A stretch of 64,000 nt of DNA from Candidatus Latescibacterota bacterium (lineage in GTDB: Bacteria; Krumholzibacteriota; Krumholzibacteriia; Krumholzibacteriales; Krumholzibacteriaceae): the NCBI GenBank assembly GCA_019038625.1, contig JAHOYU010000078.1, positions 1,687-65,686 of the forward strand. The letters are read 5' to 3'. The notes below the pieces were generated by a model. The model had not been told where the DNA came from, made no database searches, and saw nothing but the letters and a program-made list of their open reading frames with translations. The stretch's first letter is position 1. Every line of letters starts with the position of its first letter. Shown one piece after another: positions 1 to 64,000 of the stretch. The position numbers were made by a program, and so were the translations under genes.

Positions 1-6
1 GGACAT

Positions 7-480
7 ATGAAGATGTGGAGGAAGGGTCGCAAGAAAGTGACGAAGCAGGCTACCGAGATCGCTGCGGTCGAATTCAATGGAACAGCAGACATGTCGATCT
101 GTATTCCCATGGCCGAGGTAAAGACTTCCCTGGGCAAAGAGGGCGTAATGCTCGTAGATGTCAGGGATCCCGAAGAATATGCCGGCGAGAAGGGCATTAC
201 CGAGCGGAAGGGTCATCTTCCCGGAGCGGTCCGGTTCGATTTCAACAGTATCCTCAATGCTGATGGAACGGTAAAGAGCAAGGACGAGCTTGCGGCGCTG
301 TTTACGGCGGCTGGAATCGTATCTGGCAATCAGAACATCCTCTACTGTGACACAAGCATAAGAGCAGGAATGATCTACATGGTCCTTAACGCTATTCTGG
401 AATATCCGAATGTGAGGGTATATGACGGCGCCATGTCTGAATGGGCAGCCGACCCGGCAAATCCTCTCGATAAGGGTTAA
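7..480 (+). CDS. Rhodanese-domain sulfurtransferase (single domain); may extend upstream of the window
   Basis: Rhodanese-like fold with a putative active-site Cys loop 'YCDTSIRAG' near the C-terminus; ~157 aa. First of a sulfur-relay trio. Confidence 0.65.
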   Translation: MKMWRKGRKKVTKQATEIAAVEFNGTADMSICIPMAEVKTSLGKEGVMLVDVRDPEEYAGEKGITERKGHLPGAVRFDFNSILNADGTVKSKDELAALFTAAGIVSGNQNILYCDTSIRAGMIYMVLNAILEYPNVRVYDGAMSEWAADPANPLDKG

Positions 481-503
481 GACCGGTTCTGAAAGGAGTT
501 CTT

Positions 504-863
504 ATGAGCAAGATGGCAATGACCATAAACGGCGCGAAAGCTGACAACATTTTCCCGGCGATAACGCTGGCGGTGTCCGCGGCAGCTACCGGCGACGAAG
601 TGATCATCTACTTCACCCCCGGCGGAGCCCCGATCCTTGTCAAAGGCGCGATGGAAAAGCTGAACGAAGAGACGGCGAACATGCCGGATCTCATGGAGAT
701 GATGGAAGGGCTGAAAATGCTGGGCGCGCGACTTCTGATGTGTGAGCTGGCGTTGGAGGCAAACGGCATCAAAGAAGAAGATCTTATGGAGGAAGTAGAA
801 GTAGTCGGCGCAACTACATTTGTCGGAGCGGCAGATGGCGCCGGACTTACATTCTCGTTCTAG
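504..863 (+). CDS. DsrE/DsrF-like (YchN-like) sulfur-relay family protein
   Basis: ~119 aa, Gly/Ala-rich alpha/beta pattern typical of the DsrE/DsrF family with a conserved Cys ('LLMCELAL'). RBS 'GGAGTTCTT' upstream. Sits between rhodanese and TusA, as in sHdr/Dsr sulfur-trafficking loci. Confidence 0.5.
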   Translation: MSKMAMTINGAKADNIFPAITLAVSAAATGDEVIIYFTPGGAPILVKGAMEKLNEETANMPDLMEMMEGLKMLGARLLMCELALEANGIKEEDLMEEVEVVGATTFVGAADGAGLTFSF

Positions 864-889
864 ACACGATTGACAGAGAGGAGAAAATT

Positions 890-1114
890 ATGGCTGTAGT
901 ACAGCTGGACGCGATGGGGTTGAAGTGCCCCCAGCCGATACTCAAGGTAATGGCTTTGATCCCGACGCTGACCGGAGGCGAGATCCTTGAAGTAACAGCG
1001 GATTGCCCTTCGTTTCCTACGGATATCAAGGCATGGGCCGAGAAGACAGGCAAGCCCCTTCTCATGTGTTCGAGCGACGGTACTGGCAAGCATACGGCTC
1101 AGATACAGCTTTAG
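890..1114 (+). CDS. tusA: TusA-like sulfur carrier protein
   Basis: 74 aa with the N-terminal 'GLKCPQPILK' CPxP motif diagnostic of TusA/SirA; RBS 'GAGGAGAAAATT' upstream. Confidence 0.75.
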   Translation: MAVVQLDAMGLKCPQPILKVMALIPTLTGGEILEVTADCPSFPTDIKAWAEKTGKPLLMCSSDGTGKHTAQIQL

Positions 1115-1204
1115 AGAGATCGGATCAGGGGCGCTCCGAAAAGAGGAGCCTGTGGCTTCGTTATTTGGACGCCCCTTCCTTATCATCGGTTCTGGACAGG
1201 GAAG

Positions 1205-1654
1205 ATGCAGGAGATCATGGAAAATCAGGAACTGGATCAATTTAAACCAAAAATAGTCGGATTTCTGTGCAACTGGTGCACATACGCGGCAGCTGATCTC
1301 GCGGGTTCGTCGAAGATGGAGATCGATCCGGCACTCACCGTAATCAGGGTGATGTGTTCGAGCAGGGTCGACCATAATCTCGTTTTGACGACTTTTTTCA
1401 GCGGCGCAGACGGCGTGTTGATCGCAGGATGTCATCCGGGCGATTGCCACTATGGAGCTGGCAACTATTACGCGAGGCGCCGGTACGCTCTTCTGAAAAA
1501 AGTGATGGAGTCTCTTGGCCTCGAATCCGAAAGGCTGAAATTGTCATGGATCTCCGCCGCCGAGGGCAACCGCTACGCTGAAGTCGTAAACGGTTTTTCA
1601 GATAAGATCAGGCAATTGGGACCCAACCCGATCAATAAGATGTCAGGCTTATAG
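1205..1654 (+). CDS. mvhD: MvhD/FlxD-like protein (methyl-viologen-reducing hydrogenase delta subunit family), copy 1
   Basis: 'FLCNWCTYAAADLAG...VMCSSRVD...GCHPGDCHY' is the characteristic MvhD Cys pattern; ~149 aa. Confidence 0.8.
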   Translation: MQEIMENQELDQFKPKIVGFLCNWCTYAAADLAGSSKMEIDPALTVIRVMCSSRVDHNLVLTTFFSGADGVLIAGCHPGDCHYGAGNYYARRRYALLKKVMESLGLESERLKLSWISAAEGNRYAEVVNGFSDKIRQLGPNPINKMSGL

Positions 1655-1670
1655 TAAAGGTTAAGCAAAT

Positions 1671-2969
1671 ATGAGTCATTCAGAAAACGTTCTGATAATC
1701 GGAGCCGGCCTGGCCGGGATGACAGCGGCCCTTGAACTGGCACATGCCGGCAAGAAGGTCCACATTGTCGAACGGCTGCCCCTGATCGGGGGCAAGGTCA
1801 TCAAGGACGAGGAGAGTTTTCCCAATCTCGAATGTTCCACCTGTATGGTGGCGCCCGTGCAGCAGGACGTGCTGCAGAATCCTAATATCGTGACCATGAC
1901 TTTTAGTAATGTGGAAAAAATAGAGGGCGAAGCAGGTACTTTCCACGTCACAATAAAGAAGAACGCCCGTTATGTCAGTATGACCGATTGTATAGGGTGC
2001 GGGATGTGTTACGAGCCTTGTCCCGTAACGCAGAAGAACGAATGGGAAGAAAATCTCGGTGATATAAAAGCTATTTACGTTCCCTGCGCGGGTGCGCTTC
2101 CCAATGTGCCGGTCATAGATGCTCAGATCTGCCTCAAGCTCACGGGGAAAGAAGAGTGCAGTGCCTGCGCCGATTCATGCATGTTCGGAGCGATAAAGCT
2201 TGATGATACAGATGAGATTGTGGAGCTTGACGTGGGAGCGATCGTCGTCGCGACCGGAGCCGGGAACTATGATGCCACTACCCTGCCTCAGCTCGGATAC
2301 GGAAAACTTCCCGGAGTATATACGCCTTTCGAATTTGAGAGGCTTTTCGCGTCGAACGGCCCGACCCTGGGAGAATTGACCCTCCGTGACTCTGAAAAGA
2401 ATCCTGAAAAAGTAGTCATCGTACATTGTGTCGGGCGCGAGGAAGTGGGCTATTGTTCCAGCGTCTGTTGCATGTATTCGATGAAATTTGCTCATTTCAT
2501 AAAAAAGAAACTGCCCGACGCGGAGATATTCAATATCTATTCAGATGTCTGCGTGCCAGACAAAAACTATCAGAAATTCTTTAGAAAAGTAGAGGGAGCC
2601 GATACGAAGATGATCTTTTCTCCCGCGATAGACAGCGTGAAAGTGTCGGGGAACGGTTCGGGAATGAAGGTTTCCTATAGCAGTGGAGACGGGTCCGATG
2701 AATCGCTGGACGCGGACATGGTGATATTGGCTACTGCTGTCGTACCCGATCCCGAAGCCGGGACGCTGGCGGAGATGGTGGGCCTCGAGCTGGATCAGCA
2801 TGGCTTTATGGCGGTGAAGGACGATGTCGCTGGTTCAGTTGAAACATCAAGAGAGGGCCTGTTCGTCGCCGGAACTGCGGAAGGACCAAAAGACGTTCAG
2901 ACGGCTGTCATCCAGGCGGAAGCAGTAGTCGGCAGAGTGATGTCATATCTTGGGAAGGTGACCGGATGA
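1671..2969 (+). CDS. hdrA: HdrA-like FAD/Fe-S oxidoreductase (QmoA-like, first-half module of a tandem HdrA)
   Basis: N-terminal GxGxxG FAD fold 'VLIIGAGLAGMTAALELA', inserted ferredoxin 'CIGCGMCYEPCP' / 'CSACADSCMFG', and the HdrA signature 'HCVGREE..YCSSVCCMYSMK'. Stop overlaps the next start (ATGA). Confidence 0.75.
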   Translation: MSHSENVLIIGAGLAGMTAALELAHAGKKVHIVERLPLIGGKVIKDEESFPNLECSTCMVAPVQQDVLQNPNIVTMTFSNVEKIEGEAGTFHVTIKKNARYVSMTDCIGCGMCYEPCPVTQKNEWEENLGDIKAIYVPCAGALPNVPVIDAQICLKLTGKEECSACADSCMFGAIKLDDTDEIVELDVGAIVVATGAGNYDATTLPQLGYGKLPGVYTPFEFERLFASNGPTLGELTLRDSEKNPEKVVIVHCVGREEVGYCSSVCCMYSMKFAHFIKKKLPDAEIFNIYSDVCVPDKNYQKFFRKVEGADTKMIFSPAIDSVKVSGNGSGMKVSYSSGDGSDESLDADMVILATAVVPDPEAGTLAEMVGLELDQHGFMAVKDDVAGSVETSREGLFVAGTAEGPKDVQTAVIQAEAVVGRVMSYLGKVTG

Positions 2970-4651
2970 AAGCAAAAGTCGGAGTATATGTATGTGAATG
3001 CGGCCCGAACATCTCCGAGAAGATAGATATCGACAGGATACTGGAGGCTCTGCCCGGACTCGAGGAGTACAGGGATATCGAGCTTGTCGTGAAGAGATTC
3101 GGCCTGCTCTGTTCAGGAGATGGAAAAACATTTCTTGAAGATGAGATTAACAATAATGGACTTACTCATCTTGTTCTGGGCGCCTGTTCGCCCCGCGACC
3201 ATGACAAGACCTTCATCGCGGTCTGCAAGAAGACCAGCCTCAATCCGTTCCTTTACAAGATAATCAATATCCGTGAGCACTGTGCGTGGATCATTCCGGA
3301 TAAGGACCAGGCTACTGATAAGGCGATCACATACATGAGGGCTGGTATCAACAGGGTGCTGTTTCAGTCGGCTCTCATGGAGAAGAAACTCGATATCAAT
3401 CCGGATGTCATCATAGTCGGCGGCGGGATAGCGGGGATCGAAGCATCTCTTTCTCTCGCGGCAAAAGATAGAATGGTCTATCTGGTCGAAAAGGATGACC
3501 ATCTCGGCGGTAAGGCTGTTTTGTTCGGCGGACTTCTTCCCAGGCAGGGTGGAGGATCAGCAAAGATCAGAGAAAAGATAGAGAGTGTGCTCGGCAATGA
3601 CAGGATAAAGGTATACCTCGAATCGGAACTTAAAAACGTTATCGGGTTCCTCGGCAATTTCGAAGTAATGGTAGCCGGTGGGGAAGGCGGAGAGGAAAGA
3701 GAGCTCAAGGTCGGAGCGATAATAGTCGCAACGGGCAGCGGGATGTCTGATCCATCCGCTCTCGATGGCCTGAAGTATTCGGAAGCAGATGAAGTCATCA
3801 CATCCATGGACGCAGAGCGGATGTTCGCGAAAGATGGGAAGATCTCGTTGAAATCGGGTGGGGAACCAAAATCGGTTGCCCTGATCCACTGCGTAGGCAG
3901 AGAGGAAAAGGGATACTGTTCGAGGATCTGTTGCAACTATATGATGAAGATCGCTGGCTATCTGAAGGATCAGTCGGCGGATATGAGGGTCATAGAGTTT
4001 CACCGGGGGCTCTGTCTGCCGGACAAGGCTGACCAGGGATTCCAGAAAGAGACCGAAGGACGCGGGGTTGAGTTCAAGAGAGTACGGGAATTGACAATAG
4101 CAGGAACAAAAGTCAACGCTGAAGGGATGGACGGCAAGTCCGAGGCCCTCGATTTCGACCTGGTCATCCTGGCTCCTGCTCTAGAACCGTCCGAGGGAAC
4201 GGAAGGTATGGCCGAGCTTCTGGGCGTTCCATTGAGCGAGTCGGGGTATTATCAGGAGATCCACCAGACTACCAACCCGGTCGCTACATCGATCGAGGGT
4301 GTATTTGTAGTTGGAGCAGCGCACAGCCCCAAGGGTATAACGGATTCGATGCTGTTCGCGCAGGCCTCGGCGGGAAAGATACTCAGTCAGCTGATTCCAG
4401 GAGGAAAGATCACACCCGAGATCAAGGTCTCCGAGATCCTCGAAGCGTATTGCACGGGATGTGGAAATTGTCTCGATGTCTGTGTTTACGGGGCGATTTA
4501 TTACGATGAGGGTAGAGGCATATCCGTTGTCAACGAAGCGGTGTGCAGAGGTTGCGGAAACTGTTTCGGAAGCTGCCCGTCGGGCGCGCTCCGCACGAAA
4601 CATTTTACCAATACCCAGCTATACGAAGAAATGAGAGAGGCTATACGATGA
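2966..4651 (+). CDS. hdrA: HdrA-like FAD/Fe-S oxidoreductase (second-half module with HdrA N-terminal-like domain and C-terminal 2x[4Fe-4S])
   Basis: 'VGVYVCECGPNI...EHCAW' domain, second FAD site 'VIIVGGGIAGIEASLSLA', 'HCVGREEKGYCSRICCNYMMK', and C-terminal 'CTGCGNCLDVCVYG...CRGCGNCFGSCP'. With the previous gene it equals the 1019-aa fused protein at 7406. Confidence 0.7.
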   Translation: MKAKVGVYVCECGPNISEKIDIDRILEALPGLEEYRDIELVVKRFGLLCSGDGKTFLEDEINNNGLTHLVLGACSPRDHDKTFIAVCKKTSLNPFLYKIINIREHCAWIIPDKDQATDKAITYMRAGINRVLFQSALMEKKLDINPDVIIVGGGIAGIEASLSLAAKDRMVYLVEKDDHLGGKAVLFGGLLPRQGGGSAKIREKIESVLGNDRIKVYLESELKNVIGFLGNFEVMVAGGEGGEERELKVGAIIVATGSGMSDPSALDGLKYSEADEVITSMDAERMFAKDGKISLKSGGEPKSVALIHCVGREEKGYCSRICCNYMMKIAGYLKDQSADMRVIEFHRGLCLPDKADQGFQKETEGRGVEFKRVRELTIAGTKVNAEGMDGKSEALDFDLVILAPALEPSEGTEGMAELLGVPLSESGYYQEIHQTTNPVATSIEGVFVVGAAHSPKGITDSMLFAQASAGKILSQLIPGGKITPEIKVSEILEAYCTGCGNCLDVCVYGAIYYDEGRGISVVNEAVCRGCGNCFGSCPSGALRTKHFTNTQLYEEMREAIR

Positions 4652-5811
4652 ACGATTCTGCAGCACTGGGAGCGAAGACGAAGGCGGCTGACGGTCCGGG
4701 AGAGGCGATAAGAGCTTTTCTCAGGATGGCGGTGGAAAAGAAGGTCGCCGACGCGGTTCTTGTCCCGGTAAAAGTCCCGGCAGGGAATTCTTACGCATGG
4801 ATACTGGCGACAGACATGTCGATCCTTGATGAGGCCTCGCCGATAGCGCCCGTAATGCCGGTCCAGGGAGCGAAAGCTCTGAAGAGCCTGACAAGGAAAG
4901 GGCACGGCGAGCTGACTGTGATGGCCGTGATGAGGCCCTGCGAGATACGGGGGACGTTTGAGCTCCTCAAGCTCAATCAGGTGAACCTCGAGAAAGTGAT
5001 CCTGGTCAGTTACGATTGCCCGGGCGCCATTCCTTTCCGCGATTATGTGAAAGATCCGGGGGTTGGCGAAAAGAATTTTCAGGCAGTCATGTCGGCAGGT
5101 ACGCCCGCAGAGGAAAATGTCAAACCGGCCTGTATCATCTGCGACGAGTTTTCACAGGTAGACTCCGACATTCATTTCGGATGGTTCGGAGAGTCTGAAG
5201 ATTCGGTTATCGTCCTTCCGTTCAGTAATAAGGGTGGGGAAGTACTGGAATCAATGGGGATGGAATGTTCCGATGATATTTCCGACTGGAAGAAGACGGT
5301 CGCGGGGCTGAAGGAAAAGAAGACAGGGACACGGACCACTACTCTCGCCGAAACAGGCAAAAAGGTTCAGGGGCTGGATGGTCTCATGGGCACGTTCAGT
5401 GAATGTATCGGATGTCACAATTGCATGGCCGTATGTCCCATCTGTTATTGCAGACAATGTTATTTTGATTCGGAAGTCGCAAAGAAGACTTCCGATTTTA
5501 TTCTTGAGACCGCAAAAAAACGTGGTGGATTCGCATTTCCGTCTGACAGAGTGATGTTCCATACGGGCAGGATGACTCACATGAGTCTCTCCTGCGTATC
5601 CTGCGGAATGTGCACCGACGCATGCCCGGTCGATATACCTGTCGCGGAAATTTTCAGTTACATGGCCGACATCACGCAGCCGGCGTTCGAATATACTGCC
5701 GGCCGCAACGACGGAGTTCCCCTGCCACTGAGAAAATATGAGGAGAAAGAAGTGCCCCAGGTACACGAGATAGTGAAAGAAGCCGAGGGAGAGGAGGCTG
5801 CTCATGAGTAG
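4648..5811 (+). CDS. AsrA/HydB/FlxB-FlxC-family Fe-S protein (sulfhydrogenase-beta-like), copy 1
   Basis: 'CIGCHNCMAVCPICYCRQCYFD' followed by '...RVMFHTGRMTHMSLSCVSCGMCTDACP' is the AsrA-type cluster pattern. Start re-assigned to the ATG at 4648, which overlaps the upstream stop. Confidence 0.55.
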   Translation: MNDSAALGAKTKAADGPGEAIRAFLRMAVEKKVADAVLVPVKVPAGNSYAWILATDMSILDEASPIAPVMPVQGAKALKSLTRKGHGELTVMAVMRPCEIRGTFELLKLNQVNLEKVILVSYDCPGAIPFRDYVKDPGVGEKNFQAVMSAGTPAEENVKPACIICDEFSQVDSDIHFGWFGESEDSVIVLPFSNKGGEVLESMGMECSDDISDWKKTVAGLKEKKTGTRTTTLAETGKKVQGLDGLMGTFSECIGCHNCMAVCPICYCRQCYFDSEVAKKTSDFILETAKKRGGFAFPSDRVMFHTGRMTHMSLSCVSCGMCTDACPVDIPVAEIFSYMADITQPAFEYTAGRNDGVPLPLRKYEEKEVPQVHEIVKEAEGEEAAHE

Positions 5812-6901
5812 GATAGATGTACAGAAAGCTTCCTCTAAAGGATTGAAAGAGCTAATCGCCTATCTGCTCGAGAGCGGGAGAGTCTCAGCTGTATTTTCCT
5901 TGAGAAAGGATTCGAAAACCGGCTCTTATGACCTCGGCCTGATCACTGAAGAGGCCGGGATGGAAACAGCGGAACCGCTGGCGCCGGTCATGATAGCGAA
6001 CGCGGGACAGGTTCTTTCCTCCTTCGCTCCACCGGCAGAACCGATAGCCGTGGTCCTGAAGCCATGCGAACTCAGAGCCTTTATCGAAAGAGCAAAGAGG
6101 GAGCAGGGCAGCCTGGAGAATATCCTGACAATATCCATGACCTGCGGTGGAGTCCTGACGCGGGACAGGGTCGTCAGCGGATTCGACAGTGACAAGGTCG
6201 GCGATTATGAAAATCATTGTTTTGCTGGAGATATACATCCCGAGACTCGTGATACCTGCAAGGCATGTGAATATTTTGTTCCCATGAATGCCGACATAAC
6301 CGTTTCTATGGCAGGCCAGGAAGATGCCGGGACCAGGTGCCATATATATCTGAACACCGATCTGGCCAGGGAAATGGCGAAGGGGTTCGGCCCGGACCCT
6401 GCCGAAGAAGATTTCGATAGCTCGATTACCGAGGGGCTGGCATCAAAAAGGGCGGCTGAAAAAGAGAGGCTTTACGGCGCGGTGATGTCGGGCAAGGGTG
6501 GGCTGGATGCCGTTATCGATACGTTCGGAAAATGTCTGGGATGTCACGGTTGCAGCAGGGTCTGTCCGATATGTTATTGCATGATCTGTGATTTCGAATC
6601 GAGAAATTTCGATAACGACATGCCGTATTTCGAAAAAGAACTGGAGCAGAAAGGGGCGCTGAGGCTTCCTCCGGATACGATGTTCTTTCATATAGGCAGG
6701 ATGATCCACATGAGTTTTTCATGTGTAGGTTGCGGCCAGTGTTCCGATGTCTGTCCGGCTGATATCCCGGTGGCGTCAGTGTTCAAGAAGGTCGGCGAAC
6801 AGACCGCGGCGATATTCGAATATGTGCCCGGCAGGGACATCGAGGAATCGATACCTGTGATGGTGTTCAAGGAAGAAGAGTTTACAGAATTTATTGACTG
6901 A
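5804..6901 (+). CDS. AsrA/HydB/FlxB-FlxC-family Fe-S protein, copy 2
   Basis: 'CLGCHGCSRVCPICYCMICDFE ... FFHIGRMIHMSFSCVGCGQCSDVCP'; paralogous to the previous gene; ATGAGTAG overlap with the upstream stop. Confidence 0.55.
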   Translation: MSRIDVQKASSKGLKELIAYLLESGRVSAVFSLRKDSKTGSYDLGLITEEAGMETAEPLAPVMIANAGQVLSSFAPPAEPIAVVLKPCELRAFIERAKREQGSLENILTISMTCGGVLTRDRVVSGFDSDKVGDYENHCFAGDIHPETRDTCKACEYFVPMNADITVSMAGQEDAGTRCHIYLNTDLAREMAKGFGPDPAEEDFDSSITEGLASKRAAEKERLYGAVMSGKGGLDAVIDTFGKCLGCHGCSRVCPICYCMICDFESRNFDNDMPYFEKELEQKGALRLPPDTMFFHIGRMIHMSFSCVGCGQCSDVCPADIPVASVFKKVGEQTAAIFEYVPGRDIEESIPVMVFKEEEFTEFID

Positions 6902-6938
6902 TAGAAGGCGCGGATAGAAGCCGGCCGGGGAGCGGGAG

Positions 6939-7364
6939 ATGGAAAAGAAATTCGTACCAAGAATAACGAGTTTTCTCTGCACATGGTGTTCGTATACCGG
7001 TGCGGATCTGGCCGGAACGGGGAGGATGCAGTACCCGACAGCGATCATACCGATCAAGGTGATGTGCTCAAGCCGCGTGGATCCTGTTTTTATCCTCAAG
7101 GCGTATCTGAAAGGTTCCGACGGAGTGTTTCTCGGTGGCTGCCATCCAGGCGATTGTCATTACGAAGTGGGAAACTACCATACACGCAGAAGATTCGCGA
7201 TTGTGAAAAAGGTATTTGAATTGCTCGGCCTGGAATCGGAAAGGCTCCGGCTGTCATGGATATCGGCCTCTGAAGGCCCGAAGTTTGCCAGGGTGGCGAA
7301 CGAATTCACAGAAAAGATCATTGAGATGGGTGAGAACGAAGCAAAGAAAAAGATATTTCTATAG
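6939..7364 (+). CDS. mvhD: MvhD/FlxD-like protein, copy 2
   Basis: 'FLCTWCSYTGADLAG...VMCSSRVDP...GGCHPGDCHY'. Confidence 0.8.
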   Translation: MEKKFVPRITSFLCTWCSYTGADLAGTGRMQYPTAIIPIKVMCSSRVDPVFILKAYLKGSDGVFLGGCHPGDCHYEVGNYHTRRRFAIVKKVFELLGLESERLRLSWISASEGPKFARVANEFTEKIIEMGENEAKKKIFL

Positions 7365-7405
7365 CCAAACATGGCGAGTCACAGCGAAGGCTCAAGGAAG
7401 GACCG

Positions 7406-10400
7406 ATGGGTACCAAAAGGAAATCAGCACTTGTTGTAGGCGCTGGAATAGCGGGGATTCAGGCAGCTCTTGATCTTGCGGATATGGGAGTGAAAGTACA
7501 TCTCATTGAGGATACACCGACTATCGGCGGACGCATGCCGCAGCTCGATAAGACATTTCCTACAAACGACTGTTCCATGTGCATCCTTTCGCCCAAGATG
7601 AGTGAGTGTTCAAGGCATCCGAATATTACTATTCATATCCTTTCTTCTCTTGATTCGATATCGGGAGTCCCCGGTAATTTTACATGCACTATCACCGAGA
7701 GGGCGAAGTATGTCGATCCGGTCAAATGCGTGGCCTGCGGACTCTGCGAGGAAAAGTGTCCTGTCAAGATATCTGATGATTTCGACACAGGCCTGAGAAA
7801 CCGCAAGGCTATCTCGAGGTATTTTCTCCAGTCCATCCCGGCCGAATATACGATCGACGCGGAGAAGTGCCTTTACCTGACAAAAGGTGTATGCAGACTT
7901 TGCGAAAAGGTCTGTACCGCCGGCGCGATAAAATACGACGATACCGACAAGGCGATCGAACTCAAAGTCGGCGCCGTCATCATGGCTGCTGGTATAGATC
8001 CCTTCGACCCGATCGGATTCGGTCATTTCGGATATAAAAGGTACGACAATGTAGTCACCTCCCTGGAGTTTGAGAGGATGCTGTCGGCTTCCGGTCCGCT
8101 GGGAGGACACGTGGTCAGGGCCTCTGACGGGAAAGAACCAAAAAGGCTCGCGTTCATCCAGTGCGTAGGGTCGAGGGACGAGGGGATAAAGAAAAATTAC
8201 TGTTCATCGGCGTGTTGTATGTTCGCGATCAAACAGTCGATAATTGCCAGGGAACATATAAAAGATCTCGATGCCACGATCTTCTACATGGATATAAGGG
8301 CGTTCGGCAAGGATTTCGACAAGTACTATGATAAGGCCGAGAATCAGTACAACGTGAAATTCACAAGGTCGAAGGTCGCGGACATCCTCGAAAACGATGA
8401 TGGCACGCTGAGGCTGAGGCATACGCTGGAGAACGGCGAGATCCACTACGAGGAGTTCGACATGGTCGTACTCTCGATCGGCCTTCAGGCCCGGGAAGCG
8501 AACAAGGTTCTGTCGAAAGATCTGGACTTCAAACTCAACGAATTTGGTTTCTGCCGTTCGGACAGGTTCAAACCGCTTCAGACGACTCGCGAGGGGATCT
8601 TTGTCTGCGGCGCGATGAACGGGCCGAAGGATATCCCCGAGTCGGTCGTATCGGCATCGGGAGCCGTGGCCAACGCGGTGAGGTTCCTCAAGCTTGAGAG
8701 ACAGGAACTTCCCTCTGGCGAAGATGCCATACAGGAAAAAGATGTTTCAGGCGACCGGCCGCGAGTCGGCGTGTTTGTCTGCCACTGCGGGATTAATATC
8801 GCGGGTGTGGTCGACGTGAAGAACGTGGCCGAATATGCCTCGACCCTGGAAAATGTCGAGCATTCCGAAGATGTCATATATGCCTGTTCACCTGATGGCC
8901 TGGAAACGATAAAGAAAAGGATCGAGGAGCAGGGACTCAATCGGGTAGTGGTCGCGGCTTGTACGCCCAGGACTCATGAGCCTCTGTTCAGGGAGACGAT
9001 CAACGAGAAGGGGCTCAACCCCTATCTCTTTGAGATGGCCAATATACGCGATCAATGTTCATGGCCCCATATGGATCAGCCAGAACTGGCCACGACAAAA
9101 TCCCGCGACCTCGTTGAGATGGGTGTCGCGAAAGCAAGAGGGCTTACACCGTTGAAGAGGCTGCCGATAGGGATAGATCCGAAAGCCCTTGTCGTTGGTG
9201 GTGGTCTTGCAGGCATGACGGCGGCTCTGTCGCTTGCCGATGCCGGGCAGCAGGTATATCTGGTCGAGAAGGAAGCCGAGCTCGGCGGGAATATGAGAAA
9301 TATCTTTTTCAATTTCGGCGACGACCCCCAGGTCTTCTTAAAGAAATTGATCAAGCAGGTCAAGCGGCACAAGAAGATAGACGTCTTTACTGGAAGTAGG
9401 ATAGATAATATTGCTGGATACATAGGCAATTTCAAGACCACGGTGAACGGAAGTAATGGAGGGGGCTCCAGCACGGTTGATCATGGAGTCGTTATCGTAG
9501 CGACAGGCGGAGAAGAACACGAGACCGAAGAATACATGTCGGGGAAAAGCACGAGGATAGTCAGCCAGGTCGAGTTCGAGCGCATGCTCAAGGAAAACGA
9601 CTTTCCTGTCGGCAGGCTGAATAAAGTCGTGATGATCCAGTGCGTAGGTTCTAGAGAGGAAGGCCGGATGTACTGCAGCAGGGTCTGTTGTACCAAGGCG
9701 GTCAAGAACGCACTCGAATTGAAAAAACTCAAGGCGAAGGCAGACATCTACTTCGCGTACAGAGATATGAGGACTTATGGGTTCAGAGAGAAATATTACA
9801 CTGACCTCCGGGATGAAGGGGCAGTATTTCTCCGATATTCACTTGAACAGAAACCGGTCGTAAAGCTGATCGATCCGGAAGAACCCGATAGCAGGGCTAT
9901 AGTCACTGTCGTCGATCCGATCCTCGAAAAGGAAGTCGTTATCGAAGCAGATCTACTTGTCCTGGCCAAGGCGATCGACGCGCCGAAAGAGAACGAAGAG
10001 TTGGCGAAGATGCTGAAGGTCCCCCTGAACGGGGAAGGGATGTTCCTCGAGGCCCACGTGAAGCTGCGGCCTGTTGATTTTGCTACGGAAGGCGTTTTCG
10101 TATGTGGTCTGGCTCACGGGCCGAAAGATATGGACGAATCCCTCGCCCAGGCAAGGGCAGCGGCGAGCAGGGCGCTGACCTTCCTTAACAGGAAGGAGAT
10201 CCTGGCCGAGGGCACGATATGCCAGGTCCAGGAATCCCGATGCTCGGGGTGTGCCTATTGTGAATCTATATGCGCCTATTCCGCGATCGAGGTCGACCCG
10301 GAAAAGCAGATCGCCATTGTCAACGAGGCTCTCTGCAAGGGTTGTGGAGCATGCGCAGCTTCATGCCGTTGCGGGGCACTGGATTTGAGAGGGTTTACGA

Positions 10401-10465
10401 ACGAGCAGCTGTATTCTGTTTTTGATTCACTGGATATGGCAATAACAGAACAAATTGGAGATTAA
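7406..10465 (+). CDS. hdrA: Tandem (double) HdrA-like flavoprotein, 1019 aa
   Basis: Two FAD folds ('ALVVGAGIAGIQAALDLAD...TNDCSMC' and 'ALVVGGGLAGMTAALSLADAG'). Two HdrA signatures ('QCVGSRDEG..YCSSACCMFAIK', 'QCVGSREEGRMYCSRVCCTKAVK'). An inserted ferredoxin, a middle 'VGVFVCHCGINI...DQCSWPH' domain and a C-terminal 2x[4Fe-4S]. Strong RBS 'AAGGAAGGA'. Confidence 0.8.
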   Translation: MGTKRKSALVVGAGIAGIQAALDLADMGVKVHLIEDTPTIGGRMPQLDKTFPTNDCSMCILSPKMSECSRHPNITIHILSSLDSISGVPGNFTCTITERAKYVDPVKCVACGLCEEKCPVKISDDFDTGLRNRKAISRYFLQSIPAEYTIDAEKCLYLTKGVCRLCEKVCTAGAIKYDDTDKAIELKVGAVIMAAGIDPFDPIGFGHFGYKRYDNVVTSLEFERMLSASGPLGGHVVRASDGKEPKRLAFIQCVGSRDEGIKKNYCSSACCMFAIKQSIIAREHIKDLDATIFYMDIRAFGKDFDKYYDKAENQYNVKFTRSKVADILENDDGTLRLRHTLENGEIHYEEFDMVVLSIGLQAREANKVLSKDLDFKLNEFGFCRSDRFKPLQTTREGIFVCGAMNGPKDIPESVVSASGAVANAVRFLKLERQELPSGEDAIQEKDVSGDRPRVGVFVCHCGINIAGVVDVKNVAEYASTLENVEHSEDVIYACSPDGLETIKKRIEEQGLNRVVVAACTPRTHEPLFRETINEKGLNPYLFEMANIRDQCSWPHMDQPELATTKSRDLVEMGVAKARGLTPLKRLPIGIDPKALVVGGGLAGMTAALSLADAGQQVYLVEKEAELGGNMRNIFFNFGDDPQVFLKKLIKQVKRHKKIDVFTGSRIDNIAGYIGNFKTTVNGSNGGGSSTVDHGVVIVATGGEEHETEEYMSGKSTRIVSQVEFERMLKENDFPVGRLNKVVMIQCVGSREEGRMYCSRVCCTKAVKNALELKKLKAKADIYFAYRDMRTYGFREKYYTDLRDEGAVFLRYSLEQKPVVKLIDPEEPDSRAIVTVVDPILEKEVVIEADLLVLAKAIDAPKENEELAKMLKVPLNGEGMFLEAHVKLRPVDFATEGVFVCGLAHGPKDMDESLAQARAAASRALTFLNRKEILAEGTICQVQESRCSGCAYCESICAYSAIEVDPEKQIAIVNEALCKGCGACAASCRCGALDLRGFTNEQLYSVFDSLDMAITEQIGD

Positions 10466-10885
10466 ATGAGTGAATGGGAGCCAAAGATTCTTGCAGTCCT
10501 GTGTAACTGGTGTTCATACGCCGGGGCTGATCTCGCGGGTGTTTCGAGGATGCAATATCCGCCGAACATCCGTGTAGTGAGAGTGCCCTGTTCGGGCAGG
10601 GTCGATCCTCTCTTTATCCTCAAGGGTCTGCAGAGCGGGTACGATGGGGTCCTGGTTTCGGGATGTCATCCTGGAGATTGTCATTATATTTCGGGCAACT
10701 ATGTCGCGCGAAGACGTTTCGCGGTTCTCAAGCCTCTTCTCGAGTTCGTCGGAATAGAGCCGGACAGGGTCCAGTTCTCCTGGATATCTGCCGGTGAGGG
10801 AGAGCGTTTCGCGGAAGTAGTCAGCAAGGTCACAGAGGATATAAAGAAGATCGGTCCCGCGAAGAGACTGGTCAAGGGAGCATGA
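10466..10885 (+). CDS. mvhD: MvhD/FlxD-like protein, copy 3
   Basis: 'VLCNWCSYAGADLAG...VPCSGRVDP...GCHPGDCHY'; immediately follows the tandem HdrA. Confidence 0.8.
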   Translation: MSEWEPKILAVLCNWCSYAGADLAGVSRMQYPPNIRVVRVPCSGRVDPLFILKGLQSGYDGVLVSGCHPGDCHYISGNYVARRRFAVLKPLLEFVGIEPDRVQFSWISAGEGERFAEVVSKVTEDIKKIGPAKRLVKGA

Positions 10886-11850
10886 CAGTGAAAGAATTGA
10901 GGGAGACTGTAAAAAGCCTTCTGACCGAGGGAAAAGTCGATCTGGTGATAGGATGGGAAAAAGGCACGATGCCCGGGGCATCGACTCCCGTATTCATCGA
11001 TACCGCAGAGAAGGCAGACAGCCTGATCTTCGACTCGACCTGCAGGAACAACCTCTCCGTCTATTTCACAAAAGACAGGAGAGAGCTGGCGAAGGACGAC
11101 AAGAAGATAGGTGTCGTAGTAAAAGGTTGTGATTCCAGGTCCCTCGTTCTGAATATAACTGAAAAACAGATCGATCGGGAAAAGGTGACCATAATCGGCG
11201 TTCCATGCAACGGTGTGCTCGACATGAAGAAGGTCACCGGCAAGGTGGACGGAAAAGAGATCCTCGAATTCACGGACGATGGCGAAAGGGTGACGGTGAA
11301 GGGACGGGAATTCGAGCAGACATTTCCGCTGGACGAAGTCATCAGTGATTCATGTGTAACCTGTGTGCGTCGTGATGCCGTGGAACACGACCTTTTCATT
11401 GGCGAAGCCCGCGAACCCGGGAGCGACGAGAATGCCTACGTTGAGGTGGAGGAGTTCGAGAAGCTGGATTCAGGGGAGAGATGGGCACGGATGGAGCAGG
11501 AATATTCGGCCTGTATACGTTGCTACGCGTGTAGAAACGTCTGCCCGTCCTGTTATTGCAACGTCTGCTTTGTCGACCAGAACGACCCTCAGTGGATAGG
11601 CAAATCGCCCGAGATAACCGATACGATGATATTTCACATTATCAGGAATCTTCACGTAGCCGGCAGGTGTGTGGAATGTGGAGCCTGTGAAAGAGCCTGT
11701 CCGATGGACATAAAACTGCTTCTTCTTAACAGGAAGGTGGCCAAGGAAGTCAGGGACAGATTCGGTAGCGTTACGGGAACAGGATTAGAAAACAAACCGG
11801 CCATGGCCGATTTCAAGGAAGATGAGAACCAGGATTTCATAATGGGGTAG
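10882..11850 (+). CDS. AsrA/FlxC-family Fe-S protein, copy 3
   Basis: 'CIRCYACRNVCPSCYCNVCFVD ... CVECGACERACP'; ATGA overlap with upstream mvhD. Confidence 0.55.
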   Translation: MTVKELRETVKSLLTEGKVDLVIGWEKGTMPGASTPVFIDTAEKADSLIFDSTCRNNLSVYFTKDRRELAKDDKKIGVVVKGCDSRSLVLNITEKQIDREKVTIIGVPCNGVLDMKKVTGKVDGKEILEFTDDGERVTVKGREFEQTFPLDEVISDSCVTCVRRDAVEHDLFIGEAREPGSDENAYVEVEEFEKLDSGERWARMEQEYSACIRCYACRNVCPSCYCNVCFVDQNDPQWIGKSPEITDTMIFHIIRNLHVAGRCVECGACERACPMDIKLLLLNRKVAKEVRDRFGSVTGTGLENKPAMADFKEDENQDFIMG

Positions 11851-11855
11851 GGAGA

Positions 11856-12890
11856 ATGATCAGAATAGAAAAGGAAAGGATCGATGAATTCATCCGGACT
11901 CTCATGGAGACCCGGGCTGTGTATGCTCCTGCCCTGGATGGAAAGAACACCATGTTCGCGCCTGTAGAGGATCCGGCAGGAATCGATCACAACATCTTCA
12001 ATACGGACAAATCGCCGAAGGAGATATTCTTCCCGCATTCGGAAGTGCTCTTTGAATATGAAGGTGAAGAGATAAAGAAAGTTGAAAGAGATGTCAGGCC
12101 GATAGTGGTTTGGGGGCTGAGGGGTTGTGACGCGAGGAGCCTGAGACTTCTCGACAAGGTCTTCGGCAGCGCGTGGCAGAAGCCGGGCAATGACATGTTC
12201 GAGGATCCCTACTGGAAGGAAAAATACGACGATGCCATCATCTTTGGCACTGCCTGTAACGAACCCCGCTCAACATGTTTCTGCAACTGGTTTGGGTCCG
12301 GGCCTCACGACGATGCGGGCATGGATGTGAAGGTCGTAGATACGGAAGAAGCTTTTATCCTCGATCCGGTGAGTGAAAAGGGAAAGAAGTTTATCGGGTC
12401 CCTCAAAGGATGGGCGGAAGCGACCAAAAAAGATCTTGCTACGATAAAGGCAGTCAGAGAAAAGGCGGAGGGTTTGATGGGAGAGGCCTTTGGCATGGAA
12501 GGCATAGCGGAAAAGATGGCGGATCTTTTCTTCAAACCTGTCTGGGACGATATTGGAGCGAAATGCGTCAATTGCGGCGCCTGTGCCTTTATCTGCTCCA
12601 CCTGTCATTGTTTCGATGTGCAGGATGAGGGGAAGAAGGGTAAAAAAGGAAAAAGGATACGGATCTGGGACACATGCATGTTCCCCCTCTTTACAAAGGA
12701 GGCGTCCGGACATAATCCGAGAGATATGTCGAAGGATCGCCTCAGGCAGAGGTTCATGCACAAGTTCAGTTATTTTATAAGCAATTATGATGAGCATCTC
12801 TGCACTGGTTGCGGGAGATGTGTGTCGGTCTGTCCAGTCAACCTCGATATCAGGGATGTCGTGAGAGCAGTCATGACCTCAGAAGCGTAA
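11856..12890 (+). CDS. AsrA/FlxB-family Fe-S protein (anaerobic sulfite reductase subunit A-like / sulfhydrogenase beta-like), copy 4
   Basis: 'CVNCGACAFICSTCHCFD ... IWDTCMFPLF ... RLRQRFMHKFSYF ... CTGCGRCVSVCP' matches the AsrA motif architecture closely; contains a Lys/Gly-rich insert 'DEGKKGKKGKRIR'. Confidence 0.65.
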   Translation: MIRIEKERIDEFIRTLMETRAVYAPALDGKNTMFAPVEDPAGIDHNIFNTDKSPKEIFFPHSEVLFEYEGEEIKKVERDVRPIVVWGLRGCDARSLRLLDKVFGSAWQKPGNDMFEDPYWKEKYDDAIIFGTACNEPRSTCFCNWFGSGPHDDAGMDVKVVDTEEAFILDPVSEKGKKFIGSLKGWAEATKKDLATIKAVREKAEGLMGEAFGMEGIAEKMADLFFKPVWDDIGAKCVNCGACAFICSTCHCFDVQDEGKKGKKGKRIRIWDTCMFPLFTKEASGHNPRDMSKDRLRQRFMHKFSYFISNYDEHLCTGCGRCVSVCPVNLDIRDVVRAVMTSEA

Positions 12891-12900
12891 GGAAGTCCAG

Positions 12901-13734
12901 ATGAGCAATACATATATCCCCATCCAGATGAAAGTGGAGCGGATAGAGATCGAAGATCCCGACAAGGCATTGCGTACGTTTGACCTCGTTTTTGTGAATG
13001 AGGAAGATAAAAAGAATTTCGAATATATGCCGGGGCAGTTTTGTGAATGGTCGCTGCTCGGACTGGGCGAATCGCCGTTCGGAATAGCGTCGTCACCGAC
13101 TGAGACCGATTTTCTGCGGTTTACCGTGAGCAGGACGGGTTCTGTGACGAACGAGATTCATTACCTGCGGGAAGGCGACACTATAGGTATCCGTGGCCCG
13201 ATGGGGAACTGGTATCCGGTTGAGAAATTTAAAGGTGGGAATGTAGTCATCATCGGTGGAGGCTTCGCATTTACTACCCTCAGGTCCCTGATAGTCTACA
13301 TGCTTGAACATCGTGAAGACTATGGGGATATAACGGTGATCTACGGAGCGAGGGCACCGGAGCTTTTCATTTACAAAGATGAGATCTCAGAGTGGCAGAA
13401 ACGCGATGACATCGATATTCAGCTCACGATAGACAATCCGGCGGATGGATGGGATGGCAGGACCGGCTTTGTTCCCGCGGTGACAAAAGAGATCGCTCCC
13501 TCGACGGAGAACACCTGGGTCGTCGTCTGTGGCCCCCCGATCATGATCAAGTTTACCCTGCCTGTCCTCAGCGAGCTGAAGTTTGCTGACGACCGGATCT
13601 ATACATCGCTCGAGAGAAGAATGAAATGCGGGATCGGTAAATGCGGAAGATGCAATATCGGCTCGAAATATATATGTATCGACGGCCCGGTTTTTTCGCT
13701 GGCCGAACTGAAGAAAATACCAGAAGCGTTTTAA
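12901..13734 (+). CDS. FlxA/AsrB/HydG-like FAD-NAD(P)-binding oxidoreductase with C-terminal [2Fe-2S] (PyrK-like), copy 1
   Basis: FNR-like fold 'VVIIGGGFAFTT' and C-terminal 'CGIGKCGRCNIG..YICIDGPVF' cluster motif; ~277 aa. Confidence 0.7.
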   Translation: MSNTYIPIQMKVERIEIEDPDKALRTFDLVFVNEEDKKNFEYMPGQFCEWSLLGLGESPFGIASSPTETDFLRFTVSRTGSVTNEIHYLREGDTIGIRGPMGNWYPVEKFKGGNVVIIGGGFAFTTLRSLIVYMLEHREDYGDITVIYGARAPELFIYKDEISEWQKRDDIDIQLTIDNPADGWDGRTGFVPAVTKEIAPSTENTWVVVCGPPIMIKFTLPVLSELKFADDRIYTSLERRMKCGIGKCGRCNIGSKYICIDGPVFSLAELKKIPEAF

Positions 13735-13749
13735 AAGGAGAATGACCGG

Positions 13750-14220
13750 ATGGAAAAGATCATACTCAGCGAGAAGGATCCCAACTTCAAGAACGAGATC
13801 GCGTCCCAGCCGGGAGCTGAGAGTTTCATGCGCTGCTTCACATGTGGCACATGCACAGCATCCTGTCCCGTAGCCGAAGTACACGACGAATATGATCCGA
13901 GACGGATCATCAGGATGGCCGTCTTGGGGATGCGCGAAGAGGTACTCTCGTCTGATATCCTCTGGATGTGTTCGAGATGTTACACCTGCGCGGCTCTTTG
14001 CCCCCAGAATGTCAAGTTCACCGATGTGATCAGCATTTTGAGAGATATGGCGGTCAAGCAGGGATACGCGTCCAAGGAAAGGCTGGAACAGGCCAGGGAT
14101 CTGGACAGGATGATTCAGACGATACGATGCAGAGTGATCGACAATAAGCTGCATCCTGATAAGAAAAATGTAGAAGAGATTAAGTTGATGGTAGATGAAG
14201 AGCTGAATAACAAGTGGTAA
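13750..14220 (+). CDS. hdrC: HdrC-like 2x[4Fe-4S] ferredoxin subunit
   Basis: Two CxxCxxCxxxCP motifs separated by ~50 aa ('CFTCGTCTASCP', 'CSRCYTCAALCP'), ~156 aa, typical HdrC/SdhC-like layout. The only HdrC in the window. Confidence 0.65.
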   Translation: MEKIILSEKDPNFKNEIASQPGAESFMRCFTCGTCTASCPVAEVHDEYDPRRIIRMAVLGMREEVLSSDILWMCSRCYTCAALCPQNVKFTDVISILRDMAVKQGYASKERLEQARDLDRMIQTIRCRVIDNKLHPDKKNVEEIKLMVDEELNNKW

Positions 14221-14272
14221 TGGTCCGTCTGGCTGCGGACGTCTTCAGGGAGACCCTGTAAGAGGAGAGCTC

Positions 14273-15397
14273 ATGAAACCTGAAAAAATATGGTCATTTG
14301 ACGATCTCAGGGAAGAAGTAGTCCTGGCAGATCTTTGTGGAAAGTGTGGAGGATGCGTGTCGTTCTGCTCCGCGAACAGGATCGGGGCGCTCGTGATGGA
14401 TGATAAAGGATACCCGGATTACAAGGACAAGGATCTCTGCCTCCAGTGCGGGATGTGCTACATGGTCTGTCCCCAGACTCATCCGATGAAGGAAGAAGTC
14501 GACGAAGCGTACAACTGGAAAGAGCCGATCGGGCACTTCATGGATGTCTTTTCGGCCAGGAGCACAGACTTGGGGATACGGAAAGTTGCTACAGACGGAG
14601 GCGTAGTTACCGCGCTTCTGGCAAATATGCTGGACAAGGGACATATCGATGGGGCTGTCGTATCTCTCGGGAAGTCCCTGTTGAAAAGAGAAGTAAAAGT
14701 AGCGACGACAAGAGAAGAACTTATAGAGGCCGCCGGGTCACATTTTTCAGAGTTGCCTCATCTGGAAGAGATGGGCGAAGGATATTCGACTTTTGTGCCA
14801 GTCGTGAAATACATACAGGAACTTGGGGCTGTAAAGACTGTCAGGGTCGCAGTTGTGGGGACCCCTTGTCAGATAGGCGCAATCCGAAAAATGCAGATTC
14901 TCAATGTAGTGCCGGCTGACATCGTGACCTTTGCCGTCGGCCTGTTCTGCATGCAGTGCTTCGAGATGGAACATCTCCTGGACAAGGACTTCATCCGGCA
15001 GTACGGGATAACGGCCGACGATATAGCCAGGGTGAATATCAAGGAAGATTTCATGCTTACCATGAAGTCTGGAGTGACTGTGCATATACCGCTGAAAGAG
15101 ATCGAGGAGATCGTCAGGCCCGCCTGTCTCTCCTGCGAACTTTTCTCTAACGATTATGCCGACATTTCGGTTGGCGGCCTTGGTTCGACGGACGGATATA
15201 CCACGGTGATGGTCCGTACGGTGAAGGGCAAGGAAATGATGGCCGATGCCATTTATGGTGGAGCAATAGAGCGGAAGGTCAGGAAATATCCTGAAGACAA
15301 CGAGATCGAGAAAAAGCGTACTATTTCCCTCGTGAAGGAATTCACAGGATTGAAAAAATCACGGGGGCTGGAATATAGAATGAAAAACAGGAGTTGA
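14273..15397 (+). CDS. FrhB/FdhB-family protein (F420-hydrogenase/dehydrogenase beta-like) with N-terminal 2x[4Fe-4S]
   Basis: N-terminal 'CGKCGGCVSFC...CLQCGMCYMVCP', then a FrhB-like N/C domain pattern ('GGVVTALLANML', 'VAVVGTPCQIGAIRK', 'PACLSCELFSNDYADISVGGLG'). Occupies the position where HdrB would normally be. Confidence 0.6.
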   Translation: MKPEKIWSFDDLREEVVLADLCGKCGGCVSFCSANRIGALVMDDKGYPDYKDKDLCLQCGMCYMVCPQTHPMKEEVDEAYNWKEPIGHFMDVFSARSTDLGIRKVATDGGVVTALLANMLDKGHIDGAVVSLGKSLLKREVKVATTREELIEAAGSHFSELPHLEEMGEGYSTFVPVVKYIQELGAVKTVRVAVVGTPCQIGAIRKMQILNVVPADIVTFAVGLFCMQCFEMEHLLDKDFIRQYGITADDIARVNIKEDFMLTMKSGVTVHIPLKEIEEIVRPACLSCELFSNDYADISVGGLGSTDGYTTVMVRTVKGKEMMADAIYGGAIERKVRKYPEDNEIEKKRTISLVKEFTGLKKSRGLEYRMKNRS

Positions 15398-15436
15398 AGG
15401 ACAACTCGAAAAAAGATCGGACAGGAAAACGGTGTG

Positions 15437-16312
15437 ATGATCAAAAAAACGAAAAAAACGAAATCGGGATCCGTTCTGGTAGTTGGTGGAGGTATCGCGG
15501 GTATCCAGTCGTCGCTTGATCTCGCGGAGTCTGGATTCAAGGTGCATCTCCTTGAAGAAACGCCGGCGATCGGTGGAACGATGGCGCAGCTGGACAAGAC
15601 ATTTCCCACGAATGATTGTGCCATGTGTGTCATTTCACCGAAACTTGTCGGGGCCGGGCGCCATTTGAATATTGAGCTTACTACAAACTCGGAAATAATG
15701 GGTGTGAGTGGTGAGGCTGGAAATTTCAAGGTAAAGATCAAAAAGAAACCAAGGTATATCGACGCGGATAAATGTACGGGCTGTGGAGCCTGCACGCTGA
15801 ATTGTCCGGTGATCAACGTAATATACCCTGTTGAGAAACCGTATGTAAAACTGAGTATTGAAGTCATGCGAAAAGTCAGGCCTATCCTGGATGAATATCA
15901 TGGTAAAAAAGGCAACCTCATGCCGATCCTGCAGCAGATAAATCATACATTCAATTATCTGCCGCCCGATGTGTTGAGCTATATTTCCATAGAACTGGAT
16001 ATAAGATTGTCGGAGATCTATAATATCGCTTCATTTTATAATTCTTTCAGTCTCACGCCGCGCGGGCGACACATCATAAAAATATGTATGGGAACTACCT
16101 GCTACGTTAAGGGTGGAGAAAGACTGTTCAATAAGGTGAGAGACGAGTACGGAATCGAAAATGGGGAAACAACGAAGGATATGAGATTTACCATAGAGTC
16201 TGTCGCGTGTCTTGGTTGCTGCGGTCTCGCGCCGGCAATTATGGTCGATGATGAGGTATACGGAAAAGTAAAAGTAAGCAGTATAATGAAAATCCTTGAA
16301 AAGTATAAATGA
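15437..16312 (+). CDS. Fusion protein: HdrA N-terminal FAD-fold fragment + NuoE-like [2Fe-2S] thioredoxin-like subunit
   Basis: N-terminal ~150 aa match the first part of HdrA ('VLVVGGGIAGIQSSLDLAESG...DKTFPTNDCAMCVISPK...CTGCGACTLNCPV'). C-terminal ~140 aa are NuoE/HoxE-like ('ICMGTTCYVKGG...CLGCCGLAPAIMVDDEVYG'). The ORF track starts at a GTG (15434); the ATG at 15437 is used here. Confidence 0.7.
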   Translation: MIKKTKKTKSGSVLVVGGGIAGIQSSLDLAESGFKVHLLEETPAIGGTMAQLDKTFPTNDCAMCVISPKLVGAGRHLNIELTTNSEIMGVSGEAGNFKVKIKKKPRYIDADKCTGCGACTLNCPVINVIYPVEKPYVKLSIEVMRKVRPILDEYHGKKGNLMPILQQINHTFNYLPPDVLSYISIELDIRLSEIYNIASFYNSFSLTPRGRHIIKICMGTTCYVKGGERLFNKVRDEYGIENGETTKDMRFTIESVACLGCCGLAPAIMVDDEVYGKVKVSSIMKILEKYK

Positions 16313-16361
16313 GAATAATTTGACCGTATCATGAATACATTGAATCAGCAGAAGGAAAATA

Positions 16362-18215
16362 ATGGCTAAAATTTCAAATATTAAAGCCTTTGAAAAGTTG
16401 AAAAAGAAACTTGAAGAGGGAATAGATCTCAACAGAAAATCCATCTGTGTCTGTGGAGGATCTGCCTGTATCGCTACCGGAAGCCTCGGGTTGATCGACT
16501 TGTTTGAAAAAGAACTTAAAAAGCATGGAATAGACGATGAAGTCGATATCCTGGTCACCGGATGTCACGGGTTCTGCGAGAAAGGGCCTTTAGTCGTTAT
16601 CCGTCCGGAAGGCATATTCTATCCCCTGGTAAAAAAAGAGAATGTGCCGGACATCGTCACAGAATCGGTCATTGAGGGAAAGCCGATCGAATCTCTTCTA
16701 TACACGGATCCGATGACTGACGAGAAGATTGTTTTTGAACATGATGTTCCATTTTATAAAAAGCAGAAGCGACTTGTTCTCGGGAACAATGGATTGATCG
16801 ATCCGATGGTCATCACAGATTATATCCGCGTGGGTGGTTACAAGGCTTTAGCCACAGCCCTGGATTCGATGACTTCTGATAAGGTGATCGAGACGATCAT
16901 TGAATCCGGACTGAAAGGCCGCGGTGGTGGAGGCTTTCCGACAGGCGTGAAATGGAAGCTTTGCAAAAATGCCAAAGGAAAGACCAAGAATATAGTCTGT
17001 AATGCAGACGAAGGGGACCCCGGGGCATACATGGACAGGTCTATCCTGGAGGGCAATCCTCATTCTGTCATCGAGGGGATGCTCATAGGCGGCTTTGCTA
17101 TTACCGCATCCACAGGATATATATATGTCCGCACAGAGTATCCACTTGCGATACAGCGACTGAAACAGGCTATCAAGCAGGCAAAGGCGCTCGGGTTCAT
17201 CGGGAAAAACATTCTCGGCACAAAGTTTTCATTCGATATAGAGATAAGGGAAGGTTCCGGGGCCTTTGTATGTGGCGAAGAGACCTCTCTGATGCATTCG
17301 ATCGAGGGATTATCTCCGGAACCAAGCCAGAGGCCTCCGTTTCCGACTGAATCGGGGCTTTGGGGAAATCCTACGAACATCAACAATGTGGAGACCTGGG
17401 CTGTCGTTCCTCTGATTATAAACGAGGGAAGCAAATTCTTTTCCAGCATTGGAACGGAGAACAGCAAGGGGACCAAGATATTTTCTCTTGTAGGGAAAAT
17501 CAATAATTCGGGACTGGTAGAGGTGCCCATGGGGATATCGATGGGAGAGATCATCAATGGTATCGGGGGCGGCATACCTGACGGAAAGGCTTTTAAGGCG
17601 GTCCAGACCGGGGGCCCCTCTGGAGGGTGTATCCCCGCCGCATTGATGGACATTCCTGTCGATTACGAAAAGCTTGCTGAAGTAGGATCGATAATGGGCT
17701 CTGGCGGTATGGTCGTAATGGACGAAGATACATGTGTCGTCGATATCGCGAAGTATTTCCTTTCTTTCACGAATGACGAATCGTGTGGCAAGTGTACTTC
17801 CTGCAGGGATGGCAGCAGGATGATGCTGAATATCCTCACGCGGATATCGGAAGGACAGGGCAAACCTGAGGATATCGATCTGCTTCTTGAGCTTGGTGAA
17901 GCGATCAAGGATGCCTCTCAGTGCGGGCTTGGACAGACCCTGTCAAATCCTGTGCTCTCTACGATAAGGTATTTCAGGGATGAGTATAATGCTCATATTG
18001 TGGACAAGAGATGCCCCGCGCATGTCTGTAAGGAACTTGTCAATTACAGCATAGATCCTGAAGCGTGTATCGGGTGTGGAGTCTGTCTTAAGAACTGTTC
18101 TGTCGGAGCAATCACCGGCAAGATCAAAGAAGCACATTTAATCGATCCTGATGAATGCACAAAATGTGGTGTGTGCAGGGAAGTCTGCAAATTCAATGCG
18201 GTCATTGTGGAGTAA
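16362..18215 (+). CDS. nuoF: NuoF-like NADH-binding FMN/Fe-S subunit (51-kDa family; HndC/HydB-like with extra N- and C-terminal Fe-S domains)
   Basis: 'GRGGGGFPTGVKWKL' FMN/NADH site and an SLBB/4Fe-4S region ('ESCGKCTSCRDG'). N-terminal thioredoxin-like [2Fe-2S] ('CVCGGSACIATG...GCHGFCEKGP') and C-terminal 2x[4Fe-4S] ('CIGCGVCLKNC...CTKCGVCREVCKF'). Confidence 0.8.
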   Translation: MAKISNIKAFEKLKKKLEEGIDLNRKSICVCGGSACIATGSLGLIDLFEKELKKHGIDDEVDILVTGCHGFCEKGPLVVIRPEGIFYPLVKKENVPDIVTESVIEGKPIESLLYTDPMTDEKIVFEHDVPFYKKQKRLVLGNNGLIDPMVITDYIRVGGYKALATALDSMTSDKVIETIIESGLKGRGGGGFPTGVKWKLCKNAKGKTKNIVCNADEGDPGAYMDRSILEGNPHSVIEGMLIGGFAITASTGYIYVRTEYPLAIQRLKQAIKQAKALGFIGKNILGTKFSFDIEIREGSGAFVCGEETSLMHSIEGLSPEPSQRPPFPTESGLWGNPTNINNVETWAVVPLIINEGSKFFSSIGTENSKGTKIFSLVGKINNSGLVEVPMGISMGEIINGIGGGIPDGKAFKAVQTGGPSGGCIPAALMDIPVDYEKLAEVGSIMGSGGMVVMDEDTCVVDIAKYFLSFTNDESCGKCTSCRDGSRMMLNILTRISEGQGKPEDIDLLLELGEAIKDASQCGLGQTLSNPVLSTIRYFRDEYNAHIVDKRCPAHVCKELVNYSIDPEACIGCGVCLKNCSVGAITGKIKEAHLIDPDECTKCGVCREVCKFNAVIVE

Positions 18216-18217
18216 AT

Positions 18218-21200
18218 ATGGGAGCAAAAACAGAAATGATCAGTCTGACTATTGATGATAGACCTGTTGAAATGGCGGAAGGCGCCACAATCCTCGAGGC
18301 TTGTGGCAAGCTCGACATCAAGATCCCCACGCTTTGTTATCATAAAGCGCTTTCTTCCTACGGGGCATGTCGCCTGTGCCTGGTAGAGATAGAAGAGAAC
18401 GGCAGGACTTCGATACGCACTTCATGTAACTATCCGGTCTCGGAAGGTATCAAGGTCAGGACGGACACAGAGAGGATCATTCGAAACCGGAAAATAATGG
18501 CGGAACTTCTCCTTGCGAGGTGTCCCGATTCCAAAAAGATCCAGAGTGTGGCCGCGGCGCTTGGTGTGACAGGAAATAGAATGGACCTGAAGCACGAGGA
18601 TTGCATCCTGTGTGGTCTGTGCGTCCGTATGTGCAGGGAACGGATGGGCAAGGGAGTCCTCGGGTTTTCCAACAGGGGCAGCGAAAGAATCGTGTCGCCC
18701 GCCTTTAACGAACAATCGGAAGAGTGTCAGACCTGCGGGGCCTGTTACTATATCTGTCCCGTAGAAAAAGGCATCAAGCTTGACGAGATATCTGAAAACA
18801 AACCCAAGTTTATAAGTTCCGATTTCGACGCCGGGCTGGTCGGCAGGCCTGCCGTTTATATCCCATATGCGCAGGCGGTGCCGAATTACGCGAATATCGA
18901 TCCGGAACTGTGCGTACATCTGACCACGGGCGAATGTCAGATATGTACGGAATTCTGCGAAGCGGAAGCGATCGATTTCAATCAGAAAGAAGAGCTGGTC
19001 GATCTCGATGTCGGCTCGATCATCATCACGACAGGAGCCGACACATTCGATCCGACCGGAATGCATGAGCTTGGTTATGGCAGATACAGCAATGTTCTGA
19101 CAAGTATTCAGTTTGAGCGGATTCTTGCCGCATCGGGTCCGTTCGAGGGGCATCTTCAGAGACCTTCGGACGGGAAGGTCCCGGTCAAGATAGCATGGCT
19201 GCAGTGTGTTGGGTCCAGGACAGAGGACTCGAGTATGCCTTATTGTTCTTCGGTCTGTTGCATGTATGCCATGAAAGAAGCCATAATCGCGAAAGAACAT
19301 GTCCCCACAGTGGAACCGAAGATCTTCTTTATGGACATGAGGGCGCATGGGAAAGATTTTGATAAATATTACGATCAGGCTAAAAATACCGGAGTGGAAT
19401 TTGTCAGAGGCAGAATCGGAAAGATCAGGGAGATCCCCGATACGGGCAACCTGGTACTCTACTACACGAGCGAGAAGGGTGAAGTAAAACAGGAAGAATT
19501 CGATCTGGTCGTTCTGTCTATCGGTCTTACTCCAAGAAAAAATGCCGGAGAACTTTCCGACAGGCTGGGGATACGGCTGAACGAATTTAATTTTATCGAA
19601 CATATCGGAAATTCGCCTATCGAGACTACGAAGCCGGGCATTTTTGTCTGTGGCCCCGCTGTTCAGCCCAAAGATATTCCCGAAACGGTGATGCAGGCTT
19701 CGGCGGCTGTCGCCGGCGCCGCGGAACTGCTTTCGGATGTGAGGGGCACAGAGATAACCGTAAAAGAATACCCTGCTGAAAAAGAAGTGCGGGGGCAGAG
19801 GCCGAGGATCGGTGTCTTTGTCTGTCATTGCGGCACCAATATTGGCAGCATCGTCGATGTTCCCTCTGTGGTCGAGTATGTTAAATCATTGCCTGATGTA
19901 GTCTATGCTGAAGAGAATCTCTTTACCTGTTCACAGGATACACAGGAAAAGATGAAAGAGATCATTGAGGAACATAAGCTCAACAGGGTAGTCGTCTCAT
20001 CATGCTCGCCCAGTACTCATGAGCCGCTTTTCCAGGAGACCCTCAGGGAGTCGGCACTGAATCCCTATCTCTTCGATATGGCAAATATACGTAACCAGTG
20101 CAGTTGGGTACACAGGGCCGACCACGCGAAAGCGACCGATAAGGCCAAGATCCTCACCCGGATCGCGATCGGCAAGGCGAGACTGCTCGAGCCGCTTCAT
20201 ACGATAGCGCTCGACGTCACTCAGAAGGGTCTGGTCGTCGGGGGAGGGCTGGCCGGGATGGTTGCCGCCCTTTCAATAGCGGATCAGGGGTTCGAGGTGG
20301 CTCTCATCGAGAGAGACTACAGATTGGGTGGCAACCTGAACAGGTTGAAGAGAAGGCCGAATGGCGAGAAGGTCATAGACTGTCTTGAGGATTACAGGCA
20401 GAGGATCGCAGACAACCCGAAGGTAAGGGTCTTCCTTGATTCGGAAATATTGGCCATAGATGGATATGTCGGCAATTATGTGACCTCGATACGCAATAGT
20501 AAATCGGAAAATGTCGATGATTATGAACATGGGGTCATTGTCATAACAACCGGCGCGAAAGAGACTGAGCCAAAGGAATATCTTTTCGAAGATGACAGGG
20601 TGATATCTCAGCTCGATCTCGAAGATGTATTTGAGGAAGATGAAAAGACTCTCTCAAAACTGAAAAATGTAGTGATGATACAGTGCGTCGGTTCGCGTGA
20701 TGAAGAACACCCCTATTGTTCGAGAGTCTGTTGCACCCAGGCGGTCAAGAACTCGATCCGGTTAAAGAAACTCAATCCGAAGATGAACGTCTACGTCCTC
20801 TATCGCGACGTTCGTACTTACGGGTTCAACGAGATATATTATCAGGAAGCAAGGGCGCTCGGGGTGACTTTTATAAGGTATGAGGAAGACGCGAAGCCTG
20901 TCGTGGAGTACGTGGATGACGAGAAGAAACAGATCTCGGTCAGCGTTATGGATATCGTTCTCGGGGGCGAGGTGGAGATCAGGCCGGACAGGGTCATACT
21001 GGCGCCGGCGATGATTCCCCAGGACGACGCGTCGACGATATCTCAGATGCTGAAGATACCCCTGAACGAAGACAGCTTTTTCATGGAAGCGCACGTAAAG
21101 CTCAGGCCGGTCGATTTTTCTGCCGAGGGTATTTACCTCGCCGGACTCGCCCACTCTCCCAAGCAGATGGACGAGACGGTATCCCAGGCAAAAGCGGCGG

Positions 21201-21490
21201 CCGAAAGAGCATGTATAATAATAAGCTCTGACGAGTATGTCTCTGTTGCGAATATTGCCGAGGTCGACGTGGATACCTGCGCGGCCTGTGGGATGTGCGT
21301 GGCTGCCTGTCCTTATGGGGCTCCCGGGCTTGTCTGGCTCGGAGGCAGACAGGTCTGTCAGATCAACACAGCTCTCTGCAAGGGTTGCGGCAGCTGTGGG
21401 GCGGTCTGTCCGTCGGGAGCGATGCAGCAGCTCGGATTCAAGGAGATCCAGACTCTCGAGATGGTGAACCAGTCACTTGGGTTGTTATAG
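18218..21490 (+). CDS. Fusion protein: NuoG/HydA-type N-terminal Fe-S domain ([2Fe-2S] + His/Cys 4Fe-4S) + HdrA remainder (lacking first ~150 aa) + second complete HdrA
   Basis: N-terminus 'CYHKALSSYGACRLCLVEIEENGRT...SCNYPV' ([2Fe-2S], Cx10CxxCx13C) and 'HEDCILCGLCVRMC', 'CQTCGACYYICP'. It then joins HdrA at the inserted-ferredoxin point ('CVHLTTGECQICTEFCEAEAI...TTGADTFDP'). 'LQCVGSRTEDSSMPYCSSVCCMYAMK' follows, then 'VGVFVCHCGTNI', a second FAD site 'LVVGGGLAGMVAALSIADQG', 'QCVGSRDEEHPYCSRVCCTQAVK' and a C-terminal 2x[4Fe-4S]. Start moved to the ATG at 18218, 2 nt after the nuoF stop. Confidence 0.75.
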   Translation: MGAKTEMISLTIDDRPVEMAEGATILEACGKLDIKIPTLCYHKALSSYGACRLCLVEIEENGRTSIRTSCNYPVSEGIKVRTDTERIIRNRKIMAELLLARCPDSKKIQSVAAALGVTGNRMDLKHEDCILCGLCVRMCRERMGKGVLGFSNRGSERIVSPAFNEQSEECQTCGACYYICPVEKGIKLDEISENKPKFISSDFDAGLVGRPAVYIPYAQAVPNYANIDPELCVHLTTGECQICTEFCEAEAIDFNQKEELVDLDVGSIIITTGADTFDPTGMHELGYGRYSNVLTSIQFERILAASGPFEGHLQRPSDGKVPVKIAWLQCVGSRTEDSSMPYCSSVCCMYAMKEAIIAKEHVPTVEPKIFFMDMRAHGKDFDKYYDQAKNTGVEFVRGRIGKIREIPDTGNLVLYYTSEKGEVKQEEFDLVVLSIGLTPRKNAGELSDRLGIRLNEFNFIEHIGNSPIETTKPGIFVCGPAVQPKDIPETVMQASAAVAGAAELLSDVRGTEITVKEYPAEKEVRGQRPRIGVFVCHCGTNIGSIVDVPSVVEYVKSLPDVVYAEENLFTCSQDTQEKMKEIIEEHKLNRVVVSSCSPSTHEPLFQETLRESALNPYLFDMANIRNQCSWVHRADHAKATDKAKILTRIAIGKARLLEPLHTIALDVTQKGLVVGGGLAGMVAALSIADQGFEVALIERDYRLGGNLNRLKRRPNGEKVIDCLEDYRQRIADNPKVRVFLDSEILAIDGYVGNYVTSIRNSKSENVDDYEHGVIVITTGAKETEPKEYLFEDDRVISQLDLEDVFEEDEKTLSKLKNVVMIQCVGSRDEEHPYCSRVCCTQAVKNSIRLKKLNPKMNVYVLYRDVRTYGFNEIYYQEARALGVTFIRYEEDAKPVVEYVDDEKKQISVSVMDIVLGGEVEIRPDRVILAPAMIPQDDASTISQMLKIPLNEDSFFMEAHVKLRPVDFSAEGIYLAGLAHSPKQMDETVSQAKAAAERACIIISSDEYVSVANIAEVDVDTCAACGMCVAACPYGAPGLVWLGGRQVCQINTALCKGCGSCGAVCPSGAMQQLGFKEIQTLEMVNQSLGLL

Positions 21491-21768
21491 GAATTAGGGG
21501 TAAGAGAGATATCCCGTGCCGGGCGCGGAAGCAGGAATGAGCCCGGCGAAGCAACAAAATTTTACTACTATGGTCTGAGATTTTTTCTGTCTTTTGGCCC
21601 AGCGCTATAGGATTTCCCGCATTTATTAATGCCAGCGTCGGATTCTGCTTGCTTAATTACTTAAATAAATTATCTTGACATCTATCTGACGTTTATGACA
21701 GACTGCCGTCTGTTATATTGGACTAGGCGTTACGCATCGGTTGATAAATCAAATAAGGGGCCGCTGAA
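21491..21768. promoter_or_regulatory. 278-bp AT-rich intergenic region inside the cluster with a perfect inverted repeat ACAGAC-N4-GTCTGT (21698-21713) flanked by TTGACA (21675-21680) and TATATT (21714-21719)
   Basis: The only sizeable non-coding gap inside the co-directional cluster. The palindrome is read directly from the sequence. Spacing of the -35/-10-like hexamers is non-canonical, so promoter assignment is tentative. Confidence 0.3.
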
Positions 21769-21801
21769 GTGGCCGTAACATTCTTTCAGGAAAAGAATTA
21801 T

Positions 21802-22854
21802 ATGCGATTCATCGACTCAACGAATTTTGAAAGACTACTGAAGAAGCTCTCCGGCGAAGGTGAGCTTTTCGTGCCTGTACTTGATGAGGATTCACAAAAG
21901 AATCACTTTGAGCGAGTAGAGGCCTTCCCTCTTCCCGAAGGAACGAACTTCGAAGGTTTCAGGGCCGTCGAGACTCTAAAGGGTTTTGCTCAGCTTGTTC
22001 GTTCGATGGTGGCGAGGTATCCGACCGAAGGCATGGACGAGATGGATGTGGCGGAGTTACTTCCCACTTTCGTCATAGTCGGGGCCAAGGCCTGCGATGT
22101 CCGCGCCATGCAGCTCGTGGATAAGGTACAGGTCGAGGGTGAATTTACGGATCCTTTCTACAAGGCTCGCAGGGACAAGATGATCATTATCGCGTCGGAT
22201 TGTACTGAAGCGGGTGAAACCTGTTTCTGCAATCTGCTGGGCAGCAATCCATGGCCTGAAAGCGGTTTCGATCTTTCGATCTCGAAGGTCAACGGCGGCT
22301 ATCTGCTCGAGACTGGCAGTGACCGCGGAAAGGCGATCGAGGAAGAGAACAAGGACCTGTTTACCGATCCTCGAGAGGGCCAGGAGAAGAGCAGGGACGA
22401 GATCAGGATGACAGTCCTTGCCGGACTCAAGGCCACGAACAGGGATTACCCTTCCGGTGATAAAGTAACAGAACCACTCAGAGAAGCCCTGTCCGATCCA
22501 CTATGGCACGATGAAGCGGCCCGCTGCCTGGAATGCGGAGCCTGCACGAATATATGTCCCACATGCTACTGCTTCCTGCTCTTCGACCAGAAGGATGAGA
22601 GCGGTGAAGGGTACAAGAGAATAATGTCCTGGGATTCCTGCCAGGTAACGGGGTATGCCAGAATGGCCGGAATGGGGAATCCAAGGCCTCGACTCTCCGA
22701 TCGCGTGAAGCACCGCCTGTACCATAAGTACGATTATCTCGTGCTCAGTCACGGTGAAATATTCTGTACAGGTTGCGGAAGATGCATCGATGCCTGTTCC
22801 GCGAGCATTGACATGAGAGAAGTTTTTGGCAGGGTAACCAAGGCAGCCAAGTAA
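21802..22854 (+). CDS. AsrA/FlxB-family Fe-S protein, copy 5
   Basis: 'CLECGACTNICPTCYCFLLFD ... SWDSCQVTGYARMAGMGNPRPRLSDRVKHRLYHKYDY ... CTGCGRCIDAC'. Start moved to the ATG at 21802, behind RBS 'AGGAAAAG'. Confidence 0.65.
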   Translation: MRFIDSTNFERLLKKLSGEGELFVPVLDEDSQKNHFERVEAFPLPEGTNFEGFRAVETLKGFAQLVRSMVARYPTEGMDEMDVAELLPTFVIVGAKACDVRAMQLVDKVQVEGEFTDPFYKARRDKMIIIASDCTEAGETCFCNLLGSNPWPESGFDLSISKVNGGYLLETGSDRGKAIEEENKDLFTDPREGQEKSRDEIRMTVLAGLKATNRDYPSGDKVTEPLREALSDPLWHDEAARCLECGACTNICPTCYCFLLFDQKDESGEGYKRIMSWDSCQVTGYARMAGMGNPRPRLSDRVKHRLYHKYDYLVLSHGEIFCTGCGRCIDACSASIDMREVFGRVTKAAK

Positions 22855-22867
22855 GGGAGAGAAGGGT

Positions 22868-23686
22868 ATGAACAACCCGTATTATCCCATAGATACGGTC
22901 CTGGAAGATGTAATAACAGAGACACCTACGATTAAGACCTTCTGTCTCAAGCCAGTGCGTCCGGTCAAATTCAAATCTGGGCAGTTCATGCAGTTGACCG
23001 TTCCCGGTGTTGGTGAAGCCCCCTTCACTCCCAGTTCCGATCCGAACATCACGGAGAAGATGGAGATCACCATCCTCAAGACGGGTAAGGTAACAGACGC
23101 TCTTCACGAACTCAAGCCGGGGGCGAAAGTAGGGCTCCGGGGTCCCTTCGGCAAAGGGTACCCGCTGGAAAAACTTGAAGGCAAGGAAGTGGTCGTTGTA
23201 GGTGGTGGAGTAGGCCTGGCTCCGATGAGATCTTTACTCTACGGACTTTTCGATGATCCTTCAAAATACAAACGGATATCCATAAAGTTCGGCGCTCGTG
23301 AACCTGCCGAACTCTGTTTCAAGCGCCAGTACAACGAATGGGTCAATCTATCGCCGAACATCGACCTTACAACTACGATCGACATTCCTCATCCCGAATG
23401 GGATGGAAAGGTCGGCCTGGTGACGACACTGCTGGACGATCTGGATATAAACATAGCGGAAAGCTACGCGCTTTCCTGTGGTCCCGAGATCATGCTGAAG
23501 TTTGTTACGCTGAAGCTTCTCGAGGTTGGATACAAGCCGCCCCAGATATACCTTTCGATGAACAGGAAGATGTCCTGCGGAATGGGTAAGTGTGGGCGAT
23601 GCAATGTCGGGCATTACTATCTCTGCGTAGATGGCCCCGACATGTGTTACGACAAAATAAAGCACGTTCCAAATGTATTCGGTTAG
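22868..23686 (+). CDS. FlxA/AsrB/HydG-like FAD-NAD(P)-binding oxidoreductase with C-terminal [2Fe-2S], copy 2
   Basis: 'VVVVGGGVGLAPMRSL' and C-terminal 'CGMGKCGRCNVGHYYLCVDGP'; paralogue of 12901. Confidence 0.7.
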   Translation: MNNPYYPIDTVLEDVITETPTIKTFCLKPVRPVKFKSGQFMQLTVPGVGEAPFTPSSDPNITEKMEITILKTGKVTDALHELKPGAKVGLRGPFGKGYPLEKLEGKEVVVVGGGVGLAPMRSLLYGLFDDPSKYKRISIKFGAREPAELCFKRQYNEWVNLSPNIDLTTTIDIPHPEWDGKVGLVTTLLDDLDINIAESYALSCGPEIMLKFVTLKLLEVGYKPPQIYLSMNRKMSCGMGKCGRCNVGHYYLCVDGPDMCYDKIKHVPNVFG

Positions 23687-23740
23687 GATCATCCTGTTTG
23701 GGCTTCGGACCTGAGCCGGGGCCGGGAAGAAAAATCGTCT

Positions 23741-25531
23741 ATGAGTGAGATAAAAAACTATTGCTCCCTTTGTTCGCTGGCCTGCCCTGTTATTTTCAGG
23801 GGCGGAAAAAGAGGACCCATTTTTTCGAAGGATTCGCTTCTGACGATTGACTGGGACACCAGCGAAGAATCCAAATACGGCGGTAGTCTCTGTGCTCGTG
23901 GAAATGCCGCAATCGAATTCGTATCCCATCCGAAAAGAATCAATTATCCATTCGTTATCGGTGAGAGGACAAGGATAGAAGCGGCTGTCAAGGAGACTGC
24001 GAAAAATCTTTCTGCCATTAAGGATGAATCAGGTGGCGAGAAGATCGGTGTCCTGATAGGAGAGAATCTTACAAACGAAGAGGCAGCTCTGGCTCTGAAG
24101 TTCGCGAAAGAAGTCCTGGGGACTTCGAAGGTCGAGCTGTTCGCTCCAGATGATACACCATTATTCCGTTCATGGCTGGGGTGTGACCTTTCAGCCCTCG
24201 CGTCGACGGCAGAAAAACCGGCCGGCACGAAGAAAACCTTTCTCATAATCGGTGATTCTTTCTCTGAACATCCATGTACGGCAAAGCCGGTCCTCGCTGC
24301 CAGGTATTCGGGGAGGGGCAACGAAATAATCGTGATCAGTCCCGAGATCAGTCATACGGCATGGTTCGCGGGCAGGCACCTGCGGTGCAGGCCGGGAGGA
24401 GAAGCTGCTGTGGTAGCCGGCATGCTTAAGTCGGTTGCTGAGACGACGGCAAACGGTCTTGTGCCTGAATTGAAAAAACTGATGGACGGGGTCGAGTGGA
24501 ATGATATTGAAAGACTCGGGGGCGTGAAGCAGGACGCTATCGAAGGCGCCGCGGCTTCGGTCCTCGGTGCTGTAGGAATAGAGACTTACGTATCCAATAT
24601 CTTTGGCCGGTTCGCGATGCCAGGGCTCGTGTCGATCCTTGCAGAGGCGCTTACGGCGATATGCCCGGGGGATTCGAAATTCGATGCCCAGTTCGTGCAG
24701 CAGAATTCCTGGGGTATATATTCGGTGCTTGCAGCGGGCGAGACAACTCCGTTTCTCTCAAATCTCGAAGGTGAAGAGGTGGAGGCTCTGGTGATTCTGG
24801 GGCTGGATATCTTCTCGGCGTATCCCGCGGGCCCAATTGAAAACGCGCTGCGTGAAAAGAAATTTACAGTCGCTTCGCAGATGTTTTTCGGTCAGACCGC
24901 TTCGAGGGCGAATGTCGTTATTCCTGCGGCATGCCTGATGGAAAAGAAGGGGACTGTTTCTCCATCGTTCGGTGAAGACCTTGTCAGAGAAGACGTTATC
25001 GATCCTCCTGGAGGAGTGCTGACCGATGGTGAGTTCCTGGTCGCGCTTGCAAAGGAGATGGGTTCTGATCTTTCGGGTCCTGTCGATGTAGTGAGAAAGA
25101 TTTCCAGAGGCAGTTCGGGCGAAGGCGTTGTAGCGGACTGGACCGCCTTTTCGAACACCATCAGGGAGTTGGACGCGTCAGGAATGGTGTTGATACCCTG
25201 GAGCGAAGCTGTTCATGTCGCGGATGGTTCGACCAGCAGGAACCTTCACTGGTCAGAAGTGACATGTCCGGAACCAAGGCTGTATGTATCGAAAGAGACG
25301 ATGGATGAGCTTAACCTTGCCGAAAACGATCTGGTCAAGGTCTCTTCCGAGGGTGGAGAGGCTGTGCTGCCGGTCGAGGCGACCGAAAAACTGCAGGGCG
25401 GAACGGTAGCCGCGACGATTCATTTCCCCTCGGTAAGAAAGCTTTTCCCATGGAAGCTGGATGATCGCCGTGGAGAGGTGCTGCTCGCGCCGGTCCCGGT
25501 CAACCTTGACAGTCAGAGTGAGAAGAGCTGA
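23741..25531 (+). CDS. Molybdopterin-oxidoreductase-family protein (formate-dehydrogenase-alpha/NuoG-C-terminal-like), probably non-catalytic
   Basis: N-terminal Mo-bisPGD-type 4Fe-4S motif 'CSLCSLACP...(35 aa)...GSLCARG'. Only 596 aa. In the region aligning with the FdhF 'CCARVU/CHGPSVAG' active-site loop, no Cys/Sec-His was recognised by eye. Confidence 0.55.
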   Translation: MSEIKNYCSLCSLACPVIFRGGKRGPIFSKDSLLTIDWDTSEESKYGGSLCARGNAAIEFVSHPKRINYPFVIGERTRIEAAVKETAKNLSAIKDESGGEKIGVLIGENLTNEEAALALKFAKEVLGTSKVELFAPDDTPLFRSWLGCDLSALASTAEKPAGTKKTFLIIGDSFSEHPCTAKPVLAARYSGRGNEIIVISPEISHTAWFAGRHLRCRPGGEAAVVAGMLKSVAETTANGLVPELKKLMDGVEWNDIERLGGVKQDAIEGAAASVLGAVGIETYVSNIFGRFAMPGLVSILAEALTAICPGDSKFDAQFVQQNSWGIYSVLAAGETTPFLSNLEGEEVEALVILGLDIFSAYPAGPIENALREKKFTVASQMFFGQTASRANVVIPAACLMEKKGTVSPSFGEDLVREDVIDPPGGVLTDGEFLVALAKEMGSDLSGPVDVVRKISRGSSGEGVVADWTAFSNTIRELDASGMVLIPWSEAVHVADGSTSRNLHWSEVTCPEPRLYVSKETMDELNLAENDLVKVSSEGGEAVLPVEATEKLQGGTVAATIHFPSVRKLFPWKLDDRRGEVLLAPVPVNLDSQSEKS

Positions 25532-25533
25532 TC

Positions 25534-26013
25534 ATGGAAAAAAGAATATACATAAACATGAATCTTTGCAGCGGGTGTCGAGCCTGCGCAGCGGCCTGTG
25601 CTAACGGGCATCTCGAACAGGGCCTTCTCAAGCATGGGCCGGTCGAGGAAACTGCGTTGATGCCTCTTCACTGCCGTCATTGTGACAAGCCCCTCTGTCT
25701 TGAGGTCTGTCCGCAGGATGCGATCAAAAAGGACGAGAACGGGACGATAGTAAGGATGAGCCAGTTGTGTGTCGGGTGTAAGTCATGTATCATGGCGTGC
25801 CCGTTCGGCGTTATGTTCGTGCATTCTACCTGGCACGTATCACCGAAGTGCGATCTATGCCATGACAGGCTCGAAGATGATAAGGAGCCGAGATGCGTAT
25901 CGACATGCACATCCGGCGCGCTGGTTTTCGAAGAACTGACTGAACTGGAAAAGACTAACAGGAATGTTACCGAGGGCGGGCGATATTTCACCCGTTGGAT
26001 GTTGACTCGATAG
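25534..26013 (+). CDS. HycB/HyfA-like 4x[4Fe-4S] ferredoxin (formate-hydrogenlyase small Fe-S subunit family)
   Basis: Multiple CxxCxxCxxxC(P) motifs ('CSGCRACAAAC', 'CRHCDKPLCLEVCP', 'CVGCKSCIMACP', 'CDLCHDRL...CVSTC') in 159 aa. Confidence 0.7.
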   Translation: MEKRIYINMNLCSGCRACAAACANGHLEQGLLKHGPVEETALMPLHCRHCDKPLCLEVCPQDAIKKDENGTIVRMSQLCVGCKSCIMACPFGVMFVHSTWHVSPKCDLCHDRLEDDKEPRCVSTCTSGALVFEELTELEKTNRNVTEGGRYFTRWMLTR

Positions 26014-26025
26014 TGGAGAGGACAA

Positions 26026-26958
26026 ATGGACGCAGCACGGTATCTGATTGATTATCTGATATTCCCGGGGTTTTTGTTTACCGCGGTAGTAGGTCTTCTT
26101 ACCACCTGGGTCGACCGCAAGGTCACAGCGAGGGTCCATTGGAGGGTCGGACCTCCCTGGTACCAGCCCTTCGCTGACACGGTAAAACTTCTGGGCAAGG
26201 AAGTCATCGTTCCCGCCGGAGCGAGAAAGACGGGATTTCTTCTAATGCCGGTCGTTGGCCTGGCGGCGGCGACGCTGGCCTCTACCATCCTCTGGAAAGC
26301 TAATCTCGATCCTGGGAGTTCTTTCATCGGCGATTCGATAGTGGTCCTCTATATCATGACGATTCCGGCTATCGCGATGATCCTCGGGGCAAGCGCTTCA
26401 GGCAACCCGCTCGCCATTCTCGGTGGGGCCAGGGAGATGAAACTGCTTTTCGCCTACGAACTCCCACTTGTAATAGCTATGCTGACCACCGTGTACAAGG
26501 CTGGATCATTCTCCTTTGAAAACATCCTTGGTATGCAGGCTGCTTCGGGACAGTTTCTCGGCAGTTTTTCGGGGACCCTGGCTTTCATAGTAGCTATTTT
26601 CTGCGCGCAGGCAAAATGTTCGATCCTGCCTTTCGACATAGCAGAGGCCGAGACCGAACTTGCCGGGGGAGCTCATATAGAGTATTCCGGCGCTCCATAC
26701 GCGGTAGTCAGACTGAATATGGCGATCATGTTTTTCATCGTGCCGGTATTCATCGTAACGATGTTCTGGGGAGGATTCACCTTCGTCGGGTGGAAGATTC
26801 TCACATCCATCCTCAAATATGTCGCAATAATCGTTATCATGGTCCTTATAAAGAATACAAATCCAAGAGTCCGGATAGACCAGGCAGTGAGGTTTTTCTG
26901 GGGACCCATGCTGGTATTATCGATAATAGCCCTGATCCTGGCGGTGCTGGGTTACTAG
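26026..26958 (+). CDS. NuoH/HycD/MbhM-like membrane subunit of group-4 hydrogenase
   Basis: Polytopic membrane protein with the NuoH-family N-terminal signature 'TWVDRKVTARVHWRVGPPWYQPFADTVKL'. Confidence 0.8.
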   Translation: MDAARYLIDYLIFPGFLFTAVVGLLTTWVDRKVTARVHWRVGPPWYQPFADTVKLLGKEVIVPAGARKTGFLLMPVVGLAAATLASTILWKANLDPGSSFIGDSIVVLYIMTIPAIAMILGASASGNPLAILGGAREMKLLFAYELPLVIAMLTTVYKAGSFSFENILGMQAASGQFLGSFSGTLAFIVAIFCAQAKCSILPFDIAEAETELAGGAHIEYSGAPYAVVRLNMAIMFFIVPVFIVTMFWGGFTFVGWKILTSILKYVAIIVIMVLIKNTNPRVRIDQAVRFFWGPMLVLSIIALILAVLGY

Positions 26959-26973
26959 GTCGCGGAGGCAAGT

Positions 26974-27387
26974 ATGTCGCTGACTTTGAAAGCATTAAAG
27001 AAATCACCGTGGGTGTTTCATGTCAATACGGGTGCATGCAACAACTGTGACATTGAAATTCTAGATGCTCTGACTCCAAGGTTCGATGTGGAAAGATTCG
27101 GCATCGTACTTGTCGGAAGCATAAGGCATGCTGATGTTCTTTTGATCAGCGGCCCGGTCTCGAGAAATATTCTTCCGAGATTGAAGCGTCTTTATGACGC
27201 GGCGCCTAAACCGATCAAGGTGATCGTCGTAGGGGCATGTGGTTGCACGTGTGGGATCTTTAAGGACGGGTACAACATTATCGGCCCGGTCGACAAGCAC
27301 ATCCCCGTGGATGCGTATGTGCCGGGATGTCCGCCGAAGCCTGAAACGCTGATTGCGGGAGTGGTGAAAGTACTCAGTACGCTGTAG
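26974..27387 (+). CDS. NuoB/MbhJ/EchC-like hydrogenase small subunit (proximal 4Fe-4S)
   Basis: 'CNNCDIE', 'VGACGCTCG', 'YVPGCPPKPE' are the four Cys ligands of the N2-type cluster. Confidence 0.85.
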   Translation: MSLTLKALKKSPWVFHVNTGACNNCDIEILDALTPRFDVERFGIVLVGSIRHADVLLISGPVSRNILPRLKRLYDAAPKPIKVIVVGACGCTCGIFKDGYNIIGPVDKHIPVDAYVPGCPPKPETLIAGVVKVLSTL

Positions 27388-27427
27388 ACAGGATAACAGG
27401 GCGGCCCATCGCCAGAGAGAGCGCAGA

Positions 27428-27949
27428 ATGCAGAAAGAAGAACTGAAAAAGAAAATAGCCGAAAAGTTCGGAGAAAAGGTCACAATAGATGAACGTTCGG
27501 AGAAACGTGTATACATCTACGTAGAGAACGATATCTGGGTAGACCTGGCCGATTTCCTGTTCAACGATATGGACATCCGTTTTGATACGGGGGTTGGACT
27601 CGATGACCGGGATGGAGTCGAAATAATGTTTTTCTTCCCTGTCGACAGCGAACATTACTTTGTGACGATCAAGACTTTCCTTAAAAAACCTCATCCGGCA
27701 ATTGAGTCGATCTCGAATATCATACCGGGTGCAAAGTGGATAGAGAGAGAGATCTTCGAGATGTTTGAAGTGAATTTCCTCAATCATCCGGATCTCAGGC
27801 CCGTTCTCAGGTGCGATACGCGTCCCAAGGACTTCTATCCCCATAAGAGGGAAAATAAGGATGACCACGAGACGGCAAGAAGGAAGAACGACGGAGACGA
27901 TAGATTCAACGAAATCTGGGGGAAGCCCTACAAGGGCAAGAATCCCTGA
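27428..27949 (+). CDS. NuoC/MbhK-like 30-kDa-family subunit
   Basis: NuoC-like 'AKWIEREIFEMFEVNFLNHPDLRPVL' region; ~173 aa between NuoB-like and NuoD-like genes. Confidence 0.65.
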   Translation: MQKEELKKKIAEKFGEKVTIDERSEKRVYIYVENDIWVDLADFLFNDMDIRFDTGVGLDDRDGVEIMFFFPVDSEHYFVTIKTFLKKPHPAIESISNIIPGAKWIEREIFEMFEVNFLNHPDLRPVLRCDTRPKDFYPHKRENKDDHETARRKNDGDDRFNEIWGKPYKGKNP

Positions 27950-27993
27950 GCCAGTTCCGGCATTCAGTGCCGTTTTGATAATGAGGTGAACGA

Positions 27994-29199
27994 ATGGTAA
28001 AAAAGATCCCAATCGGCCCGTTTCATCCGATTCTTGAAGAACCCGAGTTTTTCGAGCTGCATGTCGATGGTGAAAAAGTAGTCGATATTGACATGACGAT
28101 AGGCTGGAGCCACCGTGGGATCGAGATCCTGTCGGAGCACAAGACATGGGATCAGGTCCCGTTTCTGGTGGAGAGGATCTGCGGTATCTGTTCCTGCTCC
28201 CATCCATATGCATACGTGAAGGCTGTAGAGGACCTTTTACAGGTGGAAGTGCCGAAACGCGCTCAGTATGTACGGGTGATAATAGCAGAGTTGGAAAGGC
28301 TTCACAGCCATCTGCTGTGGACAGGCCTTGCCGGCCATTTCATCGGCTATAACACTGTTTTCATGTGGTGCTGGAAATACAGGGAACCTGTTCTCGACAT
28401 CCTCGAGGCCGTAACAGGAAACAGGAACCATTACGCGATGATGCGTATCGGAGGCGTAAGACGGGATATCCCCATGGAGGAGTACGGAAATATCCGAAAG
28501 CTTCTCGATTATGTCTGGGAAAAGAACAACATGCTGACGAACGCGATTCTCGATGATCCGGTAATACACGCGCGGACCAAGAATGTCGGGATCCTGGATA
28601 AGAAGCATTGCAGACTGTATGGAGCTCTTGGACCAACGGCAAGGGCGGGTGGTTATGATGTCGACGCGAGACGGGACCACCCGATCGACGCCTATGGAGA
28701 ACTCGATTTCGACGTGATCGTCTGCAAGAACGGTGATGTGTTCGACAAGGCTGTCGTAAGACAGCTCGAGAACTTCGAATCGATAAAGATCATCCGCCAG
28801 TGTCTCGACAGGCTCGAGGATCTGGGGCCGGGTACGGAAGAGGATCTCTGCCTTGAGATAGGCGAGATTCCTCCGGGAGAAGGTATCGGCACATACGAAG
28901 CGCCGAGAGGAGAGGTTTTTCACTATATACGTTCGAATGGAAAGAATATGCCTATGAGGCACAAGGTGAGAGCCCCGAGCTTCAACAATATTCTGACGAA
29001 CGAACACAGTGTGATTGGAAATTCCGTTGCGGACGCAGGCCTGATAACCGCGGCTGTCGATCCGTGCTATTCATGCACAGAGAGAGTCGGCAGGGTGGAT
29101 GTAGGCACTGGTGACCGTTATATGATGAGCGAGGGAGACCTTATCAGGCTTTCTCAGGAGAAGACAGAACAGATAAGAAAAGAACTGGAAGGTAACTGA
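27994..29199 (+). CDS. Group-4 membrane-bound [NiFe] hydrogenase large subunit (MbhL/EchE/NuoD-like)
   Basis: Both NiFe-ligating motifs intact: L1 'RICGICSCSH' (RxCGxCxxxH) near the N-terminus and L2 'DPCYSCTER' (DPCxxCxxR) at the C-terminus; 401 aa. Confidence 0.85.
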   Translation: MVKKIPIGPFHPILEEPEFFELHVDGEKVVDIDMTIGWSHRGIEILSEHKTWDQVPFLVERICGICSCSHPYAYVKAVEDLLQVEVPKRAQYVRVIIAELERLHSHLLWTGLAGHFIGYNTVFMWCWKYREPVLDILEAVTGNRNHYAMMRIGGVRRDIPMEEYGNIRKLLDYVWEKNNMLTNAILDDPVIHARTKNVGILDKKHCRLYGALGPTARAGGYDVDARRDHPIDAYGELDFDVIVCKNGDVFDKAVVRQLENFESIKIIRQCLDRLEDLGPGTEEDLCLEIGEIPPGEGIGTYEAPRGEVFHYIRSNGKNMPMRHKVRAPSFNNILTNEHSVIGNSVADAGLITAAVDPCYSCTERVGRVDVGTGDRYMMSEGDLIRLSQEKTEQIRKELEGN

Positions 29200-29233
29200 G
29201 GCCGAATAACAGGACGGTTCCGGAGAAAAAAAC

Positions 29234-31111
29234 ATGAATGATCTTCTGTATATTATTATCGTTGCGGCAGTAGCTGGCATTATTCCTCTCCTGGTCCCAA
29301 GGAAGGGCAGCATCGTCGCCGGGATAACAAGCCTGATAGCAGCCGTCTGGATCTTTATCCGTTCGATGCAGCTTTTCAACGCCGGTGAGATCGCATGGAG
29401 TGTCCCTCTGTTCAACCTTGGAGGAGAGATACCGTTCGAGTTCGCGCTGAGGCTGACAGGGTTCAGTTCATTCGTCCTGTTGTTTATCAGCCTCTTCGGA
29501 GTGCTTATCATCCTGTATTCTCTCGGGTATATGAGAGGCAAGGGTCAGGCTTCGATCTATTATTCGTATCTTATGTGGACCCTTGCTGCCGCGGCAGGAG
29601 TGGTCATGGCAGACAACCTGCTTATTCTTCTCGTATTCTGGGAGATTCTGACGGCGATCCTTTTCTTCCTGATAAACATGGGTGGAGAAGGACACGAGAA
29701 GGCTGCGGCGAAGACTTTCACGATACTTGGATTCACCGATGCTACGATGCTTCTCGGAATCATACTCATATGGACGACCTTCGGAACGATATCGATCTCC
29801 GAACTGGCGGCGAATCCGATAGTACCTTCGTCCCCGGTCACAATAATCGCTTTCATATGTCTGTTTATCGGCGCTATCGCCAAGGCCGGCGGGATGCCTT
29901 TTCACAGCTGGATACCTGCTATCGCCAAGCCGACCCACGCTTCGGTCATCGCCTTCCTTCCAGCATCGCTTGACAAGCTTCTTGGCATATATCTGCTGGG
30001 ATTGCTGACTCTGAGGATATTTGCCATCGAACCAGGCGGGCCTCTTTCGATGATGATGATGATAGTCGGCGCGGTTACGATAGTCTTTGCCGTTCTGATG
30101 GCACTCATTCAGAAAAACGTCAAAAAACTTCTTTCCTTTAACGCCATCAGCCAGGTTGGATACATGGTGCTCGGAGTAGGAAGCGGAATCCCCGTCGCCA
30201 TCGCGGGTGGACTCTTTCATATGGTCAACCACGCGATATACAAGAGCGGACTCTTTCTCGGTGCCGGTGCTGTGGAGAAAATGACTGGAACGACTGAGCT
30301 CGAAGATCTCGGAGGACTGGCGAGGTTGATGCCAGTGACGTTCATTACGATGTTAATAGCGGGACTCACTATGTCTGGCGTTCCGCCATTCAGCGGGTTC
30401 GTTTCCAAATGGCTCCTTTACCAGGGGATGCTCGAAGGAAAATACATGATTTTCCTCATAGTGGCGATCTTCGGCAGCGCCCTGACGATGGCTTCGTTCA
30501 TAGGAGTTTTCCACGCTATCTTCCTCGGCCGCAGGCCCGAGAAATTCGATAATGTTCGTGAAGTCGACTTCTCCATGCAGCTTCCGATGATTTTCATAGC
30601 AATTCTCTGTATCGGGTTTGGAATATTCGCCAGCTATCCGCTGCAGAATTTCATTCTTCCTGTAGTAAGCGATGCGAGCGGGATCTCGATGTCCGGTTTT
30701 GAAGTGATCACTGAGAACACGAATGGATTCTGGAGCCCGACGAGCGCTACGATCCTTATGGTGGTAGGGCTGGTAGTAGGACTGATAATCTTTGCCTTCG
30801 GACGCATCAAAAAGAACCTGAGATATGACGATAATACGTGGACAGGGGGAAACATCCTCGAGAATGAAGAGATAAGGATCCCCGGCACACATTTCTATAA
30901 AACAGTGACAGATGAACTGAACCCGGTTGCGACCGGAGCATTCAACGATGGAGAGAAAGGCGCCTATGATCTGTACAATATCTTTGGCCGCCTTGGAGAT
31001 CTCGTTGTTCAGTTCCTGAGGTCCATGCATGACGGGATCCTGTCCACCTATCTTTCGTGGGCCGTGATAGGTCTCGGTGTACTTGCATTCATACTAATGT
31101 TCCGTTGGTAA
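29234..31111 (+). CDS. MrpA/NuoL-like cation/proton antiporter-type membrane subunit (MbhH-like, long form)
   Basis: 625 aa, ~16+ TM helices, NuoL/M/N-family conserved region ('SQVGYMVLGVGSG...HMVNHAIYKSGLFLGAG'). Confidence 0.75.
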   Translation: MNDLLYIIIVAAVAGIIPLLVPRKGSIVAGITSLIAAVWIFIRSMQLFNAGEIAWSVPLFNLGGEIPFEFALRLTGFSSFVLLFISLFGVLIILYSLGYMRGKGQASIYYSYLMWTLAAAAGVVMADNLLILLVFWEILTAILFFLINMGGEGHEKAAAKTFTILGFTDATMLLGIILIWTTFGTISISELAANPIVPSSPVTIIAFICLFIGAIAKAGGMPFHSWIPAIAKPTHASVIAFLPASLDKLLGIYLLGLLTLRIFAIEPGGPLSMMMMIVGAVTIVFAVLMALIQKNVKKLLSFNAISQVGYMVLGVGSGIPVAIAGGLFHMVNHAIYKSGLFLGAGAVEKMTGTTELEDLGGLARLMPVTFITMLIAGLTMSGVPPFSGFVSKWLLYQGMLEGKYMIFLIVAIFGSALTMASFIGVFHAIFLGRRPEKFDNVREVDFSMQLPMIFIAILCIGFGIFASYPLQNFILPVVSDASGISMSGFEVITENTNGFWSPTSATILMVVGLVVGLIIFAFGRIKKNLRYDDNTWTGGNILENEEIRIPGTHFYKTVTDELNPVATGAFNDGEKGAYDLYNIFGRLGDLVVQFLRSMHDGILSTYLSWAVIGLGVLAFILMFRW

Positions 31112-31136
31112 GAGCGGGTAAGGGAAAGGCAGAAGA

Positions 31137-31733
31137 ATGGAGATTTTTCTCCTCGTATTGACGATATTCATGATTGTTGGATCGATCGTGGCGATAGAAT
31201 CAAAGAACCTTCTTTCGTCGGTGATCTCTGTCGGTATAGTCGGCTTCAGTCTCGGGATCATTTTTCTTATGCTGGGGGCTCCCGATATTGCGATCACACA
31301 GGTCGTAGTAGAGATACTGATACTCGTTATCCTGATCAGAGCGACGATCACAACTGACAATACTGCTATCGAAAAGCACAAGGACACCTTTCCTGTCGTT
31401 GTCAGCCTGATCTTTTTCGGGCTGTTCCTGATCTTCGCCTATTTTGCGGTTCAGGAACTTCCGCAGTTCGGAGATCCTCTTCCCAGAGAAGCGGCAGCTC
31501 ACTATCTCGAAAATGGCGCAGAAGAGACGGGCGCTATGAATATTGTTACAGCCGTGCTTCTCGATTACAGGGCCTATGATACCATGGGGGAAGCGACCGT
31601 ACTTTTTGCTTCTATCGTAGGTTCATTTGTCATCCTGAGAAGACGCGGGAGAAAACATCGGAAGGAAGAAGATACTGAAAAGGTCGGGATCCTCGAAGAT
31701 GAGGATATCAAAAAGAACTTCGAGGGATTCTAG
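31137..31733 (+). CDS. MrpB-N-terminal-like (MbhD/MbhE-like) membrane subunit
   Basis: Small hydrophobic protein at the MrpB position of Mrp-Mbh operons; weak family assignment. Confidence 0.45.
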   Translation: MEIFLLVLTIFMIVGSIVAIESKNLLSSVISVGIVGFSLGIIFLMLGAPDIAITQVVVEILILVILIRATITTDNTAIEKHKDTFPVVVSLIFFGLFLIFAYFAVQELPQFGDPLPREAAAHYLENGAEETGAMNIVTAVLLDYRAYDTMGEATVLFASIVGSFVILRRRGRKHRKEEDTEKVGILEDEDIKKNFEGF

Positions 31734-31743
31734 AGGGAGCGCT

Positions 31744-32244
31744 ATGGATAAGATGGATAAATACATAAAGGACAGCAAGAGCGGGATGACTCCTATAGTC
31801 AAGACGGTAGTGCGTTTTGTCATGGGTATCATCTTTATCTTCGGCGCCTATGTCGTTCTTTACGGCCATCTCACCCCGGGCGGAGGCTTCGCTGGCGGAG
31901 TGATACTTGCCTGTGGATTCATAATCCTTACTCTCGCTTTCGGTAAGGGGCTCGGACTTTCGAAGCTGAGCGATACCTGGGCGTCCATTCTTGATAATTC
32001 CGCTGCCCTGTTATTTCTCACGATCGGTTTTATAGGTTTTTCCGGGGGTTACTTTTTTACGAACGTACTTGGAAAGGGCAAGGAGTTTGCTCTTTTCAGC
32101 GCGGGAACCATACCCCTTTGCAATATAGCTATCGGATTGAAGGTCACAGCGTCCGTATTCGCGGTATTTCTTACGCTTTCGATCTTCGGACGGTTTATTT
32201 CAAAACTTGTTGATGATTATGAAGATGATACTGAAAAGGAGTAA
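31744..32244 (+). CDS. MnhB-domain membrane subunit (MrpB C-terminal-like, MbhF-like)
   Basis: 'GHLTPGGGFAGG' matches the MnhB signature GHxxPGGGFxGG. Start moved to the ATG at 31744 behind RBS 'AGGGAG'. Confidence 0.6.
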   Translation: MDKMDKYIKDSKSGMTPIVKTVVRFVMGIIFIFGAYVVLYGHLTPGGGFAGGVILACGFIILTLAFGKGLGLSKLSDTWASILDNSAALLFLTIGFIGFSGGYFFTNVLGKGKEFALFSAGTIPLCNIAIGLKVTASVFAVFLTLSIFGRFISKLVDDYEDDTEKE

Positions 32245-32250
32245 GGCCTG

Positions 32251-32601
32251 ATGATCCTGTACTTTCTGACGCTGGTGCTTTTCGTGATGGGACTTTACTG
32301 TCTCGTGGCGAAAAAGAATATCATAAAGAAGATCATCGGGATCGTCATCACCGAGTATTCCATCAACCTTTTCCTGGTGCTTGTCGGCTGGCGTAAAGGC
32401 GGGATAGCTCCGATCCTTCTTAAGGGTATGCAGAAGAGTGAGATCGTGGAGAAAGGCGTAGATCCATTACCCCAGGCGCTGGTACTGACTTCGATCGTGA
32501 TCGGGCTCGGTGTACTGGCTCTGATGGTGTCGATCTGCCTGAGACTTTACGAAAAATACAAGACATTCGATATGTCCGAGATTAACAGGCTTCGAGGATA
32601 G
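32251..32601 (+). CDS. MrpC/NuoK-like membrane subunit (MbhG-like)
   Basis: 116 aa, three TM helices, NuoK/MnhC-like. Confidence 0.55.
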   Translation: MILYFLTLVLFVMGLYCLVAKKNIIKKIIGIVITEYSINLFLVLVGWRKGGIAPILLKGMQKSEIVEKGVDPLPQALVLTSIVIGLGVLALMVSICLRLYEKYKTFDMSEINRLRG

Positions 32602-32620
32602 CGTACAAGCAGGAGTACAA

Positions 32621-34120
32621 ATGCAGGCATATTTTCCATTATTTACAGCGATTCCACTGGCCATGGCCTTCATCAATCTGCTGGTCACAAAGGTCAACAA
32701 GAAGGTAACTGATTTTCTTGCATTCCTGGCGATGATCAGCCTGGCCTCAATGGCTATCATGATGCTTTTCGAGTCTCCTTTCTCTTATCAGTTGGGCGGG
32801 TGGGCGCCACCCATCGGTATCCTGCTGGTATCGGATGGCCTCAGCTCGGTGATGCTGGTCATCATCAATGTTATTGGCCTGCTGTCCATGATCTACTCGA
32901 TGAAGTACATGACCACATATACGGCCAAGCCGAAGTTCTACACACTGTTCCTTCTGATGATCGCAGGGATGAACGGCGTAGTCATAACTGGAGACATGTT
33001 CAACTTGTATGTCTTCCTTGAGATCGCGTCGATCGCCTCGTACGCTCTCGTAGGATTTGGCTGCGAGAAAAATGAACTCGAGGCCTCGTTCAAGTACCTG
33101 ATCCTGGGTGGAGTGGCCAGCACGGTTGTACTCTTTGGAATAGCCTTCCTCTATTCGATGACTGGAACTCTCAACATGCCGGATCTCGCGGTCAAGATTC
33201 CAGAGATCGGACACAACCACGCGATGGGATTCGTAATGGCTCTGTTCATCATGGGATTCGGGCTCAAGGCGTCGTCTGTTCCGTTCCATGCCTGGTTGCC
33301 AGACGCGCATCCGAGCGCGCCAGCTCCCATATCCGCCATGCTCTCAGGCGTACTTATCAAGGCTCTTGGCATCTATTCGATCGCAAGGATCATGTTCAAC
33401 ATATTCGGTTCAGACACTATGGTCTCTTCGATACTCATGTTCCTGGGAGCGCTTTCGATGCTTGTCGGCGTCTTCCTCGCTGTCGGACAGCATGATTTTA
33501 AAAGAATGCTGGCGTATCACTCGATAAGCCAGATGGGATATGTGATGATGGGGCTCGGTCTTGGTCTCAATCCGAACGTACCCCCGGCGCTCGCGGCGCT
33601 GGCGTTATTCGGCGGGCTCTTTCATATGGTCAACCACGCTGTTTTCAAGTCCTGCCTCTTTCTCTGTGCCGGTTCTTTCGAATACCGGACGGGGACGAAA
33701 GACAAAACAGAAATGGGTGGGCTTATCAGGCGTATGCCTTTCACATCTGCTACCTGCTCGATAGCCTCGTTATCGATTTCAGGTGTGCCGCCATTTAACG
33801 GATTCTGGAGCAAGCTGATCATCATCGTTGCGTTCATGAAAGCCGGATATACGATATATGGTATTCTGGCGATCCTGGTCGCCTTTATGACGATGATCTC
33901 TTTCATCAGATTACAAATGAATGTTATTTTCGGAAAGCTTCCGGAGAAGTTCGAGAAAATCAAAGAAGCTCCCTTCGCGATGGTACTACCATTGGTCATT
34001 CTGGCAATTCTGTGCCTTGCGCTAGGTATCTTCTATCCGTTGGTCGATCAGAACCTGATCGAAGCTGCGAAAGACGCGTTACTGGACAAGGCGCAATATA
34101 TAAGTTTTCTGGGCAGGTAA
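32621..34120 (+). CDS. MrpD/NuoM-like antiporter-type membrane subunit (second large antiporter subunit)
   Basis: 499 aa; 'SQMGYVMMGLGLG...HMVNHAVFKSCLFLCAGS' NuoL/M/N-family signature. Confidence 0.75.
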   Translation: MQAYFPLFTAIPLAMAFINLLVTKVNKKVTDFLAFLAMISLASMAIMMLFESPFSYQLGGWAPPIGILLVSDGLSSVMLVIINVIGLLSMIYSMKYMTTYTAKPKFYTLFLLMIAGMNGVVITGDMFNLYVFLEIASIASYALVGFGCEKNELEASFKYLILGGVASTVVLFGIAFLYSMTGTLNMPDLAVKIPEIGHNHAMGFVMALFIMGFGLKASSVPFHAWLPDAHPSAPAPISAMLSGVLIKALGIYSIARIMFNIFGSDTMVSSILMFLGALSMLVGVFLAVGQHDFKRMLAYHSISQMGYVMMGLGLGLNPNVPPALAALALFGGLFHMVNHAVFKSCLFLCAGSFEYRTGTKDKTEMGGLIRRMPFTSATCSIASLSISGVPPFNGFWSKLIIIVAFMKAGYTIYGILAILVAFMTMISFIRLQMNVIFGKLPEKFEKIKEAPFAMVLPLVILAILCLALGIFYPLVDQNLIEAAKDALLDKAQYISFLGR

Positions 34121-34137
34121 ATGAAAAAGGGTAATCG

Positions 34138-34623
34138 ATGAAACGATTCTTACATTTTCTGATTCTACTGGGCATCTGGATGCTTTTGACGTGGTCCGTC
34201 GCCTGGCAGGAAGTTCTGGTCGGTGTCGTTGTCGCGCTTATAGCGGAACTGCTGCTTGGAGATATCTTTCCAATAGGAGCGATCAAGCTCTTCAACCCGA
34301 TCAGGCTCTACTGGATGATAGTCTATGCTGTCGTATTTTTAGGTTATGTCATACGGGCGAACTTCGATGTTGCCTACCGGGTCCTGAATCTCTACATGCC
34401 GATCCGCCCCGGGATCGTCAAGGTCAAGATGAGGTTGAAGAGTGATATGGCGAGGACGTTCCTTGCGAATTCTATCACGCTGACACCCGGAACGCTGACG
34501 GTGGATTGTGTCGGTGAAAACCTGTACGTTCACTGGATAAACATTACTTCCGACGATCCGGAGAAGGAAACGGAGATCATCGTATCCCGTTTCGAAAATC
34601 TGTTAGAAAGGATATTTGAGTGA
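34138..34623 (+). CDS. MrpE/MnhE-like subunit (MbhA-like)
   Basis: ~161 aa with two N-terminal TM helices and a soluble tail, in the conserved Mrp order E-F-G. Confidence 0.5.
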   Translation: MKRFLHFLILLGIWMLLTWSVAWQEVLVGVVVALIAELLLGDIFPIGAIKLFNPIRLYWMIVYAVVFLGYVIRANFDVAYRVLNLYMPIRPGIVKVKMRLKSDMARTFLANSITLTPGTLTVDCVGENLYVHWINITSDDPEKETEIIVSRFENLLERIFE

Positions 34624-34874
34624 GTGTCTTTATCGCGCTGTTGATTCTCTGCATTTTCCTCTGCCTGTACAGGGTAGGGAAGGGGCCTACAGCACCCGAC
34701 AGGACGGTGGCGATTGATATTCTTGGAACCCTCGTAGTCGGTTTCTGCGCGATATACTCGATCATCACCAAGAAAGACCTGTATATGAATATCGGAATAT
34801 CCTGGGCTCTTCTGAGTTTCATCGGAACGCTTGCCCTGTCAAAATACCTTGAGGGGAGGGGTTTCGATGAATGA
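34620..34874 (+). CDS. MrpF/MnhF-like subunit (MbhB-like)
   Basis: 84 aa, three TM helices; overlaps the neighbouring genes by a few nt. Confidence 0.5.
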   Translation: MSVFIALLILCIFLCLYRVGKGPTAPDRTVAIDILGTLVVGFCAIYSIITKKDLYMNIGISWALLSFIGTLALSKYLEGRGFDE

Positions 34875-35211
34875 GACGATAGGCCTGATATTTCTTATCA
34901 TCGGTATCACTTTTGACGTAATCGGTTGTATCGGCCTGGTAAGGCTACCCGATGTATATAACCGCCTCCAGGCGGCCACTAAATGCGTCACTCTGGGAAC
35001 GAGCATGATATTACTGGCGGTAGTCTTTTATACCGGCATAAACTCGATCGGTGTAAAAGCCCTGCTCTGTATCTGGTTCGTCCTGATAACTTCTCCAACG
35101 GGAGCTCATGCCATAGCGAGAGCTGCTCACAAGTCAGGTGTCCGGTTATGGAAGGGCAGCGTAATGGATAAATATGCTGAGGACAATGAAGGTGCCGACA
35201 GCTCCTCCTGA
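34867..35211 (+). CDS. MrpG/MnhG-like subunit (MbhC-like)
   Basis: 'MNETIGLIFLIIGITFDVIGCIGLVRLPDVYNRLQAATK' is the typical MnhG N-terminus; ATGAATGA overlap with mrpF. Confidence 0.55.
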   Translation: MNETIGLIFLIIGITFDVIGCIGLVRLPDVYNRLQAATKCVTLGTSMILLAVVFYTGINSIGVKALLCIWFVLITSPTGAHAIARAAHKSGVRLWKGSVMDKYAEDNEGADSSS

Positions 35212-35250
35212 CACGGGAGGCTTTAACTGTAGCGGGGGTTGGTAGATATA

Positions 35251-35877
35251 ATGCGTTATCCAAAACTGAGAGAACTCAAGGAAGCTATCACAGCCCTGAT
35301 CAAGGGGCCGTACACATCGAAGTTCCCCAAGGTACCCGCGACGGTTCCTGAACATTTCCGTGGTACACCGACCTATGTGCCTGACGAATGTGTCGGTTGC
35401 GGTTCGTGCGCCCAGGTATGCCCGGCCGGGGCCATAGAGATCGTTGATGAATACAGGGAAGATGAAGGGAAGATGGTACGCAGGATCGAGAGAAATTGGG
35501 GCAACTGCATATTCTGCAGCCAGTGCTATGAGTACTGCATCACAAACAAGGGAATCGAGCTCGACCCTGATTTCGAGAAATCATGCTTTGATATGGCTGA
35601 TGCGATCAACACGCATGACAAGGAACTGCTCTTCTGCGAGCATTGCAGTACCCCTATCACGGCAAAAGACCATATTAAGTGGATCGGCAAAAAGCTTGGA
35701 GAGCTTTCGTTCGCGAACCCGACCCTTACAGTATACAAATATGGAGAATTAAAATTGGTGGAAGAGGGAACCGGGGACAATCCTCGGAAAAATCTCGAAA
35801 GAGATAATTTCATCAGGGTCCTCTGCCCGAACTGCCGTGCCGCTTATATCCTTTCGGATGAGTGGGGGACAAGCTGA
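35251..35877 (+). CDS. NuoI/MbhN/EchF-like 2x[4Fe-4S] ferredoxin subunit
   Basis: 'CVGCGSCAQVCPAGAI' and 'CIFCSQCYEYC'. The ORF track begins at a TTG (35239); the first ATG is 35251. Confidence 0.7.
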   Translation: MRYPKLRELKEAITALIKGPYTSKFPKVPATVPEHFRGTPTYVPDECVGCGSCAQVCPAGAIEIVDEYREDEGKMVRRIERNWGNCIFCSQCYEYCITNKGIELDPDFEKSCFDMADAINTHDKELLFCEHCSTPITAKDHIKWIGKKLGELSFANPTLTVYKYGELKLVEEGTGDNPRKNLERDNFIRVLCPNCRAAYILSDEWGTS

Positions 35878-35900
35878 CCCGGATGGGATCTTGCGAATTC

Positions 35901-35931
35901 AGGCCTCCCTCTTCGGGGGCCTTTTTTTTTG
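35901..35931 (+). terminator. Rho-independent terminator after the Mbh membrane module
   Basis: Hairpin AGGCCTCCC-tcttc-GGGGGCCT followed by T9. Confidence 0.5.
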
Positions 35932-36028
35932 ATCTTGTAAATGAGAGGGAATGGCACTTCATTAATCAGGACGGCAGGTGATGAGAGTTCCCTGCCAGGG
36001 GAATCGTACCCGGGAGGTGCTTGGATAT

Positions 36029-36517
36029 ATGGAGAAGTTGAGGGAAAAATTGCTGGCACGCCTTGAAGGCAAGCGTTTCGGCGTAGTCGGTATAGGCAAT
36101 GTGATCAAGGGAGATGATGGCGCCGGCTGTGTAGTCGTAGAGGGTCTTCAGGGGAAGATAGACCTCCCGATCGTCGATTGCGCCGAGGTCCCTGAAAATT
36201 ACGGGGGATGGGTAGAGAGGCAGGATCTTGACAGTGCTATATACATCGATGCTGTTGATTTCGGAGGAGAACCGGGGGAAGTGAGGATAATTCCTCTGGA
36301 AAAGATGATGGTGACAGCGAGCAGTACGCATACCCTGTCTCTGCATTATATGATCATCTATCTGAGAGATGAGTGGAAGGGCGATCCGATCATGATCGGG
36401 ATCCAGCCGAAAGAGATGAGGATCGGAGACGGGCTCAGTGATGAGGTGAGCGCCGGGGTGAAGAAATTGACCGATATTCTGATCGAGGCAGCTCTGACTG
36501 ACAAGCAGGATAGATAA
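36029..36517 (+). CDS. hycI: [NiFe]-hydrogenase maturation endopeptidase (HycI/HybD family)
   Basis: 'FGVVGIGNVIKGDDGAGCVVVEGL' N-terminal motif of hydrogenase maturation proteases; start placed at 'MEKLREKL'. Confidence 0.7.
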   Translation: MEKLREKLLARLEGKRFGVVGIGNVIKGDDGAGCVVVEGLQGKIDLPIVDCAEVPENYGGWVERQDLDSAIYIDAVDFGGEPGEVRIIPLEKMMVTASSTHTLSLHYMIIYLRDEWKGDPIMIGIQPKEMRIGDGLSDEVSAGVKKLTDILIEAALTDKQDR

Positions 36518-36549
36518 AAAACTGAACAGGCTCGCAATTTCTGGAAAAA

Positions 36550-36583
36550 CCCGTGGAGAACAGTCTCCGCGGGTTTCTTTTTT
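36550..36583. terminator. Bidirectional intrinsic terminator between convergent hycI (+) and iorB (-)
   Basis: CCCGTGGAGA-acag-TCTCCGCGGG hairpin followed by TTTCTTTTTT; A-rich tract upstream allows function on both strands. Confidence 0.5.
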
Positions 36584-36611
36584 CCTGGGTCCCTGGTTTT
36601 GAAGGCCGACT

Positions 36612-37193
36612 CTATTTTACTTCCCTGCCCGCCATGAATGCCTTCTTGTTCAATTCACCGGTCCCCTTGGGAGCCATACGCTCGATGACCTTCAGCCAGG
36701 TCTCCTCCTCTATCTCAAGAGAGAGAGAAAGAACACCCAGAAGGATCGTGTTGACCAGGCGCGAATTGCCGAGGTCCATAGCGATCTGATATGCATCAAC
36801 TACGATAGCTCCTGGAACGAGAGTTTTTATCTTATCGACGACCTTTTCGGGATAGAAGAACTTGCCGGTCGTTGTGATCGTCGGGATGATCTTCTGCTCG
36901 TTGATGATGATATTGCCATCAGGATGAAGATCGCCAACCCAGCGAAGAGCTTCGGCCAGCTCGAAAGCCAGGATAACGTTGGCCTCCCGTGAGGGGATAA
37001 GTGGAGACATCACCTCTTCGCCGAATCTGATGTGGCTTGTCACTATCCCACCCCTCTGGGACATCCCATGCACTTCACTCTTTTTCGCGTCCAGCCCGCT
37101 TTCTTTTGCTACTTCGGTGAGGATCTCGCTGGCCAGAAGTACCCCCTGCCCTCCGACTCCGACGATCAGAACATTTGTAGTGCCGTTTTTCAT
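36612..37193 (-). CDS. iorB: Indolepyruvate:ferredoxin oxidoreductase beta subunit
   Basis: 'NVLIVGVGGQGVLLASEIL' N-terminus of IorB/2-oxoacid:Fd oxidoreductase gamma-like subunits; start trimmed to 'MKNGTT'. Confidence 0.7.
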   Translation of the reverse strand: MKNGTTNVLIVGVGGQGVLLASEILTEVAKESGLDAKKSEVHGMSQRGGIVTSHIRFGEEVMSPLIPSREANVILAFELAEALRWVGDLHPDGNIIINEQKIIPTITTTGKFFYPEKVVDKIKTLVPGAIVVDAYQIAMDLGNSRLVNTILLGVLSLSLEIEEETWLKVIERMAPKGTGELNKKAFMAGREVK

Positions 37194-37222
37194 ATCTCGG
37201 GTCCTTTCTATTTCAGTCCTGA

Positions 37223-38995
37223 TCAGGATTCGATCTTTACTATGGCATCGACGGGACAGACCTGTGCACATATGGTGCAGCCGGTACAGGTGTACTCGTC
37301 TATTACTGCTTTAGGTCTGCCCTTTTCGTTAGTCTCTTCCGAGATCGATATAGACGGGCAGCCTACATTGAAACAGGCACCACAGGCGATACAGTTGTCG
37401 GCTTCTACCGTGTAGGGTTCGTCCTTGATCTTTTTAGGAAAGAGCATGCAGGGCCTGTTGGTGATTATCACCGAGACGGCTTCCCTGTCCAGTTCTTCTT
37501 TAAGGACCTTGTATGACTCATCAACGTCATATGGATCGACTTCGCGGACATGCTTCACACCGACGGCCCTGCAGATCTCAGCGAGATTGACAGGCTCAAC
37601 GGCGTCTCCCATAAGAGTCTTCGATGTCGAGGGGTTGTCCTGCCCTCCAGTCATCGCGGTGATCCTGTTGTCGACGATGATATTCGTCGTAGTGCCTCCG
37701 TTGTACACTACGCTGGCCAGGGCTGTGATGCCGCTGTGAAGGAAGGTGCTGTCCCCGATCAGGGCGACTGCCTTCTTTTCGGTCTTGCCGGCCCTTTCAA
37801 TGCCGAACGCGTTGCCGATCGAGGCGCCCATGCAGAGGCAGGAATCTATCTGGTTCAGTGGTGGAAGCGCGCCCAGAGTGTAACAACCGATATCTCCGTT
37901 TGTATAGACTCCAGCCTTTTTCAGAGCCACCATGATGCCCCTGTGAGGGCACCCTGAGCAAAGGACCGGAGGACGAGGAAGGACTGATTCTGTCTCAACC
38001 GATTCAGGCATGACAGATGAATCGAGTACTCCCGCCTCGATGAAGCCTTTCCGGACGCGGTCTACATTGAGTTCCATGTGATTGGAGAAGAACTTCTTGC
38101 CCTCGACCTTGATCCCCTCGGCGGCTATGATCTCCTCGTAGAATCCTTCGAGTTCTTCTACTACAAAAAGTCTGTCGACTTTTGAAGCAAATTCGCGGAT
38201 CTTTTTTATCGGTAGAGGGTACCCCATGCCGAGCTTGAGGATACTCGCATCGGGCATCGCCTCGCGGGCGTGCTGGTAAGCGATCGCCCCGGTGATAATA
38301 CCGATCTTTTTGTCGTTCCATTCTATATAGTTGATCTCCGAAGTCTCGGCGTATTCCTTGAGCTTTTCAAGGCGCTCAATCACCAGTTTGTGTCTTTTAG
38401 CGGCATAAGCAGGGACCATTACGTACTTTTCTATATTTCTCTCGAACCCCTTGTTTTCTACGGTCTTGCGTTCGCCTATCTCGACCAGGCCCTTGGCGTG
38501 GCAGATCCTGGTAGTAAGCCTGAGAATTACAGGAGTATCGAACTGCTCGCTTATCTCGAATCCGATCTTGACGAAATCCTTCGCTTCCTGGCTTGTCGAT
38601 GGTTCAAGCACCGGGACAGAAGCCATTTTTCCGTAATACCGGTTGTCCTGTTCATTCTGGGATGAGTGGAGGCTCGGATCGTCTGCGCTGACAATGATCA
38701 GGCCAGCCCCTACTCCAGTATATGAAAGGGTCATGAACGCATCGGCAGCGACATTGAGCCCGACATGTTTCATCGCGGCCAGTGTCCTGGCTCCGCCGTA
38801 GCTGGCGCCTACTGCTACTTCCAGAGCCACTTTCTCGTTTACCGCCCACTCGGCGTAAACGTCGTCCTTGAAAAACTTCGCTATGACCTGAAGTATCTCC
38901 GTGCTCGGAGTGCCCGGATAGGCCGAGGCGAATTCGCCGCCGTATTCGTACATACCGCGGGCAAGCGCCTGGTTGCCGGAAAGCAGCATTGCCAT
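37223..38995 (-). CDS. iorA: Indolepyruvate:ferredoxin oxidoreductase alpha subunit (TPP-dependent, C-terminal 2x[4Fe-4S])
   Basis: 590 aa, TPP-binding 'GDSTFLHSG' region, C-terminal 'CIACGACFNVGCP...CTGCTICAQVCP'. Confidence 0.8.
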   Translation of the reverse strand: MAMLLSGNQALARGMYEYGGEFASAYPGTPSTEILQVIAKFFKDDVYAEWAVNEKVALEVAVGASYGGARTLAAMKHVGLNVAADAFMTLSYTGVGAGLIIVSADDPSLHSSQNEQDNRYYGKMASVPVLEPSTSQEAKDFVKIGFEISEQFDTPVILRLTTRICHAKGLVEIGERKTVENKGFERNIEKYVMVPAYAAKRHKLVIERLEKLKEYAETSEINYIEWNDKKIGIITGAIAYQHAREAMPDASILKLGMGYPLPIKKIREFASKVDRLFVVEELEGFYEEIIAAEGIKVEGKKFFSNHMELNVDRVRKGFIEAGVLDSSVMPESVETESVLPRPPVLCSGCPHRGIMVALKKAGVYTNGDIGCYTLGALPPLNQIDSCLCMGASIGNAFGIERAGKTEKKAVALIGDSTFLHSGITALASVVYNGGTTTNIIVDNRITAMTGGQDNPSTSKTLMGDAVEPVNLAEICRAVGVKHVREVDPYDVDESYKVLKEELDREAVSVIITNRPCMLFPKKIKDEPYTVEADNCIACGACFNVGCPSISISEETNEKGRPKAVIDEYTCTGCTICAQVCPVDAIVKIES

Positions 38996-39191
38996 ATTCT
39001 TAGTCCTCCTGTTTCATTTATTGATAGCCGACTTACTTTCTTTCATTATCAGCTAAAGATAGCCCCTCCACCATAAAGGAAAAGTAAAAAATACTCAATA
39101 GACCAGTTTATTTCGGTATATAAAAAATGATTAGCCAAGCTCTCCGGAATCCGTTATTATCAAAGGAGTTAATGAGCAGGAGGATAATCAG

Positions 39192-40379
39192 ATGAGTGCA
39201 GGCCCCACCTATGTCACAGATGGTGAAATAAAGCCATTCGACGAGCGCGATACAGTCTTTTCCAGAGAAGCTCTTGTCGAGGGTTCTCCCAACGAGGTCG
39301 CATATCATTCCCTGCACCCCGAGAATATCGAAATCGACAGAAAACTTGCCAGATTCATTACCCTGAAAATGGAGCCGGGCGGCAGTGACGATCTACTTGC
39401 CGATGCCATATATGAGGCTCATTTCAAGAGTTCCGCGGCACTTGCCCTTCCGGACATGGTAGACGGTGAACCGGCGCTTGAGAAGGCAGACTGGTCACCT
39501 GCCGAGGCGGCGGCAAAGGTTAAGGCCTTTGCGCGGGCCATCGGAGCAGATGATGTGAGGATCGGCCCGTTGAAACAGGAATGGGTATACAGCCACAGGG
39601 GATCGAGGCCATTCTTTGAGGGCGGATATACGAACGCCCCGTATTTCAGTGGTATACCGGAAGGATACCAGGGGGCAAAGTATGGTGGCCCGATAGAACT
39701 GAAGCATTCCGGCGCCATATCGATGGCTTTTGATCAGAAAAAGGAACTGGTCGGTACCGGTTCGACGAGGGCTGTGGATTTCGAGGTCGGCAGGGTCTAC
39801 GCGAAGAGCGTGCTTGTTTCGGTTCAGCTTGCCAGATTCATCAGGGCATTGGGCTATCCTGCCAGGGCTCACCACCTTAGAAATTATTTGATCATGCTGG
39901 TCCCTGTTGCCGTCGATTCAGGTATCGGCGAACTCGGGAGGTGTGGATATCTTGTCAGCCGACAGTCCGGCGCGAATTTCCGGCTGGCTGCGGTGACCAC
40001 CGATCTGCCTCTTGAGTTTGACGACCCGGTCGACATAGGGATGCAGGATTTCTGCGATAAATGCAAAAAATGCGCTGTTACCTGTCCTTCGGGCGCGATT
40101 CCTCTCGAAAAGACCCTGGTGAACGGTAGCTGGAGATGGAAGCTCAACCCCGAAGCATGTCTCCAGTACTGGGGCCACACCGGATATACCTGCGGGATAT
40201 GCCAGGCGGTGTGTCCATGGACGAAGCCTAAGAACATATTTCACCGTACTATCGCGAGCGCGGCGGTCAATCTTCCATGGATCAGGCGGGCTCTCGTCAA
40301 GGGAGACGATATTGTCTACGGGGCCGGATTCAGCCCTCTGCCTGTACCACGATGGCTCGAGGATGAACAGAAGTCCTGA
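39192..40379 (+). CDS. Reductive-dehalogenase-like / QueG-family Fe-S protein (cytoplasmic; no Tat signal)
   Basis: C-terminal 'CDKCKKCAVTCP' and 'CGICQAVCPW' 4Fe-4S pair, placed as in RdhA-superfamily proteins. No RR motif at the N-terminus. Confidence 0.4.
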   Translation: MSAGPTYVTDGEIKPFDERDTVFSREALVEGSPNEVAYHSLHPENIEIDRKLARFITLKMEPGGSDDLLADAIYEAHFKSSAALALPDMVDGEPALEKADWSPAEAAAKVKAFARAIGADDVRIGPLKQEWVYSHRGSRPFFEGGYTNAPYFSGIPEGYQGAKYGGPIELKHSGAISMAFDQKKELVGTGSTRAVDFEVGRVYAKSVLVSVQLARFIRALGYPARAHHLRNYLIMLVPVAVDSGIGELGRCGYLVSRQSGANFRLAAVTTDLPLEFDDPVDIGMQDFCDKCKKCAVTCPSGAIPLEKTLVNGSWRWKLNPEACLQYWGHTGYTCGICQAVCPWTKPKNIFHRTIASAAVNLPWIRRALVKGDDIVYGAGFSPLPVPRWLEDEQKS

Positions 40380-40404
40380 GTTTTCCCCGACTGTGCCTGA
40401 TCTG

Positions 40405-41544
40405 TCAGACAGCGCGTCTGCGGAAGTGGATTGCGCGAATGGCCAGAATGATCGAGACGAAAAGAAGTGACCCAGCCGAAAGTATGATGGTGAATTTTCT
40501 CTCCGGTAACGGGAATCTCGCCATGGAATGGTGAAGGGACGAAAAAAGCCCTGCCGCAAGGATAAGCCCCCGGATCATCTTACCACCCATGTCAGGCCTG
40601 TCCAGTATCCCCGCGATCAGGGCGAAGAAGGAGATCGCAGCTGGAGCCATCAGCCTTTCGTTGTTTGAACCGAAGAACGCGCTTACCAGGACCAGGATGA
40701 AAAACAGGGAGATGTCGGTATTTTCCCTGACAAAACGCCCCGTTTCCCTGAAAAATATAAGGGGAAGAAATGTCAGGGGGATAAACGGGTTCAGAAGGAG
40801 CCCGAACCATGTCATGGGGTATTTCAATTTACCACCGTAGTGGACGGCAGCTTCGAATAGAGACATTCCTCCGACAGGCGGGATCACGAGGCGGATGACT
40901 ACGAAGACTATCAAAGCCGGCAGAACGACGAGGATCGGGTTTTTCCAGTTCCCCGGGAGTCGTCCCTTAATAAAGTCATACAGGAACAGAACCGGTATCA
41001 TGAGAAGGGCCAGTTCTCCTGAGGCGGCTCCCACGGCAAGAGCCACGCTGAATACTATTCTTCTGTCATTACGCAGCGCAAGAAACATTACGGCCACAAG
41101 GGCCATGGATAATGTGTCTTTTACCTGAAATATGTTCCAGTTGCCTGAACCGAACAGATGCTTGTTGAGTACGAGCATGACGAGAGCGAGGAAGGCCGAT
41201 GAGCGGGAGATCCCCATCGAGATAAACAAAAAATAGAGGCAGATGACCATAGCGAGAGAGGAAAATATGGTGAGCAGTTGGAAACCTGCTATCCTGCCGT
41301 CTCCCGCGAGACCTGAAAGGTACGGGCCAAGGAGTCTGTATGAGAAAGGCCGGGGCACTTCCATATCGACCGAGGGAGACGCGTCAGCTATCAGCCGATA
41401 ATATTTGAGGTCCATATCGACGAATGGACTGGAAGCGTAGTCGATCCGGCCGTAGAAGAAAATGGCGGCGAGAGTGACAAGGATCAATAAAGGTATTCTT
41501 TTATCCATAGTTCCGGGTCTCGTCAGCGGTACCATACAGTCCAC
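40405..41544 (-). CDS. Polytopic integral membrane protein (possible glycosyltransferase-C-fold/DUF2029-like), hypothetical
   Basis: ~10 predicted TM helices from hydrophobicity; no recognised catalytic motif; start may be 'MDKRIPLL'. Confidence 0.35.
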   Translation of the reverse strand: MDCMVPLTRPGTMDKRIPLLILVTLAAIFFYGRIDYASSPFVDMDLKYYRLIADASPSVDMEVPRPFSYRLLGPYLSGLAGDGRIAGFQLLTIFSSLAMVICLYFLFISMGISRSSAFLALVMLVLNKHLFGSGNWNIFQVKDTLSMALVAVMFLALRNDRRIVFSVALAVGAASGELALLMIPVLFLYDFIKGRLPGNWKNPILVVLPALIVFVVIRLVIPPVGGMSLFEAAVHYGGKLKYPMTWFGLLLNPFIPLTFLPLIFFRETGRFVRENTDISLFFILVLVSAFFGSNNERLMAPAAISFFALIAGILDRPDMGGKMIRGLILAAGLFSSLHHSMARFPLPERKFTIILSAGSLLFVSIILAIRAIHFRRRAV

Positions 41545-42047
41545 AGGTCGCTGGATCCTCTTATTGCCGTGATGAAGAATGGGCCATAATCCGTGCCGCG
41601 TTCAGGATATGGTGTAAATCCTGCCATCGGAGTCGAGAGAAGAAGTTCTTTTAATCTTTTGGAAAAGACCGGGGATTCAAGGTCAGCCCTTATCGTGACC
41701 CTGAATGCCGGCCAGCATGGGCCGCTGGCAATTTGAATCAGTTCGGACCTGCCCGTGACGTCGATACCGACAGAATCGATCAGCGCTGTAAGCTCGATCG
41801 CGACATCCCGAAAGAGTTTTTTTCCGCGGTCCTCGATCGATCTCAGTTCGATCCGGCCTGTTCCGGTCGATCCGTGGACAATCGGAATAGCGATCCCGAT
41901 ACAGATCGTATCGATAGAGCATCCTCCTACCATTTTTTCTGTTCCAGCTTCTTTCTTCTTCTGTGAAGAAGCTCCGCTGCAGCAGGTAAGGGCGAGGATC
42001 ATAACGAATGAAAACAGGCAGGCCGGCATAGTCATTCTTCTCATCAT
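41523..42047 (-). CDS. Putative lipoprotein, hypothetical
   Basis: Signal peptide with lipobox-like 'LALTCCSG'. Confidence 0.35.
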   Translation of the reverse strand: MMRRMTMPACLFSFVMILALTCCSGASSQKKKEAGTEKMVGGCSIDTICIGIAIPIVHGSTGTGRIELRSIEDRGKKLFRDVAIELTALIDSVGIDVTGRSELIQIASGPCWPAFRVTIRADLESPVFSKRLKELLLSTPMAGFTPYPERGTDYGPFFITAIRGSSDLWTVWYR

Positions 42048-42079
42048 GGTCTCTCTCCCTGAAAGGATCTCCCGCGTGC

Positions 42080-42751
42080 TCAGTAAGGCCTTGGGGGTTT
42101 CAACCAGATATTTACGCCGATCCTAAGATCGAAAGATGAAAACCTGTCGTTGAGCGGCTTCTCCGCACTGTCCCGGATCGCGTCATGATGGCTGGTTTCC
42201 AGAAAGGGCGAACTGAAACGTTTTTCAGAAAAGGATATCAAATATATGCCCTCGACAAGAAGGCTGATATTATCCTTGACCCGGTGCTCAAGTTGAAGGA
42301 CCGCCAGGCCCTCGAACCCGTCAAGTTTGCCGGTGCCGTTGATGAGGTTGGCCGAACCATAGCCGAGGCCGATGCCGACCCAGGGAACGAACGACTTGCT
42401 GTCCGGGCGGAGACATCTCTTGAAAACGAAAGCATAACTGTATTTCGTGAGGTCCGCGTCGAAGTTCTCAAAATCGTTCTGATAATGTATCGCCGGATAT
42501 CGCGATACAGCGACCCAGGCCTCGCCTGCCCAGCTTCCGTTCTGAAAAGTCTTTCCCAGGGATACCGCAAGGCCGTAGCCGACGGAGAGGTCTTCGTTGC
42601 CCTGAAGCGAAAGCTCGCTGGAAAGCGAGGGAAGGATAGGGTGGCTGCCGCCTCCCGAAGCCTTGAGGTAAAAACGATTTTCCCCCGCGGCCGAAATGGA
42701 CGGGATCACCGCTATCAGAGTCGTGATGATAAACAGACTAAGCGCTTTCAC
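42080..42751 (-). CDS. Putative small outer-membrane beta-barrel protein, hypothetical
   Basis: Signal peptide 'MKALSLFIITTLIAVIPSISAAG'; alternating hydrophobic pattern; aromatic-rich C-terminus. Confidence 0.35.
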   Translation of the reverse strand: MKALSLFIITTLIAVIPSISAAGENRFYLKASGGGSHPILPSLSSELSLQGNEDLSVGYGLAVSLGKTFQNGSWAGEAWVAVSRYPAIHYQNDFENFDADLTKYSYAFVFKRCLRPDSKSFVPWVGIGLGYGSANLINGTGKLDGFEGLAVLQLEHRVKDNISLLVEGIYLISFSEKRFSSPFLETSHHDAIRDSAEKPLNDRFSSFDLRIGVNIWLKPPRPY

Positions 42752-42783
42752 ATGTGCCTCCTGCGGGCTCAGGCCGGATGAAC

Positions 42784-43245
42784 TTACAGCAGAGGGCCAC
42801 TGCCGGGGATGATATCGTCCGCCGCACCCGGTTCATCGTTCGGTAATGTCGGATTTTCCTGAAGTGCTGGGCGTTCTTTTCCTGATATATTCATTTCGAT
42901 CCATTCCTTCAGGGGATCGAGAGGGATCAGGCCCGTGTGGCTCTCGACCGGTTTTCCATCACGGAAGAAGAAGATCGCCGGGACGCCCTTTATACCGAGT
43001 CTCGAAGCGGTTGCCGGGTTCTTTGTGACGTCGAGCTTGAAGAACCTTGCCTGATCAGCGTAGTCGGGGCCGACTTCGTTGAGTAGACCTCCCATTACCT
43101 GGCAGGATGAACACCAAAGACTGAAGCAATAGACAAAACAGGGCAGTCCACTTTCCGCTATTTCCTCGTCGAACCGTTCATCGGTCAACGGGGCGGGTTC
43201 TCCCGGTTTGGTCTCAAGTCCGAGAAGTCTTTTAATAAATCCCAT
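42784..43245 (-). CDS. Thioredoxin-like protein with non-canonical WCSSC active site
   Basis: 'VYCFSLWCSSCQVMGG...GIKGVPAIFFFRDGKPV' thioredoxin fold; start trimmed to 'MGFIKRL'. Confidence 0.55.
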   Translation of the reverse strand: MGFIKRLLGLETKPGEPAPLTDERFDEEIAESGLPCFVYCFSLWCSSCQVMGGLLNEVGPDYADQARFFKLDVTKNPATASRLGIKGVPAIFFFRDGKPVESHTGLIPLDPLKEWIEMNISGKERPALQENPTLPNDEPGAADDIIPGSGPLL

Positions 43246-43408
43246 CGGATCCCCTTTCTGTACCGGTCCAATATAACATTTCGGAGGTGTATTCTCCATA
43301 AAAAGAGATGTTCAAAGAATCTCGTAAAAAAATGGAGCAAATCGACCGACGCAGCTTTATAATATATAGAAGCAGAAAATCATTGGGGACTAAAAAGGCG
43401 GTAGACCG

Positions 43409-44320
43409 ATGAAGAAACGAATTTTATTGAAGATCGCTGCCATGGTGATACTCGTGGTCACGTGGAGTGGGCTCTGTCCGGCAGAAGAACAGGCGGCCGA
43501 GGGCCTTCTGCCCGCATCCGGGCAGCTCGAAGGATGGGCCAGGGACGGGGATGTCATATCGTACCTGCCCGACAACTTGTGGGAGTATATAAACGGCTCT
43601 GCCGAAAGCTTTCTCATGTACGATTTCAGGCAGGTCGTGGCCATGCATTATCTCGATCCATCGGAACGGGAGATCAAGGTAGAGATCTATGATCATGGCA
43701 GTCCCCTGATGACATTCGGTATCTATTCGATGCTGAGAAGTCCTGACGCGGAATATCTGGAGATCGGTTGTGAGGCGTTCGGAGACGAGTATACGCTCCA
43801 TTTCTGGAAAGACAGGTTTTATGTAAAGGTCTATTCATACAGTGAAGGACCGGGGATGAAAGAGGCGATGAAGACTTTCGCCGCTGAGATCGCAAAAACG
43901 ATAAAAGGGTTTGGAGGGGAACCTTCCGAGGTGGCGCTGTTCCCGAAGGAAGATCTTGTAAAGAAAAGCATCACTTATATGACAACAGGTGTCATGAGCA
44001 GTTCAAAGCTGCCCCCCGCATTCGTTGCCCGGTATGAAAGAGATTCCGTGAAGGGGAAGGTGTATCTGTTCACATCTCCAGATGCGGATGAGGCTGCGGG
44101 GCTTATATCTTCGTACGCGGAGATGATAGGAACCGGAGTTGAAAAGGCTGAACTTTCCGGAGTCAGTTGCCTGATGGTGGATGGTGAGGCTCCCTATAGA
44201 GGCCGGGTAGTCGCCGTACAGGTCGGCAGGTGGATGGCTGTGGTAACAGGTTTCGAAGAGGATCCGGCTCTTGCCGACAGTCTGGCAGGCAGGCTTGTCA
44301 CCGGGATCAACGGAAAATAA
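43409..44320 (+). CDS. Secreted hypothetical protein
   Basis: N-terminal signal peptide 'MKKRILLKIAAMVILVVTWSGLCPA'. Confidence 0.35.
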   Translation: MKKRILLKIAAMVILVVTWSGLCPAEEQAAEGLLPASGQLEGWARDGDVISYLPDNLWEYINGSAESFLMYDFRQVVAMHYLDPSEREIKVEIYDHGSPLMTFGIYSMLRSPDAEYLEIGCEAFGDEYTLHFWKDRFYVKVYSYSEGPGMKEAMKTFAAEIAKTIKGFGGEPSEVALFPKEDLVKKSITYMTTGVMSSSKLPPAFVARYERDSVKGKVYLFTSPDADEAAGLISSYAEMIGTGVEKAELSGVSCLMVDGEAPYRGRVVAVQVGRWMAVVTGFEEDPALADSLAGRLVTGINGK

Positions 44321-44419
44321 AAAGATCCGGTGTCTGGAACAGAATAATGAAAAGGCCCCTCAACGAGGGGCCTTTTTCTATAATATTTACCTGCCCGGAC
44401 CAGTGTCCGTGAGGGTCTT

Positions 44420-44998
44420 TTAATTGGGCATAAGCTGTTTGATCGCGCCCCAGCTGAACGATTCGGCTCCGGTCGTCGAGCATTCAGCGTCGACTCCCTG
44501 TACAGAATTCACATAGATGCTCGTGTATGCCTTGCAGGGTTCAATCGGCTGGCCCTCCAGGCAGTTAGAGAACTGGTATGCTGGCGTAGAAAGTCCCGGA
44601 TGTTCGATAATCCGTAATGTGTTCTTCGCGACCGTAGTGACCCAGAGGACCTGGGAGAGCGGAGCGTGCCATTCTGTCTGGCAGGTCAGGAAGCAGACGC
44701 TCATTCCGGTGTCGAGACCACCCATTGAGACCGAGATGTAATCTTCCAGTATCACCGCGGTCTTGATGATACCGGGGTCGTCTGAGTAGTCTATCGCGAA
44801 TTCGGCGCACATCTGCCCGTTCTCCCCCGGAAGGCACCAGATATACATGGTAAATGAATAGGTGGGAGTGCCCGGGGGACACCAGACCGAGTGTTCGGAG
44901 TCCACGAAGAGGCCGATATAGCCGAGCGGAGGTAACTGCGCAAGCGCCGCTGTGGAGATCAACATCAGGGCCAGGGTCATCAATAAGCATTTCTTCAT
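44420..44998 (-). CDS. Secreted Cys-rich hypothetical protein
   Basis: Signal peptide 'MKKCLLMTLALMLISTAALA'; 10 Cys. Confidence 0.35.
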   Translation of the reverse strand: MKKCLLMTLALMLISTAALAQLPPLGYIGLFVDSEHSVWCPPGTPTYSFTMYIWCLPGENGQMCAEFAIDYSDDPGIIKTAVILEDYISVSMGGLDTGMSVCFLTCQTEWHAPLSQVLWVTTVAKNTLRIIEHPGLSTPAYQFSNCLEGQPIEPCKAYTSIYVNSVQGVDAECSTTGAESFSWGAIKQLMPN

Positions 44999-45223
44999 TC
45001 TGGTTCCTCCCTTTCAATCGACAGGCTACTGTCAATTTTCCATTCACTGGCCGGGTGATTATCACTCATGGCCACCAGGGTGTTTCTGCGGCTGCATGTT
45101 TGCAGTAATCCAGTCCCCGATTGAAAAAACACCCGTTCCTCCAACTATCCTCTTCCATGCAAAGCAGGCTGTCAACCCATTTTTGACTATTTTACTTCAA
45201 ACAGATACAAGTACCGTGCCCTG

Positions 45224-46231
45224 TCATCCAAATATTTTCCCGGCTTTTTCAAGTAATTCAGGGATGGGGAGGTGATAGGGGCACTTCGCCAGGCATTCGC
45301 CGCACTCGGTGCAGGCATCATAAGATGTGTCGAGAGTGGCAAGCCGACTTCTGGCCCAGTCCTCCAGCCCGTAGCGCGTAAAGTAGACTTCGAGGAGAAG
45401 AAGGAATGGAATATTCAGCCCTGATGGACAGGGCAGGCAGTATCCGCAGCGCCGACAGAACAGTTCGCCCCAGAAAGATTTTTCTTCGGCGAGAATAGAG
45501 AGTTCTTTTTCAGTGAGTTTGTCCAGATTCTCACCAGCGGAGACGTTTTCATCGACCTGTTTGACAGAATCCATGCCTGGTATCGATACGGTCATCCCCC
45601 TGGTCAGTGTGAAACGTATCGAAAGGGACACATTATGAATGGCTCCCCCTGCCACGGGTTTCATGCCTATCGTTCCCATTCCGGCTTTGGCAGCCGCCGG
45701 GATCAAAGCATCTTCCCACTCGGTCTCTATAGGGTTGTACGGGAACTGGACAGTGTCGAAAAGGCCTGTTGCTACGGCTTTCAGAAGAATATCCTTCGAG
45801 TGTCCAGTGATCCCGATAAATCTGACCTTGCCTTCTTCCCTGGCCTTGACCAGCGCGGGATACGCTCCTCCCGGGCCGATGACTTTTTCCAGTTGCTGTT
45901 CCGAGCCGACGGCATGCAACTGGTAGAGATCGATCATCTCCGTGTCGAGTTTTTTCAGGCTTGTCTCGAGTTCGCCCATCATCGATCTGCCATCGCGGGA
46001 CATCGCTTTTGATGCCAGGTAGATCTTGTCGCGATGCTGCCCCAGGGCCCGGCCGATCTTTTCCTCGCTGTCGGTATATCCCCTGGCCGAATCAAAGAGA
46101 TTGATCCCGCCATCGAAAGCCCGCAGCAGGACTTTTTCTGCTTCTTCGAAAGAGAGGCCCTGTATCGGGATCCCACCGAACCCGACTACTGATACATTCA
46201 TATCTGTCTTACCGAGAATTCGTTTTTTCAT
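45224..46231 (-). CDS. Aldo/keto reductase with C-terminal Fe-S (ferredoxin-like) extension
   Basis: AKR N-terminus 'ILGKTDMNVSVVGFGGIPIQ' and a C-terminal Cys cluster 'CRRCGYCLPCPSGLNIP...CTECGECLAKCP'. Confidence 0.7.
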   Translation of the reverse strand: MKKRILGKTDMNVSVVGFGGIPIQGLSFEEAEKVLLRAFDGGINLFDSARGYTDSEEKIGRALGQHRDKIYLASKAMSRDGRSMMGELETSLKKLDTEMIDLYQLHAVGSEQQLEKVIGPGGAYPALVKAREEGKVRFIGITGHSKDILLKAVATGLFDTVQFPYNPIETEWEDALIPAAAKAGMGTIGMKPVAGGAIHNVSLSIRFTLTRGMTVSIPGMDSVKQVDENVSAGENLDKLTEKELSILAEEKSFWGELFCRRCGYCLPCPSGLNIPFLLLLEVYFTRYGLEDWARSRLATLDTSYDACTECGECLAKCPYHLPIPELLEKAGKIFG

Positions 46232-46494
46232 GGGGGGAGAATAACTCAATCGACGAATATTTGCCAGCACAACAAACGGAGCTTTCCTTCTGCCAGGTGT
46301 AAAAAGGATTATTTATTTAAATGACTCCACAACAACGCCGATAAGAATAAAGAATAACCTTTGATTAAATCAGGGGCGCGACATAGAATCGACCCAGAGA
46401 AACGGGTCTGAAAACACGGAAAGCAACAGTGAACAGAGTTGTACAATGACAGCGAAAGAGGCATCGTGGCCATGATCCTGTCGATGGAGGAATA

Positions 46495-47898
46495 TTGAAA
46501 AGAGCAAAGATAATATGTACGATCGGTCCAGCTTCGAGGGACGAAGACACTCTGAAGAAGCTTGTGGATGCGGGGATGAACGTGGCGAGGATCAATTTCT
46601 CTCACGGGAGTCATGCGGACCATCTGGAAGTAGTAAAAAGGATACGGGGAATCAGCGGTACGGTCGCTGTCATGCAGGACCTGCAGGGTCCGAAGATAAG
46701 GGTGGGCGAGCTTGATGATGGGGGTGTAGTCCTGGTCAGGGGAAGCGAGATCGTCCTGACTACGGGGGGCGACCCTGTCGAAGACGGGATGATCCCGGTG
46801 ACATATACCAGCCTGCCAGACGATGTCGTTCCAGGGAACAGCATATTTTTGAACGATGGATTGATCCATCTATCGGTAAAAAGTATCAAGGACAGGAAAG
46901 TCACCTGTGATGTGGTCCATGGAGGACTGCTGACTTCAAGAAAGGGAGTCAACCTGCCCGGCGTCAAGATCAGTTCCCCGGCGCTTACAGAAAAAGACAG
47001 GGAAGATCTGGATTTCGGCCTCGATATCGGGGTGGATTATGTCGCCCTGTCATTTGTGAGAAGCCCTGATGAAGTCCTTGAAATACAGGATATTATAAAT
47101 CACGCGGATTCTTCCGCTCGCGTGATCGCGAAGATCGAGAAACAGGAGGCACTCGACTGTATCGACAAGATCATAGAGGTCGCCGACGGGATAATGATCG
47201 CAAGGGGGGACCTGGGGGTGGAGATCCCGGCGGAGGAAGTGCCGATCGTCCAGAAGGAGCTTATCAATGCCTGTTTGAAAAGAGGCAAACCGGTGATCAC
47301 CGCGACTCAGATGCTCGAGTCGATGGTCTCGTCTGAAAGGCCTACGAGAGCAGAGGCGAGCGATGTTGCCAACGCTGTCATAGATGGTACAGATGCCGTC
47401 ATGCTGTCCGCCGAGACGGCGACGGGCAAGTTTCCGGTAAGGACAGTCAGAGTGATGTCCAGGATCATTGAAAAGGCAGAGGAGTTCAGTCTGTGCCGGC
47501 GGGAAAAGATCAGCCAGGGTGAAGTGATAACCTCAGACAAGGATATGATATTCACCGATGCTATATGTTCGGGTGTGGCTGCTGTGGCCAGAGATATCGA
47601 TGCCACCGCGATCGCCGTCCTGACCCATGGAGGACATACAGCCAGATTGATATCCAGACGCAGGCCGAATGTACCTGTACTGGCACTGACAGATTTTCTG
47701 CCTGTTGTCAGGCAGATGGCTCTTGTGTGGGGAGTGAGAGGCATCTCTGTCGAATGTATTGAAGAGACCGAGGCTATCTTCGCTATTGTCAAGGATATGG
47801 TGAGGAAAGTGGGGTTCAGCGGAAAGGTAGTGGTCACTGCCGGAATCCCGACTAAAGAGAGAAGGCCGAGCAATACCATTCATGTAATTGACATTTAA
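46495..47898 (+). CDS. pyk: Pyruvate kinase (TTG start)
   Basis: 'KIICTIGPAS...MNVARINFSHGSH' and 'MIARGDLGVEIP' signatures; RBS 'GGAGGAATA' upstream. Confidence 0.85.
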   Translation: MKRAKIICTIGPASRDEDTLKKLVDAGMNVARINFSHGSHADHLEVVKRIRGISGTVAVMQDLQGPKIRVGELDDGGVVLVRGSEIVLTTGGDPVEDGMIPVTYTSLPDDVVPGNSIFLNDGLIHLSVKSIKDRKVTCDVVHGGLLTSRKGVNLPGVKISSPALTEKDREDLDFGLDIGVDYVALSFVRSPDEVLEIQDIINHADSSARVIAKIEKQEALDCIDKIIEVADGIMIARGDLGVEIPAEEVPIVQKELINACLKRGKPVITATQMLESMVSSERPTRAEASDVANAVIDGTDAVMLSAETATGKFPVRTVRVMSRIIEKAEEFSLCRREKISQGEVITSDKDMIFTDAICSGVAAVARDIDATAIAVLTHGGHTARLISRRRPNVPVLALTDFLPVVRQMALVWGVRGISVECIEETEAIFAIVKDMVRKVGFSGKVVVTAGIPTKERRPSNTIHVIDI

Positions 47899-47952
47899 GG
47901 AAAGAAACTTTACGCGCTAGGGGCGACCGTTAAATATTTTTATTATCAAGGA

Positions 47953-47980
47953 GCAGGGGATTATTCCCCTGTTTTTCTTT
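47953..47980 (+). terminator. Intrinsic terminator after pyk
   Basis: CAGGGGA-ttatt-TCCCCTG followed by TTTTTCTTTT. Confidence 0.45.
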
Positions 47981-48282
47981 TATGACCCTGAATTTGCCGG
48001 GCAGAGCCGCCTGGCGAGGGCGCAACCCGTTTTATATAAAGGAGTTAAAAACCGTCTGGCTGAAGGGTGGGATGGGGGGCTTGTGCTGTCCCGTTATTCA
48101 TAGTAAATGGCCCCTTCTGGCATGGTACTTGATGTATCGTATAACCAGTACCATTGAGCCCGCGGAAGCTCTTTCTGAATACGGGGCCTCCCCCCCCAAC
48201 GTTAAGAGAATGGCTCAGGTAGGGTACTGAAAACCGAAGGGGCCATGAGCAGCAAGATTTCTTCTTTACCTTCGGGACCATA

Positions 48283-48314
48283 GGGACGGGCAGGACCACC
48301 CGTCCCGTTTTTTT
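48283..48314 (+). terminator. Intrinsic terminator ending a ~300-nt structured non-coding segment
   Basis: GGGACGGG-caggacca-CCCGTCCC then G+T7. A -35/-10-like pair (TTGACA 48327-48332, 17-nt spacer, TAGCTT) lies just downstream, before the citrate lyase gene. Confidence 0.5.
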
Positions 48315-48463
48315 ATCCATTCCTTTTTGACATCTAAAGGATTATTATGTAGCTTGTTTCATGCTCGTCCGTTTATATATCGAGCTGTCCAGGAAAAGTG
48401 TCCGGCCGTCTGTCTGGCCGGGTAGTATTCGTAGATAGGGGCCTTATCTTACCGGAGTTGATC

Positions 48464-49672
48464 ATGAGTGATATGAACGAGACTCGTGTTGGCAGAGAGG
48501 AGAAAAAAGGTGATCTTTCAGTTCTCCTCAAAAAGAAAGACAAAGGCGGAATCTCGATCGAGGTCGAGAGCAGCGTCGGACATATGTTCGGAGATCAGAT
48601 CAGGAAGACTGTCGAAGAGACCCTCGATCGGCTTGGTGTCGCAGATGCGGATATAAAAGTAGCCGATATGGGAGCATTTGATTACGTCATCCAGGCACGC
48701 GTGGAAGCTGCCGCCAGGAGGGTGTTCGAGATATCGGGCCCCGGGGTCCTACCGGATACCGTAGTAGAATACGATGAGGCGCGCAGGGACAGGCTCCGGC
48801 GGACCAGGCTCTACATGCCGGGGAACAATCCCGACCTTATGAGGAACGGAGGGTTGTTCGGCGCTGACTGCGTTATCCTTGACCTGGAAGATTCAGTATC
48901 TCCCCGGGAGAAAGACGCCGCGCGAGTCCTGATAAGAAACACACTGATAACAATAGATTATGGAAAGGCCGAAAGGATCGTAAGGATCAACCCCATGTCG
49001 ACAGAGTTCGGAGCGGACGATCTGAAGATGATAATCCCTGCCAGGCCAAATACGATCCTCATCCCGAAATGCGAGACCGCTGCCGATGTGACCGCAGTGG
49101 AAAAGATAGTCGAGGAGATTGAGAAACGTGAGAACATAGAGACCCCGACGCTGCTGATGCCATTGATCGAGACGGCGAATGGTATTCTCAACGCACGGGA
49201 GATCGGATCTTCGAGCAGTAGAGTGGTCGCGCTCTGTTTCGGCGCGGAAGACTTTACCGCGGATATCGGAGTCGCACGGACCAGAGAGGGTGGGGAGAGC
49301 CTGACGGCAAGATGTATGCTGGTGCTTGGAGCGAAAGCCTCCGGCGTCCAGGCGATCGACACGGTCTTCTCCGACATCAATGATATCGAGGGGCTGATCG
49401 AATCGACCCGCGAGGCGATGGCTCTCGGATTCGAGGGCAAGGGCGTCATCCATCCTTCGCAGATAAAGCCGATACACGAGGTGTTTTCGCCTACCCCCGA
49501 GAGAATAGAGTACGCGAAGAAAGTCGTGGCGGCGATCGAAAAAGCGAGAGCCAGTGGCAGCGGGGTGGCCACGATCGGAAGCAAGATGGTAGACGCGCCC
49601 ATAGAGTTGCGGGCAAGGAAGATCCTGAAACTGGCCGAAGCGCTTGGCCTTCTGGGCGAGGACGAAAAATGA
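48464..49672 (+). CDS. citE: Citrate lyase acyl-carrier (CitD-like) domain fused to citrate lyase beta subunit (citryl-CoA lyase, CitE)
   Basis: N-terminal ~90 aa resemble CitD ('GGISIEVESSVGHMFGDQIRKTV'). The remainder is a CitE/HpcH-family fold ('RTRLYMPGNNPDLM...DCVILDLEDSV'). Start at the ATG at 48464. Confidence 0.6.
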   Translation: MSDMNETRVGREEKKGDLSVLLKKKDKGGISIEVESSVGHMFGDQIRKTVEETLDRLGVADADIKVADMGAFDYVIQARVEAAARRVFEISGPGVLPDTVVEYDEARRDRLRRTRLYMPGNNPDLMRNGGLFGADCVILDLEDSVSPREKDAARVLIRNTLITIDYGKAERIVRINPMSTEFGADDLKMIIPARPNTILIPKCETAADVTAVEKIVEEIEKRENIETPTLLMPLIETANGILNAREIGSSSSRVVALCFGAEDFTADIGVARTREGGESLTARCMLVLGAKASGVQAIDTVFSDINDIEGLIESTREAMALGFEGKGVIHPSQIKPIHEVFSPTPERIEYAKKVVAAIEKARASGSGVATIGSKMVDAPIELRARKILKLAEALGLLGEDEK

Positions 49673-49733
49673 TAGACACCTCCGGCCGGTACCCGGTCCG
49701 GAAGGTGGAAAAGTATACGACTATTGAAAAAGA

Positions 49734-51293
49734 ATGGGGGTAAGGATCGTGAAGATGGTCCGCAATGCCGTTGGGAGAATGATTCCTGAGGAGATCGATG
49801 GAAAAAAGATAAAGCCTTTCATGGGTGCCCACGAGGATCACGGAGGCGGAAGAAAAGCAGCACCTCCGATCCGCGCTGTCGTCGATTACGAGAACAAGAT
49901 GCTGGCTTCTCTCGACGAGGCGATCGAAGCATGCGAGATCAGGAACGGCATGACGGTCTCTTTTCATCATCATCTTAGAAATGGCGATCACGTCGTCAAT
50001 ATGGTAGTCGACAAACTCGCCAGAAAGGGGTTGAAGAACCTCACTCTGGCACCTTCCGCCCTCTTTCCAGTACACGAGCCCCTGGTGCAGCATGTAGAGA
50101 ACGGCGTGATATCACATATCGAGGGCTCGATGAACGGGCCGGTCGGCCGCGCCTGTTCTCTCGGAAAGATGAGTAAGACATGTATCCTTCGATCGCATGG
50201 AGGCAGATACAGGGCTATTCAGGATGGTGACCTCCACGTCGACGTCGCCTTCATCGCGGCACCTGTCGCAGACTCTTTAGGAAACTGCAACGGATACGGG
50301 GGCCCCTCCGCATGCGGAGTGATGAGCTACGCTCTTGCGGACTCCCTCTACGCGGACAAGGTCGTAGTCCTGACCGACAATCTGGTACCTTTTCCGAATT
50401 ATCCCTGGATAATCCGCGGCGGAAACGTCGATTATATCTGCCAGCTGGAGAATCTCGGTGATCCGGAAAAGATAGTGTCCGGGACAACGAGGATCACCAA
50501 AAGCCCGACAAGACAGCTGATAGCGGAGTATGCCGCGAGGCTGGTCAGCGATCTTGGCCTGATGGAAGAACCGGAGTTTTCCTTCCAGGCAGGAGCGGGG
50601 GGCATATCGCTCGCCTTCCTGAAGTATATGGGGGACATGCTTCGTGAAAAGGGGCTTAAAGCCTCTTTCGCCCGCGGTGGGTCGAACAAGTTCCTCGTCG
50701 ATCTTCTGGAGGAGGGTCTGATAGAGTATATCCTGGACGGCCAGTGTTTCGACCAGGTCGGAGTCCGCTCTCTCGGGGAGAATCCGCGCCACATCGAAAC
50801 AGACCCTTTCACCTCATATAATTATCATACGAAGGGAAACTTCGCTACGAGAGTAAAGGCCGCCGTACTCGGCGCGACCGAGATAGATGTCGATTTCAAT
50901 GTGAATGTAAACACGCATTCCGATGGATGGCTTCTTCACGGTATCGGTGGGTTCGCCGATGTCTGCGACGCCTGGTGTACGATCATAACGGTGCCCCTGC
51001 ACAGGGGAAGGCTGGCTACGATCGTCGACAGCGTCACGACTGTGACAGTGCCCGGTGAGACCGTCGATGTACTCGTCACAGAGCGGGGTATAGCCGTAAA
51101 TCCTGCCAGGACCGATATCCTGGAACGTCTTAAAGATACGGACCTGCCTGTCGTACCAATCGAAAAACTGAGGAAGATGGCGCTGGATCTTGCCGGCGAA
51201 CCGAAAAAACCGGAGTTCGAGGAGCGGATAGTCGCCCTCATAGAATACCGGGATGGCACGGTTATTGATACTGTCCGGCAATTGAAGGCATAG
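49734..51293 (+). CDS. citF: Citrate lyase alpha subunit (citrate CoA-transferase)
   Basis: 519 aa, immediately downstream of citDE; this length and position are typical of CitF. Confidence 0.7.
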   Translation: MGVRIVKMVRNAVGRMIPEEIDGKKIKPFMGAHEDHGGGRKAAPPIRAVVDYENKMLASLDEAIEACEIRNGMTVSFHHHLRNGDHVVNMVVDKLARKGLKNLTLAPSALFPVHEPLVQHVENGVISHIEGSMNGPVGRACSLGKMSKTCILRSHGGRYRAIQDGDLHVDVAFIAAPVADSLGNCNGYGGPSACGVMSYALADSLYADKVVVLTDNLVPFPNYPWIIRGGNVDYICQLENLGDPEKIVSGTTRITKSPTRQLIAEYAARLVSDLGLMEEPEFSFQAGAGGISLAFLKYMGDMLREKGLKASFARGGSNKFLVDLLEEGLIEYILDGQCFDQVGVRSLGENPRHIETDPFTSYNYHTKGNFATRVKAAVLGATEIDVDFNVNVNTHSDGWLLHGIGGFADVCDAWCTIITVPLHRGRLATIVDSVTTVTVPGETVDVLVTERGIAVNPARTDILERLKDTDLPVVPIEKLRKMALDLAGEPKKPEFEERIVALIEYRDGTVIDTVRQLKA

Positions 51294-51361
51294 AGGGGCC
51301 CATCTGACTTCAGTGCAGCGCTTCGGGTCCCCAGCCCGAGCGATTTTCAAAATAATCCGTA

Positions 51362-53341
51362 ATGCGCGGAACTACGCGCGGTTCTGTCTATAACAAGGGA
51401 GTTGTCGTGCCTGACTCCAGCGGGGCCATTTCAAAAACCCTGGCAGACCGATTGACAGGTTATGCCGTAAATACCGGCAATTTTGTGTCTGACTCTTACA
51501 GGATCCTTACCCTTTCTCTGAAAGACAGCGTTACACTTGAAGCCAGATCGGCGAAGGATGTCCTGAATAAAAATGGCAGCCTCTCATATATCACCAGGAA
51601 GACGAGTCGTTCCGCCGCTATGACCGAGATCTTTTTCGGAGACCCGGACAAGAGACAGTCCGGGATCATGGAAGCAGCTTGTGAATATATTGAGCGGCGC
51701 ATCGACGGGGGTATGGAGCTTCTTTACTTGGACAAGCTGATGGGCCTTCATCCGGACCACTCACATTATTGCAGGACCATTATCACCCCGGAATTTGCCA
51801 GGATGCTTGTGATGTGGGACAGGCTGATATTCGACGTTCCAGAGGAGAGGTTGGGTGGTGGGCCGGACCAGGTACAGGTCATGATCCCTGAATGGGCGGA
51901 ATACGCAAGGCTGAACGGATTGCCGGAGGTGGCTATCCTGGTGGATGCAGTGAATAATGTGACCTTTGCTCTCGGAAGCGATTATTTCGGCGAGATCAAG
52001 AAAGGTCATCTCCGCATGGCGATGTACCGTGAAAAACTGAAATACAGGGATGGTTCCGGTGGTGGCCTGGGAGTGCATGCCGGTGGAAAAGTGATCAGGG
52101 CGAAGGATTCAGCGAGCGGAAGGCTGGAGGAAAAGGGAGCACTTTTTTTTGGACTGAGCGGCACTGGAAAGACGACGCTCTCTGTCCATCACTTCTGGCT
52201 CGATCCCGAGCAGGGCGAGTCCGTAATAATCAGGCAGGACGATTTTTTTGTGCTGGCCGCCGACTCTGCGGCCTTCGGGACCGAAGACAATGCCTATATA
52301 AAGACTGAAGGGCTGGAGCCGAAAAGCCAGCAGCTGCTTTTTGAGGGCGCGATGAGTCCACACTCGATACTGGAGAATGTGTATGTCGACCCAGAGACGC
52401 TCGAACCCGATTTCTTCAGGTTCGACCACCCCTGGACTCCCGGGGGAATGTGCTATAACGGCCGGGGAATAGTCATAAGAAAAGAACTCGATTTCACAGA
52501 TGACAGGGTCGATCTTGACAGGGTAGATATGATCTTTTTTATCACGCGAAGGGAAACGGTCATTCCCCCTGTCATGCGCCTCAGCACGGAGCAGGCTGCC
52601 GCAGCCTTTATGCTCGGAGAGTCTATCCTGACCTCCGCGGCGGATCCGACGAAGGCGGGCCAGTCGGTTCTCGAAGTGGGGACCAATCCGTTCATCGTAG
52701 GCTCGGGAGGAGAGGAAGGGAATATCTTCTACAGTATTCTTAAAAATAATCCTCATATCAGGTGTTATCTTTTCAATACCGGTGGGTTTGGAGGAAGGAA
52801 CGTGGATGCCGGCTCGGAAAACCTCGCTGGTGAAGGTGTGATGGAAGTGTTGAAAAGTTACCTTGCGGGGCAATGGCAGGAGGGAAAGGGATGTCTCGTC
52901 CGGCGGAAACTGATGGACGGGGCCGAGGAGGAATTCAAAGTGGAGCGAGTCCGCCTGGAACTCGATGGGGACGGCAGGCGGTACAGGTCGCGTGGGGAGA
53001 TCCAGACGGTCGTAGACATGGTTGAGGCCGGGGAAATCGACGCGAAGGATTTCCAGCTGGTCAGAGTCGAAGTACTGGCTGGCCAGAAAGTAAAGATACA
53101 GGATTCATCAGCCTTTATCAGAGAGATCGCCAGGGGGACGGTGGAGTGGGCGAAAGAAGATTACTGGGGATACGATGTTCCCACGTCGATGCCTGGTATG
53201 GATCTTTCGCGGTTCGATGAAAAGAGATACTACACAGAATCAGAGATCAAAGAGTTGAAGGACAGGATCAGGGCCGAAAGGATCGAGTGGCTGCATTCGT
53301 TCGATGACCTCGATCCTGAGATCAGGGATATTTTCGGGTAA
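51362..53341 (+). CDS. pckA: Phosphoenolpyruvate carboxykinase (ATP) with ~100-aa C-terminal extension
   Basis: Kinase-1a 'FFGLSGTGKTTLS' and 'GSDYFGEIKKG' motifs at the positions expected from PckA; the protein is ~120 aa longer than typical. Confidence 0.7.
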   Translation: MRGTTRGSVYNKGVVVPDSSGAISKTLADRLTGYAVNTGNFVSDSYRILTLSLKDSVTLEARSAKDVLNKNGSLSYITRKTSRSAAMTEIFFGDPDKRQSGIMEAACEYIERRIDGGMELLYLDKLMGLHPDHSHYCRTIITPEFARMLVMWDRLIFDVPEERLGGGPDQVQVMIPEWAEYARLNGLPEVAILVDAVNNVTFALGSDYFGEIKKGHLRMAMYREKLKYRDGSGGGLGVHAGGKVIRAKDSASGRLEEKGALFFGLSGTGKTTLSVHHFWLDPEQGESVIIRQDDFFVLAADSAAFGTEDNAYIKTEGLEPKSQQLLFEGAMSPHSILENVYVDPETLEPDFFRFDHPWTPGGMCYNGRGIVIRKELDFTDDRVDLDRVDMIFFITRRETVIPPVMRLSTEQAAAAFMLGESILTSAADPTKAGQSVLEVGTNPFIVGSGGEEGNIFYSILKNNPHIRCYLFNTGGFGGRNVDAGSENLAGEGVMEVLKSYLAGQWQEGKGCLVRRKLMDGAEEEFKVERVRLELDGDGRRYRSRGEIQTVVDMVEAGEIDAKDFQLVRVEVLAGQKVKIQDSSAFIREIARGTVEWAKEDYWGYDVPTSMPGMDLSRFDEKRYYTESEIKELKDRIRAERIEWLHSFDDLDPEIRDIFG

Positions 53342-53453
53342 TCCGAAACCAGCCAATAGCTTACGGACGCAAAGCCGGAATCGAATCTTTATTCTCCAAA
53401 AGCACTCACTTGACAGATGAGAGATCTGGTGTATACTCGACGGACTACAGATA

Positions 53454-53825
53454 TTGGAGGCATCAATGAGATTCTTACGGGGAAATTCGATTCGGTTCAT
53501 AGTCTTCCCGGTACTCCTTGCCATCTCATTCGTCCTTCTTCCGCTGAGATCACATGCCCGCGACGAAAGCCTGATCAAGATCGAAGTACAGGCCATGTAT
53601 GATACCGGGCAGTTCGGGGAGCCGGGGCACGACCCGTTCCTCAGCAGATTTCAGCCGGGGGGACAGGGATCAAATGGAGACCGCGAAGGGGGATCCCTTA
53701 CCGACCCTGACTCCGGACAAAACGGAGAAGGGCAGGGAGGCCCACCTCTCTCGGAATGGGATATTGAGACTATTATCCGGACCCTGGGCAAGAGCCTGGT
53801 CGGAACAATCAATCAGCTGTTCTGA
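53454..53825 (+). CDS. Small secreted Gly/Gln-rich hypothetical protein
   Basis: Signal peptide 'FIVFPVLLAISFVLLPLRSHA'; low-complexity mature region. Confidence 0.3.
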   Translation: MEASMRFLRGNSIRFIVFPVLLAISFVLLPLRSHARDESLIKIEVQAMYDTGQFGEPGHDPFLSRFQPGGQGSNGDREGGSLTDPDSGQNGEGQGGPPLSEWDIETIIRTLGKSLVGTINQLF

Positions 53826-53901
53826 TCTCTTGTCCGTGTGTGAGAAATAGTGCCATTAACCAGACCGGGTGGTATCCGCCAGGAATCTGACGCGGAGGAC
53901 C

Positions 53902-56337
53902 ATGCCGGAGAGCCGACCAGATATGGTTGAAGTAGATAAACTGATTCGCAGGATCGAATCTTATGTGGACAGCAAGGATTACAGGTCTGCCCTGTCGACT
54001 CTTGACCGTTCGGACTGGCTGGACCTTGCCGAGATCCCTTCGGCCGGGCACAGGGAACTGTCGCTTCTTCTCGCCAGGACACTTTATAACTCGTATGAAC
54101 ATGACAGAGCCTCTTCGGTCCTCGACACCCTGCTCGATCTCTATCCCGATATCCGGGCAGAAAAAGACTTTATTTTCCTCAAGTCTCAGATATTGATCAA
54201 GACCGGAGACCCTTCCGGAGCCGAGAGACTGCTTCGCGCGTCTCTGGATGATGAACATAGCCGGGAAGACGAATTTTTCCTGAGATTCTGCCTGGGCAAG
54301 GCCTGTTTCTGGAAAGGGGACTATCTCAGCGCGAATCTTCTCCTGGAGGCCTGCAGACAGTATTATCTCTCTTCCGATGACAGGTTCATGCTGGGTAATG
54401 TCCAGTATATGCTGGGCTATACGTCCTTTCAGAGGTCTTTCTTCGAACAGGCCGAGGAATACTATAATAACGCGACCGACTGTTTCAATATCACCGGCGA
54501 TGGGAAGCAGCTTGCGGCGACCTGTCATATGATGGGTATCCTTTTGTACCGGACCGGAAAATACAGAGAGGCTGAAGAACTTCTCATCAGGTCGGGCAAG
54601 TCATTCGAGACTCTCGGAGATTCCATCGGAGTAGCCGAATCCTGGATAGCCAGGGCCCGGGTGAACATGTATCTCGGAAAGTACAAAGATGCCGAGCGGC
54701 TGTTGGACAGGGCATACAGGAGGGCCAGAGAGTCGGGATACAGGAGAGGTGAGGCGCTTGCCGCCGAATTCCTCGGAGAGACGGCGCTTAAGAGAGGCGA
54801 TCATCTGAGGGCAGGGAGATTTCTTGTCAAAGCAGAAAGACTTGCTCTGGAAATAGCTCCTTCCGGGGATATAGCGGCCGAAGTGTACAGAAGACTTGGA
54901 GACCTCAACGTAGCCTGCGGAGACTTCGACGAAGCGAAGACTGTCCTGGAGAAGAGTATGAGGCTGACGACAAGCCTCCATGATGACTATGAGCTGGGTT
55001 GTGTCCTGCGGGCATTCGGTCGTCTCGAAGCCGCGATGGGACATTATGAGCTTTCAATGTCGTATTTTAACGAAGGTATATCGATTCTGCGCATGATCAA
55101 GGAATCGTTCGAGCTGGCGAACACATGCGTGTCGGCCGCGGAGGCTCTCACGGGATGGGCCAGGAAGGCCGACGGCGAAGGATCTGACAATAAAAGATTA
55201 TTCTCTGAAGCGAGGACTTATGCCATGGAGGCGGCTCACCTCTACCAGTCGATAGGACTGGAGGACGAGGTGTCCAGATGCGACAAGCTGACCGGGAAGC
55301 TGTTGAATGAATCCTGGCAGGAAGAGGATCTCTCGGGCTTTACAAGGTTGAAGTTCGATGACGAATGGCTTTGTGAGGGCTCTGCGGTCGCCAGGTCGGC
55401 TCAGATGCGCCACGTCGTGGCGAGGGCGGTCTCGCTCGCGTCCAGCACGATCCCGGTCCTGATCACGGGAGAGACGGGAACTGGCAAGGAAGTCATCGCC
55501 AGGCTCCTTCACCGGTGCAGCGACAGGGCTGACGGACCCTTTATCGCTATCAACTGCGCCTCTATAACAGAGAGTGTATTTGAAAGCGAGCTGTTCGGTC
55601 ACCGAAAAGGCGCGTTCACCGGGGCCGACAGGGACAGGATGGGGATCATAGAGAGAGCCTCGGGAGGAACTCTTTTTCTCGACGAGATCTCTGAACTTTC
55701 AGTCTCACAGCAGGCGAAGCTTCTGAGATTCTTCCAGGAGCAAAAGATAAGAAGAGTAGGTGAATCGAAAGAACGACAGGTCAATATCAGGCTTGTCTCG
55801 GCATCGAACCAGAATCTCGAATCTCTGTTGAAAAACGGCGGGCTCAGGAAGGATTTTTACTACAGGGTGCTTACGGCGTCGATAGAGCTTGAACCGCTGA
55901 GAAGAAGGAAAGAAGATATAGAGGCGTTGTTCTCCTGGTACATGAGACAGTCGGGATGCGATCCCCTCGTCGAGAACGGGCTTGTGGAGCTTCTCAAGGT
56001 CTACCACTGGCCGGGGAATGTAAGGCAGTTGATAAGTGTCGTCAAGATACTGGCCATAATAGGTAAAAGCACGGGACGGATCGGAAGAAACGACCTGCCC
56101 GTGAATATCAGGAGCCACTACATCGGTGGGCTCGACAGCAGGACGACTGAGAATGGCAGTCCGCTGAAGACGAAGGAGATCCCTTCGATAGGACTTGTGA
56201 GGGATCCGCTGGAGATCCGGAGTCTCGTAATATCGAGTCTCGTAAAGACGAACGGGAACAAGTCAGCCGCCGCCAGGGAACTCGGTGTTTCGAGAAGCAC
56301 CTTCTACAGGGTGCTGAAGGACATGGATATTTATTAG
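53902..56337 (+). CDS. Sigma-54-dependent transcriptional activator with N-terminal TPR-repeat sensor region and C-terminal Fis-type HTH
   Basis: AAA+ sigma-54 interaction domain ('[19 protein letters not shown]', 'GAFTGA', 'GGTLFLDEI') and a C-terminal HTH ('[17 protein letters not shown]'). The N-terminal ~450 aa are TPR-like. Confidence 0.75.
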
Positions 56338-56403
56338 ATTTCTGTTATATTCAATTTGTGATCTGGTTGTTTATTAATCCCGCCCCTGATATGTGAGGTC
56401 GAT

Positions 56404-57897
56404 ATGTATCGTTCTGTATTCACCTGTGTGCTGTTGTGTCTGACCGTGTCAATCCTGTCGGTGACTGCTGTCGGCGAAGACGTAGCGGACGTCGAGAACG
56501 AGCTTGAAGCGCTGAGGCAGATCATAGCGGAAAAGGGGTACAGCTTTACAGTCGGGCGGACTCCCCTTACGGGACTCTCGAAAGAACAGCTGGCGCAAAG
56601 GACCGGTTTTATCCCGCCTTCGAAGGAGGAATGGGGTTCGCTGCCGCGGTTCGTGCCAGGCGCGCTCAGCTATCCCGGGGCAGATATCAGCGATCCGGTC
56701 TTCGACTGGAGGACTCTTGGCAATGTGACCGGAGTGAGGAACCAGGGCGCCTGTGGTTCGTGCTGGGCCTTCGCCGCGATAGCTCAGCTGGAGGGACATA
56801 TTGCCATCTATGACAACATGATGATGGATCTTTCCGAGCAGCATATAATCGATTGTAACGAGGACGAGAAAAACTGTGACGGCGGCAACGCCTATGCTGC
56901 TTATAAGCTCCTGCTTTCTTTCGGCTCCGTGACAGAGGACTGTATTCCATATACCCAGTCGGACGAAGGAGAGTGCGGGCAGGCCTTCTGCACTTCTGTC
57001 GCGGTCATTGCGGATTATCCAGATGTGGAAGACTTCAATGTCACAGCGATCAAGACGGCGCTTCTGAGCGGACCTGTCTATACGGCGATCAGGACGAGCG
57101 CTTTATTTAATAGCTACATCGAAGGATGTTTCGATTATAACGACACTAACAATTACCCGGATCATGCCGTGCTGATAGTCGGATGGGACGACACGGCCTG
57201 CGATGAAGGGGGAGCCTGGATCGTTAAGAACAGCTGGGGGGAGGGCTGGGGCGAGGATGGATTTATGCATATCAAGTACGGTGTAAGTTACATAGGGATG
57301 TACGTTTCACAGATCCTGTATTCGCCTTTCGTAAGCCTGACCTCTCCAAACGGAGGGCAGACGATCTATGGGGATACGGAGTACAGGATCCAGTGGAGCA
57401 ATCCCGGGATCGAACCGGACTCCGTCTCGCTTGCGTACAGCATCGGCGGTGCTGCCGGGCCATTCGACAACCCGATAGTCTCCGGGCTGACAGGAGTCGA
57501 GACTTACCTGTGGACCGTTCCCGAGATAACGAGCGAATCGGTCATGGTGAGGGTAACGGCCTGGCTGGACGGCGATATCAGGGCGTATGACCTCAGCGAC
57601 GAAGTATTCGAGATCGCAGCATTTTCAAATACTGCCTCATCCTATCCCAATCCGTTCCAGGAAAAGATCAGCATCCTGTACGAGGTAGATTCTCCGGGGC
57701 GTGTAAAGATCACGATATTCGATGTGAGGGGTGGAGTGGTGAAAGTCGTGGAAGAGATCGACCGGGATACGGGCAATTATGTGGCGGAATGGGATGGAAC
57801 GGAAGCTGACGGCGCTCCGGCAAATCCAGGTGTCTATTTCTATCTTCTCGATGCGCCGGGAACGACACGGTCAGAGAAGATCATCCTGTTGCGTTAG
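56404..57897 (+). CDS. Secreted papain-family (C1) cysteine peptidase with C-terminal T9SS-type sorting domain
   Basis: Signal peptide; 'QGACGSCWAFA' catalytic Cys motif; 'HAVLIVGWD' His; C-terminal ~80 aa 'YPNPFQEKISILYEV...VYFYLLDAPG' resemble the T9SS CTD. Confidence 0.75.
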   Translation: MYRSVFTCVLLCLTVSILSVTAVGEDVADVENELEALRQIIAEKGYSFTVGRTPLTGLSKEQLAQRTGFIPPSKEEWGSLPRFVPGALSYPGADISDPVFDWRTLGNVTGVRNQGACGSCWAFAAIAQLEGHIAIYDNMMMDLSEQHIIDCNEDEKNCDGGNAYAAYKLLLSFGSVTEDCIPYTQSDEGECGQAFCTSVAVIADYPDVEDFNVTAIKTALLSGPVYTAIRTSALFNSYIEGCFDYNDTNNYPDHAVLIVGWDDTACDEGGAWIVKNSWGEGWGEDGFMHIKYGVSYIGMYVSQILYSPFVSLTSPNGGQTIYGDTEYRIQWSNPGIEPDSVSLAYSIGGAAGPFDNPIVSGLTGVETYLWTVPEITSESVMVRVTAWLDGDIRAYDLSDEVFEIAAFSNTASSYPNPFQEKISILYEVDSPGRVKITIFDVRGGVVKVVEEIDRDTGNYVAEWDGTEADGAPANPGVYFYLLDAPGTTRSEKIILLR

Positions 57898-57968
57898 CCC
57901 GATCTGGTCCCGTCTCCATGGGCGACACCTTTTCTCCGATGGCCGCGGCCTGCAGAACGGCACCGTCC

Positions 57969-60900
57969 CTAGAACAGGCTGCTGAATCCTATCGTCCAGC
58001 GCATGTCCCAGTTCTCCGTCTCTCCGCTGATCTCCGGATGACTCAGATAGAAGGGGAATTCGGCCGTGATGTTCCAGATCTTTATGCCGATTCCGGCATC
58101 CTGAAGCACATAGTCAAAAGCGTTTTCTCCAAGTCTTTCTCCGACTTCATCCGGAAGAGCTTCGAGTGGGTCTTCGCCGAGAGCCTTGCCGTAATCGTAG
58201 AAGAGGTACAGCTCGGGACGCAGTGCATTCGAGAGCTTTTTCCCCAGGGGGAGGAAGGGCAGCTTCAGCTCGATATTCGACGATACGATAGACTTGAAAC
58301 TGAAGTCTCCGTCGAAATATCCGCGAAGATTGGCATCTCCCGCTACATGAAAATTGTTGTAGTAGTCTTCCGGGAAAGCGCCCTTGCTTCTCAGCCAGAA
58401 GAAGTCCTCTTTGTCGACCGGACCGGCTCCTGCCAGGTTGAACATCTCCTGAAGAGGGGGGTCCATGGTGGCCCTGCCGAAGAACAGTCTCATCCTCGGC
58501 TCGATGGGCAGGGGCCAGAATCTGGAGGGCCATATTCTGGCGTTGAACGTCAATTTTTCATAACTGAAGTCACTGCCGTAGAACGACCGTTCGAGTCCGA
58601 GAAAGAAAGAGGTGTTGAATACGTCGGTCTTCGGGTAAGAGGCGATGAACAGGGACGATTTGATGTTCGGGCCTTCCTCATACATGCCGGGATATACATA
58701 GTCGGGGTCTGTGAGTTCCTGATAGCCGAGCTTGAGAGTGTAATGTTTGGTAAGAGGCTCGGAAAGGTGTTTGCGCCTCGTCTTGAAGATCGAAAGACTA
58801 GCCCCCTGCCTGCCTTCCCTGTAATATCCGTCGATTTTCCAGTCGGCTTCCCTGCCGAAATAGGTCAGAGGGTTTTCGAAAGAACCATAGACATCAAACT
58901 CTCCACTTTCGAATCCGTAGAGTCCCTGGAGCGTGAAATTTTTATAGATACCGTCATAGCTGCCCTTCAGGCACAGCCCGGCTTTGCCCCCGTCGATATC
59001 GTTATAAAATCCGAGGGGACTCACCCTGAACTGATAGGCGTCAGATGGATAATAATCGCTCGGAAGAAGTTCGAACATAAGCTCGCGTTTCCTGGGCGCG
59101 AAGTTATCAAGGAGATAGATGTCGAGGATCTCGTTGTCCGGGTTGATAGCGACAGAGACAGGTTCTATCGGGAATGTGAAGGTGTTTTCGTATTCGCGCG
59201 GCATGCCGTCGACCCTCTCCGTGACCGTGTTACCGTTCTTCAGCCGGAAGGCCAGGGTAAGGGGCATCATCATCTCACTCTTCCGCTTCACCTTGACATC
59301 GGCGGTGAATCCGTCGGCAGATTCGGATACTTTGAAGCGATCCACCCTGTAATCGCAATTTTTTGTGGAATGGAGCCATTGAATAAAGAACTCCCCGAGG
59401 TCCTGCCCCGATATCTCTTCGCATACATCGAGGAAAGCGTCTTCGTCGACATGTTTGAATTTCCATTTTTCGAGGTATGTATGCATTATTCTGCGGAAAT
59501 CAGCGTCTCCCACATGATAACGCAGTGCTCTCATGAAAAGCGCGCCTTTCGTGTAGACCATCGTCCGCCCACAGTTATTAAACTCATGATAGGGCGTGGC
59601 GACACGCTCGGCGAATCCTGTACGGTGATAGTAGATGACCTGTCTTGAAAGCCTGTCCCAGATCTTGCGAGGTTTAAAGGACGACAGGAATGATTGCTCT
59701 TTCTCGTCACCATATGGCCCGAATTCGGTCTCTCTGCGGAGGTATGTCTGATAGGTCGTCATACCCTCGTCCATCCAGGCCTCTTCGCGTTCGTCGTTGG
59801 CCAGCATCCCATAGAACCAGTTGTGGCCTATCTCGTGAAGCATGAGGTCTTCATCGGCGGAGCCGTTCATGACCAGCATAGGATATTCCATCCCGCCACC
59901 GCTGTGTACATCGACGATGCTGATCTGTGGATATCCGTACGGGCCGGCGAAGTCTTCCATCCACTTCATACAGCGGACTCCCCTGGCGAGAGCGGAATCG
60001 GCCCAGGAGGAGTTCCATTTCCGGTAAAAGGACCGGATTTCGTACCCGTTGTATTCGGCCTTTTCCAGGGCGAATTCGGGGTCGGCGCACCAGGCGAAAT
60101 CGTGAACGTTTTCAGCTCTGAACTTCACTGTCTTTTCGTGTCCGTATGTATCGGAGGCATCAGCTGTTCCGGCCTGCCCGCCGGTTTCCTGAGCTTTTTC
60201 CCCCGCAGCGGCCAAAGCCTTTTCCCATCCGGCGTCTCCTGAGACGAGAATGCCTGTGGATGCGATGACAAATTCATCGGGGATCGTGATCTCGACATCG
60301 AAATCGCCGAATTCACCGTAGAACTCACCTTTTCTGAACTGGTCGGCGTGCCAGCCGTTTTTATCGTATACGACCATCTTGGGGTACCACTGGCCCAGGG
60401 CGTAGTGGTCTCCAAGGAAGCCGGATCTGCCAAGTTTCTTTCTCACCAGCTCGGAGAAATGTACCTCGATCGATACTGTCCTGCCAGGAACGAGGGGTCT
60501 TGGGAATGTCGCGCTCAGGATCGTCCCGTCAACATCGAACGAGAGACTGTCCCCGTTGACTGTAAGGCTGGTTATATCTATCCAGCCGCGTGCCGAACCG
60601 GTCAGGCCGACAAGGATGGTCCAGACCCCGGGAAGGTGATCTTCGATAAGGGGGGAGGCCTTTTCCCGGTAGGCGTTCGGGTAGAGGTGCAGGTAGAAGG
60701 CATCCAGTGTGTCCGGGGAATTATTGGTGTAACTTATGATATTCGATCCGGTCAGCATGTGTGTCTCGGGGTTCAGCGTGCACATGATCGAATTATCGGC
60801 CTTCTGTTGCCAGTAGGGATCTATGAGGTCCGGGATCTGCGTGGATTGTGCAGCTACCGTGGTTCCGTTCAGGGCGGTCTCGATGACCCCCGAAGAAACT

Positions 60901-60998
60901 TTTTCCGGCGATGCCAGGATCCCGGCGGCCAGAAAGGCTGTTATAGCCATCAAATGGATATATCTGGATATAAAGCTATTTCTCATCTCGTCATTCAT
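57969..60998 (-). CDS. Large secreted M1-family-like zinc metallopeptidase with long C-terminal (possibly beta-rich) extension
   Basis: 'HEIGHNWFYGMLANDEREEAWMDEG' (HExxH-x18-E) with an upstream 'GGMEYP' GAMEN-like motif; signal peptide; 1009 aa. Confidence 0.6.
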   Translation of the reverse strand: MNDEMRNSFISRYIHLMAITAFLAAGILASPEKVSSGVIETALNGTTVAAQSTQIPDLIDPYWQQKADNSIMCTLNPETHMLTGSNIISYTNNSPDTLDAFYLHLYPNAYREKASPLIEDHLPGVWTILVGLTGSARGWIDITSLTVNGDSLSFDVDGTILSATFPRPLVPGRTVSIEVHFSELVRKKLGRSGFLGDHYALGQWYPKMVVYDKNGWHADQFRKGEFYGEFGDFDVEITIPDEFVIASTGILVSGDAGWEKALAAAGEKAQETGGQAGTADASDTYGHEKTVKFRAENVHDFAWCADPEFALEKAEYNGYEIRSFYRKWNSSWADSALARGVRCMKWMEDFAGPYGYPQISIVDVHSGGGMEYPMLVMNGSADEDLMLHEIGHNWFYGMLANDEREEAWMDEGMTTYQTYLRRETEFGPYGDEKEQSFLSSFKPRKIWDRLSRQVIYYHRTGFAERVATPYHEFNNCGRTMVYTKGALFMRALRYHVGDADFRRIMHTYLEKWKFKHVDEDAFLDVCEEISGQDLGEFFIQWLHSTKNCDYRVDRFKVSESADGFTADVKVKRKSEMMMPLTLAFRLKNGNTVTERVDGMPREYENTFTFPIEPVSVAINPDNEILDIYLLDNFAPRKRELMFELLPSDYYPSDAYQFRVSPLGFYNDIDGGKAGLCLKGSYDGIYKNFTLQGLYGFESGEFDVYGSFENPLTYFGREADWKIDGYYREGRQGASLSIFKTRRKHLSEPLTKHYTLKLGYQELTDPDYVYPGMYEEGPNIKSSLFIASYPKTDVFNTSFFLGLERSFYGSDFSYEKLTFNARIWPSRFWPLPIEPRMRLFFGRATMDPPLQEMFNLAGAGPVDKEDFFWLRSKGAFPEDYYNNFHVAGDANLRGYFDGDFSFKSIVSSNIELKLPFLPLGKKLSNALRPELYLFYDYGKALGEDPLEALPDEVGERLGENAFDYVLQDAGIGIKIWNITAEFPFYLSHPEISGETENWDMRWTIGFSSLF

Positions 60999-61287
60999 CC
61001 CTTCCAGGAAAGTCCTTCCGATACCCGGGTCCTATTCAACCAGCTGAAGTTAGCACAGTGATGCGGTCCAATCAAGCGGAATGGACCGTTGGCGGATCAG
61101 TCAATTGCCGGACGATATCCCCGGCCTGAACAATGGGGTACCCTATTTACTCCTATTCCCACCGGAGTGGACCATTTTGCTTGTAAGACAGGAAATCGCC
61201 TGATAATATTCTTCTTTACGCTGGTATCCATATTCGGCCCGGCGATAATCAAGAGAACATGGCAAGGTATTCCTGGAAGGAGGAAGG

Positions 61288-63183
61288 ATGCTCAGAAAAG
61301 GAAGGAGTCTTTTCCTGTCGGCCCTGGTGATTTCGTTCACCATTCTGCTGGTTCAGCCAGCTGGTCAGTGCCAGACGCTGGAGGAAAAGGTCAATGAGTT
61401 CGAACTCGATAACGGGATGAAATTCCTGGTCGTCGAGAGGCATGAAGCCCCAGTGGCGTTCTGCGCGATAGTATTCAATGTGGGGTCTGCCAATGAATGG
61501 CCCAATGTGACGGGGATATCTCATCTTCTCGAACACATGATGTTCAAAGGTACGAAGATGTTGGGAACGAGCGACTACAAGAAAGAGATCCCCTACATAG
61601 AAAAGACCGACGAGCTTGGCGAGATGACTATAGAACTTCGCAAGGAGCTGGGGGAATGGCGCTTCGAAGCGTTCAAGGAATTCCGCGAGACCATCATCGC
61701 CGGCTTTACCGAAGAGGAGACAGAGAAAGCCGGGACAAACAAATATACACAGAACCTTATTCTCGTAGAGAAGATCCGGGCGATGGAAAGCCTTCCCGAA
61801 GAGCTTACATCGAGAAAGTACCTTCTTGAGAAAGACGGCGTCGATTATCTCGAGAAGTATCTGGAATACGAGCAGACATGGGGAGAGATCGTAAGGCTGA
61901 CGGACGAACAGCGCACCCGGTTCGTTGTGAACAACGAACTGTGGGAGACATATATGAACAACGGGTCCCGCATGCTCAACGCGGGAACGTCCTATGATTT
62001 CACCGTCTATTTCGTCTATCTGCCCACCAACAGGCTCGAACTCTGGATGACGATGGAATCAGACCGTATGGATTCTGCCATTTTCAGGGAGTTCTGGATC
62101 GAAAGGGACGTCGTCATGGAAGAGCGGCGGCTGGCCGACAACGATCCCGACGATGTGCTCGACGAAGCATTCAACTCGGTGGCGTTCACCGCCTGTCCCT
62201 ACAAGTGGCCCGTTCTTGGCTGGATGAGCGATCTGCAGACGATCGACAGAAAGGAACTCGCCGAATATCACAAGACCTTCTATGCTCCGAATAACGCGAC
62301 TGCGGTCATAGTGGGTGATGTGGATGTAAAGACTGTCAGGAAGATGGCAAAGAAATATTTCGAGTCGATTTCTGACCAGGAACCACCTCCTCCGCTGGAG
62401 ACGAGAGAACCGAAGCAGCAGGGCGAAAGACGTCTCGTGATCGAACATGATGCGAATCCGAAATTGATGGTCGGTTATCACAAGCCTATTCATCCCGACC
62501 CGGAATCGGTCGTATTCGACGTCATGACCAGCGTGCTGGCCGGTGGCCGGACTTCGAGGCTGTATAAGTCGATATTCGAGGATAAGAAACTCACGGCTGA
62601 GCCGGTGAGAGTCTATACGGGTCCAGGCGAGAGATACGACAACCTCCTGATGTTCACCGCCGAGCCCAGGCATCCTCACACGCTCGAGGAAGTCGAGGCC
62701 GCGATCTACGAAGAGATTGAAAAGCTCAAGACAGAGCCGGTGACCGATAGAGAGCTGCAGAGGATACTCAACCAGCTCGACTCACAGATGGTCCAGCAGC
62801 TCGGATCGAATCTCGGCATCGCGTTCACCGTGCTTATGGGCGAGATCTTCCGTGGCGACTGGCACGCGATGTTCCGGCAGTACGATATGACGAAGGAAGT
62901 CACGGCTGAGGACGTGATGAAGGTAGCTGAAAAATATCTGATAGAGAGCAACAGGACTGTTGGCTGGAGAGTGAAGATCGAAAAAGAAGAAGGCGAAGAA
63001 GGGGGAGAAGCGGGAGATGAAGTCGATCAGCAGGCTCTAAGGGCATGGGTCATGTCCCTGCCACCAGATGAACAGGCGGAGGTCATACAGAAATTCCAGA
63101 GCATGAGGTCGGAAGCCGAAGCGATGGAATATATGAAAGAACTATGGGAACGCGTAAAAGCGTCCGGCGCGGTAAAGGAATAA
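61288..63183 (+). CDS. M16-family (pitrilysin/insulinase) zinc peptidase, catalytic subunit
   Basis: Inverted zinc motif 'HLLEHMMFKGT' (HxxEH) with signal peptide; 631 aa. Confidence 0.75.
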   Translation: MLRKGRSLFLSALVISFTILLVQPAGQCQTLEEKVNEFELDNGMKFLVVERHEAPVAFCAIVFNVGSANEWPNVTGISHLLEHMMFKGTKMLGTSDYKKEIPYIEKTDELGEMTIELRKELGEWRFEAFKEFRETIIAGFTEEETEKAGTNKYTQNLILVEKIRAMESLPEELTSRKYLLEKDGVDYLEKYLEYEQTWGEIVRLTDEQRTRFVVNNELWETYMNNGSRMLNAGTSYDFTVYFVYLPTNRLELWMTMESDRMDSAIFREFWIERDVVMEERRLADNDPDDVLDEAFNSVAFTACPYKWPVLGWMSDLQTIDRKELAEYHKTFYAPNNATAVIVGDVDVKTVRKMAKKYFESISDQEPPPPLETREPKQQGERRLVIEHDANPKLMVGYHKPIHPDPESVVFDVMTSVLAGGRTSRLYKSIFEDKKLTAEPVRVYTGPGERYDNLLMFTAEPRHPHTLEEVEAAIYEEIEKLKTEPVTDRELQRILNQLDSQMVQQLGSNLGIAFTVLMGEIFRGDWHAMFRQYDMTKEVTAEDVMKVAEKYLIESNRTVGWRVKIEKEEGEEGGEAGDEVDQQALRAWVMSLPPDEQAEVIQKFQSMRSEAEAMEYMKELWERVKASGAVKE

Positions 63184-63198
63184 GACCGGAAAGGAAAG

Positions 63199-63999
63199 AT
63201 GACGATGAAAAGAAAGATCCTCATTATAGTCCTGGTGGCAGTCCTTGCCGGCATGCTTGCGACGCCGTTGACGGCAGGAAGAAAGCATCCGAGCAAGCTC
63301 AAGTATCCCGACCTCGAAGTCCAGGTTCCCGAGGTCATGGATATTTCCTTTCCCAACGGGATGAAAGGTTTCATGATCGAGGACCACGAGATCCCCGCGG
63401 TGAATATTGTGATCCTTTTCAAGACCTATTTTCCCGAGAAGGAAAAATACGGATTGAACGAATTGGCCCGCTGGGTCATGCGTAACGGGGGCAGCGAGAG
63501 CTGGCCGGCCGACAAGCTGAACGACGAGCTCGAATTTCTGCCGGCGCAGGTCGAGTTTTTCGGAGGAGATCTCAGCACGAGCGTTTTTATCAACTGCATG
63601 AAGAAAGATCTGGAAAACGTTCTGGGCATACTCGCCGATGTGGTTACCAATCCCTCCTTCCCGGAGGAAAAGGTACAGAAGAAGAAAGACGATATGCTCG
63701 AGGACATACGAAGAAAGAACGACCAGCCGAGAAACATCGTCAACAGGGAGTTCAATAAACTGTTGTACGGTGACCACCCCTACAGCTGGGAGACGGAAGA
63801 GGCGTCGATATCGTCAGTGACCAGAGACGACCTCGTAGCTTTTCATCGCGCCTGGTTCGTTCCGAACAATGCCCTGATCGGTATCAGTGGAGATGTCACC
63901 AAGCCTGAGATCGAAAAACTGATAAGCGAGGCGTTTACCGGATGGGAGCAGGGCGAAGTGAATATCCCGCAGGTTCCGGATGTGGGTGGCAGTCCCGAT
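63199..63999 (+). CDS. M16-family peptidase paralogue (probably the non-catalytic partner), 3'-truncated by the window edge
   Basis: Open frame from the ATG at 63199 to the end of the window, with signal peptide and M16 N-domain-like sequence. No HxxEH was seen in the visible part. Not in the ORF track because no stop lies within the window. Confidence 0.5.
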   Translation, partial: MTMKRKILIIVLVAVLAGMLATPLTAGRKHPSKLKYPDLEVQVPEVMDISFPNGMKGFMIEDHEIPAVNIVILFKTYFPEKEKYGLNELARWVMRNGGSESWPADKLNDELEFLPAQVEFFGGDLSTSVFINCMKKDLENVLGILADVVTNPSFPEEKVQKKKDDMLEDIRRKNDQPRNIVNREFNKLLYGDHPYSWETEEASISSVTRDDLVAFHRAWFVPNNALIGISGDVTKPEIEKLISEAFTGWEQGEVNIPQVPDVGGSPD

Positions 64000-64000
64000 C

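What the first reader, a model, noticed from the sequence alone, without database searches (positions are those of the whole stretch)
7..6901. Sulfur-relay trio (rhodanese-DsrE-TusA) directly upstream of an Hdr-like module in a cluster with no HdrB
Rhodanese, DsrE-like and TusA (CPxP) genes immediately precede MvhD-HdrA-HdrA-FlxBC-like genes. TusA/DsrE/rhodanese are hallmarks of persulfide trafficking into sHdr or Dsr systems. Yet no CCG-domain (HdrB) protein exists anywhere in the window, and AsrA-like proteins take its place. This suggests a sulfane-sulfur, polysulfide or thiosulfate-derived substrate handled by an unconventional HdrA/AsrA-like reductase. It could link sulfur reduction or oxidation to the hydrogenase complex.
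Basis: partly seen in the sequence, partly recalled or inferred. Interest (0 to 1): 0.65.

Follow-up and report, generated by a model that had tools for sequence, protein, structure and literature searches.

The report
Sulfur carriers wired to HdrB-less Hdr complex
Two small sulfur-carrier genes (DsrE-like and TusA) sit at the head of a gene cassette, conserved across many uncultured anaerobic bacterial phyla, for an unusual electron-splitting enzyme that lacks its normal disulfide-reducing subunit; this suggests an undescribed way of using imported sulfur compounds as an electron sink.

Summary

1. The "rhodanese" is cut by the window edge. The full protein has 297 aa, two domains and a Sec signal peptide, so it is periplasmic and not a cytoplasmic relay partner.
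2. The two "FlxBC-like" proteins are paralogous homologues of methanogen FdhB/ElpB. Those are the FAD/Fe-S electron-input subunits of Fdh-Hdr and Elp-Hdr complexes. They are only remotely AsrA-like.
3. The window has no CCG/HdrB domain, but some other lineages carry a true CCG protein directly upstream of DsrE.

The main result is conservation. DsrE-TusA-MvhD-HdrA1-HdrA2-FdhB-like-FdhB-like-MvhD is an 8-gene cassette found in Krumholzibacteriota (the likely source), Cloacimonadota, Eisenbacteria, KSB1, Marinimicrobia, Delongbacteria, Aminicenantes, WOR-3, Dehalococcoidia and others. Of 38 evaluable loci seeded from the FdhB-like protein, 31 have DsrE and TusA directly upstream.

HdrA1 and HdrA2 carry complementary domain sets, including the Cys197/N-terminal-domain complementarity. 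This predicts an asymmetric heterodimer.

Just left of the window, close relatives encode ArsR, YeeD, YeeE, two rhodanese-like lipoproteins, a porin and the periplasmic rhodanese. This import module occupies different positions in the cassette in different phyla.

Best reading (inferred): imported sulfane sulfur or thiosulfate, carried on DsrE/TusA, is the redox partner of an HdrB-independent bifurcating complex. I rate it a new variant of a known kind, with moderate to high interest.

The parts
1..480 (+). 3' part (codons 139-297) of a tandem-domain periplasmic rhodanese. The window begins inside the gene. The catalytic loop CDTSIRA lies in this part.
   Evidence: Window position 1 aligns to L001 position 1496 at 100% identity. 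The full ORF is L001 1082..1975, 297 aa, with two Pfam Rhodanese stretches, 1.4e-33. Signal peptide MKRNLTIIAAVVLAILFSQGINA|QV; all 20 orthologues have a signal peptide and a C[EDA][TS]S.RA loop.
504..863 (+). DsrE-like sulfur carrier, 119 aa, cytoplasmic, with a single invariant Cys80 (CEL). A compact member of the DsrE2/DsrE3 (PF13686) supergroup.
   Evidence: Pfam DrsE_2 1.1e-10 and DsrE 1.8e-9. NCBIfam DsrE2 scores only 26.6 bits against a cut-off of 210. Closest PDB entries are 2qs7 at 4e-11 and 3mc3 (DsrE3A) at 3e-8, with the Cys aligned. Cys80 is invariant in 23 sequences.
890..1114 (+). TusA-family sulfur carrier, 74 aa, with the CPQP active-site motif.
   Evidence: Pfam TusA 1.5e-16. 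It is a distinct paralogue of the YeeD-like TusA (77 aa) found next to YeeE in relatives, at 42-45% identity.
1205..1654 (+). MvhD/ElpC-type [2Fe-2S] connector protein (MvhD1).
   Evidence: Pfam FlpD 4.3e-51. The GCHPGDCHY motif is present; its first Cys is replaced by a TGA codon (Sec) in Cloacimonadota orthologues.
1671..2969 (+). HdrA1. It has the FAD/thioredoxin-reductase-like domain, the inserted ferredoxin domain and the Cys194/Cys197 motif (ECSTC). It lacks the N-terminal and C-terminal ferredoxin domains.
   Evidence: It aligns to 5odc_A residues 144-564, 2.4e-76. Domain comparison is in alignment A4.
2966..4651 (+). HdrA2. It has the N-terminal Fe-S domain, the FAD domain and the C-terminal 2x[4Fe-4S] ferredoxin domain. 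It lacks the Cys197 motif and the inserted ferredoxin domain. Predicted heterodimer partner of HdrA1.
   Evidence: PDB 8rvu_a 1.5e-91 in two stretches; NCBIfam stretches map to model positions 6-237 and 312-640. Alignment A4. The same complementarity is described for ANME tandem HdrA paralogues in PMC9012536.
4648..5811 (+). FdhB/ElpB-like Fe-S (probably flavo-)protein 1, 387 aa. The start at 4648 overlaps the HdrA2 stop by 4 bases (ATGA). It has 15 invariant Cys.
   Evidence: PDB 9t1s_M 1.9e-23, 8rvu_E 3.6e-20, 7bkb_E 5.7e-17. Invariant Cys list from alignment A3. Orthologues are 370-415 aa. Family size: 178 representatives at E<=1e-30.
5804..6901 (+). FdhB/ElpB-like Fe-S (probably flavo-)protein 2, 365 aa, a paralogue of the preceding gene.
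   Evidence: 29% identity to the 387-aa protein, 4e-53. PDB 9t1s_M 9.3e-32 over residues 14-118 and 149-347. AF2 model with pLDDT 78.7; best fold matches 8rvu_E (ElpB) and 7bkb_E (FdhB), TM 0.63-0.66. Public names include 'formate dehydrogenase subunit beta'.
6939..7364 (+). MvhD2, a second [2Fe-2S] connector. It is the last gene of the conserved 8-gene cassette and lies outside the finding's coordinates.
   Evidence: Pfam FlpD 1.5e-49. It follows FeS365 in most loci that extend that far, including those without HdrA3.
7406..15397 (+). Neighbouring module, co-located in the Krumholzibacteriota and Cloacimonadota lineages: fused HdrA3 (HdrA1-type plus HdrA2-type halves), MvhD3, an Fe-S protein, an AsrA/HydB-like protein, an AsrB/HydG/FlxA-like protein, an HdrC-like protein and FrhB. 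It resembles Flx-Hdr but has FrhB where HdrB would be.
   Evidence: Pfam and NCBIfam results. Alignment A4. The order is conserved in L082, L085, L096, L106, L110, L116, L123, L127 and L141.

Best explanation
The region is the right-hand part of one long operon for handling an imported inorganic sulfur compound and coupling it to a soluble, HdrB-independent, flavin-based electron-bifurcating (or confurcating) complex.

Shown from sequence:
1. Immediately left of the window, the near-identical strain L002 and its relatives encode the following, in order: an ArsR-family regulator with two invariant Cys, a YeeD-like TusA, a YeeE/YedE transporter, two rhodanese-like lipoproteins, an anion-type Porin_O_P, and the Sec-exported tandem rhodanese whose 3' half opens the window.
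2. Cytoplasmic DsrE-like (one invariant Cys) and TusA (CPxP) follow.
3. Next come MvhD1, HdrA1, HdrA2, two FdhB/ElpB-like paralogues and MvhD2. HdrA1 and HdrA2 have complementary domain sets, so together they make one complete, asymmetric HdrA unit.

Inferred:
- An anionic sulfur species (thiosulfate or polysulfide) enters through the porin. It is handled by the periplasmic rhodaneses and imported by YeeE/YeeD.
- Its sulfane sulfur is carried as a persulfide or thiosulfonate on DsrE/TusA.
- This carrier-bound sulfur serves as the higher-potential electron acceptor of the HdrA1/HdrA2 complex and is released as H2S.
- One ElpB-like/MvhD arm feeds electrons from a two-electron donor (NAD(P)H, H2 or a deazaflavin-like cofactor, via neighbouring Flx-like or hydrogenase modules). 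The inserted ferredoxin domain of HdrA1 reduces ferredoxin.
- The second FdhB-like/MvhD pair is proposed to occupy the output position that HdrBC holds in methanogens.
- Physiologically, this would make thiosulfate, S0 or polysulfide an energy-yielding electron sink for fermentative FCB-group bacteria in sulfidic sediments.
For: Gene identities.

Operon-like packing.

Synteny:
- The full cassette is present in 38 of 80 DsrE-seeded genome loci from more than 10 phyla, with 33 further truncated prefixes.
- Of 38 evaluable FdhB-like-seeded metagenome loci, 31 have DsrE+TusA directly upstream of MvhD1.

Import module:
- The ArsR-YeeD-YeeE-Rhd-Rhd-porin-Rhd set lies in front of DsrE in L002 (97% DsrE identity to the window) and 10 further genome loci (L003, L004, L006, L007, L009-L011, L013, L040 in part), plus three metagenome loci.
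- The same YeeD-YeeE-rhodanese set is inserted between DsrE and TusA in Cloacimonadota and between HdrA2 and the FdhB-like gene in other lineages.
- ArsR directly precedes DsrE in many loci without the import module.

HdrA complementarity, including Cys197. This matches the heterodimer logic proposed for ANME tandem HdrA (PMC9012536).

Precedents:
- ElpB/ElpC are experimentally shown electron-input modules for HdrA (PMC12350162).
- DsrE-TusA also precede a canonical HdrA-MvhD-[NiFe] hydrogenase set with no HdrBC in the 7-kb contig recovered, which ends just after the hydrogenase genes (L050). A HydBG-[NiFe] hydrogenase follows the cassette in L149 and L130.
- The yeeE/dsrE/tusA cluster of the fermenter T. 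maritima is induced 42.6-fold by thiosulfate, which is reduced in the cytoplasm (PMC9431562).
- TsuB/YeeD cleaves thiosulfate to a Cys-persulfide plus sulfite (as reviewed in PMC11582611).
Against: - No catalytic site for persulfide or disulfide reduction is identifiable. There is no CCG domain. All 15 invariant Cys of the FdhB-like proteins are also found in methanogen FdhB/ElpB, where they are accounted for by four [4Fe-4S] clusters.
- FAD binding by the FdhB-like proteins was not tested.
- The heterodimer has only one N-terminal and one C-terminal HdrA domain, which are the parts that form the mobile donor arm in Elp-Hdr. The placement of the second FdhB-like/MvhD pair is therefore guesswork.
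- Most Cloacimonadota loci have the cassette without an adjacent import module.
- Some lineages do have HdrB or HdrCB next to DsrE, so HdrB encoded elsewhere in this genome cannot be excluded.
- The ArsR regulator is not specifically of the SqrR/BigR persulfide-sensing type, and its Cys positions differ.
- The direction of electron flow, the donor and the sulfur species are all unproven.
- There are no expression or biochemical data for any member.
Confidence: 0.45

Rival explanations
1. Protein-thiol redox carrier model. TusA and DsrE are not shuttles for imported sulfur. They are themselves the recyclable redox substrate, a 'bacterial heterodisulfide': a TusA-S-S(n)-DsrE mixed di- or persulfide, analogous to DsrC or CoM-S-S-CoB. 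The HdrA complex reduces it and other enzymes, such as a thiol-dependent fumarate reductase, re-oxidise it.
For: - DsrE-TusA are retained with the cassette in many lineages that have no adjacent importer.
- In L031, L063, L071 and L077 a CCG protein (HdrB or an HdrC-B fusion) is directly upstream of DsrE.
- In L027, L028 and L031 the cassette is flanked by an Frd/Tfr-like flavoprotein and by succinyl-CoA synthetase.
- L050 pairs DsrE-TusA with HdrA-Mvh hydrogenase and shows no HdrBC in the 7-kb contig recovered.
Against: - Each carrier has a single conserved Cys, and no precedent exists for such a mixed disulfide.
- The repeated, independent linkage with YeeE/YeeD/rhodanese/porin and an ArsR-type regulator fits an external, variable substrate better than a fixed cofactor.
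- There is no HdrB in this window to reduce a disulfide.
Confidence: 0.15
2. Assimilatory or housekeeping role. YeeE/YeeD, DsrE and TusA import and deliver sulfur, for example from thiosulfate, for cysteine, Fe-S cluster, molybdopterin or thio-cofactor synthesis. The Fe-S-rich Hdr-type operon needs these. Adjacency would then reflect supply or maturation, not substrate.
For: - TsuA/TsuB (YeeE/YeeD) is an assimilatory thiosulfate importer in E. coli, and TusA is a pleiotropic sulfur hub (PMC11582611).
- The operon encodes dozens of Fe-S clusters and a molybdopterin enzyme.
Against: - Sulfide is abundant in the source habitats (sulfidic springs, sediments from sulfate-methane transition zones, Guaymas), so a dedicated envelope-spanning scavenging system is hard to justify.
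- The link is specifically to this HdrA1/HdrA2/FdhB-like cassette in both search directions, not to Fe-S enzymes in general.
- No cysteine-synthesis, suf/isc or moa genes are adjacent.
Confidence: 0.12
3. Oxidative, sHdr-like role. Sulfane sulfur delivered by DsrE/TusA is oxidised, as in the sHdr-LbpA pathway of sulfur oxidisers, and the electrons enter the HdrA complex.
For: The accessory set (ArsR-type regulator, YeeE-like importer, TusA, DsrE-type protein, rhodanese) mirrors that of shdr loci (PMC11094781; PMC11582611).
Against: - The defining sHdr parts are absent. There are no HdrB1/B2/C1/C2 CCG proteins, and no lipoate-binding protein appeared in any Pfam scan of the window.
- The HdrAs are far closer to methanogen bifurcating HdrA (about 1e-85) than to sHdrA 6tjr (1e-23 to 5e-29).
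- The context is strictly anaerobic and fermentative: POR, group-4 hydrogenase, citrate lyase.
Confidence: 0.08
4. Sulfur-independent bifurcating oxidoreductase. The complex interconverts ferredoxin with two soluble hydride carriers at the two FdhB-like flavin sites, in an Nfn- or Elp-like manner. DsrE/TusA, or a selenium-trafficking YedE/YedF-like function, are only loosely co-regulated passengers.
For: - ElpB/FdhB use FAD to exchange hydride with a diffusible cofactor (PMC12350162).
- The cassette has no recognisable sulfur-reactive catalytic subunit.
- 5 of 38 evaluable metagenome loci lack DsrE/TusA.
- TusA's best NCBIfam hit is YedF, and MvhD is a selenoprotein in Cloacimonadota.
Against: - The DsrE-TusA position is conserved across phyla at 43-62% protein identity, with the importer inserted inside the cassette. 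This is hard to explain for passengers.
- Sec-MvhD does not correlate with presence of the importer: Krumholzibacteriota have the importer and Cys-MvhD.
Confidence: 0.15

Closest known systems
Elp-Hdr and Fdh-Hdr complexes of methanogens (ElpABC-HdrABC of M. marburgensis, PDB 8RVU; FdhAB-MvhD-HdrABC of M. hungatei, PDB 7BKB)
   Same: HdrA with its FAD domain and the characteristic C..G.R(D/E)...CS..CC cluster motif. An MvhD/ElpC [2Fe-2S] connector. An FdhB/ElpB-type subunit, with sequence E-values down to 9e-32 and the best fold matches.
   Different: There is no HdrB/HdrC in the cassette and no ElpA/FdhA. It has two FdhB-like paralogues and two MvhDs. HdrA is split into two complementary partial proteins. 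The hosts are bacteria with no evidence of F420 or CoM/CoB. DsrE/TusA head the operon.
Tandem or fused HdrA paralogues with FdhB but no FdhA in ANME-1/ANME archaea (genomic prediction; Chadwick et al. 2022, PMC9012536)
   Same: The same complementarity is present: one HdrA has the N-terminal domain and lacks Cys197, and the other lacks that domain and has Cys197. A fused version also exists (HdrA3 here). FdhB-like and MvhD genes are adjacent.
   Different: The ANME clusters are archaeal and discussed in terms of F420 and CoM/CoB. That paper never mentions TusA or DsrE (0 occurrences). In the fusion here the order of the halves is reversed.
sHdr-LbpA sulfur-oxidation loci with their sulfur-transferase cascade (TusA, DsrE3B/C, Rhd, SoxT/YeeE importer, ArsR-type SoxR/sHdrR)
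   Same: The same kinds of accessory genes sit next to an HdrA-containing complex: an ArsR-family regulator with two Cys, a YeeE-family importer, TusA, a DsrE-family carrier and rhodaneses.
   Different: There are no sHdrB1/B2/C1/C2 proteins, no sHdrH and no LbpA. The HdrA is of the bifurcating methanogen type with MvhD. The rhodaneses are periplasmic. The likely direction is reductive.
yeeE/dsrE/tusA thiosulfate-uptake cluster of Thermotoga maritima, and TsuA/TsuB (YeeE/YeeD) of E. coli and S. thermophila
   Same: A PF04143 transporter with invariant Cys, a YeeD-like TusA and a DsrE-family protein in one unit. In T. maritima the host is an anaerobic fermenter that reduces thiosulfate or S0 in the cytoplasm.
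   Different: In T. maritima the proposed reductases are NSR and MBX, not an Hdr-type complex. Here the carriers are fused into an Hdr/MvhD/FdhB-like operon and are preceded by a porin and periplasmic rhodaneses.
FlxABCD-HdrABC of Desulfovibrio and QmoABC of sulfate reducers
   Same: Flx: MvhD-like FlxD, AsrA/HydB-like FlxB/C and NAD(P)H-binding FlxA have counterparts downstream at 10466..13734. Qmo: two different HdrA paralogues act together with an MvhD-like domain.
   Different: There is no HdrB, no membrane QmoC and no aprAB. Sequences of FlxB/C and QmoA/B were not compared directly.

Membership tests
Methanogen-type HdrABC with Mvh/Fdh/Elp donor module | HdrA with the FAD/TrxR-like domain and the HdrA-specific Fe-S motif | tested here: met
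   PDB HdrA hits at 6e-85 and 1.5e-91. The motifs HCVGREEVGYCSSVCC and HCVGREEKGYCSRICC are conserved.
Methanogen-type HdrABC with Mvh/Fdh/Elp donor module | HdrB with two CCG domains (non-cubane clusters), plus HdrC | tested here: not met
   No PF02754 hit and no CCG motif outside NuoE in 64 kb. The motif scan found no candidate CCG-domain protein upstream in L002, L004 or L010 either. An HdrC-like gene exists only at 13750..14220 and is followed by FrhB.
Methanogen-type HdrABC with Mvh/Fdh/Elp donor module | MvhD/ElpC connector and FdhB/ElpB-type Fe-S flavoprotein | tested here: met
   FlpD 4e-51 and 1.5e-49. FdhB/ElpB 9e-32 over the full length and the best fold match. FAD binding itself was not tested.
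Asymmetric (heterodimeric) HdrA as proposed for ANME tandem HdrA | Complementary presence of the N-terminal domain and Cys197 in the two paralogues | tested here: met
   HdrA1 has no N-terminal domain and has ECSTC, which aligns to M. wolfeii C194/C197. HdrA2 has the N-terminal domain and lacks the motif. The inserted and C-terminal ferredoxin domains are also complementary.
sHdr-LbpA sulfur-oxidising system | shdrC1B1AHC2B2 core with CCG-type HdrB1/B2 | tested here: not met
   No CCG proteins were found. The HdrAs match sHdrA (6tjr) only at 1e-23 to 5e-29, against about 1e-85 for bifurcating HdrA.
sHdr-LbpA sulfur-oxidising system | Lipoate-binding protein LbpA encoded with the cluster | tested here: not met
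   No lipoyl or GcvH-type domain appeared in any Pfam scan of window ORFs of 110 aa or more, or of the L010 upstream genes.
Rhd-TusA-DsrE2 cytoplasmic sulfur relay (Allochromatium type) | Cytoplasmic single-domain rhodanese that donates to TusA | tested here: not met
   The rhodanese here has two domains and a Sec signal peptide in all 20 orthologues. The two further rhodanese-like proteins upstream are lipoproteins without a CX4R loop.
Rhd-TusA-DsrE2 cytoplasmic sulfur relay (Allochromatium type) | TusA with a CPxP Cys, and a DsrE-family protein with the active-site Cys | tested here: met
   TusA 1.5e-16 with CPQP. DsrE-like with invariant Cys80 aligned to the Cys of 3mc3 and 2qs7. It is not a DsrE2 equivalog: 26.6 bits against a cut-off of 210.
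YeeE/YeeD (TsuA/TsuB) thiosulfate importer | PF04143 membrane protein with essential conserved Cys, plus an adjacent TusA-like YeeD | tested here: met
   This applies to relatives, not the window itself. L010 YeeE scores 1.4e-45. Two Cys are invariant in 30 sequences. YeeD is 77 aa with GLSCPMP. The pair is present in L002, the near-identical strain. Transport specificity is not testable here.
FlxABCD-HdrABC | FlxB/FlxC are AsrA/HydB-family proteins; FlxA binds NAD(P)H; HdrBC are present | tested here: not met
   The two proteins at 4648..6901 are FdhB-like and share only 21% identity with the window's AsrA-like protein. AsrA/AsrB-like genes lie downstream at 11856..13734. There is no HdrB.

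The most novel reading that the evidence does not exclude
Carrier-bound sulfane sulfur (TusA-SSH or DsrE-S-SO3-), or a TusA/DsrE protein per- or disulfide, is the high-potential acceptor of a previously unrecognised HdrB-independent flavin-based electron bifurcation. The reaction would be carried out by an asymmetric HdrA1/HdrA2 heterodimer with two ElpB-like arms. Fermentative candidate phyla (Krumholzibacteriota, Cloacimonadota, Marinimicrobia, Aminicenantes and others) would then gain low-potential ferredoxin, and hence ion-motive force through group-4 hydrogenase/Mrp complexes, from reducing thiosulfate, polysulfide or S0. This would be a new mode of sulfur-dependent energy conservation without Dsr, Psr or HdrB.
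Probability: 0.3. Interest if true: 0.85.

Novelty: new variant of a known kind. Interest (0 to 1): 0.66.

Why it matters
HdrA-based electron bifurcation is understood only where HdrBC reduces CoM-S-S-CoB. What bacterial HdrA complexes without HdrBC reduce is an open question.

This cassette offers a concrete, testable candidate, because the substrate carriers (DsrE and TusA) are encoded in the same operon and in some phyla a complete outer-membrane-to-cytoplasm sulfur import route is built into it.

It occurs in abundant uncultured anaerobes of sulfidic sediments, springs and digesters. If the model holds, these 'fermenters' take part in cryptic sulfur cycling, producing sulfide from thiosulfate, polysulfide or S0. 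Current marker-gene surveys (dsr, psr, phs, sox, shdr) would miss that activity or mislabel it as sulfur oxidation or as formate dehydrogenase.

Tried and rejected
- **HdrB at the window edge.** I looked for a hidden HdrB just outside the window. L002, L004 and L010 reach 8-10 kb upstream and have no CCG ORF.
- **FlxB/FlxC or AsrA identity of the two Fe-S proteins.** Rejected. Similarity to the window's AsrA-like protein is weak and full-length similarity to FdhB/ElpB is strong.
- **Rhodanese as a cytoplasmic relay partner.** Rejected because of the signal peptides.
- **Selenium trafficking (YedE/YedF).** Sec-MvhD occurs in Cloacimonadota, but it does not correlate with the importer, and this organism has Cys-MvhD. 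Kept only as part of a low-probability rival.
- **ArsR as a SqrR/BigR-type persulfide sensor.** It shows only generic ArsR/SmtB similarity and the Cys positions differ. Sensing is left as inference.
- **Promoter and terminator scan of 1..20000.** Promoter-like sites were no more frequent than in shuffles; terminator-like sites were modestly more frequent (25 against 16.6 ± 4.7), but none gave usable operon boundaries.
- **Literature.** Seven full-text searches found no paper describing this cassette. The review by Appel et al. 2021 on HdrA(BC) modules is not held and may discuss related clusters.

Full report
**What is in the window**

On the + strand, positions 1-7364 carry nine tightly packed genes, with gaps of 0-90 bp and three overlaps of 4-8 bp.

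| Coordinates | Gene | Evidence |
|---|---|---|
| 7..480 | rhodanese domain | Pfam 2.6e-15 |
| 504..863 | DsrE-family protein | DrsE_2 1.1e-10, DsrE 1.8e-9 |
| 890..1114 | TusA | 1.5e-16, CPQP |
| 1205..1654 | MvhD | FlpD 4e-51 |
| 1671..2969 | HdrA-like, 432 aa | — |
| 2966..4651 | HdrA-like, 561 aa | — |
| 4648..5811 | Fe-S protein, 387 aa | — |
| 5804..6901 | Fe-S protein, 365 aa | — |
| 6939..7364 | second MvhD | — |

**No CCG domain**

The claim that the window has no CCG (HdrB) domain holds. The only CCG tripeptide in any reading frame of 80 aa or more lies in a NuoE-like protein. Pfam scans of the plausible ORFs of 110 aa or more (about 68 of the 108 listed) give no PF02754 hit.

**First correction: the rhodanese**

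An exact-match look-up of HdrA1 found an identical 8-kb contig, L001. Window position 1 corresponds to L001 position 1496, inside a 297-aa ORF.

- The full protein has two rhodanese domains.
- Its N-terminus, MKRNLTIIAAVVLAILFSQGINA|QV, is a classic Sec signal peptide.
- All 20 orthologues recovered have such a peptide, plus a C[EDA][TS]S.RA active-site loop in the second domain.

The rhodanese is therefore periplasmic. It cannot hand sulfur directly to cytoplasmic DsrE/TusA. The gene in front of it is a signal-peptide Porin_O_P-type outer-membrane protein.

**What lies left of the window**

A genome scan seeded with a DsrE alignment returned 80 loci. The nearest is a Candidatus Krumholzibacteriia MAG (L002, 97% DsrE identity), which indicates the source lineage.

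In L002, L010 and eight further genome loci from four phylum-level labels (Krumholzibacteriota, Eisenbacteria, KSB1, Neomarinimicrobiota), several of them cut by a contig end, the genes upstream of DsrE are, in order:

1. an ArsR-family regulator with two invariant Cys;
2. a YeeD-like TusA (77 aa, GLSCPMP);
3. a YeeE/YedE transporter (PF04143 1.4e-45, two invariant Cys);
4. two rhodanese-like lipoproteins (LxGC lipobox, no CX4R loop);
5. the porin;
6. the exported tandem rhodanese.

Together they form an envelope-spanning import route.

The same YeeD-YeeE-rhodanese(-porin) set sits in other places in other lineages:

- between DsrE and TusA in several Cloacimonadota (L024, L029, L055, L070, L106);
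- between HdrA2 and the first FdhB-like gene in another group (L134-L136, L146, L150);
- directly after DsrE in stand-alone clusters (L060, L072-L074).

ArsR directly precedes DsrE in many loci that lack the importer. Repeated insertion of the importer at different points of one cassette is strong evidence for a functional link.

**Second correction: the 'FlxBC-like' proteins**

The 387-aa and 365-aa proteins are paralogues (29% identity, 4e-53). They resemble the window's genuine AsrA/HydB-like protein only weakly (21% identity, 4e-9).

Against solved structures they match methanogen FdhB-type subunits over nearly their full length:

- 9t1s_M, 9e-32;
- 8rvu_E, 3.5e-28;
- 7bkb_E, 3.4e-25.

An AlphaFold model of the 365-aa protein has mean pLDDT 78.7, high in the first ~230 residues and low in the Fe-S region. 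Its best fold matches are 8rvu_E and 7bkb_E (TM 0.63-0.66), then FrhB, HCAR and the F420 domain of Fsr.

8rvu_E is ElpB of the Elp-Hdr complex. [quoted passage not shown] The 15 invariant Cys of the family are shared with FdhB/ElpB.

Public annotation already calls these proteins 'formate dehydrogenase subunit beta' or 'F420 hydrogenase beta C-terminal domain'. At 50% clustering the family has 178 representatives at E<=1e-30 among 1.84 billion proteins.

**The two HdrAs are complementary halves**

| Feature | HdrA1 | HdrA2 |
|---|---|---|
| Match | M. wolfeii HdrA (5odc_A) residues 144-564 | NCBIfam HdrA-family model positions 6-237 and 312-640 (PDB match in two stretches) |
| N-terminal Fe-S domain | absent | present |
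| Cys194/Cys197 motif | present (ECSTC) | absent |
| Inserted ferredoxin domain | present | absent |
| C-terminal ferredoxin domain | absent | present |

In the M. wolfeii structure, Cys197 of one protomer completes the N-terminal cluster of the other. Chadwick et al. used exactly this complementarity to propose heterodimers of tandem HdrA paralogues in ANME archaea. They also noted HdrA clusters with FdhB but without FdhA in ANME-1 (PMC9012536).

The downstream 1019-aa HdrA3 (7406..10465) is a fusion of an HdrA1-type half and an HdrA2-type half.

**Conservation**

Window proteins were compared by BLASTP with ORFs of the loci.

- DsrE-seeded genome loci: the order DsrE-TusA-MvhD-HdrA1-HdrA2-FdhB-like-FdhB-like is complete in 38 of 80. 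It is a contig-truncated prefix in 33. It differs in 9, four of which merely have the importer inserted.
- Lineages labelled in those records: Krumholzibacteriota, Eisenbacteria, KSB1, Neomarinimicrobiota, Cloacimonadota, Delongbacteria, Latescibacterota, Aminicenantes, WOR-3, Acidobacteriota, Dehalococcoidia, Armatimonadota and 'Eubacteriales' bins.
- Metagenome loci seeded from the FdhB-like protein: of 38 with enough upstream sequence, 31 have DsrE and TusA directly upstream of MvhD1, 2 have TusA only and 5 have neither.

The loci are not phylogenetically independent. Even so, FdhB-like identity to the window ranges from 43% to 62%, so the linkage is old and maintained.

**HdrB is not universally absent**

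Pfam-confirmed CCG proteins lie immediately upstream of DsrE in four loci:

- L031 and L063: HdrC-B fusion type, 3e-27 and 1.5e-26;
- L071: HdrC plus HdrB;
- L077: two CCG proteins plus HdrC plus a canonical HdrA.

In L027, L028 and L031 the cassette is flanked by an Frd/Tfr-like flavoprotein and by succinyl-CoA synthetase.

In L050, DsrE-TusA precede MvhD, a canonical HdrA, MvhD and the [NiFe] hydrogenase small and large subunits. In L149 and L130 a HydB/G fusion with [NiFe] subunits follows the cassette.

Two consequences follow. DsrE/TusA associate with HdrA/MvhD systems more broadly than with this cassette alone. An HdrB encoded elsewhere in this genome cannot be excluded.

**Family placement of the carriers**

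- The DsrE-like protein belongs to the DsrE2/DsrE3 (PF13686) supergroup. Its closest solved structures are 2qs7 (4e-11) and 3mc3 (2.6e-8), with the active-site Cys aligned.
- It fails the NCBIfam DsrE2 equivalog cut-off by a wide margin. At 119 aa it is more compact than the sHdr-associated DsrE3 types classified by Tanabe et al. (PMC11094781).
- The ArsR regulator is a generic ArsR/SmtB member. Its two Cys are not at the SqrR/BigR positions, so persulfide sensing is only an inference.

**Mechanism**

Shown: gene content, domain architecture, predicted localisation and conserved linkage.

Inferred:
1. An anionic sulfur compound enters through the porin and is handled by periplasmic rhodaneses.
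2. It is imported by YeeE/YeeD. TsuB/YeeD is reported to cleave thiosulfate into a Cys-persulfide and sulfite (reviewed in PMC11582611).
3. The sulfane sulfur moves to DsrE/TusA.
4. It is reduced to H2S by the HdrA1/HdrA2 complex, acting as the higher-potential acceptor. Ferredoxin is reduced at the inserted ferredoxin domain of HdrA1.
5. Electrons enter through an ElpB-like/MvhD arm.

From general knowledge, persulfide/sulfide couples lie well above NAD(P)H or H2 and not far from CoM-S-S-CoB. That would make such a bifurcation feasible.

The nearest experimental precedent for the physiology is T. maritima. Its yeeE/dsrE/tusA cluster is induced 42.6-fold by thiosulfate, and thiosulfate or S0 is reduced in the cytoplasm as an electron sink (PMC9431562).

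Weak points:
- No persulfide- or disulfide-reactive catalytic site can be named.
- The role of the second FdhB-like/MvhD pair is a guess. The heterodimer has only one N-terminal and one C-terminal HdrA domain, which are the parts that build the mobile donor arm in Elp-Hdr.
- The donor, the direction of electron flow and the sulfur species are all open.

**Surroundings**

- 7406..15397 encodes HdrA3, MvhD3, an Fe-S protein, AsrA/HydB-like and AsrB/HydG/FlxA-like proteins, an HdrC-like protein and FrhB. This is an Flx-Hdr-like module with FrhB where HdrB would be.
- Next come NuoE/F/G-like proteins fused to HdrA parts, and a second AsrA/AsrB-like pair.
- An Fdh-alpha-like molybdopterin protein follows, then a group-4 [NiFe] hydrogenase. 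Both Ni-binding CxxC pairs are intact, and it has an Mrp-type antiporter module and a HycI protease.
Its coupling to the sulfur module is only a plausible use of reduced ferredoxin, not something I could test.

**Novelty**

Seven full-text searches found no description of this cassette. One relevant review could not be read.

Each piece has a known relative: Elp/Fdh-Hdr, the ANME tandem HdrAs, the sHdr accessory sulfur transferases and TsuAB. The combination appears undescribed. It consists of carriers, an asymmetric HdrA, two ElpB-like subunits and two MvhDs, with no HdrBC and with an importer built into the operon.

I rate it a new variant of a known kind, with interest about 0.66. The linkage is solid and widely distributed, and it makes the open question of the substrate of HdrB-less bacterial HdrA complexes directly testable. 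The mechanism, however, rests on inference.

Noticed in passing
L012 10666..10866 and 17204..17407; L022 12389..12589; L030, L053, L075 (compare window 1205..1654, 6939..7364, 10466..10885): All three MvhD paralogues in Cloacimonadota and Delongbacteria loci carry an in-frame TGA in place of the first Cys of the G-C-HPGDCHY motif. The window organism has Cys there. These are therefore probable selenocysteine-containing MvhD proteins in bacteria, three per operon.
   Followed up: partly
window 7406..10465: The 1019-aa HdrA3 is a fusion of an HdrA1-type half and an HdrA2-type half. The first half has the Cys197 motif DCSMC and the inserted ferredoxin domain. [quoted passage not shown] It is a single-chain version of the predicted heterodimer encoded just upstream.
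   Followed up: yes
window 13750..15397: An HdrC-like protein (TIGR03290 1.4e-27) is followed by a full FrhB (frhB 1.4e-44) rather than HdrB. This HdrC-FrhB pairing is conserved after the AsrA/AsrB-like genes in many relatives. It is a second case in this operon of an FrhB-family protein sitting where HdrB would be expected.
   Followed up: partly
window 15434..16312 and 18155..21490: Two unusual fusions: the first ~130 residues of an HdrA FAD domain are fused to NuoE, and a NuoG-like N-terminus (2Fe-2S plus 4Fe-4S) is fused to an HdrA-like flavoprotein with a C-terminal ferredoxin domain. They flank a NuoF homologue.
   Followed up: no
window 23741..36517: An Fdh-alpha-like molybdopterin protein and a 4Fe-4S protein lie in front of a group-4 membrane-bound [NiFe] hydrogenase. 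The large subunit keeps RICGIC and DPCYSC. The complex also has MbhD/E, MnhB/E/G and NuoL/M-type antiporter subunits and a HycI protease. The layout resembles a formate-hydrogenlyase/Mrp-Mbh system, and it is preceded by a second AsrA/AsrB-like pair (21769..23686).
   Followed up: partly
L027, L028, L031 (for example L031 1790..9958 and 16998..19051): In an unclassified lineage the cassette is flanked upstream by HdrA-MvhD, an Frd/Tfr-like FAD_binding_2 flavoprotein and an HdrC-B-type CCG protein, and downstream by succinyl-CoA synthetase alpha and beta. This hints at a link to fumarate/succinate redox chemistry.
   Followed up: partly
L050 3..6318; L149 12851..16879; L130 9624..13644: In L050, DsrE-TusA directly precede MvhD, a canonical 644-aa HdrA, MvhD and [NiFe] small and large subunits, with no HdrBC in the 7-kb contig recovered. 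In L149 and L130 a fused HydB/HydG (AsrA+AsrB-like, ~649 aa) plus [NiFe] small and large subunits follows the cassette.
   Followed up: partly
window 4543..4651: The longest ORF for the first FdhB-like gene starts at GTG 4543 (422 aa) and overlaps HdrA2 by 109 bases. Orthologue lengths (370-415 aa) and the ATGA overlap support the ATG at 4648 (387 aa).
   Followed up: yes
window 36612..51293 and 56404..57897: Fermentative context: a pyruvate/2-oxoacid:ferredoxin oxidoreductase on the minus strand, pyruvate kinase, citrate lyase (a fused ACP + beta-type subunit and the alpha subunit) and a PEPCK-like protein. A papain-family protease carries a T9SS C-terminal sorting domain, which fits an FCB-group bacterium.
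   Followed up: no

Follow-up and report, generated by a model that had tools for sequence, protein, structure and literature searches.

Does the 35-kb block at positions 1205-36517 of the window (the whole 64,000-nucleotide stretch of DNA that was analyzed) encode one enzyme or several? The block comprises 34 plus-strand ORFs, all co-directional, including three MvhD copies, six HdrA modules, a NuoE/F/G-like trio fused to HdrA, an Mbh-Mrp [NiFe]-hydrogenase, and a HycI protease (Table 1), and the families named in a first-pass annotation were borne out at the Pfam level for every ORF. That annotation had joined them into a single enzyme; we consider it probable that the block represents two adjacent, separately conserved, uncharacterized anaerobic redox systems of one Krumholzibacteria lineage, best read as a soluble Hdr/Flx/HydBC-type electron bifurcation system (cluster A; 1205-21490, probably including the rhodanese and DsrE genes, 7-863) and a membrane Mbh-Mrp hydrogenase that has an NAD(P)H-type input module of its own (operon B).

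Table 1. Features of the two units and their surroundings. Starts given for g04, g16, and g17 are the likely true ones.
Feature	Assignment	Coordinates	Strand	Support
Rhodanese	Rhodanese-like protein, upstream neighbor of cluster A	7..480	+	Pfam Rhodanese 2.6e-15
DsrE	DsrE/DsrF-like sulfur-carrier-family protein	504..863	+	Pfam DrsE_2 1.1e-10, DsrE 1.8e-9
g01	MvhD/FlpD adaptor, copy 1	1205..1654	+	Pfam FlpD 4.3e-51
g02	HdrA-like flavoprotein, split double HdrA first half	1671..2969	+	Pfam Pyr_redox_2, FAD-binding families
g03	HdrA-like flavoprotein, split double HdrA second half	2966..4651	+	Pfam
g04	FdhB-like Fe-S protein	4648..5811	+	Pfam Fer4_8, weak FrhB_FdhB_C; HdrC-type dicluster
g05	FdhB-like Fe-S protein	5804..6901	+	Pfam FrhB_FdhB_C 1.1e-7
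g06	MvhD/FlpD adaptor, copy 2	6939..7364	+	Pfam FlpD 1.5e-49
g07	Fused double HdrA, BamE-like architecture	7406..10465	+	Two TrxR-like modules
g08	MvhD/FlpD adaptor, copy 3, FlxD-like position	10466..10885	+	Pfam FlpD 2.1e-55
g09	FdhB-like Fe-S protein, FlxC-like position	10882..11850	+	Pfam Fer4 families; 24% identical to g05
g10	Sulfhydrogenase-beta/AsrA/FlxB-like Fe-S subunit	11856..12890	+	Pfam Fer4_22 1e-33
g11	Sulfhydrogenase-gamma/AsrB/FlxA-like FAD/NAD(P)-binding subunit, [2Fe-2S] motif	12901..13734	+	Pfam NAD_binding_1, DHODB_Fe-S_bind; NCBIfam
g12	HdrC-like dicluster protein	13750..14220	+	NCBIfam CoB_CoM_SS_C 1.4e-27, below cut-off
g13	FrhB/FpoF-family flavo-Fe-S protein, N-terminal 2x[4Fe-4S] domain	14273..15397	+	Pfam FrhB_FdhB_N, FrhB_FdhB_C
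g14	Chimera: double HdrA first ~130 residues + BfuC/HydC/NuoE-like [2Fe-2S] domain	15434..16312	+	
g15	BfuB/HydB-type NADH/FMN subunit, N-terminal [2Fe-2S], C-terminal 2x[4Fe-4S]	16362..18215	+	Pfam
g16	Chimera: small BfuA/BamI-like N-terminus ([2Fe-2S] + 2x[4Fe-4S]) + double HdrA remainder	18218..21490	+	
Spacer	Largest intergenic spacer, 311 nt, probable promoter/operator region of hydrogenase operon	21491..21801	.	
g17	Sulfhydrogenase-beta/AsrA-like Fe-S subunit, operon B first gene	21802..22854	+	Pfam Fer4_22 3.8e-29
g18	Sulfhydrogenase-gamma/AsrB-like FAD/NAD(P)H subunit, [2Fe-2S] motif	22868..23686	+	Pfam; NCBIfam AsrB 9.4e-58, below cut-off
g19	FdhA/FdhH-like molybdopterin-family protein	23741..25531	+	Best solved relative FdhA 7BKB_D, 2.7e-22
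g20	HycB/CooF-like poly-ferredoxin, 16 Cys	25534..26013	+	Pfam Fer4_11 6.3e-21
g21	NuoH/MbhM-like membrane subunit	26026..26958	+	Pfam NADHdh 5.9e-66
g22	NuoB/MbhJ-like hydrogenase small subunit	26974..27387	+	Pfam Oxidored_q6 2.8e-28
g23	NuoC/MbhK-like subunit	27428..27949	+	Pfam Complex1_30kDa 5.2e-18
g24	Group 4 [NiFe]-hydrogenase large subunit, MbhL-like	27994..29199	+	Intact L1 + L2 motifs, C-terminal extension
g25	MrpA/NuoL-like antiporter subunit	29234..31111	+	Pfam Proton_antipo_M 6.9e-49
g26	MbhD/MbhE-like subunit (NuoJ-like)	31137..31733	+	Pfam MbhD, MbhE
g27	MnhB-like subunit	31699..32244	+	Pfam MnhB 1.7e-22; real start probably a few codons downstream (relatives 161-166 aa)
g28	MrpC/NuoK-like subunit	32251..32601	+	Pfam Oxidored_q2 8.6e-26
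g29	MrpD/NuoM/N-like antiporter subunit	32621..34120	+	Pfam Proton_antipo_M 2.1e-66; 37% identical to g25
g30	MrpE	34138..34623	+	Pfam MNHE 1.8e-41
g31	MrpF	34620..34874	+	Pfam MrpF_PhaF 1.9e-17
g32	MrpG	34867..35211	+	Pfam PhaG_MnhG_YufB 9.7e-27; start set by 114-aa relatives (gene calls in L082, L083)
g33	NuoI/MbhN-like 2x[4Fe-4S] subunit	35251..35877	+	Pfam Fer4_7, Fer4
g34	HycI-type maturation endopeptidase	35978..36517	+	Pfam HycI 1e-11; real start possibly M18 at 36029

The layout is not a mis-assembly, since the juxtaposition of the two units, restricted to the window's own lineage (92-97% identity), occurs in three independent assemblies, the window's own included: the same g12-g33 arrangement is present in GCA_030629965.1 (contig DAOVNZ010000019.1) and ERZ23498622 (scaffold_85), one of which keeps it already from g07, and base composition and GC skew are continuous through the region. 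Intergenic gaps range from -109 to +54 nt across the block, except before hycI (100 nt) and before g17 (278 nt, or 311 nt with the better start).

Cluster A contains three MvhD and double-HdrA units, four FdhB/FrhB-like Fe-S adaptors, a FlxAB-like NAD(P)H module, and HdrC. The MvhD copy g01 is 54-57% identical to g06 and g08. The two halves of the split double HdrA match residues 3-428 (g02, 32%) and 451-1003 (g03, 33%) of g07, which itself matches HdrA 5ODC_A in three stretches (8e-198); g02 has a YCSxxCCxxxxK motif, and g03, whose ATGA start/stop overlap with g04 is deduced from the reading frame, consists of an N-domain (motif CxCGxNI), a TrxR-like core, and a C-terminal ferredoxin domain. 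Five AsrA/FlxB-like proteins had been counted initially; the two with Fer4_22, g10 and g17, stand as AsrA/sulfhydrogenase-beta-like, and the other three (g04, g05, and g09) proved to be FdhB-like Fe-S proteins. Among these, g04 and g05 are 29% identical, and the closest solved structures to g05 are the FdhB subunits of methanogen Fdh-Hdr complexes (9T1S_M, 9e-32; 8RVU_E; 7BKB_E). NCBIfam matches of g10 (ShyB, 1.2e-48; HydB; AsrA) all fall below their cut-offs, and g13 is closest to 8RJA_E (3e-46) among solved structures. The nucleotide-binding loop of g11 (GGGFAFTT) is atypical, which we counted against the explanation proposed below. No HdrB partner for g12 was found in the window, the CCG domain being absent from every window ORF scanned, and cluster A includes neither another catalytic end-subunit nor a hydrogenase or Fdh of its own. 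Rhodanese homologues (41-43% identity) lie inside syntenic Delongbacteria clusters (L075 and L005); in L075, a DsrE-family homologue (57%) is directly upstream of the g01 homologue, and the syntenic stretch runs from DsrE to g12, with rhodanese and g13 coming next.

NuoE-like and NuoG-like domains are indeed physically fused to HdrA modules, as first annotated. In g14, an FAD Rossmann segment and Fer4 (residues 13-130) precede a 2Fe-2S_thioredx domain (residues 150-292, 1.5e-48), and residues 13-126 are 56% identical to g07 residues 7-120; in g16, residues 8-183 match 9MQX_A (2.7e-33) and the remainder HdrA 5ODC_A (1.5e-173), with residues 169-1078 being 45% identical to g07 residues 107-1001. 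Combined, g14 and g16 make up a double HdrA of the g07 kind with BfuC, BfuB, and BfuA set within it. A complex-I-type N-module, as originally proposed, was rejected: the presumed NuoF, g15, is HydB/BfuB-type, with full-length matches to 7T2R_B (793 bits) and also to HydB, NfnB, and StnB, whereas Nqo1 reaches 387 bits and aligns only over the core, and the trio is a HydCBA/Bfu-type module placed within a double HdrA. We propose a gene-level insertion of a HydBC/Bfu-type NADH and ferredoxin module into the third double HdrA, from which the HdrA(N)::NuoE-like and NuoG(N)-like::HdrA chimeras would have arisen. Delongbacteria carry a GltD-like NAD(P)H module at the equivalent site, inside a single 1485-aa protein.

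Positions 21802-36517 form an autonomous operon for sulfhydrogenase-beta/gamma-like subunits, an FdhA-like protein, HycB, Mbh, and Mrp. Its first gene product matches the SHI beta subunit (9NEZ_B, 4.2e-41), and g18 has a GGGVGLAP loop and a Cx4CxxCx7C motif. The [NiFe] site of g24 is intact (RICGICSCSH and DPCYSCTER) and accompanied by a full Mrp-type membrane module, as first annotated; MbhL 6CFW_L is its best solved match (4.7e-92), ahead of HycE 7Z0S_E (1e-74) and Nqo4 (6e-60), and the C-terminal extension reads as ~37 residues. The placement of g33 after MrpG is kept in all relatives, and in a Verrucomicrobiota relative (L085), HycI occupies the equivalent position and precedes hypA, a cobW-family (HypB-like) gene, and hypF. 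The g19 product had been taken for a split-off NuoG C-terminus; it is nearer to FdhA/FdhH by sequence and predicted fold (nearest FdsA, FdhH, and Nap). It retains the FS0 cysteines, and the catalytic Cys/Sec-His pair is replaced by Asp-Asp, "ARICHGPS" of FdhA 7BKB_D aligning with "APDDTPLF"; C8, C11, C15, C51, and A135-P136-D137-D138 are invariant among 13 family members. The invariant Asp-Asp could be a metal ligand rather than the mark of lost catalysis.

That NuoEFG::HdrA serves as the N-module of the Mbh-Mrp hydrogenase in one complex-I-like enzyme is not supported by the distribution of the two units. The chimeric trio is conserved across many phyla (it occurs in Desulfobacteraceae, Planctomycetota, Acidobacteriota, Spirochaetes, Altiarchaeales, and Chitinispirillaceae). 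Beyond the window's own lineage, 16 of its loci extend 1 kb or more downstream, and Mbh/Mrp genes adjoin it at none of them. In Krumholzibacteria-like relatives, the cluster stops after g16, at 84% identity in L090 and 73-75% in L002 and L089. The order g17-g18-g19-g20-Mbh-Mrp-NuoI, always led by the g17 homologue, is invariant in L082-L084, L086, and 29 metagenome loci; of the 33 further operon B loci, counted as those with the FdhA-like gene, 17 were informative in having upstream sequence, and none of these had Hdr/Bfu genes there. In a Verrucomicrobiota variant, the beta/gamma pair and HycB are present and the Fdh-like gene is missing.

Some features of the locus do fit a single complex, namely the common direction of all 34 genes, the adjacency retained in the three lineage assemblies, and the spacer between the units, which holds no convincing terminator (the hairpin past the g16 stop codon falls short of significance, z = -1.55), so that read-through and co-expression are possible. 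Operon B likely has its own promoter: TTGACA (21675-21680), preceded by an A-rich tract, is kept ahead of the g17 homologues of L001 and L082-L084, loci that include ones without Hdr genes upstream. The spacer also contains the palindrome ACAGACTGCCGTCTGT (21698-21713); a consensus scan found no plus-strand sigma-70 site in it. A hydrogenase partner for cluster A is plausible in principle, because its three MvhD adaptors and its FdhB-like proteins lack a hydrogenase or Fdh of their own and the trio of distant relatives adjoins a hydrogenase small-subunit gene taken as Mvh-type. In Planctomycetota, the trio is accompanied by HdrBC, MvhD, and a probably Mvh-type small subunit; its neighbors in L007 are HdrC, HdrB, and MvhD, plus a small subunit that is likewise probably of the Mvh type. 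The hydrogenase operon brings a beta/gamma-like NAD(P)H module of its own, and the Fdh-like g19 belongs to it. We retain the reading of two systems that are neighbors only in this Krumholzibacteria lineage; any link between them would go no further than soluble carriers (ferredoxin, NAD(P)H) and perhaps shared regulation.

We infer the substrates of both units from homology and neighborhood. In our reading, cluster A encodes a cytoplasmic multi-flavin electron-bifurcating/confurcating system, in which, by analogy with BamDEFGHI, the Bfu part would merge electrons from NADH and reduced ferredoxin and deliver them to the bifurcating FAD of HdrA. From this FAD, one share would go to a low-potential branch (ferredoxin domains) and the other to a higher-potential branch, the latter leading through HdrC to FlxAB/NAD(P)+ or a sulfur carrier. 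The lack of HdrB and the accompanying rhodanese/DsrE genes hint at a sulfur link, and our best guess for the terminal acceptor is a protein-bound or imported sulfane-sulfur compound, because rhodanese, DsrE, and, in relatives, YeeE-like genes are conserved; an earlier aside on a sulfur compound thus gains some support. Operon B encodes an Mbh-Mrp energy-converting group 4 [NiFe]-hydrogenase. HycB lengthens its peripheral arm, as do a sulfhydrogenase beta/gamma-like FAD/[2Fe-2S]/Fe-S pair and an FdhF-like protein in which the Cys/Sec-His pair is missing. Through this arm, NAD(P)H, probably besides ferredoxin, would exchange electrons with the [NiFe] site, and the Mrp module would couple the reaction to ion translocation in either direction.

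Among known systems, cluster A most resembles BamDEFGHI and FlxABCD-HdrA. The union of NuoEFG-like and HdrA-like modules already exists in a characterized complex, class II benzoyl-CoA reductase, for which cryo-EM revealed Bfu-type confurcation feeding HdrA-type bifurcation. The literature also contains predicted Mbh-Bfu and Nuo-Bfu enzymes and has already noted the hydrogenase type of operon B, which is called "enigmatic" for Saganbacteria and the "Mbh-Mrp-oxidoreductase type" for Elusimicrobia.

The block between positions 1205 and 36517 carries 34 plus-strand ORFs separated by short or negative spacers, and the Pfam families assigned to these ORFs match the gene content listed in the first-pass annotation (see table). 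The set described there as AsrA/FlxB-like held in part: g10 and g17 resemble the sulfhydrogenase beta subunit and AsrA (for the beta likeness, a solved-structure match to 9NEZ_B at 4e-41), and g11 and g18 correspondingly resemble the gamma subunit and AsrB, all with NCBIfam scores below the cut-offs, whereas g04, g05, and g09 are not AsrA-like and form a family of their own with mutual identities of 21% to 29%. For g05, the relatives of solved structure are FdhB subunits from the Fdh-Hdr complexes of methanogens. None of the 10 ambiguous proteins reached the cut-off of any NCBIfam model, and exact-sequence look-ups of the hydrogenase large subunit g24 and of protein P0003 returned no record. 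In the FlxA-like g11, the loop reads GGGFAFTT as against the usual nucleotide-binding GGGVGLAP in g18, and the pairs g10/g11 and g17/g18 may differ in nucleotide binding.

Features of the window and of compared loci, with their positions and the basis of assignment
Locus	Feature	Genes	Position	Strand	Basis
Window	Rhodanese; DsrE		7-480; 504-863
Window	Cluster A (Hdr/Flx/Bfu-type)	g01-g16	1205-21490	+
Window	MvhD/FlpD proteins	g01, g06, g08		+	Pfam
Window	HdrA-type flavoproteins	g02, g03, g07 (1019-aa double), parts of g14 and g16		+	Pfam
Window	Fe-S proteins	g04, g05, g09		+	Pfam
Window	Fer4_22 proteins	g10, g17		+	Pfam
Window	FAD/NAD-binding [2Fe-2S] proteins	g11 (FlxA-like), g18	12901-13734 (g11)	+	Pfam
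Window	HdrC-like	g12		+	Pfam
Window	FrhB-family	g13		+	Pfam
Window	NuoE-, NuoF-, NuoG(N)-like parts	g14, g15, g16		+	Pfam
Window	Low G+C stretch	g13-g15	14001-18000
Window	A-rich tract, then TTGACA; palindrome	spacer before g17	21675-21713 region
Window	Operon B (Mbh-Mrp [NiFe]-hydrogenase)	g17-g34	21802-36517	+
Window	Molybdopterin-family	g19		+	Pfam
Window	HycB-like	g20		+	Pfam
Window	NuoH-, NuoB-, NuoC-, NuoD-like	g21-g24	27994-29199 (g24)	+	Pfam
Window	MrpA to MrpG-like	g25-g32		+	Pfam
Window	NuoI-like	g33		+	Pfam
Window	HycI	g34		+	Pfam
Window	Better start codons	g04, g16, g17	4648, 18218, 21802
Window	Indolepyruvate/2-oxoacid:ferredoxin oxidoreductase-like pair		36612-38995	-
Window	Pyruvate kinase, citrate lyase set, PEPCK-like protein, sigma-54 activator		46495-56337
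Window	Secreted-type peptidases (C1, M1, M16)		after 56337, up to 63.2 kb
L005	Sulfur genes between g12 and g13		2905-7867
L005	HdrA(N)::GltD-like::double HdrA protein		9110-13567
L007	HdrC to hydrogenase small-subunit gene		1197-15533
L038	Double-HdrA/MvhD/HdrC cluster and group 4 hydrogenase genes		1046-14768
L053	Double-HdrA/MvhD/HdrC cluster and group 4 hydrogenase genes		2823-21320
L075	Recurring sulfur genes		2922-3278; 21807-22277
L085	Operon B variant, with second [NiFe]-hydrogenase before it and hyp genes after it		1-17919

Internal comparisons show that g02 and g03 are one double HdrA split in two and, together with g07 and g14 plus g16, that the region holds three MvhD-plus-double-HdrA sets. 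All six thioredoxin-reductase-like (HdrA) modules of the window retain the CVGSR..YCSxxCCxxxxK motif, and g07 matches the solved HdrA 5ODC_A at 8e-198. The lysine of this motif in the first module of g07 aligns with K409 of Methanothermococcus HdrA, which we take to contact N5 of FAD. According to the BCRII preprint, the equivalent lysine, Lys280 of BamE, is a hallmark of the bifurcating flavin.

The products of g14 to g16 had been read as the NuoE/NuoF/NuoG N-module of complex I, an assignment that their closest relatives contradict. The g15 protein is built like HydB/BfuB, with an additional [2Fe-2S] domain at the N-terminus and 2x[4Fe-4S] at the C-terminus, and matches NiFe-HydB (7T2R_B), HydB, NfnB, and StnB over its full length at 650 to 793 bits, whereas complex-I NuoF/Nqo1 match its core only, at no more than 387 bits; its Trx-like [2Fe-2S] domain, FMN/NAD(H) core, and C-terminal clusters, with the [2Fe-2S] C-terminus of g14, give the BfuB plus BfuC architecture of the Bfu family defined by Schut et al. 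(2022), who list Bam-Bfu (BamGHI with the HdrA-type BamE) among its members. The first ~180 residues of g16 match the small BfuA 9MQX_A (2.7e-33) and the remainder HdrA 5ODC_A (1.5e-173); the N-terminus, read by eye, has only a [2Fe-2S] and two ferredoxin-type clusters, the HxxxCxxC motif of the His-ligated cluster being missing. Residues 7-120 of g07 align to residues 13-126 of g14 (56% identity) and residues 107-1001 to residues 169-1078 of g16 (45%), so that g14 and g16 amount to a g07-like double HdrA with BfuC, BfuB, and BfuA inserted near residue 110-120. One of two compared Delongbacteria loci (L005) encodes, in the gene next after g13, a 1485-aa HdrA(N)::GltD-like(Fer4_20 + Pyr_redox_2)::double HdrA protein, and this GltD-type single-polypeptide form is also common in Marinimicrobia and Cloacimonadota. 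Comparison with the window indicates that one insertion site (~residue 110-140) is occupied either by Bfu, spread over three genes, or by an NAD(P)H module of the GltD type within a single polypeptide; the inserted-ferredoxin region of HdrA seems to be a hot spot for gaining pyridine-nucleotide input modules. Over g13-g15, the G+C content drops to 0.47-0.49 from 0.51-0.53 in the flanks, which would agree with the inserted Bfu module having an origin of its own.

The g16 family is large, with members labeled just “FAD-dependent oxidoreductase” or “HdrA,” and occurs in Krumholzibacteriota, Fermentibacteria, KSB1, Cloacimonetes, Zixibacteria, WOR-3, and Thermoplasmata. Screening of a single genome for each species recovered the full-length g16 fusion in Desulfobacteraceae, Planctomycetota, Acidobacteriota, Spirochaetes, Altiarchaeales, and Chitinispirillaceae. 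In each recovered fusion locus, the HdrA(N)::NuoE and NuoF genes lie upstream, usually with HdrC before and MvhD after the trio. Downstream sequence of 1 kb or more is available for 16 loci outside the window’s lineage; Mbh or Mrp genes follow the trio in none of them, and one has a short fragment of a NiFe large subunit. A Phycisphaerae MAG (L007) has the order HdrC, HdrB (CCG), trio, MvhD, and a hydrogenase small-subunit gene, probably Mvh-type, with NuoF fused to a GltD-like domain and with CBS/HATPase and PHP regulatory-type genes interposed. Among closer relatives, thiolase and acyl-CoA dehydrogenase genes, and no Mbh, follow g16 at 84% identity (L090), and two loci at 75% (L089) and 73% (L002) have the g07-g16 order of the window, with cluster A stopping after g16 and an opposite-strand DsrE-family gene and then unrelated genes, again without Mbh, beyond it. 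The g13-g14 junction is kept in L002, L089, and L005.

Genes for sulfur trafficking recur beside cluster A. In the window, a rhodanese and a DsrE gene lie directly upstream of g01. In the other Delongbacteria locus (L075), a DsrE gene whose product is 57% identical to the window’s is followed by g01-g12 in window order (44-81% identity) and, after ~4.8 kb, by a rhodanese (41%) and g13. Between g12 and g13, L005 has genes for a YeeE/YedE-type “sulphur transport” protein, a porin-like protein, and three proteins with rhodanese domains. Similarity between the DsrE-like proteins of the window and L089 is weak (32% over 53 residues); the recurrence of DsrE there is weak, and the Delongbacteria synteny is the stronger sulfur link. 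Judged by gene order, cluster A is a unit of its own, traveling with sulfur-trafficking genes. The HdrB CCG domain (PF02754) had no match among the scanned ORFs of the window, so that the defining disulfide-reducing site is absent from cluster A. The 64-kb window likewise encodes no group 3 alpha or delta [NiFe] subunit of the group 3b sulfhydrogenase kind and no AOR-family or CCG-domain protein that could stand for BamB, BamC, or BamD, leaving cluster A without an AOR, HdrB, Mvh, or Fdh catalytic partner in the window. The rhodanese, DsrE, and YeeE neighbors suggest a sulfur-compound link for this Hdr-like system without HdrB. The literature searched on rhodanese/DsrE/HdrA/MvhD and on Fermentibacteria Hdr describes neither unit in these phyla.

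For operon B, the intact [NiFe] site and HycI protease noted in the first-pass annotation were confirmed: the large subunit g24 keeps both Ni-Fe ligand motifs (RICGICSCSH and DPCYSCTER) and a C-terminal extension of ~37 residues, of the kind cut off by a HycI-type protease. Its closest solved relatives are MbhL (4.7e-92), HycE (1e-74), and Nqo4 (6e-60), and NuoB/C/H/I-like and Mrp subunits share one operon, as is characteristic of Mbh-Mrp group 4 hydrogenases. The order of operon B is kept in more than 30 loci. Close homologues of g19 (50-92% identity) are labeled mostly Krumholzibacteria, with one Latescibacteria. Three loci (L082-L084, 52-68% g19 identity) have the order g17-g18-g19-g20-NuoH-B-C-D-MrpA-MbhDE-MnhB-MrpC-MrpD-E-F-G-NuoI, preceded by a thioredoxin/AhpC-like gene, nadA, and nifU, and by no Hdr/Bfu genes; L086 (large subunit 61%) has the same operon with one additional antiporter-like gene; and a Verrucomicrobiota MAG (L085, large subunit 64%) has beta/gamma-HycB-Mbh-Mrp-NuoI-HycI without the Fdh-like gene, followed by hypA, a cobW-family (HypB-like) gene, and hypF. 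A metagenome scan added 29 loci with invariant order, 13 of which extend 1.6-8 kb upstream of g17; with L082-L084 and L086 these make 17 loci, and Hdr/Bfu genes lie upstream in none of them (no match to g01-g16 in the 13). From gene content and order, operon B is autonomous. In L085, a second [NiFe]-hydrogenase (small subunit, large subunit, and HycI) precedes the operon B variant. A protein 100% identical to g24 (P0241) is labeled “Bacteroidales bacterium” on a 68-kb contig; the other close relatives of g16, g19, and g24 are all labeled Krumholzibacteria, and the “Bacteroidales” MAG label looks doubtful.

These distributions bear on the proposal, made in the first-pass annotation, that the roughly 34 products form one complex-I-like super-enzyme in which NuoEFG::HdrA serves as N-module, Mbh as Q-module, and Mrp as P-module, and NADH plus ferredoxin (or sulfur) bifurcation or confurcation is coupled to H2 and ion translocation. 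The genes are closely spaced on one strand with no strong terminator after g16, cluster A-operon B adjacency is kept in three assemblies (the window and two others, at 92-97% protein identity), and the MvhD and FdhB-like adaptors of cluster A lack a hydrogenase or Fdh of their own, all of which would fit a single complex, as would the MvhD and probable Mvh-type genes after the trio in L007, the predicted Mbh-Bfu enzymes of Dehalococcoides, and two Bathyarchaeia loci in which double-HdrA clusters lie within ~5 kb of group 4 hydrogenase genes. However, the adjacency is confined to relatives of at least 92% identity and has vanished at 84%, 75%, and 73%; the subunit set of operon B is the same with or without cluster A, and the window has no extra docking subunit. 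In Mbh-Bfu, moreover, the Bfu genes lie inside the hydrogenase cluster, whereas here they end 4.5 kb upstream of g21, with three other input-module genes in between. With the trio lacking Mbh in 16 of 16 loci and operon B lacking Hdr/Bfu in 17 of 17, a single NuoEFG::HdrA-Mbh-Mrp complex has become very unlikely. Co-directional adjacency over 35 kb is weak evidence of one complex unless it is conserved beyond the species level. In the two Bathyarchaeia loci (L038 and L053), the clusters comprise double HdrA, MvhD, and HdrC, and the hydrogenase genes are Ech/Mbh-like with 42-43% identity to g24.

The spacer before g17 is, at 311 nt, the longest of the block. It contains a promoter-like motif, an A-rich tract followed by TTGACA, conserved in five loci (the window, L001, and L082-L084) and hence also where cluster A is absent, which again speaks against one complex; a perfect 6+4+6 palindrome, ACAGACTGCCGTCTGT, present in the window and L001, may be an operator. 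A sigma-70 consensus scan of 20.5-23 kb called no plus-strand promoter and no terminator, and the hairpin after g16 does not stand out from shuffled sequence (z = -1.55). The placing of the operon boundary is thus based on the comparative evidence and the conserved TTGACA, and transcription may read through from cluster A into operon B. A lineage-specific merger, in which an MvhD or FdhB-like adaptor docks the Hdr/Flx/Bfu system to the arm that the FdhA-like protein and HycB form on the Mbh-Mrp hydrogenase, is conceivable given the shared strand, the lack of a clear terminator, the partnerless adaptors, and the probable Mvh-type gene beside the trio in distant relatives, and we give it a slim chance. 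Such docking would take the place held by Mvh- or Fdh-type partners in other Hdr systems and would yield a membrane-bound, ion-translocating hydrogenase driven by two serial bifurcation modules.

The molybdopterin-family protein g19 had been taken for a split-off NuoG C-terminus, a candidate rejected here since NuoG ranks below Fdh and Nap by both sequence and fold. It retains the four FS0 cysteines (C8, C11, C15, and C51), and its best solved relatives are FdhA subunits (7BKB_D, 2.7e-22); the NCBIfam scores are 130 bits for Fdh-alpha (cut-off 666) and 79 bits for NuoG. In fold, the AlphaFold model (mean pLDDT 74; first 77 residues unreliable) comes nearest to FdsA, FdhH, and Nap (E from about 1e-24 to 1e-22, TMq 0.64-0.67), with NuoG more distant (3e-17, TMq 0.53). 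The sequence and fold matches make g19 an FdhF-like part of the hydrogenase arm, and its gene stands ahead of HycB in the manner of formate hydrogenlyase. Operon B could accordingly be read as a formate hydrogenlyase of the Thermococcus Fdh-Mfh-Mnh or E. coli FHL kind, in which g19 oxidizes formate, electrons pass through HycB to the [NiFe] site, and Mrp translocates ions; the MopB-HycB-hydrogenase order mirrors FdhF-HycB, and formate dehydrogenases, including E. coli FdhH and the FHL structure 7Z0T, are the best matches of g19. Yet APDDTPLF stands where FdhA has the catalytic “CH” (ARICHGPS), and none of the 13 aligned members of the family, which reach down to 51% identity, departs from A135-P136-D137-D138; every score is far short of its family cut-off; the related operon in L085 dispenses with the Fdh-like gene while retaining the beta/gamma pair and HycB; and Matheus Carnevali et al. 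could not place the corresponding protein among formate dehydrogenases. With the Cys/Sec-His pair lost, g19 is very unlikely to be a canonical formate dehydrogenase, and a formate hydrogenlyase was rejected as highly improbable. The invariant Asp-Asp could belong to a cofactor-less scaffold, as in NuoG, or to an Asp-ligated metal site, as found in NarG.

That the block is a chimera of unrelated contigs joined near 15.4 or 21.5 kb, a possibility that the first-pass annotation had raised and that the G+C dip at 14-18 kb and the long AT-rich spacer at 21.5 kb might suggest, can, on sequence comparison, safely be dismissed, as two independent assemblies have the same order over both junctions, the g13-g14 junction is conserved in three further loci, and GC skew is continuous across the region. 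The narrow identity range of these assemblies also means that the association is shallow. The block is real and is best read as two systems of known kinds, each in a new variant, that a recent rearrangement has brought side by side, and not as a complex-I-like super-enzyme of a new type.

The observed domain content, fusions, conservation patterns, and intact [NiFe] ligands allow a mechanism to be proposed for each of the two systems. In a 2026 cryo-EM preprint on class II benzoyl-CoA reductase, BamGH confurcates NADH and reduced ferredoxin, and the electrons reach the fused double HdrA BamE by way of BamI and the MvhD-like BamF; of the FADs of BamE, only the first bifurcates, towards BamD and BamBC. 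The wiring plan of cluster A is that of BCRII without BamBC and with HdrC in place of BamD. NADH and reduced ferredoxin would enter at BfuBC and NAD(P)H at the FlxAB-like pair, and the BfuA clusters and MvhD would carry electrons to the bifurcating FAD of a double HdrA. From there, a low-potential branch would exit by the HdrA ferredoxin domains and a higher-potential branch would run by way of HdrC and FdhB-like proteins and end at NAD(P)+ or at a sulfane-sulfur carrier that rhodanese and DsrE deliver; a sulfur compound is a possible acceptor, though we hold this to be rather unlikely. In operon B, electrons would flow from NAD(P)H through the FAD and [2Fe-2S] of g18, the clusters of g17, (FS0 of g19), HycB, NuoI, and NuoB to the [NiFe] site, with ferredoxin probably feeding HycB or NuoI as in MBH. 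H2 formation from NAD(P)H is endergonic at standard conditions (-320 versus -414 mV), and the Mrp module would either draw on ion-motive force to power H2 evolution or, when H2 is very low or is being taken up, conserve energy. NAD(P)H is a serious candidate for the physiological partner of this hydrogenase, if somewhat short of probable.

The remaining genes of the window encode an IOR-type 2-oxoacid:ferredoxin oxidoreductase, a thioredoxin, pyruvate kinase, citrate lyase (fused ACP-CitE, CitF), a PEPCK-like protein, a TPR-containing sigma-54 activator, and peptidases. The IOR-like pair (a POR gamma domain protein and a TPP/POR_N/Fer4 protein) converges on the end of operon B and is likely to supply reduced ferredoxin. 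Such a gene content fits a fermentative anaerobe that lives on peptides and has to get rid of reduced ferredoxin and NAD(P)H.

Both units are biochemically uncharacterized. A HydBC-type module feeding an HdrA-type module in tandem, structurally resolved only in class II benzoyl-CoA reductase, is, as cluster A illustrates, not peculiar to aromatic-ring reduction; with the chimeric trio in many bacterial and some archaeal phyla, it is a widespread building plan. Lacking HdrB and flanked by sulfur-carrier genes in this lineage, cluster A lends itself to the question of what such systems reduce. In operon B, a respiratory Mbh-Mrp hydrogenase is combined with the beta/gamma pair that binds NAD(P)H in soluble group 3b hydrogenases. 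Should NAD(P)H really be its partner, it would be an ion-coupled NAD(P)H:H+ oxidoreductase and an alternative to confurcating [FeFe]-hydrogenases for the disposal of NAD(P)H as H2 in fermenters.

In comparison with Geobacter metallireducens Bam[(BC)2DEFGHI]2, made by architecture against the published description rather than Bam sequences, BamGH corresponds to the g14 C-terminus and g15, BamI to the g16 N-terminus, BamF to the MvhD adaptor, and the double HdrA BamE to g07 and to g14N plus g16C; both systems place two different bifurcation modules in series. Cluster A differs in lacking the AOR-type tungsten BamBC and the HdrBC-like BamD, having only a 156-aa HdrC; in its short MvhD copies (139-149 aa); in the covalent fusion of BamI- and BamG-like parts to a double HdrA that they interrupt; in its three double-HdrA units with FlxAB-like and FdhB/FrhB-like proteins; and in having sulfur-trafficking neighbors rather than aromatic-degradation genes. 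Desulfovibrio FlxABCD-HdrABC comprises FlxD (MvhD), FlxC and FlxB (Fe-S), and FlxA (FAD/NAD(P)H, [2Fe-2S]). The same Flx composition is found in g08-g11, beside HdrA and HdrC, and in relatives from Delongbacteria, Marinimicrobia, and Cloacimonadota the same double HdrA houses a GltD-like NAD(P)H module, as in large “HdrL”-type HdrA fusions; unlike FlxABCD-HdrABC, cluster A is without HdrB, and its NADH module is Bfu-type and split over three genes. The literature searched, which does not include the HdrA review of Appel et al. (2021), describes neither HdrA(N)::BfuC and BfuA::HdrA chimeras nor the sulfur-gene association of cluster A.

Operon B matches, by described gene content rather than sequence comparison, the “enigmatic” group 4 hydrogenase of Saganbacteria, with Mrp, an unclassifiable molybdopterin oxidoreductase, cooF, asrA, and asrB, relatives of which were noted in Zixibacteria and Omnitrophica (Matheus Carnevali 2019), and the Elusimicrobia type of unknown function called “Mbh-Mrp-oxidoreductase” (Meheust 2020). 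Here it occurs in Krumholzibacteria, next to cluster A; the literature searched on Krumholzibacteriota hydrogenase describes neither unit there. The predicted membrane enzymes Mbh-Bfu and Nuo-Bfu of Schut et al. (2022), whose Bfu genes lie inside the membrane-complex cluster, are alike in concept, a HydABC-like module being joined to a membrane-bound, ion-translocating group 4 hydrogenase or complex I; in the window, however, the Bfu parts are fused to HdrA, within the other conserved unit, and are not conserved beside the hydrogenase. Compared with Pyrococcus furiosus MBH (6CFW) and E. coli FHL (7Z0S), g24 is closest to MbhL (312 bits), followed by HycE (255 bits), and operon B shares NuoB-, NuoC-, NuoH-, and NuoI-like subunits with both, the C-terminal extension and HycI protease with FHL HycE, and an FdhF-like protein followed by HycB with FHL, although its Fdh-like subunit is without Cys/Sec-His. 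Its gene order differs from mbhA-N, and it is set apart from both enzymes by two large antiporter-like subunits with a full MrpA-G set and by the extra NAD(P)H-type beta/gamma pair.
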